From contig NC_081367.1 of assembly GCF_030684315.1 (NCBI RefSeq), positions 42,195,973 through 42,259,852 on the forward strand: DNA of 63,880 nucleotides. The letters run 5' to 3'. Below are positions 1-63,880 of this stretch, piece after piece. A program made the translations under genes and the position numbers. Below the pieces are notes generated by a model. It worked only from the letters and a program-made list of their open reading frames with translations. It ran no database searches and had not been told where the DNA came from. Position 1 is the first letter of the stretch. Each line of letters opens with the position of its first letter. Source of the DNA: Stegostoma tigrinum. Its lineage: Eukaryota.

Positions 1-3000
1 GTGGGGGGGGGGAGTGTGTGGGGGGGGGAGTGTGTGGGGGGGGGGAGTGTGTGGGGGGGGGAGTGTGTGGGGGGGGGGAGTGTGTGGGGGGGGGAGTGTG
101 TGGGGGGGGGGAGTGTGTGGGGGGGGGGGAGTGTGTGGGGGGGGGGAGTGTGGGGGGGGGGCAGTGTGTGGGGGGGGGGGAGTGTGTGGGGGGGGGGGAG
201 TGTGTGGGGGGGGGGGAGTGTGTGGGGGGGGGGGAGTGTGTGGGGGGGGGGGAGTGTGTGGGGGGGGGGGAGTGTGTGGGGGGGGGGAGTGTGTGGGGGG
301 GGGGGAGTGTGTGGGGGGGGGGGGGGAGTGAGGAGTGTGTGTGGGGGGGAGGAGTGTGTGTGGGGGGGGAGGAGTGTGTGTGGGGGGGGGGGGGAGTGTG
401 TGTGGGGGGGGAGGAGTGTGTGTGGGGGGGGAAGTGTGTGTGGGGGGGGGAGTGTGTGTGGGGGGGGGAGTGTGTGTGGGGGGGGGAGTGTGTGTGGGGG
501 GGGGGGGAGTGTGTGGGGGGGGGGGGAGTGTGTGGGGGGGGGGAGTGTGTGGGGGGGGGGAGTGTGTGGGGGGGGGGAGTGTGTGGGGGGGGGGGAGTGT
601 GTGGGGGGGGGGGAGTGTGTGGGGGGGGGGGGAGTGTGTGGGGGGGGGGGAGTGTGTGGGGGGGGGGAGTGTGTGGGGGGGGGGGAGAGTGTGGGGGGGG
701 GGAGAGTGTGGGGGGGGGGAGAGTGTGTGGGGGGGGAGTGTGTGGGGGGGGGAGTGTGTGGGGGGGGGGAGTGTGTGGGGGGGGGGAGTGTGTGGGGGGG
801 GGGGAGTGTGTGGGGGGGGGGGAGTGTGTGGGGGGGGGGGAGTGTGTGGGGGGGGGAGTGTGTGGGGGGGGAGCGTGTGGGGGGGGAGCGTGTGTGTGGG
901 GGAGCGTGTGTGTGGGGGGTGGGGGGGGGAGTGTGTGGGGGGTGGGGGGGAGTGTGTGGGGGGTGGGGGGGAGTGGGGGGGGTGGGGGGGGGAGTGTGGG
1001 GGGGTTGGGGGGGGGCGTGTGTGGGGGGTGGGGAGTGTGTGGGGGGTGGGGGGGAGTGTGTGGGGGGTGGGGGGGAGTGGGGGGGGTGGGGGGGGGAGTG
1101 TGGGGGGGTTGGGGGTGGGGAGTGTGTGGGGGGTGGGAGTGTGTGGGGGGTGGGGAGTGTGTGGGGGGTGGGGAGTGTGGGGGGGGTGGGGAGTGTGGGG
1201 GGGGTGGGGAGTGTGGGGGGGGTGGGGAGTGTGTGGGGGGGGAGTGTGTGGGGGGGGAGTGTGTGGGGGGGGGAGTGTGTGGGGGGGGGAGTGTGTGGGG
1301 GGGGGGAGTGTGTGGGGGGGGGGAGTGTGTGGGGGGGGGGAGTGTGTGGGGGGGGGGAGTGTGTGGGGGGGGGGAGTGTGTGGGGGGGGGGAGTGTGTGG
1401 GGGGGGGGGAGTGTGTGGGGGGGGGGAGTGTGTGGGGGGGGGAGTGTGTGGGGGGGGGAGTGTGTGGGGGGGGTGTGTGGGGGGGGAGTGTGTGGGGGGG
1501 GGGAGTGTGTGGGGGGGAGGGTGGGGGGAGTGTGTGGGGGGGGGAGTGTGTGGGGGGGGAGTGTGTGGGGGGGGAGTGTGTGGGGGGGGGAGTGTGTGGG
1601 GGGGGGAGTGTGTGGGGGGGGGAGTGTGGGGGGGGGGGAGTGTGTGGGGGGGGGAGTGTGGGGGGGGGGAGTGTGTGGGGGGGGGGGAGTGTGTGGGGGG
1701 GGGGGGGGGGAGTGTGTGGGGGGGGGGGAGTGTGTGGGGGGGGGAGTGTGTGGGGGGGGGGAGTGTGTGGGGGGGGGGGAGTGTGTGGGGGGGGGGAGTG
1801 TGTGGGGGGGGGGAGTGTGTGGGGGGGGGAGTGTGTGGGGGGGGGGAGTGTGTGGGGGGGAGTGTGTGGGGGGGGGAGTGTGTGGGGGGGGGGAGTGTGT
1901 GGGGGGGGGAGTGTGTGGGGGGGGGGAGTGTGTGGGGGGGGGAGTGTGTGGGGGGGGGAGTGTGTGGGGGGGGGGAGTGTGTGGGGGGGGGGGAGTGTGT
2001 GGGGGGGGGGAGGAGTGTGTGGGGGGGGGAGAGTGTGTGGGGGGGGGGGAGTGTGTGGGGGGGGGAGTGTGTGGGGGGGGGAGTGTGTGTGGGGGGGGGG
2101 GTGTGGGGAGGAGTGTGTGGGGGGGGGAGGAGTGTGTGGGGGGGGGAGGAGTGTGTGGGGGGGGGAGTGTGTGTGGGGGGGGGAGGAGTGTGTGGGGGGG
2201 GGGAGTGTGTGTGGGGGGGGGGAGTGTGTGGGGGGGGGGGAGTGTGTGGGGGGGGGGGAGTGTGTGGGGGGGGGGGAGTGTGTGGGGGGGGGGGGAGTGT
2301 GTGGGGGGGGGGGGAGTGTGTGGGGGGGGGGGGAGTGTGTGGGGGGGGGGAGTGTGTGGGGGGGGGGAGTGTGTGGGGGGGGGAGTGTGTGGGGGGGGGA
2401 GTGTGTGGGGGGGGGGGAGAGTGTGGGGGGGGGAGAGTGTGTGGGGGGGGAGTGTGTGGGGGGGGAGTGTGTGGGGGGGGAGTGTGTGGGGGGGGGGAGT
2501 GTGTGGGGGGGGGGAGTGTGTGGGGGGGGGGAGTGTGTGGGGGGGGGAGTGTGTGGGGGGGGAGTGTGTGGGGGGGGGTGTGTGTGGGGGTGGGGGGGGA
2601 GTGTGTGGGGGGTGGGGGGGGAGTGTGTGGGGGGTGGGGGGAGTGGGGGGGTGGGGGGGGAGTGTGGGGGGGTTGGGGGGGGGCGTGTGTGGGGGGTGGG
2701 GAGTGTGTGGGGGGTGGGGGGAGTGTGTGGGGGGTGGGGGGAGTGGGGGGGTGGGGGGGGGAGTGTGGGGGGGTTGGGGGTGGGGAGTGTGTGGGGGTGG
2801 GGAGTGTGTGGGGGGTGGGGAGTGTGTGGGGGGTGGGGAGTGTGGGGGGGTGGGGAGTGTGTGGGGGGGGAGTGTGTGGGGGGGGAGTGTGTGGGGGGGG
2901 GAGTGTGTGGGGGGGGAGTGTGTGGGGGGGGGAGTGTGTGGGGGGGGGGGAGTGTGTGGGGGGGGGGAGTGTGTGGGGGGGGAGTGTGTGGGGGGGGGGA

Positions 3001-4222
3001 GTGTGTGGGGGGGGGGGAGTGTGTGGGGGGGGGGAGTGTGTGGGGGGGGGAGTGTGTGGGGGGGGGGAGTGTGTGGGGGGGGGGAGTGTGTGGGGGGGGG
3101 GGAGTGTGTGGGGGGGGGAGTGTGTGGGGGGGGGGTGTGTGTGGGGGGGGGAGTGTGTGGGGGGGGAGTGTGTGGGGGGGGGGAGTGTGTGGGGGGGGGA
3201 GTGTGTGGGGGGGGGGGAGTGTGTGGGGAGGGGGAGTGTGTGGGGGGGGGGGAGTGTGTGGGGGGGGGGAGTGTGTGGGGGGGGGAGTGTGTGGGGGGGG
3301 GAGTGTGTGGGGGGGGGGAGTGTGTGGGGGGGGGGAGTGTGTGGGGGGGGGGAGTGTGTGGGGGGGGGGAGTGTGTGGGGGGGGGAGTGTGTGGGGGGGG
3401 GGAGTGTGTGGGGGGGGGAGTGTGTGGGGGGGGGGAGTGTGTGGGGGGGGGGGAGTGTGTGTGGGGGGGGAGTGTGTGTGGGGGGGGAGTGTGTGGGGGG
3501 GGGAGTGTGTGGGGGGGGGAGGAGTGTGTGGGGGGGGGGGGAGTGTGTGGGGGGGGGGAGGAGTGTGTGGGGGGGGGAGGAGTGTGTGGGGGGGGGAGTG
3601 TGTGTGGGGGGGGAGTGTGTGTGGGGGGGGAGTGTGTGTGGGGGGGGAGTGTGTGGGGGGGGGAGTGTGTGGGGGGGGGAGTGTGTGGGGGGGGGAGGAG
3701 TGTGTGGGGGGGGGGAGGAGTGTGTGGGGGGGGGAGGAGTGTGTGGGGGGGGGGAGTGTGTGTGGGGGGGGGAGGAGTGTGTGGGGGGGGGAGTGTGTGT
3801 GGGGGGGTGGGGGAGTGTGTGGGGGGTGGGGAGTGTGTGGGGGGTGGGGAGTGTGTGGGGGGTGGGGAGTGTGTGGGGGGGTGGGGGGGGGAGAAGTGTG
3901 TGGGGGGAGGGAAGTGTGTGGGGGGAGGGAAGTGTGTGGGGGGAGGGAAGTGTGTGGGGGGTGGGAAGTGTGTGGGGGGTGGGAGTGTGTGTGGGGTGGG
4001 AAGTGTGTGTGGGGTGGGAAGTGTGTGTGGGGTGGGAAGTGTGTGTGGGGTGGGGGGGGGAGAAGTGTGTGGGGGAGGGAAGTGTGTGGGGGGTGGGAAG
4101 TGTGTGGGGGGTGGGAAGTGTGTGGGGGGTGGGGGTGGGAAGAAGTGTGTGGGGGGTGGGAAGTGTGTGTGGGGTGGGGGGGGGAGAAGTGTGTGGGGGG
4201 TGGGAAGAAGTGTGTGGGGGTG
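1..4222 (+). repeat. G-rich tandem simple repeat (G7-12 AGTGTGT)n in LSG1 intron 1
   Basis: Read directly: ~15-19 nt units of a G-run plus AGTGTGT, with variant blocks (GAGGAGTGT, GGGTGGGG, GGGAAGTGT near the end) and almost no C. Confidence 0.97.
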
Positions 4223-4229
4223 CTTGAAT

Positions 4230-4500
4230 GGAGGTGCAGTCGGAGGTCCCGAGGAGAGGCCTGACCAGACTCACCCAGGTGTCAGTTTTCCGCAGTCTCC
4301 CCGCGGCCTGATTCTTGTCTTTGATGATAGCTCGGCCCAGGCCCCCACCGCCGCCCATTCTCTTCTTACCCATGGCCCCACCTCGAGGCGACTCCCACAC
4401 GTGACCAAACGGCCAGACTGTGCGTCAGGAATCCGATCCCCAGGATCCAGCGGCCCCGACTCGAAGGTTCCGGCGGAGTTCAAAGTGAAAGGCAAAGTCT
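4230..4500 (-). promoter_or_regulatory. CpG-rich LSG1 promoter/5' region with E-box (CACGTG 4398-4403; GTCACGTG on minus)
   Basis: Local CpG enrichment around the start codon; canonical E-box 25 nt upstream of the ATG. Confidence 0.6.
4275..4373 (-). CDS. LSG1: Large subunit GTPase 1 homolog, coding exon 1 (33 codons, phase-0 donor)
   Basis: Minus strand reads GCC-ATG-G (strong Kozak), then MGKKRMGGGGGLGRAIIKDKNQAAGRLRKTDTW, then donor GTGAGT (4274-4269). This aligns with the human LSG1 N-terminus as I recall it (MGRRRAPAGGSLGRAL...HTDSW, also 33 aa). LSG1 neighbours FAM43A in human. Confidence 0.9.
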
Positions 4501-5002
4501 ATCAGAGCAGAGGAATGAGTAATAGCACGCTTTTATTAAAATTTCACACCGTTTTATGTTTAAGTTACTTTATCCCAACCAATTTGTATTGTTTGTATAA
4601 ATGTGATGAGCGCTATTCTATACCTTTTAAAAATAGTTAATGCATTATTGCATCCACTTCACTAAATTCTGATGTTTTTGATGCTTGAGTGGATCCGAAT
4701 GTTTGGTGTATTATAGAATCATAGGAATGTAAAGTAGATGGGGATAGAAATATGAGTAGGCGATACAACCTCTGTAGACCACTTGTTCTGTGTCACAATG
4801 TACCAAATTTATCCGTCTTAGATTCATATTCTTTGATATGCCAGTTTAAGAAAAAAATCTGTTGATTTCAGTTTTGTAAATGTCAAATAAACCAGCATAC
4901 ACGTTTTAAAGAGAAGAGACTCACGGGGTTTTACTAAGTGTTGGCTGATTTCCCTTTGAATGCCCTTCTCTAAATGTATGGTTGTGTCAGTTTCTTTTGG
5001 CT

Positions 5003-5236
5003 TGTAGTGATTGGGACGAGGTCAACCAGGTGGACCTCAGAATATCAGTTCCATGATAGTGGCTGTGAAGCTAGTTCAGTCAGGGAACCCTGTCTGATAG
5101 ATATAATTAGGTGTGACAGAGGTTCTGTTCAATCTAGGAGCTGGCTCTGTGCTAAGTGGGTCACTGTAATGTGCTATGCACATGTAAATAAAGGGTGATT
5201 TGGTGATGGGCTGTCAGCCTTTGTGGAGTTATTTCA
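5003..5236 (+). mobile_element. Solo LTR (probably Gypsy-type)
   Basis: Starts TG(TAGTGA), ends (TTATTT)CA, with internal TATA-like (GATATAA) and AATAAA signals. No clear TSD. Confidence 0.55.
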
Positions 5237-5734
5237 GTTCTGATTTCCACCACAAAAATATATACCTGGCGTGTATCTATTTTATGAAATCCGTTTAGTG
5301 TTTATAACATTGCAAACCATCAATGGTGGAACTGCTGGGACAAATGTGAAGGGTCTAATGGTCCCGTGTGTAACTTTGTCACTTATTTTGGTTGTGTTGC
5401 CTTCATCACACATTCCTGTTCTGGACAAACTGCACGTAGTAACAAGTGTCTGAGAACAGACAGGTGCTAGCCACAGCATATATGTGTGTGGCTTCTGAAT
5501 TTGCAAGGATATCTGAGATCCCTGCCCAAAAGGATCATAGCCATCACAGTACAAGGAGACTCTCAAATCCTTGAGGTATTATTCCTCCCATTATGGCATA
5601 GCTTAATGTTAGCACGTCACTGAGCGGATCACCATACTCATGCAGAGTTTCAAATAAATTACGAAAGTTTGAAGCACAGAACTTACACTTTTTCAAGAAT
5701 ATTTGTACCTGGCATTGTTAATGAGGTTGTAGGA

Positions 5735-6185
5735 ATGCTCACCGAGCTGATGGGTTTAGTTGCAAATGTTTTGTCACCCTGCTAGGTAACATTGTCAGTG
5801 CGCCTCCAGCAAAGCGATGTGGTTCTGTTCCACTTGTTATTTATGTGCCTCAGTTTGTTGGGGTGTTTGGTACCATTCCTGGTTGTGTTTCTCAGTGGTT
5901 TGTATACAGGATCTAATTCAGTGTGTTTGTTGATAGAGTTCAGGTTAGAATACCAGGCCTGCAGGAATTCCCTGGCATATCTCTGTTTGGCTTGTGCGAT
6001 TATGGATGTGTTGTTCCAGTCGAAGTTGTGTCCCTCTTTGTCCGTGTGTAATGAGACAAGTGAGAATTGGTCATGTCTCTTGGTGCCTAATTGGTGTTTG
6101 TGTATCCTCATTGTCAGTTTTCTTTCAGTTTGGCCTATATAGTGTTTCTCACAGTCTTTTCATGGTATTTTATATAATATTACAA
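5735..6185 (-). mobile_element. Penelope-like element 3' fragment: GIY-YIG endonuclease remnant plus decayed hammerhead
   Basis: Minus strand encodes ..DCEKHYIGQTERKLTMRIHKHQ...FDWNNTSIIAQ...REFLQAWYS..SINKH.ELDPVY. It is followed by CTGACAA-GTTACC/GGTGAC stem-AAAAC (5764-5800). Confidence 0.85.
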
Positions 6186-6274
6186 CTTTCAATATACACT
6201 GTATATGTGTGGCCATGAGTGCTGTTTCTCACTCATCGCTGTGTTTGTGCACCCCCTGTCTTCCCTGCGTTGGT

Positions 6275-7215
6275 ACACCATCAACAAGGCACAATTGAGA
6301 AGTGTAATGGAATACAGTGCACTTGCCTGAATGCAGCAACTTCAGAACACTCAAGGAGGTTGACACCATCCAGGACACAGCTCGACTGATGCCTCATCTG
6401 CTACCTTCGACAGTCCCCACCAATTCAGTGTGTCAACAGTGTGCCCATCTACAAGATACACTATTTCATCACGACTGCTCTGACAGCACCTTCCAAGCCT
6501 ACAGTCTCTGCCACCCAGAAGAACATGCATGGGAAGGCTGCTAATTAGAAATTCCTCTCCAATCACACTTGTTACTATACCACCACTCCTTCATTACTTT
6601 TGGGTGAACAGTCTTGAAACTCCTTTCCAACAGCATTGTGCATGCCACTACAACTGAAAAACTTGCAGTGGTTGAAGAATGCAGCTCACCACCACCTTCA
6701 GCAGGGTAATTATTTGATTGATTAATTTGTTGGATTTACTGTTGTCACATCTACCGAGATACAGTGAAAAGGTGTTGTTTTGCATGCTATACAAGCAGAT
6801 GGTACCATATAAAGTGCATCAGGGCAGCAGAACACAGTGTACAGTATTACAGCCATAGAGAAGGTGCAGAGAGAGAGAGAGAGATCAGAATTAGCTTTTG
6901 AGAAGTCCATTCAAAAGTCTGATAACAGTGGGTAAGAAGCTGTTCACAAGTGTATTCAAACTTTCATATCTTCTACTCAACGGAAGAGGGGGCAGACAGT
7001 AAAACTGGGGTGTGAGGGTCTTTGATTATAGTGGTTCCTTTCCTAAGGAGGTTCCTTTGCTAAGTATAGATGGAGTTAATGGATGGAGGACTGGTTTGCA
7101 TTTTGGAGTGGGCTATGTTCACGACTCTCTGTAATTTCTTGCATTAATTAATGATGGGCAACAAATGCTGCCTGAGCCACCAACACCTACATCCCATAAA
7201 GGAATAAATAAAATT
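6275..7215 (+). mobile_element. 3' end of a CR1/L2-group LINE interrupted by an opposite-strand retroelement tail (~6715-7143)
   Basis: Same family as 26130-27470 (TLKEVDTIQD..; tail GATGGGCAACAAATGCTG...CATCCCATAAAGGAATAAA), split at 6712/7148. Confidence 0.6.
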
Positions 7216-7269
7216 TCTTTGCCGTTTTCTGCGTGGTAAGTTTATTTTGAGCCTTCCCACCTTGGATTT

Positions 7270-7560
7270 TATTCGAATTAGTCAGGAAGGCCACTTTGTC
7301 TCCAGCCCAGATCTTCTCAAACACTTAGACATACTACCCACTCCACACTTTCCGCGCTTGATTTCCTTCCTAAACATCATATATCCTTGAATATTTAGGT
7401 CCCAGTCTTTCTGTTTGCCTCTGTAATGGCTACCAAATCCTACATACCTAATTCTACGTTTGCTATCAGTTCTCCTACTTGTTATGAATGCTACTTGCAA
7501 TCACTACTTTTTAAGCTCTAGCCCCTATCTGCCAGTATACTCTTTTGTTTAGACGCTTTG
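7270..7560 (-). mobile_element. CR1 LINE endonuclease-region fragment
   Basis: Minus translation ..DWDLNIQGYMMFRK..RG resembles the CR1 APE domain. A further degraded plus-strand APE piece lies at ~7975-8530. Confidence 0.6.
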
Positions 7561-8559
7561 ACTCTTTCTCACAAGCTTTGAACATCTTTTTCCTTATTTT
7601 TACCTTGCTTTCCTACCTTGACTTCACTATTTAATTCATCAGAGCTTCCCAAACTTGATTGTTCACCACCAATATTTAGTTTGAAGTTCTGTCTATTGTC
7701 CTTGTTATACAATGTGCCACAGCACAGGTCCCATCATGGTTCAGGTGAAGAATGTGTCAATTTAAGGCCTAGGAAACCCCACAATCAGTAGTTACAGCAC
7801 ATCATTTGCCCTGCCATCCTTACCGTATCTTAATTAATTAATTATTACATTAATTTCATTCCTCTTCCCACTACAATCATCCAACAATCCTCACCACCTA
7901 AGATTCAAATAAAACATGGCATCATTAGTTTCTTACATACAAAAGTGTTTCAAATATGTTTTTTTCTAGATTTCAGCACTTTGCAGACACTCCCTACCTG
8001 CAAGAACAGAAGAAAGGAAAAATGAGGGTAGCACTGATTGTAAAGGATATTAATTTGACAGGATCCTGGCTCAGAATATAATGAAGTAGAAAACCAAAAT
8101 GAAAAATCATTGGACAGCTTAGTTTATAGCTCTCCCAACAGGAATTATATAATTGTATGGAGCATTAGAAAATAAATATTCGTAGCTTGTAACAAAGGCA
8201 ATATAATAATTATGGAGGAGATTCATTAATCAAATTGGCAAAGATGCTTGAAAATGTGTTTGTAGAAAGCTTTCAAGACTGTTTCTTGGGAGCAATATGC
8301 TGTGGAACCAACTTATGATCAAGCTATTTTACATCTTACATTGTGCACTGATGTAGGATTAATTGGTAATTTCACAGTAAAAGATTCAATGGGAAATTGT
8401 AATCATTATACTATTGGCATATAATACAATTATACAAATTTCAAAGTGACTTGCACTAAATACAAATAAAAATCTTAAACAAATCCAACTACATAAGTAT
8501 GGGAGAGAGCTGCTTAGGGTGGATTGGGACTGTATCAAGCAACTAATTTGCAGCCGTCA

Positions 8560-9075
8560 ACATGTCAGTCATGCTTGACCAGCCCATGCTCACAAGCCTT
8601 AGAGAAGTCAGTCTGCCATTACATGTATTCTGCAATTGGACATAATGTATTAAATAGTCTGGACTAAACTAAGAGTTACACTGGAATCCAATCTAATAAC
8701 ATTAGTCAGGCTCACAGTGTGATACATTTGTGTCTGCTAAACCTACATGTATGAACGCAGAGGAACATGTTTTATTTCGTAAGAAGATGTACATGCATTG
8801 CACAATCCTCATGAATAAAAAGGGGCCATGGACACTGCCGATTTCTACTGCATTCCTGTTACCACAGGCTGGCCAATCAGAATCTACTGCTTTGTCTGAG
8901 AATTAAAACTGACATTTTTGCTATATCCCCTCACAAAATATGACACAACCGATCAGCACCATTCTCTCATGCTGAATAAATTGGTGTCTCTTTTTTCCCA
9001 GTCAGTCTGTCAGTTTCTTGTGATTTAGTCCAGATGAGCACAAGATGAAAGTTTCAACTTCTATCTTCCTTTAGC
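8560..9075 (+). mobile_element. Old Penelope-like element 3' fragment (distinct lineage)
   Basis: From 8626 it translates YSAIGHNVLNSLD*TKSY..Q...ISQAHSVIHL.LL, like a PLE GIY-YIG C-terminus. A decayed hammerhead-like CCAGATGA..TGAAAG lies at ~9030-9055. Confidence 0.5.
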
Positions 9076-10359
9076 TATTTTAAGAAATTTCTTCACTCAA
9101 AGAATTGTGTATCTTTCGAATTCTCTATTCCAGTGAGCTGTAGATGCTCCATCATTGAATATATTGAAGGCTGAGATAGACAGAATTCCGGTCCTAAAGA
9201 ATCATGGTGAAAAAGTGGACTTGAGCCAATCATATTGAATGGTGAACAGGTTCAAGAGGTTGTGTCATCAGCTCCTGCCCCTTTTTTTAAATTTGCTTAT
9301 GATTGGCAGTTTTGTATTCTTCTTATCAAATCTTCTACTACCATTGTTTCTCTACAGTTAACCAGCATTAAAAACAAACCAATCCAGTAAAATTAGTCTT
9401 ACTTTTTCAAAGAAATGCAAGTTGTTTTGTTGAACTGTGTGATGTCCTAATTACTTAAGATTCTGTTACATGTGACTTCTGTAATTTGACAACTCAGAAA
9501 TATCTTGAATTAATGCCAATGTAATTTCACTGTGGACTGTTGTTGGAGACAAGAAACTAATAATATGATGTTTTTTAGCAAGTGCTGCAATTATTTGGAA
9601 AGTTTGCCATTTCTTGACAAAGATGAGAGCTGTCATCTAGCTTCTACAATCATCACCACCCTTGGGAAATTATTTCCTCTTGAGTATTGTAATAATAAAG
9701 TCATAAGTCCAACCTTCATAAAATTGTTTATTTATATGTAACTCACTGAGTGCTTTCTTCCCTATGCATTTTCTTTCTGGATTTTAGACGGTATGTTTAA
9801 ATTTATGAAAATACTTTTACCAAGAAATCCTTTCGAATTAAGATTACAGTATTCAGTCGTATAGGAGAAGGGACAGATTTCAGTGCTGTGTGGAAGCCAG
9901 ATGGGTACAATACCTGCTAATTACATTGACACTGAATAGATAATTACAGCTGAATAAAACTGTAATGACAGCACAACTGGTTGAAAACAGTAGCAGCTGA
10001 TTTAAGGCATACAAGAAACCACAGCAGAACAGGAAGAACTAAGCCAATGGACGACCACTTGGGAATATGCTAACCAACCAAGAGCTGAATGTGCACCCAA
10101 TTAACAAATTCATATCCAGAAGGGAATTGTCATTGAGCTATTTCGAAACCTGCATATTCTGTATATAACCATTGAAAATGACCACTCAACAGCTCACAGT
10201 GAAGACAGAAGATACGCATTGTTGACAATGATCCTGTGAATAAAGCAGTCAGATCTTGATCAAACATCACTCTGCCTGATTGATCATCTGAAGAATGATT
10301 GTGTGGTTTAATTGCAACTGTTTTTTTTAAAATTTCAGTAAAGGTGTTGGATTTAATAT

Positions 10360-10492
10360 GAGATAACAAAGTGCGAAGCTGGATGAACACAGCAGGCCAA
10401 GAGAGCACCTGAGGTGCTGCTTGGCCTGATGTGTTCATCCAACTTCACACTTTGTTATCTTGGATTCTCCAGCATCTGCAGTTCCCATTATT
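10360..10492 (+). mobile_element. Palindromic PLE terminal-repeat insertion, family A
   Basis: Inverted arms GATAACAAAGTG..GGATGAACACAGCAGGCCAAG / CTTGGCCTG..CACTTTGTTATC plus a ~30 nt tail. Flanking duplication TTGGATTTAATATGAG at 10347-10362 and 10493-10508. Confidence 0.85.
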
Positions 10493-10989
10493 TTGGATTT
10501 AATATGAGGTTGTGTGAATTGTAATTATTGGTCTCCCAAATTTAAATTAACAGTAAAAATCACTGACAGTACTGAAACATAAAGAAATCAAATTAATAGC
10601 TTGAATTATGGGAATAAACTAATTAATGTAGGAATATTATCTAATAGGTCCAACATCAATTTCAACTATTCCTGCCACTTTTACACTGAATTGTAATCAC
10701 AGAACAGCAAAAAATAGTTCATCTTAGAGGTAACTGTCGAGTACCCCTCAATTTGTGTTGCATTGTGTCACTCATCAATTCCTAATCAAAACAGGATGCA
10801 AAGAATGACTTGCATTTATATAGAACCTTTCACATCCTTTATTTATTACAAAGTGATTCACAACTATCCAGCCAAGAGCAACCAGGAATTAGGCCTAAGC
10901 TTGAAAAAGCTGCTATGTGCCGGACAAGAGTGTTCAGAGGAAAACATGTCCTTCGTCTCTCTTGATTGTAGATCCTGAGCCTCCAAGTA

Positions 10990-11660
10990 TTACATTTATA
11001 CAACACCTTTAACATAATGAACTGTCCTAAGGCACTTCACACACTCATTATAAAATAAAATATGATACTCAAGCACATAAGGGGACATTAGGTCAAATAA
11101 CCAAGAAGCTGATCAAAGATTCTCGTTAAGGAGAATCTCAAAAGAGGAAATTGAGGTGAGAGAGATGAGAAATATAGGGAGAAAATTTCAGACATTGGGG
11201 CCTAAATGATTTATGGCACAACCACTAATCATGGAAATTCAAACTGGAGGCACAAGAGGCCAGAATTAAGAGGACAGACATGTCAGAGAGTTGTGAGGCT
11301 GAAGAGAAAGAGAAAGAGGGAGAGAGAGATTTGACCCTAGAGAGATTTGAAAATCTGGATGAAAATTTTAAAATAAAGACATTGTTGGACTGGTGACCAA
11401 TGTAGATCAGCAAGAATAGGCAAAATAGGCGAATGTGACTTGGTGCAAGTCAAGCAAATTTTGGATGATCTCAAGTATACTGAATTTGGGAGACTCAGCA
11501 GCTGTGATTTGGAATAGTTAATCTAAAGGCAACAAAGACATGAACAGGGGTTTCAGCAGCATGTGAGCTGAGCCAGGATGAAGTCAGGCGGTGTTAATGT
11601 TTGCCAAAGTATGAGATCAAATGTGACACCTGTTCAATCTCAGATTGCTGCTGGGAGAGG
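10990..11660 (-). mobile_element. Degraded L2-like LINE 3' end
   Basis: Recurring motif (CATTTATA..ACCTTTAACATAA..AAGGCACTTCAC..GGAGAGAATT) also seen at ~47780-48360 and ~61380-61710. Confidence 0.45.
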
Positions 11661-12114
11661 GATGAAATTAATAATCACGAGAAGAACCTCAGCACATAGT
11701 TATAATTGGTGTTTGAGCAGCTCGGGTCCACACACAACCTGTTGGGGCCACATACAAAGCAGCCATCAGGATGAAGGTAACATTGGGTGCATATTTTCTC
11801 CCTTTGTATAGAGAACTTTATGTCCCAGTGGACTCAGTCTATGTTTGTTCTTAAGACGCTGCAAAAGTGTTGCAGGTGAGCACTATGGAGCAAGTGCAGA
11901 TTATGAGCCAGACTTGCACCACATAAAGCAACACCAAGACTGCCACACAGCTGATGAGCAGATTCTCAACTGCAATGGAGTGGGACCATCCTTGCCTCAT
12001 ACCCAGTTTCTATTTCACCATGGCTACCCATTCCTTTCAGTTCAGGGGCCTGATCTTCCCACACCAATGCCATCACACTTTCAGTCGAATAAACCTAACA
12101 GTGAGAAGACAAAG

Positions 12115-12246
12115 CTAACAAAGTGTGTAGCTGGATGAACACAGCAGGCCAAGCAGCATCTCCTGAGATGCTGCTTGGCCTGCTGTATTTATCCAGCTAC
12201 ACACTTTGTTATCTTGGATTCTCCAGCATCTGCAGTTCCCATTATC
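12115..12246 (+). mobile_element. Palindromic PLE terminal-repeat insertion, family A
   Basis: Near-perfect ~50 bp inverted arms plus tail. TSD CAGTGAGAAGACAAAG at 12099-12114 and 12246-12261. Confidence 0.88.
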
Positions 12247-13484
12247 AGTGAGAAGACAAAGGATTGTTTAGCCTATTCCCTAAAGAACATGGCCTCACCC
12301 TTGCTATAATTCATTTTAGCTCCCAAAGCTAGTTTGAAGTGGACACAAGTGCCCATCATTTGGAAATCAACATCAGATCTGAGCAGCAGATTTGTACCAT
12401 TTTCCATGTACAATGGTTGGATCCTGCCACAATGTTTTGCAACACTCCAGTTTGTTCAATTGTGCTGTATGCTGTCAGATGATTTCCTGTGTCAAATCAC
12501 AAACTTATTTGGCAGAATGCCTCATCACCAGAACTTTCAAACATGTACCAAGATCAAGTTTGGCTGGTGGTGAACAGAGTCCTCCTTTCGGGTCCTTCCT
12601 GCACTCTCACCCTGCTCTCAAGATGACTATGGTAGGGAACAGACTATTGTCCAACTCCTTTTGGAATGTGTTTTTGCAGAGCGGGTCTGAAAACAAGTCC
12701 AAAGGTTTTTACGAGGTTTATCCCAAACAATTCCAAAACATACAACTCTGTTATTTATGGCTTATTTCTAATGATGCATGCCTCTGTCTCTCTTTTTCTC
12801 TCTATCTCTTTCTCCATCATCCAGGGAGCTCCAGCTTTGACTGCTCCACGTTTCCCTTCAGAGGAATATACTTTGACTCTATTTGAATCATCACTTCTCT
12901 AAAGGCAAACCATTTTGCTGAAAGATTGAATGGAAAAGCCAAAGGTTACAATAGGACATATTGCTGCAACAAATCCCATAGCATTAATTGAATGCACTGT
13001 AAAGAAAGGTCTTGAAACAGCATTACATAAAGCAGGATGAAAAAATTCAAAACTAAGCAAGGGTTCGTTATAAACATCAACTGACAGGATTGAACTCAAC
13101 CCCCATTCTCAACATCTAAGCAGTTTTTGTCCTGAATTCGGAAATATTACCTGCTGATATTTAAAAATAGCTCTGTCAAAGCGAGGTGATTAGCCCATGC
13201 TATGAGCGCATTAACAGTCACATTTTCTAATTTAAAAAAAACATGCTATAAAAATACTTCAATCACAGTGAAGCATTTGAGGTGATCTGCAGCCATGGAA
13301 GACTGTGTAAATGTAAATTATGAAATGTTTAATAGAAACTAATGATAATCATGTAATTAGTAGAATTGTCGGCAACAAAATTAGATATTTTAAGGGTGAA
13401 TTCTCTGAAAAAGAGCAGCTTCATCCATCACATGACCAACATTCTATTTCTGTGAATTATAAGCTGTTTATTTTCATAATCAAC

Positions 13485-14316
13485 ATGGATCTTGATCAGA
13501 TGGGCCAATGGGCCAAGGAGTGGCAGATGGAGTTTAATTTAGATCAATCTGAGGTGCTGCATTTTGGAAAGGCAAATCAGAAGAGGACTTACACACTTAA
13601 TGGTAAGGTTCTGGGGAGCGTTGCTGAACAAACAGACCTTGGAGGGCTTGAAGGTGGAGTTGTGGGTAGATAGGATAGTGAAGAAGGCATTTGGTATGTT
13701 TGCCTTTATTGGTCAGTGCGTTGAGTATAAGAGTTGGGAGGTTATGTTGTGGCAGTGCAGGACATCGGTACAGTCACATTTGAAGTATTGTGTGCTATTC
13801 TGGACTCCCTGCTGTAGAAAGATGTTGTGAAACTAGAAAGGGTTCAGAAAAGATTTACAAGGATGTTGCCAGGGTTGGAGGGTTTGAGTTATAGGAAGAG
13901 GCTGAATATACTGGGGCTATTTTCCCTGGAGCACAAAGGCTGAGTGGTGACCTTATAGAAGTTTATAAAATCATGAGGGTCATGAACAGGGTACATAGGC
14001 AAGATATTTTTCTTAGGGTGGAGGAGTCCAAAACTAGAGGGTATAGGTTTAAGGTCAGAGGGAAAAGATATAAAAGGGACCAAAGGGGCAACATTTTCCA
14101 GCAGAAGGTGGTACATGTTTGGAATGAGCTGCCAGAGGAAACTGTACAATTACAACATTTAAAAGGCATCTGGGCTGGGTATATGAGCAGGAAGGGTTTA
14201 GAGGAATATGTGCCAAATGCTGGCAGATGGGACTAGATTTATACAAGATGTCTGGTCAGCATAGATGCGTTGGACCGAAGGGTCTGTTTCTGTGCTGTAC
14301 CTCTCCATCGCTCTCT
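13485..14316 (+). mobile_element. CR1 LINE 3' fragment (RT C-terminus and 3' UTR)
   Basis: DLDQMGQWAKEWQMEFN..EVLHFGK, HLKYCV.FW.P, ESKTRGYRFKV; frameshifted; CR1-type 3' tail. Confidence 0.92.
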
Positions 14317-14467
14317 GAGTTGAATAGAATTTGAAATGTGGTAATGATTTTAACAGTTCATTTTCTAGTATAACCTCTATTACCAGTTCATGTACTCTAT
14401 TGAAATGTTGTCCTTGATATGCTGAGGGTTTAGATACTTTAAGAAATAAGTATGACTTGATTAGCAT

Positions 14468-14544
14468 CCGAAACGTCAGCTTTCCTGTTCCTAAGATGCT
14501 GCTTGGCCTGCTGTGTTCTTCCAGCTCTACACCTTGTTACCTCA
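14468..14544 (+). mobile_element. Family A PLE end fragment starting within the hammerhead core
   Basis: CCGAAACGTCAGCTTTCCTGTTCCTAAGATGCTGCTTGGCCTGCTGTGTT... Confidence 0.75.
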
Positions 14545-14979
14545 TTTGAGTTACTCAGCTAATTGCGCTGAATACAAATTGCAGATTATTTTAACTCAAC
14601 AGCTTTTGACATGCCCATCTTGTCACACCCATTTTCAAATTGCCTGAACACGTTCAACAATCATTTTTGAAGGTTGGGTAAGTCTATAAAGTATAAATAA
14701 AGGGTAGAATAGGTGCTGTTATTGTCAATAGGTGGCGCCCTTTCACCGCATCCAAGTATTCAGGAAATAATGGCAAAATCCAAGTTGACCTCGTGATTCC
14801 AACTTATGTAAGATGGGCGTGAAATCGAACGATCAATCATTTAACTTCACACATTGATGTTTCTTATTGATTTAAATTTGGCAGCTCCAGACCTTTGTAT
14901 GAAGTGATGTTTTCAATCAGGAGAAAATGCTGCATTCAGAAATAGTGAAAAAAAATCAATGGAAAAAATAAACGGATTT

Positions 14980-15890
14980 TAGAATCACAGAATAGTTATA
15001 AAGCAGGTGGCCGGTCAGCTCACAATGTCCATACTGCTTCCCGAAGGAACAATTCACCTAGTTCCACACCCCATCTTCTCCCTGTAGGCCGGCTCACTGT
15101 TTCACTTCAGATAATAATTCAATTCCCACTTAAATGCCTCAACCGAATCTGGCTCCATTATATTTGCAGGTAATGTATTTCCAGATCCTAACCATTCTCT
15201 GCTTGAAAAAGCTTTTCCCCATATCACTATTACTTCTTTTGCTAATAGACCTACATTTGTGGCTGCTTCTGTATCCTATAACCACCGAACAGTTTCCGCA
15301 TCTCTATGTTGTCCAGGTTCCTTGTGATTTTGAATCGCTCTATCAGATCTGCTCTCAGCCTTCCCTCCTCCAAGGAGAACAGAGCCAACTTTTCCAATCT
15401 ATCTCCATCACCACTTCACAAAATGGAGGTCAGGATCCTAAGTGCAGTCGTGAGCTGAAATTTTGGTGCTGGAAGCTTCAAGGCAGTGATAGTTAGTGTG
15501 GAGTTCCACGCCCTTGCCCCCTCAAACAAGTATTTTCTCCTCTAACACCCAAATCTAAGTGCTCGCTGAAGGCTGATGACAATTTTCAAACCTTGAAATG
15601 GATTAATGTTGGGATTTCTTTGGATTATATGACCCAATAAAAAAAATCCACTTGATTTATTCACCACTCTTAGCACATTGTGCCATTTTCAATGGCTTGT
15701 GCGCATATACCCCCAGGTCTCTCAGCTGCTGCACCCCATTTAGAATTGAGCCTTTTATATTGCATCTTCTTCTTCCTATCAAAATGAATCATGTCTCACT
15801 TCTCTACATTAAATTTCACCTGCCACTTGGCTGCCCATTCAACCAATATTTCTTCAAAGCCCTTTGGAATTCTACACAATCCTCCTCACA
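14980..15890 (-). mobile_element. Degraded CR1 LINE 3' pieces (~14980-15410, ~15655-15890)
   Basis: Antisense CR1 motifs, e.g. TTAAATTTCACCTGCCACTT = W-Q-V-K-F-N on minus; AGAATCACAGAAT tail. Confidence 0.6.
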
Positions 15891-16034
15891 GCCCGCTTCC
15901 AATTATGGGTGTCGTCTGCTCAGTTCACTATGATATAAGTAATTAATGCATTTCAGGAAGAGCAGAGGTCCAAACATTAACCTTTCAGAGTTCCACTGTA
16001 AACCTTCTTTCATACTGAAAAACATCTGCAAACC

Positions 16035-16640
16035 AAGATAACAAAGTGTGGAGCTGGATGAACACAGCAGGCCAAGCAGCATCTTAGGAATACAGAAGCT
16101 GGCGTTTCGGGCCTAGACCCTTCATCAGAAAAGGGGGGTGGGGAGAGGATTCTGAAATAAATAGGGAGAGAGGGGGAGGCGGATGGAAGATGGATAGAGG
16201 AGAAGATAGGTGGAGAGGAGAGTATAGGTGGAGAGGTAGGGAGGGGATAGGTCAATCCGGGGGGGGGGGGGGATGAAGGTTAGTAGGTAGGAAATAGAGG
16301 TGCGGCTTGAGGTGGGAGGAGGGGATAGGTGAGAGGAAGAACAGGTTTGGCAGGCTGGAATGAGCTGGGCTGGTTTTGGGATGCAGTGGGGGGAGGGCAG
16401 ATTTTGAAGCTTGTGAAATCCACATTGATACCATTGGGCTGCAGGGTTCCCAAGCAGAATATGAATTGTTGTTCCTGCAACCTTTGGGTGGCGTCATTGT
16501 GGCACTGCAGGAGGCCCAGGATGAACATGTCGTCTGAGGAATGGGAGGGGGAGTTGAAATGGTTCATGACTGGGAGGTGCAGTTGTTTACTGCGAACCGA
16601 GCATAGGTGTTCTGCAAAGCGGTCCCCAAGCCTCTGCTTT
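16035..16640 (-). mobile_element. Penelope-like element 3' end: GIY-YIG C-terminus, pyrimidine tract, hammerhead and family A terminal repeat
   Basis: ORF 16654-16280 reads RLGDRFAEHL..LPVMNHFNSPSHS..ILGL..EQQFIFCLGTLQPNGINVDF, contiguous with the family A repeat. Confidence 0.9.
16098..16128 (-). ncRNA. Minimal hammerhead-ribozyme-like core (family A; cleavage triplet mutated GUC>GCC)
   Basis: CUGAUGA-A-GGGU(CUAG)GCCC-GAAA-CGCC. Helix I is weak. Confidence 0.6.
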
Positions 16641-17473
16641 CTGCTCCCTGTCACTTAGAAAATTTTGTGGCCACATCTCCTTTATTCTATGAGCTCTAAC
16701 TTTGGTCGTAGGTCTGTCACACAACTTAACTGAATGCCTTTTAGAACTTCATGTGCAGCACACCAACAACGTAACCCTTCTGAATACTCATTGTTAACTT
16801 CTCAAGAATACAAGCAAGTTGGTTAAATATGATACACCCTTAAGAAATATGGGATGGCTTTTCTTTTGCATATTGGGCCACATGGCTATTAATTTTGCCC
16901 TGCGCTATAAATTAGTTTGTGTAAAATTGTAAAAGCACTGGTATTTCTGTAAGAGGTACAATATTATAATGAAGATTGCCATCCAAGTAATTCAATGGAG
17001 AGTCAGACTTTGTCTGGAATCTTGCCACTGTTGGGTTGCAACAGAAATAGTCCATTCCAAATCATAATCAACGGCAAAAAATATTGGTTGGTTGGTTGCC
17101 AACAAATTTACACAAAGAATTTGATCAATCATTTTATGCAATAATACATCTGAACAATAAAACTAAGACAATTATAAGTGAGAAAGGGATGAGTAGCAAA
17201 CCAGCCTTTCTGAGTACACCTTCAAGGAATAAATAACTGGCAAGATGTAAGTCGATTATCTATCTGGAGACTGAAAACCAGAGGCGGAATGAAAGTAGAA
17301 TATCCCATCCCTTCGCTACAACGTTTCATAAACGCAATCAGTGTAATAAATCTGAAATCTCCCAAAGACAGATGATGTGATAGTCTAACTAATGATGGTT
17401 ACCTTGTCACTCTAGTTTCTCCGCAGGCAACTCATCACGAATTTGAGGCTGGGGATCAGTGGACAAGATTTCT

Positions 17474-17492
17474 GACTGCAGGTGGCAGCGCA
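17474..17492 (+). promoter_or_regulatory. CTCF-like motif upstream of FAM43A
   Basis: GACTGCAGGTGGCAGCGCA resembles the CTCF core; it sits at the edge of the CpG-rich region. Confidence 0.35.
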
Positions 17493-17939
17493 GCCAAGTC
17501 GTGGCCTAACATCCTTCAGCAGAGCTCAGTGGAACGGGATCAAGAACAGGGACCTCGATCGACTCATCCCGTGTATGGCTTACGCCAGGCAACAGCGTTT
17601 GCAGCTCCAGTCGGGGATCAGCTAGAACAGGCCATTTTGCCGATGCTAAGCGGCACGAAGCCATAGCGACATTCCCCCCTCCCTCCCCCACCCCAATAGG
17701 AACTCTGTGCAACCTAGTGTTGGAATCCGAGTTCCTCCCCTTTTCGTTCCGTTTAGGAGCATAACGTTATTGTGAGCAATTCACACGCTGTACTCCCAAA
17801 TGGACCTACTCCATTCAAATACTTCGATGAACTGAAACATGCCTTTGGTGTTGACAGTGTTGCGAATATTGTTGCACGTTAATCGTGTTAAAACGCCAAG
17901 TGCGATTTGCAATTTAAAAAATAGAATGATTGTGTCTTG

Positions 17940-18070
17940 TTTTGGGGATAAATCAAGTCATAACTTCCTCTGATGTGAGTGTTGCTCCTCCCCGCTTCAG
18001 TGACTGGATGGTTCACTCCGGTCTATATTTACATCTCAGCCTGGGACTGTATCAACTTAACATCGAGTCA
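17940..18070 (+). promoter_or_regulatory. Putative FAM43A core promoter (TATA-like CTATATTTA ~18023-18031) within CpG-rich domain ~17480-19800
   Basis: TATA-like box ~210 nt upstream of the ATG; ETS-like ACTTCCT and CTCCTCCCGC upstream of it. Confidence 0.45.
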
Positions 18071-18081
18071 GTGTTGGAAAC

Positions 18082-18208
18082 ATGAGCAGTGCAGGAGACC
18101 TGAAGGCAGCCAGTGATCGGAACAGCGAGAGCAAGCCGGCCAGGACACCGTGAGCAATGGACAATGATCGGGACTGGCGCTGATTACCCGATCGTCCCCA
18201 GATTTTAA
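18082..18208 (+). other. Three upstream ORFs in the putative FAM43A 5' leader (18082-18153, 18157-18183, 18164-18208)
   Basis: ATG-to-stop frames read directly; they depend on the TSS lying upstream of 18082. Confidence 0.55.
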
Positions 18209-18233
18209 CAACCCAAATCTCCCAATACCAGCG

Positions 18234-19301
18234 ATGTTACCTTGGAAGAAAAACAAATTGGATTTGGTCGAGAAGCGGCAGCCGAAACAGCTCGGTTACT
18301 CGGTGAGTTTGAACTACAGCAGCCTGACTTCCTTCACCCGTGCGTGTCCGGACCTGGTGACGGAGAGCGCTCTCAATCGAGTCTGCAGCATGTTTAAATC
18401 CCGGAGGAGGAAGATCACCATCACTGGGGAAGATCCCACCTATACAGTCTTATACCTCGGCAATGCCACCACCATCCAGTCCAAAGGGGAAGGCTGCGCC
18501 GATGTGGCCGTGACCAAAATCTGGTCCAAAAGTGAACAGGGTAAAAACAGCACCAAGATGAAGCTGACCATCAGCTCTCAAGGAATCCGCATGGTCCATG
18601 TAGACAGCAAGGCGAAGAGACCGGGCCATCTCTACCTTTTGCATCGGATCACCTACTGCGTGGCGGACCCCAGATCGCCCAGAATCTTCGCCTGGATCTA
18701 CCGGCACGAACTGAAGCATAAGGCGGTCATGTTGAGATGCCATGCCGTGCTGGTCTCCAAAGCCGAGAAGGCGAAGGCGATGGCCCTGCTCCTGTACCAG
18801 ACCTCCAGTAACGCCCTGGCCGAGTTTAAGAGACTCAAGAGGAGGGACGATGCCAGGCACCAGCAGCAGAAACTGATCGGCGAGCAGACCATCCCCCTGG
18901 TGCCCCTCAGGAAGCTGATGAACGGCCAGTGCAGCTACAAGCCCCCGGTGGAAAGGAGCCGGAGTGCCCCGAAGCTGGGCTCCATCACTGAGGACCTGGT
19001 GGGAGAGCAGCTGGAAGAGAAAGCTGAACTGGAGCTGAGTCTGGAGTACGAGGACATTCTGGACACTGCGGAAGCGTCGGAAAGAAACGAGCAACAGGAC
19101 CTTTGTGAAATGATCAGTGATCTGGGGCAGCTGACTATAGGGAATGACGTCCAGTTACTGAGAGCTGACCTGAGAGTGACCAGGTTACTGTCTGGGGAAA
19201 GTACTAGCAGCGAGTCATCCCTGGGAAGTGGGGCGAGTGATCAAGAGCCAGTGATGGCAACGGATGGCAGTGAAGACGGCGACCTGCAAGAATTGGGATA
19301 A
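18234..19301 (+). CDS. FAM43A: Protein FAM43A (PTB/PID-domain protein), single coding exon, 355 aa
   Basis: MLPWKK.., EDPTYTVLYLGNATTIQ, RHELKHKAVMLRCHAVLVSK, ALAEFKRLKRRDDARHQQQ and KPPVERSRSAPKLGSITEDL match FAM43A. Adjacency to LSG1 favours A over FAM43B. Confidence 0.96.
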   Translation: MLPWKKNKLDLVEKRQPKQLGYSVSLNYSSLTSFTRACPDLVTESALNRVCSMFKSRRRKITITGEDPTYTVLYLGNATTIQSKGEGCADVAVTKIWSKSEQGKNSTKMKLTISSQGIRMVHVDSKAKRPGHLYLLHRITYCVADPRSPRIFAWIYRHELKHKAVMLRCHAVLVSKAEKAKAMALLLYQTSSNALAEFKRLKRRDDARHQQQKLIGEQTIPLVPLRKLMNGQCSYKPPVERSRSAPKLGSITEDLVGEQLEEKAELELSLEYEDILDTAEASERNEQQDLCEMISDLGQLTIGNDVQLLRADLRVTRLLSGESTSSESSLGSGASDQEPVMATDGSEDGDLQELG

Positions 19302-22208
19302 TTGTGCAATTGCTTCAAGTTTTCTTTGCGGTCGGCCTCCCATCACAAGTCGAACTGTCGGTGTAACTCTCCCGTCACACTCCCCATTTCACCATTACTC
19401 TAACAATAAGATGCTAAACGAGAAAAAACACACAACTGTGTGCAGTGAGGAGAAAGGACGTGAACAGAACAGACCTTTTTTTTAAAAAAAAAGAGCACTA
19501 CCCGGCTTACGATTTGCGTCGACTTTAATCGTTCCCTTAATCAGTAAGTGGAGGGTTTAACATTTAGAAATGGAAGTTGCGATTTGTACGGGCCGGTTTT
19601 GTACCTGTTTACAAGAAACTTCCCGTGGAAGTGGCGACAGCGGCGCTGTCTTTTAAGGACACGCTTGAAACTGACCAGGAGCTGCTGCAGCTCTCTGCGC
19701 CCCATTCACTGCAGCGCTCACACAGTGGCTGCTCTTGGTCACTTCAGCATTAACCTCCCTCTCCTCACCCATCTCCCTCCAAGCCACAACTGCAGCTTGT
19801 AAAGGGACGGGGCAACAGCGCAGTGTGATGCCTGGGCAGTATTTCAATAACATGACTGGCCGATAAAATAGAAACAAATGGGTCATCGTTATCAAAAGTT
19901 CTGCCATACTTGGATAGAGTAGTTGGCTGGTCTTAGCCGTGCGAAGTGAAACAACATATTTTGGCAAATCAACACTTTCCAATTGTAACCACTTCCGACA
20001 CTGAAATCATGTGGTCAGATCTGACGGATCATACCTCATTTTGAGAACTTTATTTCTCGCACCTTTTGGTTTCAGAACCTGGAACTTATTGACTTGCTCC
20101 TCAGATCTAATTTGATCTGACTTTGTCTAGGGGTGACTGAAATGTATTCAGCACTATTTTGACTCAGGTCGTGTCCTGGTGTCCCGAGCATCTATCTTAA
20201 GCTTGAGTTAGGAGCCTACCTCCTATTTAATGTTTCTGTCAAAAATCAGGCAGCACTGCAGAATTTCTGACTGGTTTTAGCAGAACTATTTGCTATCAAA
20301 GCAGTGTTTTTGGGGGAGCATCTGGAGGTTACCAATACTAAGACAAACAAATTTGTTTTTACTTAATGTGGAGCCAGGAGAAGCAGGAATGTAACTCCTC
20401 ATTCAAAACTGTTGAAGGCTGCTGCCACATTCCTTTACCTGATCCTTTTCACCTCCATCCTTAGATCTATTGGAAATGCTGTTCCTGACCTCAGAGCTGA
20501 CCAGTCTTGCTCTGGGTTGGGCTGGACTGGTGAACTTTATTGGAATGCCCAGTTGTCACTTGGAGATCACCGATTTTGTGGCAGTGAAACCAAGGACCAA
20601 TTCCCACTAAATCACGTGCTGTCTTCTTAGGGCTTTCATGTTACAGTCAAACTATGTGTCCTGTGTTTGTATTCAGGCATGAACAATTTCTTCCCCAAAG
20701 AACATATTTCAGCTATGATCGTAGCTATTATCTAATGTTCTGCTATTTCATTATTTTCACTTGCAACAGTGTCAATTGTTCAGGAAAATCTGAATGACAA
20801 TTTAATTTATTTTCTGTCTGTCCTGTCTTCAATGTTTGTTTCATTTCCGCAGTCAGTTCTTCATTTTTAGTTTTAATGCCTTCATGACGGCTTGATCTTT
20901 TGAAATATTAATGGTTACTTTCCCTCTCATGTCTTTGCCTTTCATCTGATTTCCCTTAAGTGCTGATGGAAGAAGTTGTTGATTTGAGTTTTCAAAATCT
21001 CAAGCTTCCCTCAGATACACACCAAAGTTATACATAAAAAATCATGTTCCCTGATTTTTCTATTTGGAAACATTATGATTTGAGACTCCTGGCAAGTCCC
21101 AGTAAAGGCTATTGATTCAGAATGAGACCTTTGAAATCTGTTGAAAGATATTTTGTGTTAAATACACCTTTTGTAGACTGAACAACATGTTTACATACAT
21201 GAACACTTCTTATCCAATCCAACCACTTTGATTTCAGAAATCTAGAATAAATGTTAAAATCAGAAGGGAAACCAAATAATGCCTTTTGAAAGAGGACACA
21301 TCTAGTATCTTATGCATACTTTGTGAATGAACAGTCATAAGTTTAAAATAATGAGACATTCTATATTATAGTATCAATTTAACATAAAGGTCAGCACTGT
21401 GAAAGTAATTACTGCACTATTAGGAACTTCTGCCACTTAGATTAGCGGCTCCACAAATTATATTGATTCTCAAAGATATCTAATTAACACCCAACATTTT
21501 TGCCACAGAGGTACAGTAATCTGGTAAAATGAAGTTAGGAGTCACAGTCAATGCTGAAGAAAAAGATGTAATGTCTTCTTAACAGACCATAGAGTTAATG
21601 TTGACTTTGGGTGATAGTGTAAAATGGCTGACAATGAATTATCATTACGCTGACTGTAACGTCAATAGAAATAAAAGATCATGACAGCTGAAAATTTGGC
21701 TGCCAATTTGCTGTCACCCATTTTTTATTATTGCAACTTAATCAGAGTGTGTTACGATAAAGAGAAACAATCTGTATTACATTGAAGTTGCTATTGGATT
21801 TGACTAAATATTTTCCCATCAATGTATAGAATGGATTTCTTGCATTTGTAATTTCTCATTGTGGAATGAACACAATTTTTCACATTCAGTTAAATAACAT
21901 GGTTATTTGTCTTAAGTTTTTGTTTACAACCTCTTGATTGAGTCTCAGAATTTATTCTTGCCTATTACACTCTGTGGATTGTATATTGCACTGTTGTGAC
22001 TTCTTAACCAGTGTTTAATTGTCTGTAAATAGTTTGTCATCAGATATAATATCATTTCTTTGCTGTGCAAATGAAAGATGCAGCAAGCATTGGGTGTCCT
22101 AACTGTACTGTACATACTGAATGTAAATCTGTACAAGCAAGATAGATGTTATTTTTTGAATATTTGATGAAAAAGTGTCCATAATTTTTTGTTGACAAAA
22201 ACTCTAAC

Positions 22209-22214
22209 AATAAA
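22209..22214 (+). terminator. Candidate FAM43A polyadenylation signal AATAAA
   Basis: Follows a cluster of typical 3'UTR motifs at the end of a repeat-free tract. Alternative AATAAA sites at ~21246 and ~21670. Confidence 0.4.
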
Positions 22215-22761
22215 GTCAGTGTAAACAATGGGATGTACTAGAATTTTAAGGTATACTTCTAGTGTGCGTAACTGTATCAAGATGTACAAATAATGATAGC
22301 ATTATGCTATTGTAAAGTAGGAAAAAGATTTGCAAACTAAATTTCGTTAACTTAGACATGTACCTTCTGGACTGACCTGATTTCTTATGGACTTATTATA
22401 ATCTTGTCCTTCTCGGCTAAGACTCCATATATGTTTTGATCTTAACAACTGATGTATAGTGGAAACAGCTGGGAATGTTAGCCAAATACACATTGAAGCA
22501 ATTCACAATATCCTTGGATTTTTAGTGATGATTTGTTTTGATATCAGAAATACCAGATTTTGTATAGGCTGAATTTCCTATCATGAATTCAGATACTGAG
22601 AAAGGTTGATGCCAGTCTGAAAGACATATATACCAGGGGCGTGATATTGTGCACAGCAAAATGACTTGATCTCATAAAAGCGCATATTGTATTAATGGAA
22701 GTCAACTACATCGTTATAAGCAATTCAAACTGAACTTGTTCCCTAGCGCTCAAGTGATATC

Positions 22762-22840
22762 ATCAGCCATGATTTAAATGGCGGAGTGGACTTGATGGGC
22801 TGAATGGCCTTACTTCCACTCCTATGTCTTATGGTCTTAC
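22762..22840 (+). mobile_element. Short CR1 3' tail
   Basis: TCAGCCATGATT..GATGGGCTGAATGGCC..CTCCTATGTCTTATGGTCTTA. Confidence 0.65.
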
Positions 22841-24829
22841 GGACGTACAATATATTTTATTTCAATCTGCATTCAGATGATTTAACCTGACACATTTTGA
22901 TGAAAAATGATTTTAGTTAAAAGTTACACATCTTCAGCTTTTTCTTTTTGAAATCTTATAGGCAAAGTATAGCTCATCACATTAACTGATTAATTGCAGC
23001 TTATCATGAACCAGCCCAGCCTAAAATACGGCATGTAAAATATATTGTCAATTGGATCACCAGAAAGTGGCATTGAAATACATTAAGTTTTGAAACCTAA
23101 ACATGCCAGAGAAAAAAAACAGGATTAAAGATAATAGCCAGTTCCATCTGTCATGTGGCAGTAACAGATGGTACTTCAAACACAACAATTTAGTCCTGAG
23201 AAAACATGCCGTCAGTGTTTTTGGAAGTATTTAAAGTCTTCTTGTCGTGTACAATCAATGTTGTGTGCACTCAGACCTCTTTGTTTCTGCAGTTGCTCAG
23301 TGCTTGTATTTATCATCGCTCTCATCTTTACAATGATCTACTTCAGGGCTGAGATGTCAGAATATATTGGAGCAAACACAACCAGGAGGTAGTGAAGTGT
23401 TCATGTTAGGTAGCACACAAAGAAGGGGAGTGGAGAAGATGATTCATCTGCTAATTCCCCTTCTCTTTCTTCCTATGGAGGATTATCTGCCTTTTACACT
23501 CAATATTCTATTATATATTTCTGTGGTATTTCATGTTCATATTATACAATTTTAAACAGATTTAGTAAAATTGGGTTGTTTATTTTCTTTTTGAACTTCC
23601 AAGAGCGATAACATCAACCTCCCCAAGAACAGTGTAGAGATGTGGCATCTCACATGATGATTGGATTCAATTGGATTTAGTCCCACGTAAATGTAAAATT
23701 GATTTATTGTACTACATCATGATTTTGAATTTAAAGAACAACTTTCTGCTTTGTACAATCATAACATCAGTGAACATTCCATTTTATTATACTGATAAAA
23801 TGACCCTCGCCGCTGCTGGGAGTTAGATCAATTCACCAAGGCAATTTTTCTCTGGAAAGCTGCCTTAGTTAATATTCGTTTCATTGTTGTCCCCTACTCC
23901 AAACATACACATTTTGTCTTCCATGTTTCACAATGTTCTAATGGCAGTATTGATTCTTTACAGTTTTTAGCACAAACAATAGGAATGGCATTTGCAAAGT
24001 GAAATTAACTGGCAGTTCCAGTCAACAGAGTTCTATTTAGCTATCAACCTGGGACAGATATTTAAAAATATTTTAAATACATTTACCTGTACCCACTTAC
24101 GATCAAATTTAAAAATATGAAACCTAAAGGTTTGACAGTACAACTCCAAAACATGGTTTATTATTGCCAACTGAAGAGCCATGGGTAACTTACATTTTCA
24201 TTACCTTGAATCTTGACTTTGCTTTTTCTTGTAAGCATTTAATAGCCATTAGATTCTTAATGTTTAATCACATTGGAGACATTGTCGTTCAATCTTGAAA
24301 ATGTTTTAACATTCTGCCGAAACTGTCAGTTGTTCTACATCCATGAACATGAAGTAATTGACCTTGTGAAAATTTGATTCTTATACAGATGTTTCCCATT
24401 CAGTCTGCGAAAATCCTGTTAAGCACAATATTGCAGTGCATATCGGTAAACAAAGGTGACATGCCATCCATTTACTTTCCATTTCACAACATTGATTACT
24501 GATACCAGTATTTTTAATTCCTGTTAAAAGCATCATTTTTTTTCAATCAAGAGCATTCATACCTGATAGGAACTCAGCTTTTTAAAATCTTAAATGCAGA
24601 TTTGGAGGATAAGTTTCTTTGTTTTTGATAGAGATTCAGTATCAGCACTCATTTTAAAATAGAAGGTAAATAGAATTATATAAGATCAATATTATGATTG
24701 TTTCTTTTAATGAGATCTAGATAGAAACAACAGCTAGGGAAGAAATGTTGACATTTCAAGAGTTTTCAGTTTATGATAGCCTGTGCAGATGTCAAAAGTG
24801 GCAGATCATTCTTGAACAGTGGAAATGAT

Positions 24830-25965
24830 TTTTTTTCAAAGAGGTAATAGAGAATTTTCATGCGTGAAAAGCAGCGAATGTTGTCTATATAGGTTTAAGA
24901 AAGTATTTGATATATTACTACATAAAAAGCTAGTTAACAAACTTGAGGCTCATGGAATAAGAAACTCGATGTCAGCATAGATAGCAGTATGATCTTAAGG
25001 ATGGAAACCTGCAAGTCATTGAACATTGCTTTTCAAATTGTAGGTTAGTTGTGTTCTTCAAGGGTCAATGCTGCATGAATGGCTTGTATATCAGCATACA
25101 AAATAGCATTTCAGAACGTGCCAATAATTCTAAACTTGAAGGTGTGACTCACAGTCACGATGACACTAATCAACAGCAACAGGATAGAGCTACATCAGCA
25201 GAATTCCCAGCCAAATGGCAGATTGAATTTTAAACAAAAACTGTGAAGTGATGCACTTTTGAAAAAGGAACTGGAGAAGCAATGGAAACTTAATGGGCCA
25301 ATTCTGAAGAGAGCACAGGGACAGAAGGTCCTGGAGATTCATATGCATCAACCTTTGAAGGTGACAAGACACAATGAGAGAGCAGTTAGTAATTATGTCG
25401 GGCCAAAGCTAGACTATTGCATAAAAGTTTTGGTCATCACACCCGAGAACTTATGTGAAGATCCTTGATGGGATGCAAAGGATATTTACTGGAATGCTTC
25501 TAGGGCTGAGGGTTTTCAGTTACAAGAGTATGTTGGAGAAGCTCGGATTGTTTTCCTTGGTGGAAGTGAGATTTGATAGAGGTGTATACAGTTATGACAA
25601 GTTTAGATAAAGGAGGGGGAAAAAGCTGCTCCAATTAGCTGATGGTGCAAGGAGTAGGGCACAAATTCAGGAGTTTAGGCAAGAGATTCAGGGAGATGTG
25701 AGAAAGATTTTAACTCAGTTATTAGTAGTGATCTGGAATTCATTCCATATGTGACTGGTGAATGTAGAGACAACGAATGATTCAAAAAGGAAATGATATG
25801 GAAACTTGACAAAGTAAACATACACTGTTCCAAGCAAGTGGGGAGTATTGTATCACGTTCCTTACTTATGCCTTGTAGATGTGTTAGAGCATTGAAATGG
25901 GACCCATTGCTTTACATAAAGCCAGCGTGGACTTGATGCACCTAACGGTGTCTTGCGGTGCCAAG
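24830..25965 (+). mobile_element. Degraded CR1 LINE (RT to 3' end)
   Basis: Remnants such as KWQIEF, LDYCIK and LEKLGLFSL, with many stops. Confidence 0.75.
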
Positions 25966-26129
25966 ATTAATCTATCACTTTCAGAATAGTATAAATATGT
26001 AGGATCAGCAGTAGGACTAAAAGGAAAAATGTTTCAGAGCCCATGTATGGTAGAATTGAATTAAAATTGACATGTGATATTTTTAACCTGGCCCACTTCA
26101 ATAATGCAATCATTTCAAACTCACATGCT

Positions 26130-27470
26130 TTTTTGTATATATTGCTCATGGGACTAGGCCAGCACTGACTTGGCCCGTATTTATTTCCCACCTCTAGTTA
26201 CTTTTGAGAAAGTGATGATGAGCTGCAGTCCATGTGCTACAGGGAGATCAATAATGCCATAATGGAGGGTATTCCAGGAATATGATCTAATATCTCTGAA
26301 GGAATGGTGATACATTTCAAAGTCAGGACAGTGAATGCCTTGAAGTGGAACTTGCAGATGGTGGTGCTGTCATGCATCAGCTGCCCTTGCCCTTCTGATG
26401 GAAGTGGTTGTGGATTTGGAAGGGGATCGTTGGTGAATTTCTGCAGTGCATCTTATAGATAGTACACACTGCTGCTATTGAACATTGGTGATGGAGAGAG
26501 TAGATGTTTGTGAATGTGGTGTCAATCAAGTGGGCTGCTTTGTCCTGGATGTGAATCTTCTTCAGAGTTGTTGGAGCTGCACTCATCCAAGCAAGTGGAG
26601 GGTATTTGATCATACTCTCAGTTGTGTTTATAAATGGGTGGACACGCGTTGGGAGTCAGGAGGTGAGTTACTTGCTGCAGTATTCCTTTCTTTGATTGCT
26701 CTTGTCACCACTGCATTTAAATAGCAAGTTCAGTTCAGTTTCTGGTTAATGGTAAACCCCAAGATGTTGATTTTGGGAAATTCAGGGATGATAATGCCAT
26801 TGAATGTCATAGGGTGATGGTTAGATTATCTTTTATCAGAGATGGTCATTGGCACATTTGTGACGTGCATGTTACTTGCCACTTTTCAGCCCAAGCCTGA
26901 ATGTTGTCCAGGTTGGTTGCCTATGAATATGGAACTGCTTCAGTATCTGAAGAGTTGTGAATGATGATGAACATTGCACAATCATTGGCCAACATCCCCA
27001 CTTCTGACCGTATAAAGGGCAGGAAGGTCATTGATGAAGAAACTAGAGATGTTTCAGCCCGGACACTACCTGCAGAGGTGTCCTAGAGCTGAGATGACTG
27101 ATCTCCAACAATCATTAGCATCTTCCTATGTGCCAGATATGATTCCACCAGTGGAAATTTTTTCCCCAATTCCCATCAATGTCAGTTTTGCTTGGGCTCC
27201 TTGATGCCACACTCGGTCAAATGTAGCATGGATGTCAAGGGCTGACACCCTCACCCCCACCCCCCTCTGGAATTCAGCTCTTTTGTCTGCTTGAACCAAG
27301 GCTGTAATGAGGTCAGGAGCTGAGTGGCCCAGGCAGAATCTAGACTGGGTGTCAGTGAACAGGTTATTGCTGAGCAATTGTTGCTTGATCGTTCTGTTGA
27401 TGACACTCCCCATTGCTTTACCAATGATTGAGATTGGCTGGCTTGGATTATATTGGGATTTGGAACTTCT
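26130..27470 (-). mobile_element. CR1/L2-group LINE RT fragment
   Basis: GHSAPDLITALVQ..ALDIHATFDRVWHQG and WMSAAPTTLKK..IQDKAAHLI. The 3' tail is shared with the SINE at 46885. Confidence 0.85.
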
Positions 27471-28288
27471 CATGCTCAAATAGTGTCATTAGATTGTGTG
27501 AATTAATACATTCACAATGTAGTAGAAATAAATCAAATTAAAAGAAGAATTTAGAAAAATTGTCAAATACACTTTAACTGGGAAATCTAGATGGGAATAT
27601 TAATAAATTACACACAGTTAAAAATTTACACCACAATGATAACAGCAAAAAGGATGTAGGGAACTAGCTTTTGGAAGAATGATACCTTGACTGATACATT
27701 CAAAAATGTGTGCTGTAATCTGTCGGATATCTTCAGTTTATTGCTTTCATGGAAAGTTAGCAAATACATCCCAACTGTTTTAAAATATATTCTCCATATG
27801 AACCCTTGATGAGACTAACCTGATTGTTCTTAAATGTTTTACCCAGAGTTGTAATATTGTTTATCTCGCAGGAAACAGTTTTTTGGGGATTTGCCTCTTA
27901 GAAAAGCAACACAACGCATGATCCATTTTGTTTGGTTGTTTAATATTTTTGGGCAAGTCTTTGTTAATGTAACTTGTCTGTAGTTGGTGATCAAAGCTAC
28001 CCATTTCTCATTATAGTTCCATGTAATGTATTTTAGAAATAACCAAGGGCCAGAAGACTGCGAGTGCAATTTTTGTCAGCATAAATTCAAGAGTAAAGTG
28101 TGGTGTTACTGATTATAATCAATCTGACACTGAAACAGCAAGCAACATTGCTCACCCACACATAAATGAGATCTCAATGTGATATTCACTTTTTGTACAG
28201 CTAATTGCTGGAAGGAGCACGGAGAGGAATATAATTTGTGTCTATAAAGCAAAGGGTAAACTCACCTGATAAGTTTTTTGAATTATAT

Positions 28289-29332
28289 TGTTACAATCGG
28301 GTGACGAGAGCTTGATGGGCTCCTTCCTCTTCTTTCTCTTTCCTTGACCACAACAGCCACTTTTTAAGATAAGACTATCGTTGCCAATTTATTATCTACT
28401 AAACTATTTATATGCTGTGACAATAAATAATTAGTCAAAAGGTTTTTCTTGAGCTTTAACAAAGAAGTAGCTTAATTTTATAATGCTAAAACAAACCTGA
28501 TAAAAAGTAGTGAAAACAAACTCCGACTTTCACACACACACACATACACTTACATCTGAAGTTCAAATACATGAATACAGGTGACAGAGTAGGGGAGAAT
28601 AGATCTGGCCAAGCTGTATTCTGTAAAAAAAAGTTCACATCTCATAGCCTGGAGTGTCTATCAGCTGCAAGCAGACTCTAATGGCCTCATTCTCAGTACC
28701 CAGGCAGTTTAAAGCTGTAGCTGAGCTTTAATCTTCCTGAAGATGCTGCACTAAAATTGAATTCTTCCTCTAAAAAGCCTCTGGCTACTGCAAAATGGAG
28801 ACAGGGTCAAATTAGTAGTCATAGTTGAAGCTTATTAGTTGGATGGAGAATGTAATAGAGAAGATGATTCACTTAAACCAAACTGCTGGGCCACTTCTGC
28901 AGAGAAAACCAAGTGCTGAACTACGCAAAAGATCTCTCTCCAAATGCTGGTAATTTGAACATAATTGCATATTCCAAATGTAACTTGTTTGCTTCAAGAC
29001 AGGGATACCCAAGCAATCAGCGTTTGCATGGTTCATCTTAACTTGTTGAATATTGTAGGTAACATCCAGAGATGCTTTATTGATAATGAAAGAAGAAAGA
29101 TTGTTAACAATCCCCAGGGGAGCCACCTTCCTTGATAAATTTTGCAGACTTGCTGTCTCCTCCCAGGAGGTTTGGAATTTGGAAAATATAGTAAATTAGA
29201 GTCAGCGATCTATTCATGAGTTGAAGCTTCTTGTATCAACAAAAAAAAAACTGTCAATTTAAAAAGTCAAAATTTATGCATCCAGCCAGCGAACAAAAAA
29301 TCAATATTCAATATTTGCACATCTTCATAACA
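28289..29332. mobile_element. Probable solo LTR (~1.04 kb)
   Basis: TGTTA...TAACA inverted termini; flanks ATAT/GTAT (4 bp TSD with one mismatch). Confidence 0.45.
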
Positions 29333-32300
29333 GTATGGACACCTGTTTGCAAAACAGTCCATGCAGCAAAATATATAAAATGATGTTATGGCCAAGCTAT
29401 CAGAGTACACTTATTTAAGTTGGTTTTTACTCTGGTTGCTTGAAATACCTCATTAATTGGAGTGAAGAGAATAGTCACGGACCCGATCAGTCGCAAATTC
29501 AAGATGTTTCTCATATTTGCATTCTATTGAAGAGAGTCAGAGCCAGAGACCCTCCTCCCTCCCACCAAATCAACATGGCTGAACATCCATGAACAAACTC
29601 CTTACTTCTGGGTTACGTATGGAAATCACTCCTACTGAGTTCAAACACCACATGTAGGATTTGCTAATTATTGTAAACAAGCACTTTCTCTGATTTTGGG
29701 GACAATTGCAATACGTGGACAATACACACAGAGGTATAGCTGCCATTTATCAAAGTTGGCTGCCATAATTGTCACTCATCAGTTCCCATTGTCTCATTCA
29801 GCCATGGACATTGCTGATGGAAACATAAATGATCATGCATGTAACCATTACTATTAATAATAAATTATGTTAAACTAACTGCTTTAGAATCAGAGGCATA
29901 ATAAATATTTTTATCATGTCCAAACAACACCTAAAAATCTCTGGAAATGGTTTTCAAATAAAAATACTGTATCTTTTACATTGAAAATTTCCATTCTGAA
30001 AATATCTCAACACTGAACTTGTTTCAACTAAATACTAACAGACACACCACATAATTGGTTATTCATAATATCAATGCAGAGCTTAAAAAAGATCAAAGTT
30101 ACATCATGCTGTGAAATAGCAAGTTCACAGTGAACAGTGAACATAACTATGACTTTTTTAGCTGGTAACAAAGTTCTGCTGCAATTCAGCACAGCAATGC
30201 ATGCTGCCTAGATCAGCAAATCAGCTTGTCATAGTACTGCAAGGATTCTAATTCAGGAAAAGGGGGCATGGTTCATTGTGGAAACTGTGCTGATTTTAAC
30301 TGGTACATTTCCATCACAATGTAGCTTTCATGATGCCAGTTCTATAAAGTAAAATAAGTAAAAATCAATTTTCAAGACCATTAGCTCTAACTTTCTGAGT
30401 GAATTTGTATTAAACAGTGAAAGCATAGCTCCACTTGGTCCACAGCATTAAAATTGGACTCTCTGCCTTTTGCCATTTTGATTGGCAAGTAATGTGTTTC
30501 TTGTAAAATTACCTTTTAAAAGTTCAAAAAAGAAACAACGTACAGTTCCTGTTTGGTTAATCTGACTGAAACTTTGATTGATGCTGTTCCACAAATCAAT
30601 TGTTTTGAGCTGTTCTGTACTGGTCCTGTCTAGAATCTTGATCAGGATAAAAGAATGTTTTTGTCAGTAATTTTAGAGTTGCAATTTAGAAATCATAGTT
30701 CGTTAAATAAAACAGGCTGAACTTATGATCTGCTGACAAATGTTAATATAATGTTGTTATATTTGTCTCAGGGGTGTACTCCATAGCTCCGTGAAGCAGA
30801 GTTTAATTTTGAATAATGCTGATCCATTCTTGTCACTATAGTAACAGCTTATCCTCTTCCAATCTGTTACCATCATTATACTTTCTTGCTGTTGAGATGC
30901 TGATGTCCTTTCGTACCTGAAAAACACCTAACTTATGTACTTAATAACTTGGCAGAATGAATTTCTCCTTAAAGATCTTAGACACTCCTTTAGGAGAGTT
31001 TTGGGGCAAGTCAAATGTCTGGGACAACCTGTCCTAAAGGCTCAATTTTACAGCCTACACCAACTACTGCTAACACTTCTACCTCAGTGTGATTTGTTGC
31101 AATATGAATAATCTTAAGTACTTTCCAAGCCTCTCCATTTTGCCAATAACTTTCTCCTCTCCCTGTGCTTCTTCACAGTTTGTTTGCTATATATTCTATA
31201 AGCAGTCCTTCACATCTCCAGCTTACCAAATTTCCAAATTTGTCCATCATCACAAGTTATTAAATGTGATTATCTGGTGACATCGCTCATTGTTGCTAAT
31301 GTGGGAGGTGCAGTGTACAAAGTACTGCCTGGGAGGGGAATCAGGATGGGTAACCACATAATATTTAAAAAATACATGCATGTCATAACACTCAAGATTA
31401 TGTGCCTAGTGCTGAAACGTGGGGCTGATATAGATAGTGGTGTCTTTTTGAGTTCTCTCAATAAGTTAAAGGACCTCTTCTGTACTGTATGATTCTATCA
31501 TTTTAACCTATTTGCCATGTTTCCCCAGTTAGAGACAGGAGTTAATTGGCTGTGAAACACTTTAGGATCTTATGAGGTGATCAAAGGTGACAAATGAATG
31601 TTTGGCTGTTCCTTTGTTCCCTTAATGCCTCCTTCTGTACCATTAAAAGAAATTCGAAGTGTAATAAATTTAATTTAGCTTGCTGTGGAACTCCACAAGT
31701 AATGAAGCATTAATGGCAGACCAGTTGTCAGAAATAATGTAAATATTTGAATTGGAGGAGGAGCAGTAGAAAAAATTGCATTCTAATACATTTATATCAA
31801 GGAATACAGCAATTCCTTAACCATGACAGCAGCATTGTTTGGTGTTTATCTCCCACTGAAGGCCAAGGAGTGAGTGTTGCCTGATCCAGCTTGACAAATG
31901 GCCTTTACTTTTATGAGATTAGAATAAAGTTAGATTTTAGTTTAAGCTTCAATATCAAGATGGTGGCAGAGTGAGAAGCTCTAGGTGGAGTGCCTCTGCT
32001 CCACCTCCTTTTTTCCTTTCTTTCTCTTTTTTTTGAATCTTCCACATTTTACTTATCAGAGGAGAATGGTGGAGAGTGAAGGGAGCTGGCACGGGGGCAG
32101 CAAGTCCATGTGAGTCCTAGAGGCAAGACCCAGGCCAGGCCGGCACAGAAACAGCAAGTCCAGGCAAGCTCCAGAGGCAAGGCCCAGGCCAGGCCGGCAT
32201 GGAGGCAGTTCGTCCAGGCAAGGCACAGAGGCAAGGCCCAGGGCAGGCTTGCACAGGGGCAGCAGCTCAAGGCAAGTACCGGAGGCAAAGCCCAGACCAG

Positions 32301-32403
32301 GCTGGTGTGGGAGGTGATGACTCCAGGTGAGACCCTTTATTCTTATGTTGAACTTTTATTTATGCTCTCTCAAGTCTGTAAAACACGTACTTATGTATCC
32401 TGT

Positions 32404-32540
32404 AAAACCAAAAGAACTGCGGATGCTGTCAATCAGGAACAAAAACATAGTTGCTGGAAAAGCTCAGCAGGTCTGGCAGCATCTGTGGAGGAGAAAACAG
32501 AGTTAACATTTCGGGTCCAGTGACCCTTCCTCAGAACTGA
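32404..32540 (-). mobile_element. PLE terminal repeat, family B
   Basis: Same sequence as the arms at 55600-56030. Weaker copies at ~43465-43560 and ~57890-58000. Confidence 0.8.
32501..32538 (-). ncRNA. Minimal type I hammerhead ribozyme candidate (family B)
   Basis: AGUU-CUGAGGA-A-GGGUC(ACUG)GACCC-GAAA-UGUU-AACU: helix I AGUU/AACU, 5-bp helix II, GUU triplet. Confidence 0.7.
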
Positions 32541-34399
32541 GTGTTCTCAGAACTCAGAACCTAGGTACCATGTGTCTAAGGGACGTGACATTACAAACTT
32601 TTCACTGCATTCATCTGAGTGCTCGTGACAATAAAGGCTAATTCTAATTCTAATTAGGATACCTGCAAGCTTCTGAATAATTTAATTCACCCTTGCTAAA
32701 TGAACCTTTAAGGAAGATTTCAGATAGTGTTATGCACTAAAGGATCTGTTGTTAAAAAGTCAAAATTCTGGGGTGGAGTCAGGTACACGAATAGCTAACA
32801 TATATGAAAATATGTAATTAGAGCTACTGAGCAATTTAAACCACAAATCATTGGTGCACTCACTTCCAGAACATAATAAGTAACCTCCGTGGTCCATGTA
32901 TCAGTAAGTTGTGCGTTCATATCTAGTCCAGAATTTTGAGCACAAATTGAGGCCAATACTCAGGTGAGGTACTGAGGGAATGCTGCACTACTGGAAGCTG
33001 TCATCTTTTCGATGAGATGTGAATCTGTAGCCCTGTTCATCTATTGTGATGGATGTATTAATTCACATGGACTGTCTTTTGTTGAGCTATTGGGGATCTC
33101 ACCAACTGGGATCCCACCAGTTCCACGAGGAAGTTTGATGGAATCAAATGCCTGTCAGGCACTTAACAGATATCATTAGGCATCCTTGGGTCTTCCCCAT
33201 AGTCGAAGATCCCAGCAGTGGAAATCTCACCAGCAGCTGTGCTTTGCTATCAGTACCAGTGGCTGGACAGTTTATGAGGCAAGTTTAATAAGAAATAGCC
33301 TGCTGTGAAGAAACTCAGCAAAAAAAAACTAGTGCTACTGGCACTTCTCCAAAAGAACACAGGATTCAGCCCGGAGTGTTAGATCTAGCAGTAATCAGAG
33401 CTCAGAGGTTCTACTATTGAGATTATTGTTATGCTAAATCCCAAGTTAGGTGACAGATAAAAGCAATTTTACTTCCCACGCAGTATTCACAGCATAATTC
33501 CTCTATTTATAATTATTTCCTTATCATCAGTCTAAATGCATCTCCTTTTTAAAAGACGGTGGCTGTCATTAACTGACATCAGAGACTAGTTCCCAAACAG
33601 GTAACAGTATCTATACTGCAGGCTGCACGCCAGATCCATGACAACCAGCAGGCACCATAAATAATGTGTTGCCTGAGACACTGATAGGCATGTCCAGAGT
33701 GCATGCTACTCCTTCTGTGCCTGAATTTCGGGGCAGAATTGAATTTATAGGCCATAATTATTATGTGGTTTTCATCAACTATCATTGTTGCAAAGTCTTC
33801 AAATGATGTTTGTTTGATGTAACAGAACTGGGGTTTCCCAATAAATATTGGGATTTTCTAATAAACCTCTTCATGATTTAAAATTAAATCCCTAATAACT
33901 TCTGGGGACTCTTATACATGAAGTTAAATTAATGGACTGTTGCTTTTTTCAACTATCCTCTTCTAGTCAATTGGATTAATCCCAGACTTCAGTGAGCTGT
34001 TACTTGAGCTGGTGGCTTGCAATAATAAAGCTGGCATTACTTTCAGCACTTGAGAATTGATATCATCAGTGTGAGCATCCTGATTTGTCTTAAGAAACCT
34101 GGTTTGCACGGATTACTTCTGTACTTCTTTTCTTTTCCGTTTTTCTTTTCCCTCTCCTATTTCACATGTGCCATTCCTATTCTGATTGACGACACTTCTC
34201 CAACGCTTCCTGTCAGACATGCATTCCTCTTCCAATCCCACTTTGTTTAATCTTTCACCATGTTCCCAACAGTGTTAGGCCCTCTTTTACCTTTTCCCAG
34301 TCCTATATCCTTCGATTGCATTGCCAATTTCCTCTTTCTTTCTACAACAGATGATTGTACCACTTCAGTATCTTATGTCCTATTTTCCTTAATCCTCCC

Positions 34400-34990
34400 A
34401 CAATCTTCATTGATCTCAAGTGTTGATTTTTGATTTTGTCACTAATTCTCATTACTCTACACATCCATCATAGCACCCTTGTCATATTAGTAATATTTAT
34501 CATTACTCTGTTCTTGATGTTGTCCTTTTTCAACTTTATAATAAAGCATTCTAATAACTGTTTTCAAGTTTCTCTCTTTCAGTTTCAGTGATTCTTTTCT
34601 ATCTCTGCAATGCCCTTCTTCAAATTACTCCAGACAGAGCTAATCTATTCTTAATTACCATTCCCATACTTTAATCTTTTGCCACAAGTGACTCCCTGGT
34701 TTGTAATACTATTCATGTTCTCCAAGTCTTCACATATAATTTCTACATATTAACCCCTATCCTCTTCTCTAGGCTTAAGTTGACAGTGCATATACCAGCC
34801 CTGGATCTACTTATTATCATATCCCGGTCTTTCAGTCTTTTACTAAAGTTGTCCAGATACTTTGTCATGTTCTCATCATTCCTAACACGTAGTTCAATGT
34901 CACCTGCAAACATGATCAATCATGGCATTTCCCATCTCATTTGCTCCCATAGAGTATTTGTAACTACATTTTAAATGAAGGTGGGGTCAA
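34400..34990 (-). mobile_element. Very old LINE RT remnant
   Basis: Minus strand IMFAGDIEL (FADD-like motif) at ~34900-34920. Confidence 0.35.
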
Positions 34991-35401
34991 AAGAACAGCC
35001 TTGATAATTGAGTATGTTAAAATAACTCACCTTCAGTAATGAAGATCAAATGAAAATTTAAGACCTCAACCATAAAGTAAGACTTCATCAAAGTATGTCC
35101 TGAAAGATCATTCAGAAGGTATATATGGTCCTCAGTGGCTCTATGTCTCCTAAAACAAAAGTCTTGCTGTTGCTGCCAAATTTGCCTTATTCTCCACTGC
35201 TGTTTTGGCCAATCTTTTAGCAGAGTCCTCACTGAATCCAATACCCATCCTCTCGAGAATTATTTGTATTGAATACAATTTTTAAAATCTGCTTTAGTTT
35301 AATGTATCTTTAACAATTCATGCATTTCTACTATACCATTGAGTAACCATTATGGGTCCAGTTAAGAGTCTTGACTCCATTCAATACATTGATGATGATT
35401 A

Positions 35402-37678
35402 GAGCCATAGAGTCATACACCACAGAAACAGCCCCTTCGGGCCAACTTGTCCACGCTAATCAGGTTTCCTAAACTGAACTAGCCCCATTTTCCTGTATTC
35501 AGCTCATATTGCTTCAAATCTTTCCTGTCCATGTACCTGTCCAAATATCTTTTAAATGTTGTAATTGTATCCACCTTCACCACTTGCTCCATACATGCAT
35601 CACGCTCTGTGTGAAAAAAGCTGCACCTCAGGTGCTTTTCAAATATTTCCCCACTCACCTTAAACATATGGCCTCTAGTTTTGGACTCCCCTACCCGAGG
35701 GAAAGACCTTGGTTATTCACCTTATCTATACACATCATAATTTTATAAACTTTGATAAGGTCACCCCTCAACCTGCTATGCTCCAAGGAAAAAAGTCCCA
35801 GGCTATTTAGCCTCTCCTTTCAACTCAAACCTTGCAGTCTCAGTAACATTATTGCAAATATTTATTGCACTAGTTTAATTACTACAGCAGGGTAACCAGA
35901 ACCTACATGGTACTCGAAATGTGGCCTTCCCAATGTTTTGTACAGCAGTGATGTGATGTCGCAACTCCTCTACTCAATGCTGTGACCAATGAAGGCAAGT
36001 GTGCCAAATGCCTTCTTCAACACCCTATCTACCTGCGACTCCACTTTCAAGGAACTATGACACTTTGGTTGGCAACACTCTTCAAGGCCCTACCATTAAC
36101 TATATAAGTTCTGCCCTGGTTTGCCTAACCAAAATGCAACACCTCACATTATTCTAAATTAAACTCCATAGAACATAGAACATAGAACAGTACAGCACAG
36201 AACAGGCCCTTCAGCCCACAATGTTGTGCCGACCATTGATCCTCATGTATGCACCCTCAAATTTCTGTGACCATATGCATGTCCAGCAGTCTCTTAAGTG
36301 ACCCCAATGACCTTGCTTCCACAACTGCTGCTGGCAACGCATTCCATGCTCTCACAACTCTCTGCGTAAAGAACCTGCCTCTGACATCCCCTCTATACTT
36401 TCCACCAACCAGCTTAAAACTATGACCCCTCGTGCTAGCCATTTCTGCCCTGGGAAATAGTCTCTGGCTATCAACTCTATCTATGCCTCTCATTATCTTG
36501 TATACCTCAATTAGGTCACCTCTCCTCCTCCTTTTCTCCAATGAAAAGAGACCGAGCTCAGTCAACCTCTCTTCATAAGATAAGCCCTCCAGTCCAGGCA
36601 GCATCCTGGTAAACCTCCTCTGAACCCTCTCCAAAGCATCCACATCTTTCCTATAATAGGGCGCCCAGAACTGGACGCAGTATTCCAAGTGCGGTCTAAC
36701 CAAAGTTTTATAGAGCTGCAACAAGATCTCACGACTCTTAAACTCAATCCCCCTGTTAATGAAAGCCAAAACACCATATGCTTTCTTAACAACCCTGTCC
36801 ACTTGGGTGGCCATTTTAAGGGATCTATGTATCTGCACACCAAGATCCCTCTGTTCCTCCACGCTGCCAAGAATCCTATCCTTAATCCTGTACTCAGCTT
36901 TCAAATTCGACCTTCCAAAATGCATCATCTGCCACTCTTTGGCCTGTTGTCCCACCTGATCAAGTTCCCCTTGTACTCTGAGGTAACCTCGTTCATTGTC
37001 CACTACACCACCTATTCTGGCATCATCTGCAAAATTACTAAGCATGCCTCCTATATTCACATCCAGATCATTTACACAAATGATGAAAAGCAATGAGCTC
37101 AGCATCAATCCTTATTGCACACTGCTGGTCACAGGCCTCCAGTCCGAAAAGCAACCCTTTACCACAAGCCTCTTGTCTCCTACCTTCAAGCCAATTTTGA
37201 ATCAATTTGGCTAGCTCCTTCTGGATCCCATGTGATCTAATCTTATTAAACATTCCACTGCAGAACCTTATCAAAGCCTTGCTAAATTCCATGCAGACAA
37301 TGTCTACTGCTTTGCCTTCATCTAGCTTTTTGGTCACCTCTTCAAAAACTCAATCAAAAACATTTGTGAGACATGATTTCCCATACACAAAGCTATCCCT
37401 AATCAGTCCTTGCCTTTCCAAATAGATGTAGATCCCATTTCTCAGAAACCTCTTCAAGAATTTACCCACCACTGAAAGCAAGCTTACTGATCTGTAGTTT
37501 CCTGGCTTTTCTTTGCAATTTTTCTTAAATAATGGCACAACATTAACCACCCTCCAGTCTTCCGGCATCTCACCCATGACTACCGATGGTACAAGTATCT
37601 CTGCTGGGGCCTCGCAATTTCCTTCCTACCTTTGCATGATGTCCTGGGAAACATTTGATCAGGGTCAGGGAAATTATC
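35402..37678 (-). mobile_element. CR1 LINE (host copy) running into the gap
   Basis: PEDWRVVNVVPLFKK..PGNYR.VSL, DEGKAVDIV.MEFSKA, LSNFADDARIGG; 3' tail at ~35402-35460. Confidence 0.92.
36170..36925 (-). mobile_element. Younger 5'-truncated CR1 nested in the host CR1
   Basis: Uninterrupted RT C-terminus (LVRPHLEYCVQFWAP..LERVQRRFTRMLPG) and a (CATAGAA)3 tail. It splits the host sequence AAACTCCAT|CTGCCAC. Confidence 0.9.
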
Positions 37679-37832
37679 NNNNNNNNNNNNNNNNNNNNNN
37701 NNNNNNNNNNNNNNNNNNNNNNNNNNNNNNNNNNNNNNNNNNNNNNNNNNNNNNNNNNNNNNNNNNNNNNNNNNNNNNNNNNNNNNNNNNNNNNNNNNNN
37801 NNNNNNNNNNNNNNNNNNNNNNNNNNNNNNNN
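37679..37832. other. Assembly gap (N run)
   Basis: 154 N bases. Confidence 0.99.
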
Positions 37833-38003
37833 TTTCCTTCCTTTAGGGAAGGAAATCTGTCATCTTTATCTGGCCTGGACTACACATGACTCCACACCCA
37901 CAGCAATGTAGTTGACCCTTAACTGCCCACTGAGAATTAAGGATATTCAATAAATGCCGACCTAGCCAAAGGTTCCCATACTCCATGAATGAATTGAAAA
38001 AAT
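37833..38003 (+). mobile_element. 3' half of DeuSINE-like SINE
   Basis: CCTTTAGGGAAGGAAATCTG..TGGCCTGG..GACTCCA.. matches 46885-47225. Confidence 0.7.
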
Positions 38004-39104
38004 AGAATGCTTTCGAGTATGTTGCTGAAATTTTCACCTTTCATTCATTTAAATATTTTTAGACCTTGTGAGAACAAAAATGAGGATGAAGAAGAGATCC
38101 ATGAACATAATTCACAATAAAACAGACTAATAAATTGTAAATGTTTTAAAGCTTTGAAGTAAAATACAATGCCAAGTTTTATTTTTGTATTTCAGATTCA
38201 GGGTTGCCAATACCTTGGTACTGGTGTTATTGAATCCTGTTTATGATGCATTTATAATTCTGAAATAAATATAAGGTAACAGGTTAATATTTCAGCACAT
38301 AACAGTGTTTCTGAATTCTAAATGCCACCAGAGAAAAAGTAACCGGCTGACATATAATCCACCTGAGAAGTCTTTTTTCATCTTTGGAACTTGTGTTTGA
38401 ATTCAGTCAAGTCTTAAAAGATGAAAGCTTCTTCTCTTTGATGCTGTAAAGTTCTAAATAATATCGATGTTAGTGGACTCTGACAGATTCACAGAGTTGA
38501 CGCTTTTCCTGCTTTAGTTATTTGTTTGGTGTCATCCTCCTACCTTGGGCAAAATGTCCACAGTTGGTCTTCCTGCCCATCAGTGAATGTGACCTTGAAG
38601 TGGACAATCAATGATCATGAAAGGCTGATCCTGCTGCCATTACTATTAGACTAGCATGGCTGGGCCATTTGCAACATAGGAAGCATATCAAATAATCTTC
38701 TGAAAGTGGATTTCTTTCATTGAGGCCACAGAAGTAGGCCCAGGGTCAAAGGTAGAGTGATGTGAATGCCAAGTTCGATAAGCCGGGGACAAAAAGCACT
38801 GTCTGGGATTGGGCAATGGGGCTGAACTTGAGGAAGATCCAAATCGGAAAAGGTGTCCATGATGCTGGTTCCACCTCTCCACTTCTTTTCTAGCTTCAGC
38901 CTAAAGCCCAGGACAGGGACCTGGAAGTGGCCATGACCAGATGTTGATTGCAATTTTCCCCAGAGCTGCCAATTAAGAAGCCACCTCTGGAATGTGTCTC
39001 ATGAGGACAGCAAGCAGAGTTGCTCTATGTCAGACCAGAAGCAGGGCAGAGGCATTGCCTGCAGCAAAGGCATCAAATCTAGAGGCCAAGAGTAAGGAGC
39101 AGAG

Positions 39105-39385
39105 GCACTTTCTCAGGAATAGTGATGGACAAAGTTGTATTCCCTGAAATCAAACAAGGTCCTTGAGGAGAATAATGGAAGCAGAAAAGAACTTAAACAA
39201 GAAATTAGGAGGGCTTAAAGGAGGCATGAAATGTCCTTGGCAAGTAGGATTTGGCAAGTAAGATTAAGGAGAATCCTAAGGTACTTTGTACTTATACTAG
39301 GAGCAAGAGACTAGCTAGGGAAAGGGTAAGTCCACTCAAGGACAAAGGAGAGAAGTTATGCATGGACCTAGAAGAGGGGAACTGA
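39105..39385 (+). mobile_element. CR1 internal fragment
   Basis: AGGAGGCATGAAATGTCCTTGGCAAGTAGGATT..GAGAATCCTAAG..GGACAAAGGAG, typical CR1 linker region. Confidence 0.65.
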
Positions 39386-39584
39386 AGGCTGCAAAGAAAT
39401 CTCTCTCTCACACTCAACACACACACACGCATGGTATCTGTCCCTCTCTTGCCCCTCACACACATACGCTCTCTCTCTACCTGCTCACACACACACTCTT
39501 ACCCCCCCCCACCATGCACACACACACTCTTTCCCACTCTCACATACACACACTCTCTCTCTCTCCCATCACACCCCCTCAACA

Positions 39585-39585
<1 letters not shown>

Positions 39586-39628
<43 letters not shown>
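39586..39628 (+). repeat. (AC)n microsatellite
   Basis: About 21 perfect AC units. Confidence 0.95.
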
Positions 39629-39629
<1 letters not shown>

Positions 39630-40012
39630 TTATATTTTCAGATGCATTCAATTTTGTTCAAAAAACACAATTTATAGACAGTCAATATGGTGTTTTAGAA
39701 ATTTCTACTTTAGAAATAAAACCAGTCTGACTCCAAACTAAAACACAAACAAATTGTAAACAAGACCCCACACCTAACATGCATTGTCTGATCTAAAATG
39801 TTATCTCTTCTTTACACTGATTAAACTTTTAGTTCTCTCTGAACCATGACTAGAAAGGAATTTGGAGATTTACATATACATGTTAATCAGTTAAAACCTT
39901 CTCACTGATTATAAATTTAACAGCATCATAGGCTGTTTATATGTCCTCATCAGTGGTGTGAATCTTTGATCTTTTACTTATAAATTCTGTGTCTGAAACT
40001 ATGTCTCTCACT

Positions 40013-40051
40013 AACACCTGAAGAAGGACTGAGGCTCCGAAAGCTTGTGTT
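40013..40051 (+). ncRNA. Minimal type I hammerhead ribozyme candidate (family D)
   Basis: AACAC-CUGAAGA-A-GGA(..)UCC-GAAA-GCUU-GUGUU: 5-bp helix I AACAC/GUGUU and palindromic AGCU helix III. Confidence 0.7.
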
Positions 40052-41797
40052 TTCAAATAAATCTGTTGAACTATAACCTGGTGTTGTGTGATTTCTGACC
40101 ATGTCCACCCAGTCCAACACCAGCACCTCCACATCATTTGTAAATTTGTAGCCAGATTGCGGGCTGGCAGGCAGGCAGCAGGAAGGACACTTGCAGAATT
40201 TTACAGGGTTCCCTCAACCTAAAATTCCACAGGCGAGTAACCATGACATTTTGACAATAGTTCCATAAAAACCTGGATCAGGGAACGTTCAAATTTTGTT
40301 ACCTCCAATGTTCAAACTCTGGAGCTGCTCTTCATAATGCAAATAATTTTGTTGTGGAATGATTGTTTTCCTTTGTTCTCAATTTTTCCCAATCCTTTTT
40401 TTTTAGAGGGAGGAGCTAAAGCCTTTTCTCCAGCGTAATGTCATCTGAGGGTGCAGTAAGAATTTGCTATTCTGTAGACTACTGTTATGGTTGGAAGTAG
40501 AAAGTAGCATTCCTGTTATCTTCTGTGAAGATATTATAGAAGGAGAGTGAAGTGATCGGATGATATCATCTTATAGAATCTCTGCCAATTCTGTCACTCG
40601 TACTCCAAAGCCACTCACACATAAATAAAGCCAGGACTGAGATCAGAATCTCATCCTTGCAGACATGCCAGTGATTTTCTTTTAAGAAACCAGTTATCCA
40701 AAGACAACTGATCACAGAGCAATCAATTGACATTGGGGAACAAAGGTTAGAAAATGCTTTGAGTGCTTTGAAGAACTTTGGTTTAAGCAGCTTTTCCACT
40801 TAACTGCTGCAGTGATAACCCTCACTGTGACAGATACATGTATTGCATCAAGTGAAAAAGTATGGACAGCTGCCAAAACCATGCCGGTGATCCTGACTCT
40901 GGGATTATCTGAGGAGACAGCAATCAAGGAAGTATGGGGAACAAGATTCTGGAAAGTTATGTGGGAGGAAAGATTCACGTATTCACATTCCATATGGGGC
41001 TTGCATGACCATTCCTGCTGAACCAGGTCCTACAAAGAAGCGGAGAAACAAATTTCTGTTTTTGCTTCTTTGCCATTCCAGTGTATTGATGGGAAAGCTT
41101 GAGTTAAAGTTCTAATCAGGCCAGAAATTATGGTGCCCACAGACCCAAATTTACATATTGAAAGGACTCACGGACTTTGGACAAACGTTCAAGCTGTAAA
41201 TTTGCAATTGGCAGGATCCGGATTGCTCAAGGACAGGAAAGTAACATAAACAATTGAAACTACTCACCTCCTGAGTTTCCCCTGAATGGATAGGGTTAAA
41301 ATTACCACCATCTCCCACCACCCCTGCAATCCACAAGCCAAAGCTAATCAGGGTCTGGTAGATACAGAAAAGAGAAAGGAAGGAAGGAATGATGAAAGAC
41401 AACTGGCATGCCAATCATGAAAGATAATTGGCTGAAAAACCTCCAAACTGGTATGATCAACCAAGTGGTGCAATGATATTAATAGAGAAAACAGTAAAAG
41501 CCTCACACAAGAAAAAAGATAAGGGTAGTACCATTATTCTCACTACACATACAGTAATTAATTATCAATTGCTTTCCTCCTCCCTTTATTCTTCACTTTG
41601 ATTTGACTTAATGTAGTCACATGTACCTAAGAACAGTGAAAAGCTTTGTTTTGTGAGCAGTACAAGCAGATCACAGCATGCAAGGATGTACAGATCATAA
41701 GGTGCTTAGACACAGCAAGACAATACAAGGTTATGGCTGCACAGGAGGTGCACAAAGCAAGTTCAACATGAGCAAGATCAAAATTATTTGAAGTTGG

Positions 41798-42001
41798 AGA
41801 TAGTAGGTACTGTCGATGCTGGAGTCTGAGATAACAAGGTGTAGAGCTGGATGAACACAGCAGGCCAGGCAGCATCAGAGGAGCAAGAAAGTTGACATTT
41901 TGGGTCTGGACCCTTCTTTAGACGAAGGGTCCAGACTCAAAACATCGTGTTTCCTGCTCCTCTGACACAGCCTGGCCTGCTGTGTTCATCCAGCTCTACA
42001 C
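41798..42001 (-). mobile_element. Palindromic PLE terminal-repeat insertion, family A variant, inside another retroposon tail (~41605-42085)
   Basis: Inverted arms meet at two decayed head-to-head hammerheads (GACCCTTC-TTAGAC-GAAGGGTC). Degenerate TSD ATTATTTGAAGTTGGA/ATTATTAAAGTTAGA. Confidence 0.8.
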
Positions 42002-42084
42002 ATTATTAAAGTTAGAGAGGTTCATTCAGCAGCCTTAAACGGCTGGGAAGAAGCTGTTCTTGAGCCTGTTGCTGTATGTGTTCA

Positions 42085-42397
42085 GATGGGGAATTTCAAG
42101 ACTAGGGGCCACATTTTTAAGGTGAGAGTAGAGAGATTTCAAAAAAGACATGAGGCAAAGTTTTTATACAGCGGGTGGTTTCCATGTGGAATGAACTTCC
42201 TGATGAAGTGGTGGATATGGGTACAATTACAACTTTAAAAGACATTTGGATGGATATATGAATGGGCAAGGTTTGGAGGGATATGGGCCAGGAGCAGACA
42301 GGTGGGACGAGTTTAGTTTCGGATGATGTTCGGCATGGACTGGTTAGACCAAAGAGTCTTTTACTGTGCTGTATCACTCTGCAACTCTATGACTCTA
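42085..42397 (+). mobile_element. CR1 3' end
   Basis: AGACTAGGGGCCAC..TGGAATGAACTTCC..CTCTATGACTCTA tail. Confidence 0.85.
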
Positions 42398-43879
42398 AGC
42401 AGAAGCTCTTGGGAGTTCAACAATAAATAATACTCCTTTGTAGTCAGGCTTCTTGAGCTATTATACCAGCCCAAGGGAAAAGAACTTCCCTTTCCTCTTA
42501 CATAGCCTTCAGGAGAATCTCACAGCAGGCATTGCAAAATGTAGACCCCACTTTCTGCTTGGTATCTGACAATTCCAGTGTGATTGTGACTGATTGGCAG
42601 AGGTTGACTGGTGTTCCTGGGTTGCAAAAGATTAAATGCAACCTGCAATCCTTTCAAATAAAGTGCCAGGAAGCAGAGACCCTGATGGTTCTATTGTGGG
42701 TCACAAGTGGGGCAGATTCTCCTGTCTGCTGGCACATAAAATTTGATGTTTTATCTGTGTGTGCATATGTAATGAATTATGAAGAAAATAATCATGAGAA
42801 AACCCGACTGAATGTCAAGCAGAAGTACTTCCTGCTTTTTGGGCAACATCCATGTTTAGTCTCCAAAAGAGATTCTGCCCATTCTTTCAGTCAACTGAGA
42901 ACAGCTAACACCACCATTAGAAAGGTCAAGAGAAAAATAGAAAGGCCAGACATGTACAGCAATGAAAGAGCTCTAAAAATACTTCAGTTCAATGATGTTA
43001 TTGAATGAAGCAAATCATTGCATTCCAGTGTAATTCATTGGCCACATCATGTTTTTATTGTTGCATGCAACCTTAGGCATCCATGAAAGGAAATCCCTGC
43101 AGCAAATTCTGGAAAGTAGTCTTGATGTTGATCTGATGGCAAGTTAATGAGGCCCTGGAGTTAAAATTTCTACTGTAATTAATGTGCTTCCAACTCACTA
43201 ACCCAATCAAGAGCCCCCAAACCATCCAAATTTACACTTAAACTATTAATCCATCTTTTCTCTTTACAAATGTTGACCCGTATTTTCCGTAATGAATTTA
43301 ATCATAAGTGCTACATACAATGAATATTCTAAAGATAAGTACAGAATCCACTTCATGGTATTGCTACCAAGCTTAACATGGGCCATTTTAGTGATACCTC
43401 TTTGCAAACAACGCTCCAACATCAAACATATCCCACTGGCAGTTGCCAGTCCCTACATAGGTAATCTAAAACAGAAACAGAAATTGCTGGAAAAAATTAG
43501 CAGGTCTGGCAATATGCATAGAAAGAAAGCACAGTCAACATTTTGGGTCCAGTGACCCTTATTTCAACACTATTTATGCAATTACAGCCCTCAACCAGAT
43601 ATGCAAGTCAAATCAATTTCCTTATCAGTGAACCTTGCAGATCCATTCTAGCTACATGCAAGTTAGTGACATTTATTTTTATGACTTACGTTGATGTCAT
43701 GAAAAAATGTAGTGTAAGCTTGTAGAGGACTACTGGGAATTACCAGCCCATATCATCCAGCATAGGGAACAATGGATCAGCAGTTTCACTGGACCCTCCA
43801 TCTCTGTCAGGACCCAAGTGCTCCTAGGGATTCAAATGATCCTCCCAGCAGACTGAATTCCAAAAGAAAACTAAAGGAC

Positions 43880-45430
43880 TCTGAAAGACACCCTTGTGCA
43901 GGCCCATCAAGCATCAAGTGAAACCTCTTTGGATGTCATGGCAACAAACACCTTCATGATATCATTTGTTTATAGAGACCCATACTGAAACTGAAAAGGC
44001 AGGTCCCTATTACATCAAAGACTTTGAGCTATTGTGCCACTCCCTCATGCAAAACACAGCTGTGCCACCTGTGAAATAACGTTGCTTCTGTAGTTCATTG
44101 CGTATCATCAACTGTAATCTGAGACACTATTCGGTTCAGCAGTTTCCATATTGTAAACATGTAGAAATCTCCACGTTTCGGCTGGAAACAGAAAATTTTG
44201 TTAAAAATGTCCCAACCAGCCACCTACGAGGAAGACTTCTCCAGTCATCATACTAATTATGATCACTCAGTGCCAGATAGAAATGGTGAAGAGGTTCTCG
44301 GTTTGGCCTTAAGGAGTATCTTCACTCAAACACATGTCTCCAAACAATAGGGGCATTACCATTCAGCCCACGGTGTTGGAAATACTCAACTTATCCATGC
44401 TCCCTTGTTGGCCACCCTCACCTGATACAATTCTTAGTCCTGGAAGACATCTCATATTATCAACATAGGCCATCATTTATTCACATTGCCCTTTATCTTC
44501 CAGTCATCAACAGTCAAGGAAGATGTGATAGAACTCCCTTAAGGCCTGACAATGCAGCCAGGTGAACATGCAGTAAGACAATAGACTGTATTATTGTAAT
44601 TATATCTATCTATAATATTCCTGTGGAAGAATTTATAGATGCTTTTATGGTGCCATCCACACAGTTGTCACCCATGGTTACCAACCCGCCTCTATCCATG
44701 CCTTCATAGACAGAGTGCAGCATTTCTCAAGAAATATAAATCATCTAGTGACCCTGATACAGAAAACCATCTCATCCAGACTATTCAGTCTGCTTTCAAC
44801 CTGGCTCGGGAATTTTTCTTTGAAACATTCCCTCACAGTTGACACTTGGATAAGGGAGAAGTGCATGAAAAAGACTGACCAGAAGACTACCTCAGGACTC
44901 AGTGCTCACCCAATGCTGTTCAACAAGCATACAAATGACTAACCAACAACCATAATCTCACACGTTTACCTGTGCATCAGTTGTGCCACCCAAGCTCCAT
45001 CCTTCTGCACGCAAGATCTGAGCCTTGCCAAAGACTTTGCAAAATTATCAGATTACTGCACCACATGAGATCACAAACTGAATTACTCTAAAACCATTTC
45101 AGAGATAATAGGAACCGCAGATGCTGGAGAATCTGAGATAACAAGGTGCAGAGCTTGATGAACAAAGCAGGCCAAGCAGCATCACGGGGGCAGGAAGGCT
45201 GACTTTTTGGGCCTAGATCCTTCTTCAGAAATTCTTGTTATGTCTTTACTCTAAAACCACATTTTGTCTCCACAATGCCAGTGCCAAAAAGAATTGCACA
45301 TCTCCATAGATGGCCAGAGGCTAAAATATGATTCCAACCCAACATACTTGGGCGTGGCTCTTCCTTTCAGGGACATCTGAAGCAAATAGCAGCAAATTAG
45401 ATTAATAATTCATTCAGCACAACCACTGTG
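43880..45430 (+). mobile_element. Degraded Ingi/Vingi-like LINE (APE and RT remnants)
   Basis: Collinear remnants ETH..F.L..HAKH (~43975), QHRPSFI (44461), PQ.SVL.PMLFN (~44890) and NPTYLGV (~45337). Confidence 0.55.
45101..45245 (-). mobile_element. Family A PLE end with short inverted remnant
   Basis: Tail, arm and decayed hammerhead, then CTTGTTAT. TSD TTACTCTAAAACCA at 45083-45096 and 45246-45259. Confidence 0.8.
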
Positions 45431-45785
45431 GCATTTCTTGGCAATATTGTACATTTGGGAGAGAATCTGAGGAAACAGGGATGCTGGGATTACCAAGCAC
45501 TGCAAAAGATGGGGCTACTGAAGTACAGCTGCACTGTAATCTTAAAGTGATCTCAGCACTACACTGTTTCACAAGTTTACTTAGCAAAAAAAATGCCAAT
45601 ATTCAGTGGAGGGAGGTGAACAAAGAGGAAGGCTTAGGAAATACCAAATAAGTGATATGCAGTCATTTCCAAGTTCTTCCAATCACACAAAAGATTTTTT
45701 ATCAGTTCACTCTCAGGGGAATTCAACGGATTCACTTTTCATTGCTGCATCTCATCCTGATGATCAGACTCATTGTGCTTGTCTC

Positions 45786-45989
45786 GGAGATAATAGGAAC
45801 TGCAGATGCTGGAGAATCTAAGATAACAAAGTGTGGAGCTGGATGAACACAGCAGGCCAAGCAGCATCTCAGGAGCACAAAAGCTGACGTTTTGGGCCTA
45901 GACCCTTCATCAGAGAGCCTGAACCGTCAGCTTTTGTGCTCCTGAGATGCTGCTTGGCCTGCTGTGTTCATCCAGCTCCACACTTTGTA
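45786..45989 (-). mobile_element. Palindromic PLE terminal-repeat insertion, family A
   Basis: Near-perfect ~65 bp inverted arms; hammerhead CTGATGAAGGGTCTAGGCCCAAAACGTC (minus, 45883-45913). TSD CATTGTGCTTG(T/C)CTC at 45771-45785 and 45990-46004. Confidence 0.9.
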
Positions 45990-46171
45990 CATTGTGCTTG
46001 CCTCCTTTCTTTTCTGTCTCCTGCTAGTGCCCCATTTCCTTCCTGGAGTATCTGTTTGTTCCTCTGTCTTGTTTTAAAGCTGTCCCACGATTAAACAAGT
46101 ATGCCAAACATTCTCTATCCTAACTGCTGCCCCAATAAACCTGTTGTGGCGATCTTCAGCTGATTTTCGTT

Positions 46172-46470
46172 CATAGAGCCCCTGTAGTGCGGAAACACGC
46201 CCTTTGGACCAACAAATCCACACTGAACGTCAGAGCATCCCACCCAGACCCCATCCCCCTATAACCCACCTAATCTACAAATCCCTGAACACTATGGGCA
46301 ATTTGGCATGGCCAAGCCACCTACCCCACACATTTTTGGGCTGTGGAAGGAAACCAGAGCACTCAGAGAGAATGTGCAAACCCCACACAGACAGTTGCCC
46401 GAGAGTAGAATCAAACCTGGGTCCCTGCTGCTGTGAGGCAGCAGTGCTAACCATTGAGCTACCATGCTGC
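46172..46470 (-). mobile_element. tRNA-derived SINE (HE1/V-SINE-like)
   Basis: Diverged copy of 53336-53655; A/B boxes on minus. Confidence 0.8.
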
Positions 46471-46884
46471 TCTAGAACTCACATCCTTGCCTTCAAGTTC
46501 TGTCATTACACAACATTCCTTTATCACAAGAAGCTGGATATGTAAACACAACAAAGCCAACACCAAGCTCAATGGCTCTTGAGATAATGATGATAATGAG
46601 CCACCATTTTGATAACAATTTATTTGCTTTCTAGACCAATTCAGAGGGCAACTAAGAGACTGTAAACCTTGGGCCACATAATGGTGGAGATCACGAATGG
46701 GACATTTTCTTCCATAAATAACATTAGTGAACCAGATAATATGTAAAATTACAAACAAGAAGTTTCACAATCCCCATTTCTGCTGCTAGAATTCCATTCC
46801 AGATGTATTTAATTTATATTCAAGTGGCCATCATGGCTCCAGATTAATCTAGGCCTTTAAATTACTAAACCACTAACGCAGTGC

Positions 46885-47225
46885 TGGAGAGGCGATGGCC
46901 TAGTGGTATTATTGCTGGACTGTTAATTCAGAGACACAGGTTCAAATTCTACCACACAGAAGATGAAATCTTAATTCAACCAAAAAACAAAATCTGGAAT
47001 TAAGAGTCTAATGGTAACCATGAATCCATTGTCAATTGTTGGGAAAATCCATCTGGCTCACTAATGTCCTTTAGGGGAGGAAACTCTCATCCTTACCTGG
47101 TCTGGCCTATATGTAACTCCAGATCCACAGCAATGTGATTGACTCCTAGCTATTCTCTGGGCAATTAGGGATGGGTAATAAATGCTGGCCTGGCCACTGA
47201 TGCCCACATCCCGTGAATTAATAAC
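46885..47225 (+). mobile_element. DeuSINE-like SINE (SacSINE1-like)
   Basis: tRNA-like head TGGCCTAGTGG..GGTTCAAATTC, central CTGGCTCACTAATGTCCTTTAGGGGAGGAAA, and a LINE-derived tail. Confidence 0.7.
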
Positions 47226-48371
47226 TAAAACAAAACCGCTGTGCTATCACTCATAACCAGACAATAGAGCAAGTAACAGATTTTTATTTTTAGAACTCTC
47301 CTGCTTCTGTTGCTAACTAAATTGAAACACATGTTCATTGTGACAACCCTTAAAAGAGCAATGCAAATGCAAATCCTATTTGTCAACAAAGCCTAGTAAA
47401 ACGATAAAAACAAATTCACATTTGTGTTTCAAATGATTAGGAGATTTTTCAATGTTTTGGAATTTTAAATCAATTAATGAGCAAAATGATACTCATTCAA
47501 AAGATATTCTCATTACAAAATGACTTCTTTTGCGGCAGCCATGTCAGGCCAAGATTGTTTCATGTTGTAATCTCATGGTATATTTTTACTAGTTGTAATG
47601 GTAATTCAAATTCTCATTCTTTTGAGTATTTAATATGCATGAGTTTCTATTCTTAGCTGCAGTTTTCTCCTGCTAAAGTATGATACTTGAATTATTAGAG
47701 GCTCCAGGGTCATAAAGTATTGTGGAAAATGTAAAACCTATCTTCAAATCTTAGAGATCACCTCCAATTTTATGATTTCAACAACTTGTATTTCTATAGT
47801 GTTATTAACATAAGGCAATTGATAAGAATTTTACCAAACAAAATCTGACTCCAAGCCATATAAGGTAATAATAGGCAACACCCACTTCCTCCAAAATCAA
47901 CACTCAGGAACAGCAGTGTGTGTTACTATATACAAGGCGTACTGCAGAAATTTACCAAAGATCCTTAGTCAGGACTTTCCAAAGCACAATCACTTCCATC
48001 TGGCAGAACAAGGGTAACAGATAAGTTGCCCTCCAAGCCACTCACCATCCTGATTTGGAAATATATCACTATTCTTTCACTGCCGCTTAATCAAAATTCT
48101 GAATTTCATCCCTAAAGACATTGTGAGCAGATCACCACCACCTTCTCAGGGGCAACTAGGGGCGGGTAAGAAATGCTGGCCCAGCCAGCAACTCCCAAGT
48201 CCCGTAAGTGAATGAAAAAATTGATCAAGAAGCTGATAATGAAGGTAAGTTTTTAGGAGTGCTTTACGGGAGGAAAGAGAGGTAAAGATGCAAGGGGTTT
48301 ACTGGCAGATCCTAGACCCTGTGATCTTAGCAGCTGAAATCACGGCTGGCAATGGTAAATGAAACTGTGAG

Positions 48372-48581
48372 AGGTAAAGTCACCATAATCTTACCGGACC
48401 TTGGCTGCTCCCTCACTAGAGAGAGAGAGTCAGCCGATGGTAATTTAACTTGAGGGTCCCCCCCTCTCAGAGAGATTGAGAAGGAATGTGCTTCATGGTA
48501 ACCTCAGCCAGTACTGGAATTGAACCCATGCTATTGGTATCATTCCATTTCACAAACCTGCCATCCAGCCAACTTAGCTAA
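48372..48581 (-). mobile_element. tRNA-derived SINE, third family
   Basis: Minus strand TAGCTAAGTTGG (A box) .. GGGTTCAATTCC (B box). Confidence 0.6.
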
Positions 48582-48954
48582 CAGTAACATAAATGAGGTT
48601 TGTGTGTGTAACAAAGCCTAGCAAAGCTACAAAGATGACTATATGTGCAATGATAAAAATGATACAGAAACCTTTCGATGTTTTAGCATTTTAGAATCAG
48701 TTATTAATTTATATGCTAACTATTCTAAGAAACGTTTCCACTGGGTCTTGTTACAATATGGTTTCTATTGTGGCAGCCATGACAGATAGGTTGTCTTAAC
48801 GTGTAATTTTCATGATATCCGGCAGGTGAAATGTTTAGAAGCAATGTGAAGGGAATGGAGACTGAAGAAATTGGGGTCATCCTTCCCATTATTTACTTGA
48901 AGGAAACATTTGCCTATCCACTACCAGATATCAGACAAACAGTCTGATAATTTC

Positions 48955-49083
48955 CAGAGATAGCAAGGTGTAGAGCTGGATGAACACAGTGGGCAAAGCA
49001 GCATCAGAGGAGCAGGAAGGCTGACGTTTTGGGCCGAGAGCCCTGTTATCTCAGATTCTCCAGCATCTGCAGTTCCAACTATC
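48955..49083 (+). mobile_element. Family A PLE insertion with asymmetric inversion
   Basis: Inverted arm joined to TGTTATCTC plus tail. TSD TCTGATAATTTC at 48943-48954 and 49084-49095. Confidence 0.8.
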
Positions 49084-50891
49084 TCTGATAATTTCGAGAC
49101 ACTGATGGAGCAGAAAGAGGCAGTAGTTAGATAAATTTGAGTTGTATCACTGTACATGTAGAATCTTATGCCATGCTTTTAGATGATGCAACTGAGGGCA
49201 GCCTATAAGAAAGAAATGGAAGGGAGTCAAGGCTAAATCCTGGGCAATACAAGAGATAAAGGACAGGAGCAGGAGGATGGGTAATAAATATAAATGAAAT
49301 ACTAGTATTTTATTGGAATATTTTACTGTTCAATATAAATTTACCATGGCCAAGATTTTTCCTATCGCCATTTGGTAGAAGCTGCTAGACCATGGTGTAG
49401 GCATGTGTGCGTAATGGGATCTGTCAAAATAAAATGAACAACTTTGATTCCACTGGCTTTCTACTGTGTTCCAATCCTGACTTCCTATCTGAATGTCATC
49501 AGGACCCTGTGTGCGACTTTTTCCTGAAGCCTGAGGAGGTTAGTGGGCAGTTACAATGTCATGAAAACCTGGCCTGCCCCCAATCCCTGCCCAGTGCCTT
49601 CTCTCCTCACTCGCTGACAGCAAGGCAAAAATGCATCGAAGTAAAACCAAGGAAAAGTCATTGGAAAGTTCCACATTAACCTCACTGCAATGATTTGTGG
49701 AACAAAGCCAAAAGTATGATCCTAGTCTCATATTGAGCCCCTTTTTCTGGAAGCCTGCGCACAGCCCTGGCATTGACCTGGCATTTCTAGTCATGGAAAA
49801 ACCCGCACCAGATACACAAATTCTGTCTGAATGACACCCAAAGGACGGATCACTTCTTCCTGTGCAGGATATTCATTGTATGGTAACACTGTTTATGAGT
49901 CTGTCTTGTGTTGACCTCAGATTAGCTGGGAGTGCAAAACAAAATCTGCCTGCTTACATGCAGAACAACTACGTCTGCTGAATATTAGAAGTCTGACTGA
50001 GCGCAGGAGCTGGAGAGTGAGGGGGCCTGGAGCATATTGGGAAGGCTGGGACTGGGCCAGGAAGATTAGGGGAGCAGTGGGATTTGCCCGCCACACACTG
50101 CTGCTCTGGCATTTTGGCAGCATCAGGCAATGTGGCAGGCAGCCCACCTATCCTGAGGCCAATCAAAGCTTTTGTGACCAATTCAATGCCCCCTTAAAGA
50201 TATCTTTACACTGTTATTGGTGTTTTATCAGATGTACTCTGGTGGACCTTTCCCTGGGCTTGTGGGATGCGTTTTTGTAGCTCATGCTGGGTCCCCACAG
50301 TGGGAAGTGACATCTTGTGGAAACATCCCACTGCTCCCGACAAGCATTCCCACCCCCCAACCCTTGCCTGATTAGCCCCTGTGAGCCTGGGTGCACTTAC
50401 TCGGCTTCTGGGGCCTCTGCCATTGCTGCTGGTATTCCTTCAATTGGCCAGCAGCTCTTGAAAGTATGACTTCAATCCCTCAAAGGAAAGGTAGCCTTGA
50501 TGGCACACAGTTAATTGCCTGCTGCAAGTAAGATTGTGTTGAGGTGGACCTGACTGCCAGCCCCTCTTTCATGAGCATGTCTGTTTCTGGCAGTCCATGG
50601 AGGAGGGGGCACTTGGTGTCCGCTGTTATCTTCGGAGCATGTGCTAACTGATGGACACCATCGGGGTCTGCAGAGCATCATCACCCCAGGTTATGGTAGT
50701 TTAATTTAAATTTGTTACCTTTCTGTTGAAGTTTTGTTTTGTGTTCCCCATCCCTTTAAGGGGCTGTCACATGTTTATTCACCGGTTAACTGAATCAGTT
50801 TGTTTTCACGGACCTCCTATAACCAGCTGAGATGAAGGTACCCTCAAATTTCCCAGCCAGTGAATCAGGAGGGCCCATGCCGTGAAGTCCC

Positions 50892-50974
50892 AGATAACAA
50901 AGTGTGGAGCTGGATGAACACAGCAGGCCAAGCAGCATCTTAGGAGCACAAAAGCTGATGTTTTGGGCCTAGAC
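50892..50974 (-). mobile_element. Family A PLE end, single arm
   Basis: AGATAACAAAGTGTGGAGCTGGATGAACACAGCAGGCCAAGCAGCATC..GGGCCTAGAC. Confidence 0.8.
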
Positions 50975-53335
50975 AAATCTCCTCCACTGTTTGTAATGTG
51001 TATTTTCCATTGGTCTGTTGCAGCAATATGCGATCACGTTAAAGACAGCACAGAGTATCTGCATCACCTAAGTGCAATGACTAATGCTGCAAGCATGCTG
51101 ACACAGTCGCCAAATCCACGAACCATCTTTGGTCGCTTCTAAATTTGTCTGATCGACAAGGGGCAGAAAATTGCAGGGGTGGAGCAGACAATTCACACTG
51201 TCCTGCCTCCACAAGAAAAAAAAAATTGGCAGTGAGCCAGCCAACACAAACCAAGACTTCTGCAGCCAGAAAGTTTTGTAGGTGGGCTAACTTTTCTGCA
51301 GCGTGAGACTTCACCCTCTCAGTGACAGGATTATTTGGGCAGAAATTGATTCCAAGGATACAGAGAAAAAGCAGGAGACTGGCTGTAAGGAGCAGAATCA
51401 GTACAGGCATGATGGAACAAATGGCCTCCTTCTGCATTGTAATAATCTGTGAAGAAGGAAAGTGGCTCAATCTTCTGACAGTGCATCCAATGGGCAAAAG
51501 GCACCCTCCAAAGATATTAACCCCCTTAAAATTCTGCCCATGCCAACTGCATTATGCCACAGGCAGGGAAATTATTTATTTGGCAGCTGATTTCATTGTC
51601 CAGTCACTCTCCAAACCACGAGCATGAGCTTGAAGTTGGGTGGCAATGTGATGGGCTGGACACCTTTCATATTTTATATAGCTCTCACACCAGAAACACA
51701 CCCAGCAGGGGCATGTGGTATCCAGCCCAAAGACCACATAGTGACTTCCGAACTTACAGGCATTTTCAAACAAAGCAGATTCATATTATTTCTGAGAGCA
51801 GTAGCTTATTTAGATCACTGTGAATTAAGTGGTTTTGTTCTGTGTGTTAACATTAATTTCTCTTTTTGATATAGAAACTTCAGCAGTCCAACAAGTTCCC
51901 AAGAGGCAGGTCTGCACCATTGACACAGCCAGTACTAATTTGAGTCAACTGTATTTTTGTTACAAAACCATTCATCACTGCTGTATAAATAGGAAATAAT
52001 TTAGGAACATGCAAGAGACAAAGATTTAAGTGCGAGTTACTTTAATTAATTCAGCCTTAAAGATAACATGTACTGATACTTATTCTGTCGAGGAGGAACT
52101 GTGGAATTATAATTTTACTTCCAAAGACATTTTTATCTCTTAGTTTTCTCTAAGGACAGGCAGGATCTAATAAATTGAACAAGTTCTTAGTGGTCTTATA
52201 ACAGTGGTCATTTGAGTCAAAGCATGACATATTGTGAAAGTTTGTCTTGTGTTCAATTTAAATTGTTAAACTGAGATTTGAATGGTGACATGCCATGACA
52301 CTCATAAATTCTTCAATTATAGTGAATTATTGATGCCTCACTTCAACATATTTCAATCTCTCTTCAACTACAGTTTGAGTAGTGCAATTCTCCACAGGTT
52401 TCACTAGGTCAAGAGGGGGAGGGAGAAGTAGAATAATAACTTGTTGTGAGTAGACAACAAGAACAGCCCGGAAATGATTGCTTTGAGGTCAGTGTCAGAG
52501 GAAAATAGAGTCCTGACGTTAGATTTTCTTCTAGTCAGGTTTCTTTTAGAAGTCTATTGCTGGGTCAGGGGGCTGCTCCTTGCTGTACTTGCAGCCTCTA
52601 CTGGTAACCTTGGAAGTGGCTGATGGGAGAACAGGAGAGACCAAATCCAGCAATGCTGCAAAAAACTTGTAGTTTTGCATTTAAGACACTTGCAATTTTC
52701 TGGAAAAATAAACCAGAATACCGAAAAAGCGTGGAAATGTATTCTAAAAAGTGCTCTCGCAGCTTATCTGACTTCAAATAAAAGGTTTTATTCAGTCAAA
52801 TTAGAGAAAGACGACAGGAATAGCGGGAAGGAGGTCAGCCGAACACACGGTGCAAATGCAATGAATATATGCAGCTTTTTTACTTTACATTCACATCAAC
52901 CTATAGCACATGGTCTGCAGTAGTTGAAGAATGCAACTCACCACCACCTTCTCAAGGACAAGTACAGCATGAGCAATGCCCTCATCCCATGAATGAATAA
53001 ATAAAAAGAAAATGCCAACTCTGGGTGCAATTATTCCACTTTGTACCGCTTCACTGTTGAGCACCACCTGTATCTCACCCGGAAAAGCCAGGAGGTTCCA
53101 CAAAACTCTTCACGCATTCTTCCATTTGCTGCAAGCTTGATTTGGCTCAATCCTCAGATGAAGGAAGACAGTGAAAGCCTTACTTGATTACGTGGATTCT
53201 TATTTCCCTTGGAGCCATGTTGCGGTGGGTGCTCCTATTTGCCAGGAGTGTGACATCACCGTCTATTTCTTTGTAATCTTATCCCAGAATTTTTGATCGT
53301 TATGAAGGAAAGGTTAGAACATCACTGTGCAATGA

Positions 53336-53655
53336 TTAGATTAGATTAGATTCCCTACAGTGTGGAAACAGGCCCTTCAGCCCAACAAGTCCACACTGCC
53401 CCTTGAAGCATCCCACCCAGACCCATCCCCCTATAATCCACACACCCCTGAACACTACGGGCAATTTAGCATGGCCGATCCAGCTAGCCTGCACATTTTT
53501 GGACTGTGGGAGGAAACCGGAGCACCCAGAGGAAACCCACGCAGACACGGGGAGAATGTGCAAACTTCACACAGACAGTCGTCCGAGGCTGGAATCGAAC
53601 CCAGGTCCCTGGCGCTGTGAGGCTGCAGTGCTAACCACTGAGCTACCGGGCCGCC
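53336..53655 (-). mobile_element. tRNA-derived SINE (HE1/V-SINE-like), near full length
   Basis: A box TAGCTCAGTGG, B box GGTTCGATTCC, central TTCTCCCCGTGTCTGCGTGGGTTTCC, CR1-like 3' end and (AATCT)n tail. Confidence 0.88.
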
Positions 53656-53974
53656 CAGCATAGGATGAGTGCTGATAGGGGGAGCACAGTTTTGATGTGG
53701 CATATAAAGTTCCAGCCAGTTAATGGGCAATATGATATTTCAGCATGATGGCCTAAGGAGAATGGCCTGTAGGATATTAGCAGCTGGATGAACCTCCACC
53801 GCATCCCTGGAGGTGCTGCAGAAAGGACATTCTCATCTTCATGGTATGTATTTAAGGAAAATGTGCATAACAGTCATTTTTTATCTGTCAAAAACAATAT
53901 ATGGAATAAGCATCACAGAAACGTATGGGTGGATTAGTATCACTGAATGTTCTGAACATATAGAAAGGTATTCC

Positions 53975-56560
53975 ATAAGATAGATAGGGGCAGAATTAGA
54001 CCATTCAGCCCATCGAGTCTGCTTCATCATTCAATCATGGCTGATATGTTTCTAAACTCCATTGTCTCGCTTTCTTCCTGTAACCTTTCATCCCCTTACT
54101 AATCAAGAATCTATCTATTTCTGTTGTAAATATACTCAATAACTTAACCTTCACAGCCTTCTGCAGCAATGAGTACCATAGATTCACCACCCACTGACTG
54201 AAGAAATATGTCCTCAACTCAGTTCCAAAGGATCATTCCTTTACTCTGAGCTGTGCCTTTAGCTCCCAGTCTCTCCTACTAGCGGAAACATCTTCTTCAC
54301 ATCCACTCTCTCCAGGTCTCTCAGTATTCTATTAGTTTCAATCAGAATCCCCTCATCCTAAACTCCATCGAATACAGAACCAGAGTCCTTAACTACTTAT
54401 CATACGATGAGCCCTTCATTCCTGGAATCATTCTTGTAAACTTTCTGGACCCCCTTCAAAACCAACATATCCTTCCTTCGATACAGGGAACTGCTCACAA
54501 TATTCCAAATGCGGTCTGACCAGAGCCTTGTACAGACTCAGCAGTAAATCTCTGCTCTTGTATCCTAGTCCTCTTAAAATGAATGCAAACATTGCACTTG
54601 CCTTTCTAACTGTCAACCAAACCTGCATGTTAACCTTAAAAGAATCCTACACTAGGAATCCCAAGTCCATTTGTTCTTCAGAAACCTGAAGCCTTTCGCA
54701 TTTAGAAAATAGTTTAGGCCTGTTGGTCTCTATTCTTCCTCTCAAAGTGCATAAACTCACAATTCCCCCTATTGTATTCCATCTGCCACATTTTGCCCAC
54801 TCTCCTAGATGGCTCAAGTCCCTCTCCAGGCTCACCATTTCCTCAACACTACCTGTCCTTCTACCAATCATTGTGTTGCAAACCTAGCAATGATGTCCTT
54901 AGTTCCTTCATCCAGATCATCAGTGTATAATATGAATACTTATGGTCCTAACACGGACCCCTGTAGAACTCCACTAATCACCAGATGACATCTTGAAAAA
55001 AGACCCCTTTATCCCAACTCTCTGTCTTCTGTCAGCCAACTAATCCTCTAAACATCCCAGTACCTTGCCCCTAACACCATGGGCTCTTATTTAATAGCTT
55101 CCAGTGTTGACCCTTGTCAAAGGCCTTCTGGAAATTCAAATAGATCACATCCACTGGTTGTTCTTTATCTAACTTGCTCATTGCTCCCCAAGGAATTGTA
55201 ACAGATTTGCCAGGTGTGACCTCTCCTTGATGAATAGGGCTGACTCAGCCCCATTTTACCTTGCACTTCCAAGTATTCCATAATCTCATCCTTAATAACT
55301 CTCTAAAATCTTACCAATAACCAAGGTCAGGCTAACTGGTTTATATTTTCCTGACTTCTGCCTCCCTCCCTTCTTAAACAAGGATGTTACATTAGCCATT
55401 TTCCAGTCCTCTGGCCCCCTGTCTGACTATCGTGATCCTGAAAGATCTACAGTATCCCCAGCTATCTCTTTCAGAACTCTGGGGTATAGTCCATCTGGTC
55501 CAGGTGATTTATTCACCTTCAGACCTTTCAGTCCCTCAGCCTCTTCTCCTTCTCTTGAAGTTGTGGTATGTTGACTAATACAAAGTACGTCTTCAGTTCA
55601 AAAACAAAGTTGCTGGAAAAGCTCAGTAGGTCTGGCAGCATCTGTGAAGGAGAAAACACAGTTAGCGTTTCGGGTCTTGTGACCCTTCCCCAGAACTAAT
55701 GATGGCTGGGAAAATGTCAGTTTATATGCAGAAAATAGGGAGGTGGGTGGGGTAAGGAGTAAACGATAGAATAGAGCCTAAAGAGAGCCCAATTGTCTTT
55801 CTCTCTCTTTGGGCTCTATCTTATCATTTACTACCTACCCCACTCACCTCCTCATTTTCTGCATATAAACTGACATTTTCCCAGACACCACCAGTTCTGA
55901 GGAAGGGTCACCAGACCTGAAACATTAACTCTGTTTTCTCCTTCACAGATGCTGCCAGACCTACTGAGCTTTTCCAGCAACTTTGTTTTTGTTCCTCATA
56001 TACAGCGTCTGCAGTTCTTTTGTATTTTTTTACCTATTCAGTTCCTCTGCCATTTCTTTGTTCCCCGTTACTACTTCACCAGCCTCATTTTCAATGGCTC
56101 AATGTCCACTCTTGCCTCTCTCTCTTACCTTTTAGATGTCTAAAAAAAGCTCTTACAATCTTCTTTTACATTACTAGCTAGCTTACCCTCATATTTTATC
56201 TTCTCCTCTCTTACTGCTTTTTTAATTATCCTCTGCTGGATTTTAAAGACTTCCCAATCCATTGGCTTCCCACTAATCTTTATGACATTGTATGCTTTTT
56301 CCTTCTTTTTAACGCTGTCCCTGACTTGTCTTGTCAGCCATGCTTGCCTTCTTCTCCCCTTATGCGTTTCTTCTTCATTAGGATGAATTTCTGCTGTGTC
56401 TCTCAAATTATCCCTGCTGTTTTACCAGCTAGGCTCTTTTTCCAATTAACATTGGCTAGCTCCTCCCTCATATCTTTGTAGTTTCCTTTACTCAATTGTA
56501 ATACTGTTACATCTGACTCTAACTTCTCCCTCTCAAACTGCGGGGTGAATCTATTATATC
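53975..56560 (-). mobile_element. Degraded CR1 LINE (~2.1 kb) interrupted by a family B PLE insertion
   Basis: LYKALVRPHLEYCEQF, FFSQWVVNLW, YEGKLASNVKEDCKSFF. Confidence 0.9.
55600..56030 (+). mobile_element. Long palindromic PLE terminal-repeat insertion, family B
   Basis: ~190 bp inverted arms (55600-55787 vs ~55803-55990), each with a decayed hammerhead (plus-strand CTGAGGA 55897..GAAA 55919), and a one-sided tail. TSD TACGTCTTCAGTTC/TACCTATTCAGTTC (55586-55599, 56031-56044). Confidence 0.88.
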
Positions 56561-58129
56561 CATACCAACAGGTAAAAGTACAGGTGCCCCTGGTTGTGAG
56601 AATGGGGTTGGAGGTATTCTGATAGGATAAGTTTGGTCAAGGCAAGAGGTTATCTATAGGTTTATCTTCTTGTGCTTTCCTAGATTAATACAATGCCCTG
56701 ACACTCACCTGCTCTCCTTAAGGACAAAAAACAGATGTTCAAAACTGATTGAACCTTCCTGTTGGTCACACAAGGATTGGGTTGGAGTTTATGGCCATTC
56801 TGGTAAATCTGTCCTGGAATTTAACGTGTGCAAGGTCCAGTGCAGATCCCCCATATTGAAAGGGATTAATTTAACAATCAAAATATTTTTTACTGTGGAA
56901 AGGTACTGACAAATTAAGATTGAGGGTGCAAAAATGGATGAAAGTGAGTCTATTCCTCCATGGACAAGGAGATGTTATCACCCTTAGCTGAGAATCCCAG
57001 GATGCAAACTCATAGCTGAGGAACAATGATGTTGGAGTCAGTAGCCTAGACCAAGTTAAATCTTTGCAGCCCCAGAACACAACTGCAGGCATCCTCTGGA
57101 AAGCATTCCTTGCACAGACCTTTTCAGCAGCTTTATTATTGCATTCCTTCCAGGAGGTGGGCTGTTTGCTGCAGCTTTCTTCACAATCATGGCCTGGTGT
57201 TATTAACATACAGACTTAGGGTAATACGTGGCAGGTAACATGTGTGCCACCTGGGATGCTAGGGGATTGATATTATATAGAACAATGACCTCCGAGTATT
57301 AATTCCACACGCAGGCATTGTATAATTTTTGCTGCATAAAGTTGAGACAATGGGTAAATGGGAGGAGTCTACAACCCCCAGTTCTACAGACTGCAGGGAG
57401 TTTCTCACAGCAAGCAAAAGTACCTTGAAGACTGTGACAGCTGAGATTGATGCAATGTCAAATTGTCTGGCCAGGACAAGAAAGATCTTCTAAGGATTCA
57501 ATAGCAGCTAACAGCCCTACAATAGGACAAATTCATGAGGCTTATTGGTGTTATTCATTTGTAATAACACTAGCTGGTAGCAATTCAGAGTTTGTGTTAC
57601 TGTGAATTGCAAGGATTGTGCGCAGATGTTGCAACTTCATTAGAGAGTGGCAATAAGTTAATTCCTTAATGTCACCTTTGGCCCAGAAATAGATCTCAGC
57701 AGGTTTGGGAGGAATTCAAAGAAATTTATGAAATGAAGCCCAGCTATTAAATCAGTAAAGACCGTTGTTTGCAAATGTGGCATCACTTCAGAGTTCAGTC
57801 CTGCATTTTCCACTGCACCTCTGAACCCCCTGCATGACCATAAAAGTCAAATCTACAGTGTAGCATCAGTAAAGGTGAGAAAATGTAAAAGCAAAATATT
57901 GCAGATGGTGGAAATCAGAAATAAAAACAAAACCTCACAGCTCTGTTAGAATGTGGACAGAAACAGAGTTAATGTTTCATGTTGATGGCCTTTCACAAAA
58001 AGGCAAATCTGACGGTACCACAAGCAATGTTGAACCGATTAGAAAATTTAAAATCATGGGCTACTAATTCTAAGAAGATTACAGCAAGGGAAGGAACTTG
58101 ATTGTTATTCATTAATGAATCATTTAATG

Positions 58130-58830
58130 CCTCTTCTAGTCAAGCTTTTTGATGCAGCAATAAGCTTGGCACTGCTCTCACAATGTGGAAGATTGCATGC
58201 AAATATCCTACCCATAGATGTGTTGAGGCTTAGATAGCTAATTATTGCCTTATCTGCCTTCTCTGAATCATCACTGGACAAATAAGAGCCTTAATAATGC
58301 CATCAAACATTGCATACTCATCAATAAGCTGAATAAACAACACCTCAATGTCAAAGGATATGTATGTAGCTGCTGTCCATATCAAGGCAACATTTACCTA
58401 AGCATGACATCAAGCAGAACTATCAAAGTGGTGGAAGGAAGGTGTCAAACTTTCCAATGGCTGGAGTCATGCCCAAGAAATAAGTGATTTAGGTTGACAA
58501 AAGTCAATTGACATAGCCTTAGAATATTAGTCTTCTGAGATGTGTTCTTCATTTAACCATCCTTAGTTGCTTCATCTTTGACATCCTTCCATCATAAGAT
58601 CAAGAATAATAATGATGCCTTTATGTTCAGTTCCATTCACAACACTCATTACCGAGCCTTTCCCATTATCATACAGGCTTAGGTTGATAAATGGCAGATG
58701 ACAAGTGCCAGAGAGTGACCTTGTAAAAAGAAAGCTCAGCCAAATCTCCCTTTCTGTCATAGGCACCAGCATCACCCTCTGGAAGTCACCAATGACCAGA
58801 AGCTTAACTGACCCAGTTAAAATTGCTCAG
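58130..58830 (+). mobile_element. Degraded LINE of the 26130-27470 family
   Basis: Collinear remnants (ATATCAAGGCAACATTT = DIKATF-like; AATGGCTGGAGTCAT). Confidence 0.5.
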
Positions 58831-60164
58831 GTTATTTACCTGGTCTAGAGCCATGGGAGTTGACAATTTGAAATTTTAACATGATCCTCTTTTTAAAAAG
58901 TTAGTAGTGGCTTAAGCTCCAATTAAAGAGAAACCAATAGAATTACAATTGTGTTAGCCCAGATTTTCCAAGGGTCAGACATTGATTTTATTACAGTGTA
59001 GGTGGGAATTAACCTTGGGAAGTCTGTAGAATTCCTATTGTAGTGGGCTGTAAAGGAATTGTCTGCAAAATTGAAAATTCCAGAGGGGAATTCCTCATTG
59101 CTTGGAAAACACCAAAAGTTTCCATATAAATCAAAAAACTTGGAGGATACTGATGAAGTTAGGTAAATAATGAGTCAGGAAATGTAGGCCTATTAAATAC
59201 AGCTGATGGCTAACTTCCCTGAGTAAGCAGTTCCCATTATCACTGTATTTATCTCACCTGCTGACCTGACAGCCCCAGGACCTAATCACCCCCTGCCCTG
59301 CTCTAGACATGATTTCAGTATAAGCTAACACCATTCACCCAGCCAGTACCTGCTTCCCCCACCAGCTGCTCTGGACCTGATCCTCATGCCTTCCATTAAG
59401 TAGCTACTCCTCCTTCCCCTTGCCACCGGAACCTGTCCTGAATGCCCAAACCAATACTCACCCTCCTGCACCCTTGCTAGACCTGATTTCTCTTAGCCAC
59501 CCTGCCTTAATGTAAACATTGCATCATTTATCTGGTCCCTTGCCACCTTGTACCCTATGAATTTAGCACCCTCTCATTTACTGAGCTACAACCTACTTAC
59601 CTGGCACCCTACCCAGATGGCATCCTTCCTACCTGACATCCTACTCAGCCAAAACACTATGTACAAAATCCACAAAATATTGTGTGTTAACTCACAGGCA
59701 TTGATTTTCCATTCTTGATGTCTATTTACGAATTTGAGGTGGTATTTAATGGAGGTAATTAGGAGGTCCGGAGAGTTGGCAAGAGGCAAATGCCATCTCA
59801 TTGACCTCGCTGACACTGGCCTAACAGAGATAGAGACAGGGAGGAGGAATGACCCTCAATCACTTTTCAACCCATTTAAATGCCCTCCTGCCATTGAACC
59901 CAAAAGGAAGGATGGTAATAAATTCCACCCTTCATTTTCTTCTCAGGTGTAATACTGGAAAACCCCTCAATCAAATTTTTAATGTAGGCACACATCATTT
60001 TTAAAATCTGTCTTTCTTGACAATCAACAATGGGTTCGTGGTCAACATTAGACTCTTAATTCCTACAATTGATTGAACTCAGACTTTACCACTTTCCCAC
60101 CAGATTACCACATGGTGGGATTTGAACCCAAGTCCACACAACATTATCTAGGTCTCTGGATTAG

Positions 60165-60630
60165 CAAAAGGGAAGGAATGGGAGTTGGTTCACAATTTGA
60201 AAGTCTTGAACTCAATATTGAGTTTGGATGGTTGTAAACTTAATATTGAGGTCAACATCTTAAAATTGTGAAGCAACTCCCATTTCTTCCCTTTCTTTTA
60301 GCTTTATCTTTTATATTCTCTCTCCCTTCCCCCAATCTCAGTGGAACTGTCCGTTCTTTCAAGCCTGGCAGGTAGACACACCATTGATTTACCATTCTCA
60401 CATTCCAATCACTTAATATGAACTATCAGCGTCTTTTGTCTTCCAGTACTCCAGCCCTTCATCCCCTGGTCCCCACCACCACACCACCCCACAACTATTG
60501 CATAAGTGCTGCTCCCTCCACATTTCATGCAGTTCTAATGAAGGGTCATTCAGACTCGAAACATTAACTTTCCCTATCTCCATGAATGCTGCCTGCATTG
60601 TTGTGATCTCCAGTATTTGCTGTTTACAGT
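60165..60630 (+). mobile_element. PLE 3' end with 5' inversion and decayed hammerhead (family C)
   Basis: Minus ~60200-60240 encodes SLQPSKLNIEFKTFK (GIY-YIG end), mirrored on plus from 60243. CTAATGAAGGGTCATTCAGACTCGAAACATTAAC lies at ~60535-60569. Confidence 0.65.
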
Positions 60631-63600
60631 ACAGATTCTAGTGTCCACAGTAATTTGCACTACCTTCAATTCTTTCCTTTGTAGTATGACAAATGTTGGC
60701 ACCCAGTAAAGAATCTGATTATTTAAACAGTATACTACATCATTTCCATCCCAGCTAATTTTCAAGGATTTTATTTTTTTCTTGGCTTTTATATATAAGT
60801 CACATTCTCCATGCTGAGACATAGTCTAACTTGCAGCAGACAAGGCAAATCATATTTCAATACAGGGAGTACGTTTGATTTGAATGCACTTTGGGCTATG
60901 TGGCCTGATCACGGAATGTGTTGGCGTTAATAAGTCAATTGCACAACACCATGGAACACATGTTCATTCCTGTTGTTGCCTCAATTACAAGTCCTTGACT
61001 TCAAGTGGATGTTGACAGGAGGAAAGAATTCTCAAAGGATGTCCCTATCTATTCAAAAGGAAGGAATAATTGACAAACTTAGTAATTTTGCAAGACATCC
61101 GTATACATTCTATCATCCAACTCAAGCGTGCCACCGGGAGAAAGTTCCAAAAACCCATTTCCCCTTCTCAGTGAGGAATGGTACGTAGTCCCATGGTCTG
61201 AGATTCCCTTCAGACCCTTCCAGCTCTACACCTTGAAGGTCTTTCTTAAAATCCACTTTTTTTGCCAAAATGAATTTTTTAGCCTTGCTGATACATGATA
61301 CCCATTTCATTCTTGAGTTCAGCATTGATTTTTTTGATTGCACTGCTGCAGAGGACCTTAAGTCTTTTCCCAAAATATAAGAATGTCTTAATAATGCAGC
61401 TTTAAAGCAGTAAAACATCTGGAGGCATTTCATACCAGCATTATCTGACAAAATTTACATTGAAGGAGCGATTAGATCAGATGGCCGTTAGTTTGGCATT
61501 AGGCAGAATTTAAGGAGATTTTTAAACTAAAGAGGTGGAGAGATTTTGGGAGAGAATTCAAGAGCTTACGGCTTAAGCATTTGAAGGTTCTTACAATGGT
61601 AAAGAAATTAAAATTGGTGCTGTGTAAGAGGTCAGAATTGGCATTGTGCAACAATCTAGGAGGTTTACAAGGCTGGAAGAAATCACAGCCTTGATGATAT
61701 TTGAAAACGTGAGTGAGTTTAGTGATGGTGAGATGTGTGGCAGAATAAGAAGAAGAATCTAGTGAGGCCCATCACAACACTAGGATCTTTTCCTACCCAT
61801 TACGCTTTTCACAAGCAGCTTGGTGAGTTTCTCACTAGGCAGCTGAGTTGTAAGTTAGGGGGAATTATTCCTTCTTAAATGCCTAGATGGTGCTCAATTC
61901 ATCCCATTAATATTCAGCTTCCTCCAATCTCCATGTTGTGTTCGATGAAACTGCAGCTGAGATCATGGGCATCAGCTGTATGCACCCCTCATCGACAGAC
62001 ACTGCATCTGGTTCTGTCATCATAACACCTCTCTGATACATTGACAGAGTGGTCTGGAAGCACAGACACCAGCAACTATTATTGAAAGGGTCCACACTGA
62101 CGTGAACTCAGCTCATACACTGGACATTGTTTCTTCTCAGGGCTGCTTACTTGCTCATGGTCAGTCCAATGGCTAAACAATGTCAATCTTGGGGGTAGGA
62201 CTAACCCAGTTGGGGAAATGTACAGCACCAGGCAAGGTTCTGCACAGTTCTCAAGTGGGAGATGCCCATTTTGGGCATTCAAGGGATTGAGCCATGGTCA
62301 GTCCATCAGCTCCAATCAGCAGAAAATAAAGGGAAGAAAATGATGAGACTCGGCCGTAATGGAGGAGGTGGTGGCCTGCGATGACAGCATATGACCACAT
62401 GTGGCATGGTCACCTGATATGACAAGGGCAGGAGGAGGGCAGGTACAGACTAATATAGACTGGTTGGCTTGGTGGGTCCTTGGGTGGTCAGAAGCCTATG
62501 GAGTTTACAGAAAGGGCTACCAGGAATAGGATCTGATTTTTTTGAAATTCATTTATTGGATGTGGGATGTGGGTGTTGCTAGATGACTAACATTTATTAT
62601 CCTTCCCTAGTTGCCCTTAAGACGGTTATGGTGAGATTCCTTTTGGGAGGAAGGGTGGAATTTGGAGGCTTCTGGCCAAGGGATGCTTACTATCTCCATC
62701 CAGTCTGTTGAAAATTGGAAGTGCACAGTGGAAGAGAAAATGGCAGCACCCAGGTTTGGAGTGGGTTGTTTAAGCAATTTGAACTGTGAGAGATGGGACT
62801 GCAGCAGTCATGGATGTTAAAGCTTTTAAAGAGAAAGATCATTCCATGTACCGTGTAGGACACAGACCTGTAAGGTCCCTATTTCCTGGCCATCCTGAGG
62901 CTTTGCTCTCCACTGTGCATTGTAACTCCCTGCCATAGACATTGCTAAACACTCATTGTTAACAAGTGCAGAAACTGATGTCAGACAAGGAGTGTGACAA
63001 GCAGGAGGTGTAAGAAAACCGTTATGATGTAGTTGAGCTGCTGTTAATGGTGTGCAAATCTGTTTTCAGGTGATGTCACTGAGGAGCAGCATGAGATGAT
63101 AAATACATTAAAGAGGTTATGTAAATGACTGAGTGGAAGTGTCCTCATGCATTTTCTCCATCAGATACTATGAAACATACGTTAGAACTTTCCTTCCAGT
63201 CATATTTCCCAAATGCACTTGTTTTTATCCCTTTAATATGAGTAGTATATTGAAGTTCTCATTTGCATTTGGCTTTGGGATTGTTCATAAATTAGCTTCT
63301 GTCTGTAGCTTTCTTTCTCCCATATTGACTGATGTATCTTGGAGATCTTTGTGCATTTCTTCCATGGCAAGCTGGCAGACTTCTGCAAGCAAATTGGTCA
63401 TTGGCCTTCTAAAATGCAATGTGTTCCAAGTTATCTAATTATAATGTAGAATTTTGAACATTCTGATATTAACTGATGATGCATGGTGTATTAATTCTGT
63501 AAAATTATGGCATTGTAACCAAACATGACCAGTAAATGGTGAAGATGCTTACATTTTACATCATTCAAAGGACAGTAAATTAAACTCTAAACTGTATCAA

Positions 63601-63880
63601 TGATTGATGTGATACCACCGATTGTCAGGGATACAGTTACAAAACATTATACACAGTACTTTGGCTTCAGACCTATTTAGAAAAGATTCAATTTTACATG
63701 TGGGCTAATAGCCAAAATACTCTTTATAAACTTGTCCATTTTTGAAGCGCAGTGTTGAATTTCGAGTTAAAGACTGCAATATTCACAATAGAATGGTATT
63801 TTATCATTAATTTTCAAGTGTTCTATATTTGGGTTGCATTTTTTTTAAAATGTGGAATTGAACCATTAGACCTTGTTTTG

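Follow-up and report, generated by a model that had tools for sequence, protein, structure and literature searches.

The hammerhead motif copies in the window, that is, the whole analysed stretch of 63,880 nucleotides from Stegostoma tigrinum, are very probably the 5′-truncated and mostly mutated 3′ ends of several families of Penelope-like retroelements (PLEs), likely dead on arrival, rather than working ribozymes. The material in the window is fossil PLE debris, and not a demonstrated self-cleaving RNA repertoire.

A structured hammerhead descriptor was run over 4301-63880 of the window, with 20 shuffles as the null. Allowing no deviation, it gave 1 match against a shuffle mean of 0.0; with at most one deviation there were 6 matches against a shuffle mean of 0.05 (maximum 1), and one of these 6, 7642(-), lies outside every recognised family and is probably a chance match. 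The C3 positions of the cores are 5798(-), 16128(-), 32534(-), 40018(+), 41921(-), 45913(-), 55693(-), 55897(+), 60535(+) and 45228(-), the last being additional to those of the preliminary description, whose other core places were found occupied, the one at about 9030 apart. In other words, 10 of the 11 full-span sites are genuine minimal type I hammerhead motifs, and the ~9030 site is the unconfirmed exception. All ten real copies have an unpaired base after A9 and a G10.1-C11.1 pair closing helix II, and the helix II forms reported previously (GGGU/GCCC, GGGUC/GACCC, GGA/UCC and GUUACC/GGUGAC) are correct. The Rfam search found no hammerhead family at E≤5; its microRNA matches at 41846-41994, 55729-55861 and 60160-60303 were rejected, being fold-back arms below the gathering score.

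At the level of the family majority or representative, CUGANGA, GAAA and UH were found in A (from reads), B (window alignment), C (single copy) and D (read-through proteins), while individual copies mostly fail. Helix I measures 2 bp in A, 4-5 in B, 5 in C and 3 in D, and its second pair covaries among the A and B copies (C-G, U-G or U-A). The palindrome at 15.2-16.2 is CG in the family A majority and at 55693 and GC at 40018, with decay to TG, CA or AG in six copies; the preliminary description was right in seeing PLE terminal-repeat minimal hammerheads, from several families, with an ACGU/AGCU palindrome. A whole-row MAFFT alignment puts family D in the wrong place, and family D was read without it.

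The lineages had been estimated at about six. Several families do exist, but the number of unrelated groups is about four, including an unconfirmed one: three related families with a GGGU or GGGUC helix II and a common tail, a Poseidon-type family, the family of 40018, and a doubtful site. The features are assigned as follows.

5728..6219, minus strand: family D, Poseidon-type PLE end, 5′-truncated; GIY-YIG remnant 5785-6219 runs into the terminal repeat; 57% identity to shark RT-EN proteins, HMM iE 8e-57
5762..5801, minus strand: family D hammerhead, dead copy; 6-bp helix II; G8>A, G12>A and broken palindrome, all CpG-type
9025..9060, plus strand: site E, doubtful degenerate hammerhead-like motif, PLE family status unconfirmed
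10363..10492, no strand assigned: family A fold-back micro-insertion; right-hand tail, two arms that each begin downstream of the cut site, 16-bp target-site duplication
12115..12245, no strand assigned: family A fold-back micro-insertion, 16-bp target-site duplication
14468..14543, plus strand: family A end, truncated inside helix II
16036..16690, minus strand: 3′ end of a Neptune-type PLE, family A, with a terminal repeat and a GIY-YIG remnant at 16349-16690; 86% identity to P0008
16099-16130, minus strand: family A hammerhead, deviation U16.1>C
32404..32547, minus strand: family B end and tail; hammerhead 32501-32538 with intact core, palindrome changed to a wobble form
40013..40051, plus strand: family C hammerhead, the one copy that is intact throughout; helix I of 5 bp, helix II of 3 bp, AGCU palindrome
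41798..42008, no strand assigned: fold-back insertion of family A in its GGGUC/GACCC variant, with the junction within the hammerhead core; minus arm with three deviations
43460..43561, minus strand: family B end, truncated at helix II
45097..45245, minus strand: family A end and tail with G12>A, beginning 3 nt ahead of the core; 14-bp target-site duplication
45782..45989, no strand assigned: family A fold-back insertion, 11-bp target-site duplication; minus-arm hammerhead 45884-45915 with G12>A
48955..49083, no strand assigned: family A end cut off in helix II, with a tail-only inverted arm; 12-bp target-site duplication
50889..50974, minus strand: family A end, truncated inside helix II
55600..56036, no strand assigned: family B fold-back insertion, 189-nt arms, one hammerhead per strand (C3 55693- and 55897+); 8-bp flanking repeat
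57880..57994, minus strand: old degenerate B-like end and tail
60160..60660, plus strand: family B′ end with terminal repeat, hammerhead and tail, plus a short inverted arm that carries the last ~20 endonuclease codons
60531-60569, plus strand: family B′ hammerhead, G5>A, broken palindrome

Site E shows U4>A and a helix II of 1 bp, it lacks both a palindrome and an in-register helix I, and no second copy of it was found within the window.

Among the 11 full-span copies, a single one (40018) is fully intact in core, palindrome and UH, and three retain CUGANGA/GAAA/UH. The ten real copies have 16 deviations between them, 10 of the CpG type; decay is mainly at CpGs located on G12 and the ACGU palindrome, and there is no sign that the core of full-span copies is protected from mutation. 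Most copies in the window are predicted not to self-cleave. When four fold-back copies were folded in context, the helix I/II probability fell to ≤0.02, and these copies are predicted to bury the ribozyme motif. Minimal hammerheads are, however, poorly judged from folding energies. As single copies, the intact 40018 and 32534, whose core is kept, could cleave in trans or with protein help.

GIY-YIG sequences were searched for by tblastn with 28 shark PLE proteins and by two HMMs, and remnants were found only at 5785-6219(-) and 16349-16690(-), directly upstream of the family D and family A motifs, together with a weak 22-codon endonuclease C-terminal stub at 60181-60246(-) (iE 0.16) near the B′ motif. 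The statement that four families lie just downstream of GIY-YIG remnants is thus reduced to two clear cases and a third with a weak stub of about 20 codons. No endonuclease remnant was found by these searches upstream of 9030 or 40013, which truncation can explain for families C and E. A further HMM match at 41624-41776(-) (iE 0.027) was rejected, having no GIY-YIG features. Pfam named no domain on the two GIY-YIG stubs, whose identity comes from homology instead. In family D the 5′ core of the hammerhead overlaps the final ORF codons, and the relative P0002 reads through the hammerhead region with residues compatible with an intact core. PLE-type reverse transcriptase (RT) is absent from the window; among close relatives, P0001 and P0006 carry it (PF00078) and P0008 has a YIDD-bearing region. 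Since the element surrounding the family C motif (~39400-40130) has no remnant of endonuclease or RT, its PLE origin is indicated by motif architecture only.

Target-site duplications of 11-16 bp accompany 5 of the 16 elements, the null maximum being 10 in about 500 draws; the other 11 have no clear duplication, and element boundaries are approximate. Not one of the 17 arms begins at the cut site, and for 11 the start lies between -13 and +18 of C3, with a bias in start positions, as arms were collected by similarity to the hammerhead region; among family A arms, 3 of 12 start 1-3 nt before C3. Because no arm start lies at the cut site, the template was probably uncleaved. Window elements are solo or inverted, including an inverted 5′-truncated arm with a one-sided tail, and direct tandem repeats with a hammerhead per unit do not occur in the window. 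Elsewhere in the genome, joints from 16129/16131 to 16036 in 30 and 13 contigs suggest short tandems that start at the stem I edge, and both tandem and inverted joints at 16128-16131 are recurrent in contigs. The fold-back joint 16084/16089 (163 raw reads, 98 starts) matches that of the 12115-12245 copy and is the commonest fold-back joint among the raw-read joints listed.

The read comparison covered family A only. At 16102, 96% of contig depth in X3, as well as 1403/1464 and 821/850 raw reads, restores U16.1, and loose-end consensus lines from three organisms give GAAA-CGU-C. Family A is very high-copy (208,465 contigs in X3), and its majority sequence is intact. The preliminary description is right about the high copy number, but its "self-cleaving RNA repertoire" is an overstatement: the window copies mostly deviate, include no direct tandem and, as fold-backs, are predicted to sequester the motif. 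In addition, the GGGU..CCC motif was found in 110 metagenome loci, 31 of which match shark PLE proteins. After one of 81 dereplicated rows was dropped for too little flank, position 17, which the search had left unspecified, is C or U in 80/80. Helix I positions 1-3 are paired in 88-93% of rows, with compensatory types present; the control slid by +2 still gives 2.06 bp against 3.06 observed, owing to a helix I of alternating sequence. For this reason, and given the relatedness of the rows, 0/1000 shuffles is not readable as a probability. With the degenerate shark flank motif, viral and metagenome contigs yielded 0 matches, and neither the hammerhead pattern nor P0008 had a match among viral contigs. 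A sequencing-run search with 39640-40140 listed no RNA run, small shares in runs guessed to be RNA being left out of account. The RNA origin of the X16 contigs is a guess, and they are of no use for expression or ends.

A course of events can be proposed in which the RT-endonuclease of the element would nick target DNA and reverse transcription would begin near the tail of a probably uncleaved RNA. In most cases synthesis would halt after 60-200 nt, frequently inside the hammerhead or immediately ahead of it. The cDNA may frequently fold back or switch template, which would produce the inverted arm, and repair would leave the 11-16-bp duplication. The copies would then decay, chiefly at CpGs on G12 and the ACGU palindrome. 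The ribozyme is likely relevant only when master elements located elsewhere are transcribed in tandem, where it may be a weak, dimeric or protein-assisted cutter.

It is improbable that the copies form a functional dispersed repertoire whose intact members cut host or read-through transcripts as trans-dimers. The high copy number and intact majority of family A would suit it, a rate of one intact copy (40018) in 64 kb would mean many genome-wide, and the stem-I-edge tandems could make cis-dimers; however, 10/11 full-span copies deviate, mostly at CpGs and with no sign of a protected core, and family A has a helix I of only 2 bp. In two-strand folding the active dimer stands 11 (C, B) to 28 (A) kcal/mol above the minimum. 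Moreover, published monomers are inactive and dimers weakly active (PMC4209133), anole RNA-seq has no ends at the cut site (PMC11167929), and 1 of 9 Xenopus dimer elements cleaved (bioRxiv 10.64898/2026.07.22.740005). Still less credible is a non-autonomous family in which fold-back units retrotranspose as such, SINE- or retrozyme-like, instead of being one-off by-products: junctions and arm lengths differ among window fold-backs, and an inverted arm with a one-sided tail is a described PLE insertion pattern (PMC8557442). The units are discrete, with duplications, and joint 16084/16089 recurs and matches 12115-12245, but a 3-bp mini-hairpin at this joint would give it independently. Chance matches in ribozyme-unrelated repeats, which the Rfam result would fit and to which 9031 and 7642 may belong, have practically no probability as a general account, given that descriptor matches are far above shuffles, independent loci show covariation and obey the NUH rule, and the place behind GIY-YIG is the published pattern; for families A, B, B′, C and D this account is refuted.

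We consider it speculative and rather unlikely that the shark copies of families A and B preserve a discrete boundary of RNA or cDNA located not at the cut site but at the 5′ edge of stem I, as might be read from the 3 of 12 family A arms that start 1-3 nt before C3 and from the recurrent joints at 16128-16131. Should such a boundary be a genuine 5′ end of the RNA, made by a start site or a splice acceptor, or else a fixed point at which the folded ribozyme stops RT, then the dead copies, in their tens of thousands, would be a genomic read-out of PLE hammerhead action, and the short tandems at the stem I edge would represent shark retrozymes in the making.

The hammerhead class was rightly described as known: minimal hammerheads (min-HHR) in the pLTRs of metazoan PLEs were reported by Cervera & De la Pena in 2014 (PMC4209133), with 6 families in coelacanth and 8 in Xenopus. 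With these the shark motifs share the type I CUGANGA/GAAA/UH core, the single unpaired base before helix II, G10.1-C11.1, the palindromic 15.2-16.2, a short helix I, many families per genome, and mostly solo truncated copies with some opposite-strand pairs; the 2-bp helix I of family A differs in lying at the short end of the published range. No shark row was found in the text parts and one searchable supplement file of that paper. Compared with the Penelope/Poseidon and Neptune C-terminal-endonuclease units (Craig et al. 2021, PMC8557442), heavy 5′ truncation, an adjoining inverted 5′-truncated copy and a 30-40-bp tail at one end are the same, whereas the units here are extremely short (60-200-nt arms), many with clear 11-16-bp duplications. 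A Neptune/Nematis-type Cys linker occurs in family-A relatives and not in family-D relatives, the clade assignment being by motif only. Poseidon of Anolis (PAc; Frangieh et al. 2024, PMC11167929), where hammerhead cleavage needs PLE protein, likewise has a terminal-repeat hammerhead, the tail signature and uncleaved RNA as insertion template, matching the 0/17 arms here; however, the PAc ORF begins in the hammerhead, while that of family D ends in it. Non-LTR retrozymes, which are tandem hammerhead repeats derived from PLEs and have been reported from one chondrichthyan genome (bioRxiv 10.64898/2026.07.22.740005), share the PLE terminal-repeat origin and type I hammerhead, but the window copies are solo or inverted.

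With many PLE hammerhead families per vertebrate genome reported in 2014, the discovery value is small, and the pattern is extended to a shark. Most dispersed copies have decayed, so that counting motifs exaggerates ribozyme activity. The arm start positions, in turn, provide data on the role of the PLE hammerhead, in that they argue for the inserted RNA being uncleaved.

The hammerhead motifs of the window are real, their class is already known, and the copies are mostly fossil. When a descriptor composed of core, helix II, palindrome, UH and helix I was applied to 4301–63880, with 20 shuffles as the null, one match had zero deviation (shuffle mean 0.0) and six had at most one (shuffle mean 0.05). 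An isolated match among the six, 7609–7642(-), with a long loop II, one deviation and no family link, is probably due to chance. Hammerhead-like cores were present at every coordinate named in the preliminary description, and a further core was found at 45228(-) (for full-span copies, single numbers give core residue C3). Ten full-span copies are convincing as hammerhead motifs; site E (9031) is unconfirmed, since it has U4>A, a helix II of one pair, no palindrome and no second copy in the window. The related families are as follows:

Family A: helix II GGGU/GCCC (variant GGGUC/GACCC in the 41921 copy)
Family B: copies at 32534, 55693, 55897, 43560 and 57994
Family B': copy at 60535

In these three families homology extends past the core and a common tail is present. 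The similarity 3' of the predicted cut site exceeds that of shuffles between A and B (p 0 of 300) and between A and B' (p 0.003 of 300), and that of B and B' in this region alone does not (p 0.11, 300 shuffles). Families C and D and site E showed no relation to A/B/B' or to one another in pairwise comparison with shuffles. The proposed count of about six lineages is fair for families only if E is real, and the unrelated groups number three or four. The 5' edge of helix I reads CAG in B and B' (32535–32541(-), 55890–55896(+) and 60528–60534(+)); this resembles the intron end reported for the same position in D. virilis Penelope (PMC4209133, represented, like every paper cited here, by excerpts), or may be nothing more than part of helix I.

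Four families had also been placed downstream of GIY-YIG remnants; two such remnants are clear (5785–6219(-) and 16349–16690(-)), a third at 60181–60246(-) is weak, and homology and HMM searches found none at the other window sites. The hits of both endonuclease stubs in protein searches were RT-endonuclease proteins with Chiloscyllium, Stegostoma and Rhincodon as their named sources, which makes the window part of a carpet-shark-like genome. A Cys linker precedes the endonuclease in the family-A relative P0008 and is absent from the family-D relative P0001, which, by the linker motif in the available part of PMC8557442, suggests that A is Neptune-type and D Poseidon-type. In family D (5762–5801(-)) the RT-endonuclease ORF runs into the hammerhead: its final codons make up the core's 5' half, and it stops within loop II, at the codon where its relatives P0001 and P0004 also end.

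The window as a whole is repeat-rich vertebrate DNA with one recognised host gene, at 18168–19301(+); this gene is intact, has a single exon, encodes a PID_2 (PTB-like) domain and is presumably FAM43-like. A 4 kb G-rich tandem array (1–4137, period 17–18 bp, GC skew near 1) gives rise to a spurious open frame of 1310 codons; a 54-bp GC-rich repeat is present in four tandem copies at 32088–32302, with a family-B end some 100 bp away, and an assembly gap of 154 N lies at ~37679–37832.

Only 40018 is deviation-free among the 11 full-span sites. The ten real copies hold 16 deviations, 10 of them CpG-type, and G12 was struck four times; 32534 and 55897 keep the core and have lost the palindrome. 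In the folding models, whose in-context figures leave out family D and the 45228 copy, predicted helix probabilities were at most 0.02 within the whole insertion for the fold-back copies 45913, 55693, 55897 and 60535, whose isolated motif folds; 32534 would retain helix II and lose helix I, and 40018 is predicted to be weak even as an isolated motif (0.15). For the three copies tried, the modelled active dimer lay 11–28 kcal/mol above the two-strand minimum.

The majority sequence was checked against reads for family A only, by aligning four sequencing runs to 15980–16720. U16.1>C is private to the window copy, U making up 96% of contig depth in the public read set X3 and occurring in 1403/1464 and 821/850 raw reads; among the differences listed, loose-end consensus lines from three organisms have an intact GAAA-CGU-C. 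With 208,465 X3 contigs aligning to the family-A stretch and a raw-read depth of ~5,000–28,000 from 1,938 million letters, the copy number is roughly 10^4–10^5, if the genome is 3–4 Gb, as we assume. Where the window copy of family D reads DNVT..GDKTF, relatives that extend to the site have EDVT or DDVT..GDETS, as expected if G8, G12 and the palindrome are intact in them.

The GGGU..CCC motif was also found in 110 metagenome loci, judged by flank not to be shark, of which 31 are matched by shark PLE (Penelope-like retroelement) proteins in tblastn. Position 17, left unspecified in the search, is C or U in 80/80 dereplicated rows, and helix I positions 1–3 are paired in 90, 88 and 93% of rows with several pair types. 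At sequence level these loci are independent support for the GGGU..CCC families being real hammerheads. Their near-identical hammerheads, with upstream GIY-YIG domains 40–50% identical to that of shark family A, show that PLEs of other organisms have this hammerhead type too.

In many copies a sense arm is joined to an inverted one, with a 35-nt tail at one side; target-site duplications of 11–16 bp flank 5/16 elements and one of 8 bp another, whereas random flanks gave at most 10, with 8 or more in 4%. This anatomy agrees with the PLE insertion pattern in the accessible part of PMC8557442. The starts of the 17 aligned arms fall within -13 to +18 of C3 in 11 cases, 11–24 nt beyond the cut in four and further upstream in two; no arm begins at the first base past the cut. 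This agrees with the report that uncleaved RNA serves as template (PMC11167929). Likely, target-primed reverse transcription would begin at the tail and halt early near the structured motif, the cDNA would fold back and be repaired, and the inserted copy would decay neutrally. The fold-back joint of 12115–12245, the most supported opposite-strand raw-read joint among those listed (163 reads, 98 starts), coincides with a 3-bp mini-hairpin, as would be expected from independent snap-back of the cDNA. No window copy is arranged in direct tandem. In contigs from elsewhere in the genome, the family-A 3' end is joined to a copy beginning at the stem I edge (16129/16131 to 16036), forming ~95-nt tandem units resembling nascent retrozymes.

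In the excerpts available, Cervera and De la Pena (2014, PMC4209133) define this hammerhead motif and report ~4,000 copies in six families in coelacanth and ~9,000 in eight in Xenopus, mostly solo, the monomer being inactive and dimer activity low; a review (PMC6765202) summarises dimer cleavage, and PMC11167929 adds that the anole hammerhead needs protein to cleave. A 2026 preprint (10.64898/2026.07.22.740005) connects tandem retrozymes with PLE repeats, one chondrichthyan being among the species it covers, and the portion of PMC6155905 at hand mentions sharks for the name only. No paper on shark PLE hammerheads was found in the literature searched by title, and Repbase/Dfam entries or supplements may list them. 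What novelty remains therein is a possible, though rather unlikely, RNA/cDNA boundary at the edge of hammerhead stem I.

Follow-up and report, generated by a model that had tools for sequence, protein, structure and literature searches.

Two-armed insertions in the window

The window analysed here comprises 63,880 nucleotides of Stegostoma tigrinum DNA and contains six short two-armed insertions which, as recognized by the initial annotation, share one layout: a tail-bearing and a tail-less arm in inverted orientation, with a single tail of ~34 nt in each unit. Element positions are given as R numbers, counted from the outer tail end (R1 = window 45786) inward into the element, with the tail at R1-~35. 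In unit 45786 the tail lies at 45787..45820 (minus strand), and on the sense strand of the element TTATCT closes the tail at its outer end as well as at its base. In all six units the tail-less arm stops at R35-41 (the GATAACAA region), and the centre of inversion is a different one in each unit, both as previously described.

The tail is located on the right in units 10360, 12115 and 48955. Unit 10360 (10363-10492, 130 nt; 10347..10508 including exact 16-nt target site duplications (TSDs) at 10347-10362 and 10493-10508) combines a left tail-less arm R36-~84 with a right tail-bearing arm R~86-5, and unit 12115 (12115-12245, 131 nt; 12099..12261 including exact 16-nt TSDs at 12099-12114 and 12246-12261) joins R36-85 and R90-4 through a 3-nt microhomology. 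Unit 48955, of an older subfamily (48955-49083, 129 nt; 48943..49095 including exact 12-nt TSDs at 48943-48954 and 49084-49095), has a long tail-less arm R36-~120 and a tail-bearing arm reaching only to ~R46. The tail is on the left in the other three. Of an older subfamily are likewise unit 41798 (~41797-42008, ~211 nt; 41791..42018 with flanks), with arms R2-129 and R126-39, and unit 45101 (45097-45245, 149 nt; 45083..45259 including exact 14-nt TSDs at 45083-45096 and 45246-45259), whose tail-bearing arm extends to ~R132 and whose tail-less arm has ~11 nt (45234-45245). Unit 45786, of a young subfamily (45786-45989, 204 nt; 45771..46004 including TSDs at 45771-45785 and 45990-46004, 11 nt exact and 15 nt with one mismatch), carries arms R1-~130 and R~107-41. 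Arm lengths vary independently, with tail-bearing and tail-less arms ending at 132 and 46 in unit 45101 and at 46 and 120 in unit 48955.

Target site duplications and empty site

TSDs of 12-16 bp had been assigned to all units. Exact repeats of 11-16 nt indeed flank five of them, but unit 41798 offers only a weak candidate of 10 nt with one mismatch (41791-41800 and 42009-42018), its exact flanking match of 5-6 nt being at chance level. For comparison, position pairs drawn at random yielded an exact repeat of at least 10 nt once in 2000 draws, and a second null yielded none in 1000. A read-based locus comparison covered two of the six units, 45101 and 45786. The related species in question (organism B) lacks unit 45786 and holds one TSD copy at the site, as found in two public runs from two studies (X5 record 19 and X8 record 26). 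This empty site, for which the initial annotation had suggested looking, supports insertion with formation of a TSD, as in EN+ Penelope-like elements (PLEs). Unit 45101, in turn, is likely common to organism B, of which contigs extend from the left flank of the unit to 45120 and 45115. The stretches 45205-45811 and 45962-46160 are matched without any difference by contigs from X1 and X2, and hence the centre of unit 45101 and the junctions of unit 45786 are not assembly artefacts.

Identity of the family

Judged from sequence, the units are 3' ends of a PLE, relatives of which carry motifs of the Neptune/Nematis type. The PLE origin given in the initial annotation is thereby upheld, through matches to shark proteins with reverse transcriptase (RT) and GIY-YIG domains and through structural hallmarks. 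Its proposed parent at 16035..16640 (minus strand), however, is instead a 5'-truncated, one-armed sibling without tail or TSD, retaining no more of the PLE GIY-YIG endonuclease than its C-terminal part, together with the 3' region and a hammerhead motif. At 16352-16678 this sibling matches the shark RT and GIY-YIG proteins at 81-87% (P0001: tblastn 81% over 109 aa, E 6e-49), and protein P0002 continues into a unit arm with 15 of 17 residues at 45872-45922. P0001 itself matches GIY-YIG (E 8.6e-5) and, below the curated cut-off, RVT_1 (E 9.3e-5), so that the combination of a PLE-type RT with a C-terminal GIY-YIG domain characteristic of EN+ PLEs is found in the family through this protein. No RT of this family (family A) is encoded in the window itself, and the endonuclease fragment there gave no Pfam match. 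Neptune/Nematis features were read directly in P0001 against the definition in PMC8557442 and rest on this protein, as the endonuclease fragment of the window begins downstream of the motifs. Scans for the pattern of family copies gave 0 loci in viral contigs, metagenome contigs and prokaryote genomes.

The minimal hammerhead of EN+ PLEs is present as a predicted motif at 45885..45913 (minus strand), with a damaged core and a predicted cut between R101 and R100 (45886/45885); further copies, also with core changes, lie at 16100-16128 and 45200-45228. An extra base after position 9, a G-C pair closing helix II and a palindromic helix III are the recognizable features (as described in PMC4209133), and Rfam returned no hammerhead match in the window. 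Two of the six units end short of the motif, and unit 48955 contains only part of it.

Besides the sibling, family A is represented by one-armed, tail-less copies without TSD at 14468..14544 (plus strand, R110-36) and 50889..50974 (minus strand, R36-118). All three one-armed family A copies end at the tail base (R36 region). A second PLE family, family B, contributes a two-armed unit at 55592..56044, whose arms measure 189 nt, with a single right-hand tail (~55992-56030) and an exact 8-nt flanking repeat. Among two-armed copies, six of seven have an exact flanking repeat of at least 8 nt, versus none of six one-armed copies (Fisher p = 0.005; these are small samples, for which the 8-nt threshold and the one-armed copy ends were fixed after data inspection).

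Inversion centres and loose ends across the genome

Public runs yielded a list of 1354 joints, of which 15, with 13 centres, were examined individually; all counts for X1 and X2 are lower bounds. The most frequent centre among those examined amounts to ~100-155 single-copy equivalents, which, for a family very roughly estimated at 1e5 copies, corresponds to about 0.2% at most. The earlier proposal that centres form de novo and that the units are no fixed MITE is supported by these numbers, and a fixed MITE is unlikely. The broader reading, according to which a small number of palindromic masters arose a single time and subsequently multiplied as fixed, MITE-like or non-autonomous units, is very improbable as well. 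It could account for the recurrence of some centres (at least 1-7 contigs each among those examined, at depths of ~300-2270 compared to a single-copy depth of 8-23), including that of unit 12115 (joint 45867>45939, at least three contigs in X1 and at least three in X2) and one that is off-diagonal and without microhomology. In place of the uniform length and fixed internal structure of MITEs, however, six centres are found in six units, and 1354 joints are listed; in place of symmetric TIRs and a fixed short TSD, there are a one-sided tail and TSDs of 11-16 nt; and the same sequence also occurs as one-armed siblings. Recurrence at microhomologies is seen for some centres, and particular units may have been re-amplified to a limited extent.

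Microhomologies of 1-4 nt occur at 10 of the 13 examined centres. One of these is a zero-loop perfect palindrome, which has its centre at R97-100, where the hammerhead is predicted to cut, and appears in at least seven (X1) and at least four (X2) contigs. The joint between R39 of the tail arm and R76 of the other arm is present in both X1 and X2. Loose ends of the family peak at two termini, namely at R2 (at least 863 in X1 and 839 in X2) and at R35-39 (at least 2559 and 2624, respectively, at R36), corresponding to window positions 45787 and 45820-45824, with A-rich flanks. The R36 ends include tail-bearing copies of diverged subfamilies, as indicated by a tail-like consensus in X5, and the ratio of tail to no tail is thus unreadable from loose ends. 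A jump from the outer site was considered as the source of the consensus that loose ends show at the tail base, and was rejected because a diverged tail subfamily explains it. Elsewhere in the genome, recurrent tail-to-tail joints and short partial-tandem joints were observed among those listed, meaning that compound insertions occur.

Proposed two-primer model and alternatives

The units are probably short, 5'-truncated insertions of the PLE 3' end generated by two-primer target-primed reverse transcription. According to this model, the two target strands would be nicked 10-16 nt apart by the endonuclease of the element. Of the 3'-OH ends, one would start cDNA synthesis at the outer tail end and the other at the tail base, which lies 34 nt upstream, and the two would most likely use the same RNA molecule. 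The cDNAs would each proceed toward the RNA 5' end and halt early; 0-4 nt of microhomology would then serve to join them head-to-head, and fill-in would give a TSD-flanked palindrome with one tail. Priming from one end only would result in a one-armed copy, joined by repair and without TSD. The order of events, the single shared RNA and a protein dimer are what we infer. The notion in the initial annotation that the insertions record the priming mechanism is a fair reading, though layout and two initiation sites had already been published.

The tail base appears to be a priming site in its own right, since one-armed family A copies end there in three of three cases. In vitro, the Poseidon element PAc of Anolis uses two RT start sites which bound the tail downstream of the hammerhead, with both strands of AT-rich targets cleaved and extended (PMC11167929), and the loose-end peaks at R2 and R35-39 match these two sites. 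All seven two-armed units have a single tail (p = 0.008 under independent choice of sites). In PMC11167929, the start site does not differ between strands, so that the strict one-tail asymmetry is not seen in vitro; the portions of that paper considered propose no account for the inverted arm or one-sided tails and found no RNA ends at the hammerhead cut.

Against the model stands the near-symmetry of the centres (offset about 22 nt or less), found in five of seven two-armed window units and in 12 of the 13 listed genomic centres, as fold-back predicts. Fold-back or self-priming, in which the tail-primed cDNA (or antisense RNA, as proposed for inverted PLE structures in PMC3846280) copies itself back to the tail base before its end is joined to the other target side, is the published reading of head-to-head palindromes. 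It would also suit the short microhomologies at the centres and the variants, private within the window, that both arms share in three of four long palindromes (2, 1, 3 and 0 sites); units 10360 and 41798 have two and three such variants, respectively, found in no other window arm. Nevertheless, fold-back is regarded as doubtful. The tail-less arm of unit 48955 and the R39/R76 joint hold sequence missing from the tail arm; the zero-loop centre, seen in several contigs of both X1 and X2, could not be primed by a single strand folding back; halting at the tail base, which is an RT start in vitro and the end of one-armed copies, needs a separate explanation; and the presence of a TSD follows two-armed copies. 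Self-priming also fits uneasily with the two-start-site extension of both strands observed in vitro in 2024. Some of this evidence has other readings: the unequal arms of units 45101 and 48955, both of them old, could reflect loss of most of one arm at some time after insertion, zero-loop palindromes can also come from later deletion, and private variants common to both arms are accommodated just as well by fold-back or by subsequent gene conversion. For the two-primer model, near-symmetry needs an extra assumption, either a single RNA 5' end or an RT that lags behind and catches up with the one ahead.

That the palindromes came from two independent insertions at the same site, or from longer copies that were rearranged later, is extremely improbable. 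A PLE endonuclease is able to cut its own termini, and the tail-to-tail and partial-tandem joints point to compound insertions; yet one TSD pair surrounds both arms, the empty site lacks either arm, and the arms share private variants and are invariably head-to-head with one tail.

A joint reading extending the two-primer model is offered more tentatively. Twin priming on one RNA might be obligately asymmetric, with two RT active sites at the two tail ends, each serving one nick and each copying the same RNA once, whereby the RNA would be copied twice. In a subset, the cDNAs might run off the 5' end of hammerhead-cleaved RNA and anneal via the self-complementary first four bases of the cleaved RNA, giving the palindrome at R97-100. 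If true, this would explain together why the tail is one-sided, why the pLTR is inverted, why variants are shared between arms and why TSDs are confined to two-armed copies, and the R97-100 palindrome would be genomic evidence for cleaved RNA as in vivo template.

Comparison with known systems

In L1 twin priming, both target ends prime, leaving an inverted 5' part inside one TSD pair with a microhomology join. The second L1 site is variable and the cDNAs do not overlap, whereas the shark site is fixed and the overlapping cDNAs give palindromes. MITEs resemble the shark units in being short, non-coding and abundant, while the latter have neither a fixed centre nor symmetric TIRs. Closest in layout are EN+ PLE insertions, in which an inverted, 5'-truncated pLTR lies head-to-head with a palindromic junction, a 30-40 bp tail at one end and a TSD (PMC3846280; PMC8557442); all six shark units show this inverted truncated copy with a tail of ~34 nt at one end. 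Unlike in those insertions, the entire shark insertion is a 130-210 nt terminus without ORF, the family is very abundant, and TSDs measure 11-16 nt compared to 8-10 in the Adineta examples in the accessible portions of these papers. Copies of EN+ PLEs without TSD, joined by microhomology, have been described there, too. In contrast to Poseidon PAc, the shark relatives possess the CX2-5CxxC linker of Neptune/Nematis, which is absent in Penelope/Poseidon. Non-LTR retrozymes are likewise short, non-coding and abundant and also derive from PLE pLTRs with hammerheads (bioRxiv 10.64898/2026.07.22.740005, as far as accessible); they differ in being tandem direct hammerhead repeats, and no tandem direct array of hammerhead monomers exists in the window.

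The pattern itself is thus not new: layout and two-site priming have been published for PLEs, as have siRNAs from inverted copies, described for Penelope in Drosophila. The origin of the inverted and tailed PLE structures is still undefined according to PMC8557442. Here, very many tiny, complete, TSD-bounded products make the PLE mechanism a matter of counting tail classes, arm lengths, loop sizes and TSDs versus arm number, and shark genomes with about 1e5 such stumps would make asymmetric priming testable in this way.

Hairpin potential

The hairpin-forming character ascribed to all six units holds for four of them. Folding clearly exceeds shuffles in units 10360 (z = -9.7) and 12115 (z = -15.5), and inverted repeat arms of 85 and 72 nt are present in units 41798 and 45786, the folding having been run on the other units. 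Units 45101 (z = -0.87) and 48955 (z = -0.83) fold no better than shuffles because their arms overlap by only ~11 nt, and the proposed seeding of the genome with dsRNA hairpins cannot apply to these two. A predicted stem between tail and arm, with eight of eight core pairs kept or nearly so in five sequences of families A and B, was dropped as evidence, given that individual sequences do not outperform their shuffles in folding (z = 0.16, -0.41 and -0.31) and covariation is negligible. Palindromes of this kind are easily confused with MITEs or microRNA precursors in annotation; Rfam returned only sub-threshold miRNA-type matches to them, in unit 41798 and the family B unit.

Two-armed insertions and their relatives

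All six insertions that the initial annotation had assigned to family A, which belongs to the Penelope-like elements (PLEs), were found in the window (10360, 12115, 41798, 45101, 45786 and 48955, named by start), and each shows the proposed layout of one tailed arm and one opposite arm ending at R35-41. Here, R1 is window position 45786, where the tail of that copy has its outer end, with numbering running into the element and the tail spanning R1 to about R35. As the tail-less arm is oppositely oriented and ends at R35-41, both element 3' ends face outward. The flanking direct repeats, i.e. target-site duplications (TSDs), are exact in five units (16, 16, 14, 11 and 12 nt at 10360, 12115, 45101, 45786 and 48955), whereas the best repeat around 41798, 10 nt with one mismatch or 5-6 nt exact, is not significant; with positions paired at random, a repeat of 10 nt arose in 1 of 2000 trials and, in a separate run, in 0 of 1000. 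Hairpin formation, claimed for all units, holds for the four long palindromes, of which 10360 and 12115 were folded (z = -9.7 and -15.5) and 41798 and 45786 have inverted arms of 85 and 72 nt. The remaining two do not form hairpins (z about -0.85): the arm without a tail measures only about 11 nt in 45101, and in 48955 the tailed arm extends just about 11 nt into the shared region, with the opposite arm reaching R120.

The two-armed stumps are real, and this kind of feature is already known. The same layout of inverted truncated copy, one-sided tail and TSD is described for PLEs in PMC3846280 and PMC8557442. It has also been reported that siRNAs arise from inverted Penelope copies (PMC3681739), PLE terminal repeats carry minimal hammerheads (PMC4209133), and PLE-derived retrozymes exist (bioRxiv 2026.07.22.740005). 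In a search that covered few subscription papers, and probably not the PLE reviews of 2005-2006, neither shark PLE stumps nor an origin of the inverted arm from two primers turned up as a topic.

The copy at 16035-16640, formerly regarded as the visible parent, encodes a GIY-YIG endonuclease's C-terminal part on its minus strand (81-87% identity to predicted whale shark and zebra shark proteins, which makes a shark the likely host). Having no tail, TSD or RT, this longer copy counts as a sibling rather than as the source. One-armed copies without a tail are also present at 14468 and 50889. Among predicted shark PLE proteins, P0001 contains both RT and GIY-YIG domains and a CX2-5CxxC linker, assigned to Neptune and Nematis in PMC8557442, and P0002 continues into the arm sequence (15 of 17 residues match). 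A minimal hammerhead motif at about R100-128 of the element sense strand is damaged in every window copy.

PLE family B contributes a two-armed, one-tailed unit at 55599-56030 (55592-56044 with flanks) and one-armed copies at 32404-32540 and 43470-43560; a one-armed copy of a third family, C, occupies 60535 to about 60660. B and C have related tails, a 15-nt tail core is common to A and B, and both termini of B are T-rich, echoing the TTATCT common to both termini of A. An 8-bp tail/arm pairing (45841-45848 with 45802-45809, minus strand) is kept in A and B and would enclose the inner start site; its folding and covariation signals did not exceed chance.

Origin of the two arms

In the in vitro work on an Anolis PLE (PMC11167929), the protein, a predicted dimer, cleaves and extends both target strands, with starts at two RNA sites bounding the tail. 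The same two kinds of site appear in family A as loose-end peaks at R2 and R35-39 with A-rich flanks in public runs. Each target nick would prime one of the two sites, and the two cDNAs would extend toward one another and join via microhomology, yielding two arms with one tail. We consider this two-primer model probable, as it fits the single tail in seven of seven two-armed units (p = 0.008), the flanking repeats of at least 8 nt, present in 6 of 7 copies with two arms but in 0 of 6 with one arm (p = 0.005; the 8-nt limit was set post hoc), the lopsided arms occurring in both directions, and variants found only in a given unit's two arms in three of four long palindromes, which indicate one template. 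Gene conversion could also explain the latter, and deletion at a later time could account for the lopsided and zero-loop cases. Against the two-primer model, the in vitro start site did not differ between strands (PMC11167929), and most centres are near-symmetric, as predicted by a fold-back origin, which we nevertheless regard as rather unlikely. That the units are products of compound events appears very improbable. Family A turns a mechanistic question on PLE insertion into counts.

Palindrome centres were read from the best 15 of 1354 joints in public sets of WGS-like contigs, from the organism of the window (A; runs X1, X2, for which counts are lower bounds) and from a related species (B; X5, X8). 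Thirteen of these 15 are head-to-head centres, each in at most seven counted contigs per run. The deepest reach about 1280 (X1) and 2270 (X2) against single-copy depths of about 8 and 23, hence about 155 copies in X1 and 100 in X2. Over the whole family, depth adds up to 2.0e7 and 3.6e7, which after division by 31 for overlapping words corresponds very roughly to 5e4-8e4 or more arms (depth is not copy number), so that no centre among the best 15 exceeds about 0.2% of the family. Fixed-centre, MITE-like subfamilies, named beforehand as the refuting outcome, are therefore improbable, although centres do recur, one of the 15 joints being identical to the 12115 centre. Microhomology of 1-4 nt occurs in 10 of the 13 centres, a figure favored by selection on depth. 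One joint, with 8 tail-like letters between its sides, may be of a different type.

The centre with most contigs in X1 (45881>45929; at least 7, X2 at least 4, B 0, among the best 15 of 1354 joints) is a perfect zero-loop palindrome whose arms both end at R100, the predicted hammerhead cut, via a self-complementary 4-mer; the arm's other such 4-mers are absent among these 15. Hammerhead cleavage was dispensable in vitro (PMC11167929). In each of the four runs, the joint with most support connects the tail end directly to an opposite arm starting at the tail base (45787 to 45821, opposite strands; at least 57, at least 62, 21 and 22 contigs in X1, X2, X5 and X8), with a variant starting at R39 (45787 to 45824, opposite strands; at least 24, at least 27, 9 and 12). 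Such tail-to-tail joints, absent from the window, could arise from self-priming, from units in tandem or from integration within an older tail; self-priming on sense RNA is expected to give this form (PMC3846280). The two tail ends show complementarity across 4 nt. Joint 45868>45821-45822 is a direct partial tandem in which the arm ends at R83 and the sequence then begins again at the tail base, which suggests re-initiation from truncated cDNA.

Empty site in the related species

Region 44700-46160 was compared with contigs of A (X1, X2; two samples of one study; 173324 and 185063 matched) and B (X5, X8; two studies; 46935 and 45111). In each B run, one contig passes straight from 45779 to 46015 without intervening letters. 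Since 45780-45785 equals 46015-46020, B carries one 15-nt target word without the 204-nt unit, the empty site sought for 45786. A further 16 nt of A (45999-46014), in or beside the right-hand TSD, are likewise missing in B, as a separate indel. The 45786 subfamily letters at R84 and R93 account for more than 90% by depth in A and 5-7% in B, which fits a subfamily burst after the A/B split. The older 45101 unit is probably common to both; B contigs enter it by 19-24 nt, below the 31-letter bridging threshold.

Other features

An imperfect 128-nt palindrome (60167-60294, 81%) is unrelated to family A and has no clear TSD. Positions 1 to about 6000 hold a long G-rich tandem array (GT/G-runs, variable units of 9-20 nt), and immediately upstream of family B's copy at 32404 an open frame (32085-32302) contains four tandem copies of a 54-nt unit. 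Other repeats, at 13527-14314, 35401-37111, 42089-42380, 46174-46463 and 53347-53647, are by resemblance LINE-like fragments of an RT and a SINE-like repeat of ~300 nt that is present twice. An intact 377-aa frame (18168-19298, plus strand) encodes a PTB/PID_2 domain (E 3.6e-73) and is presumably a FAM43-type host gene.
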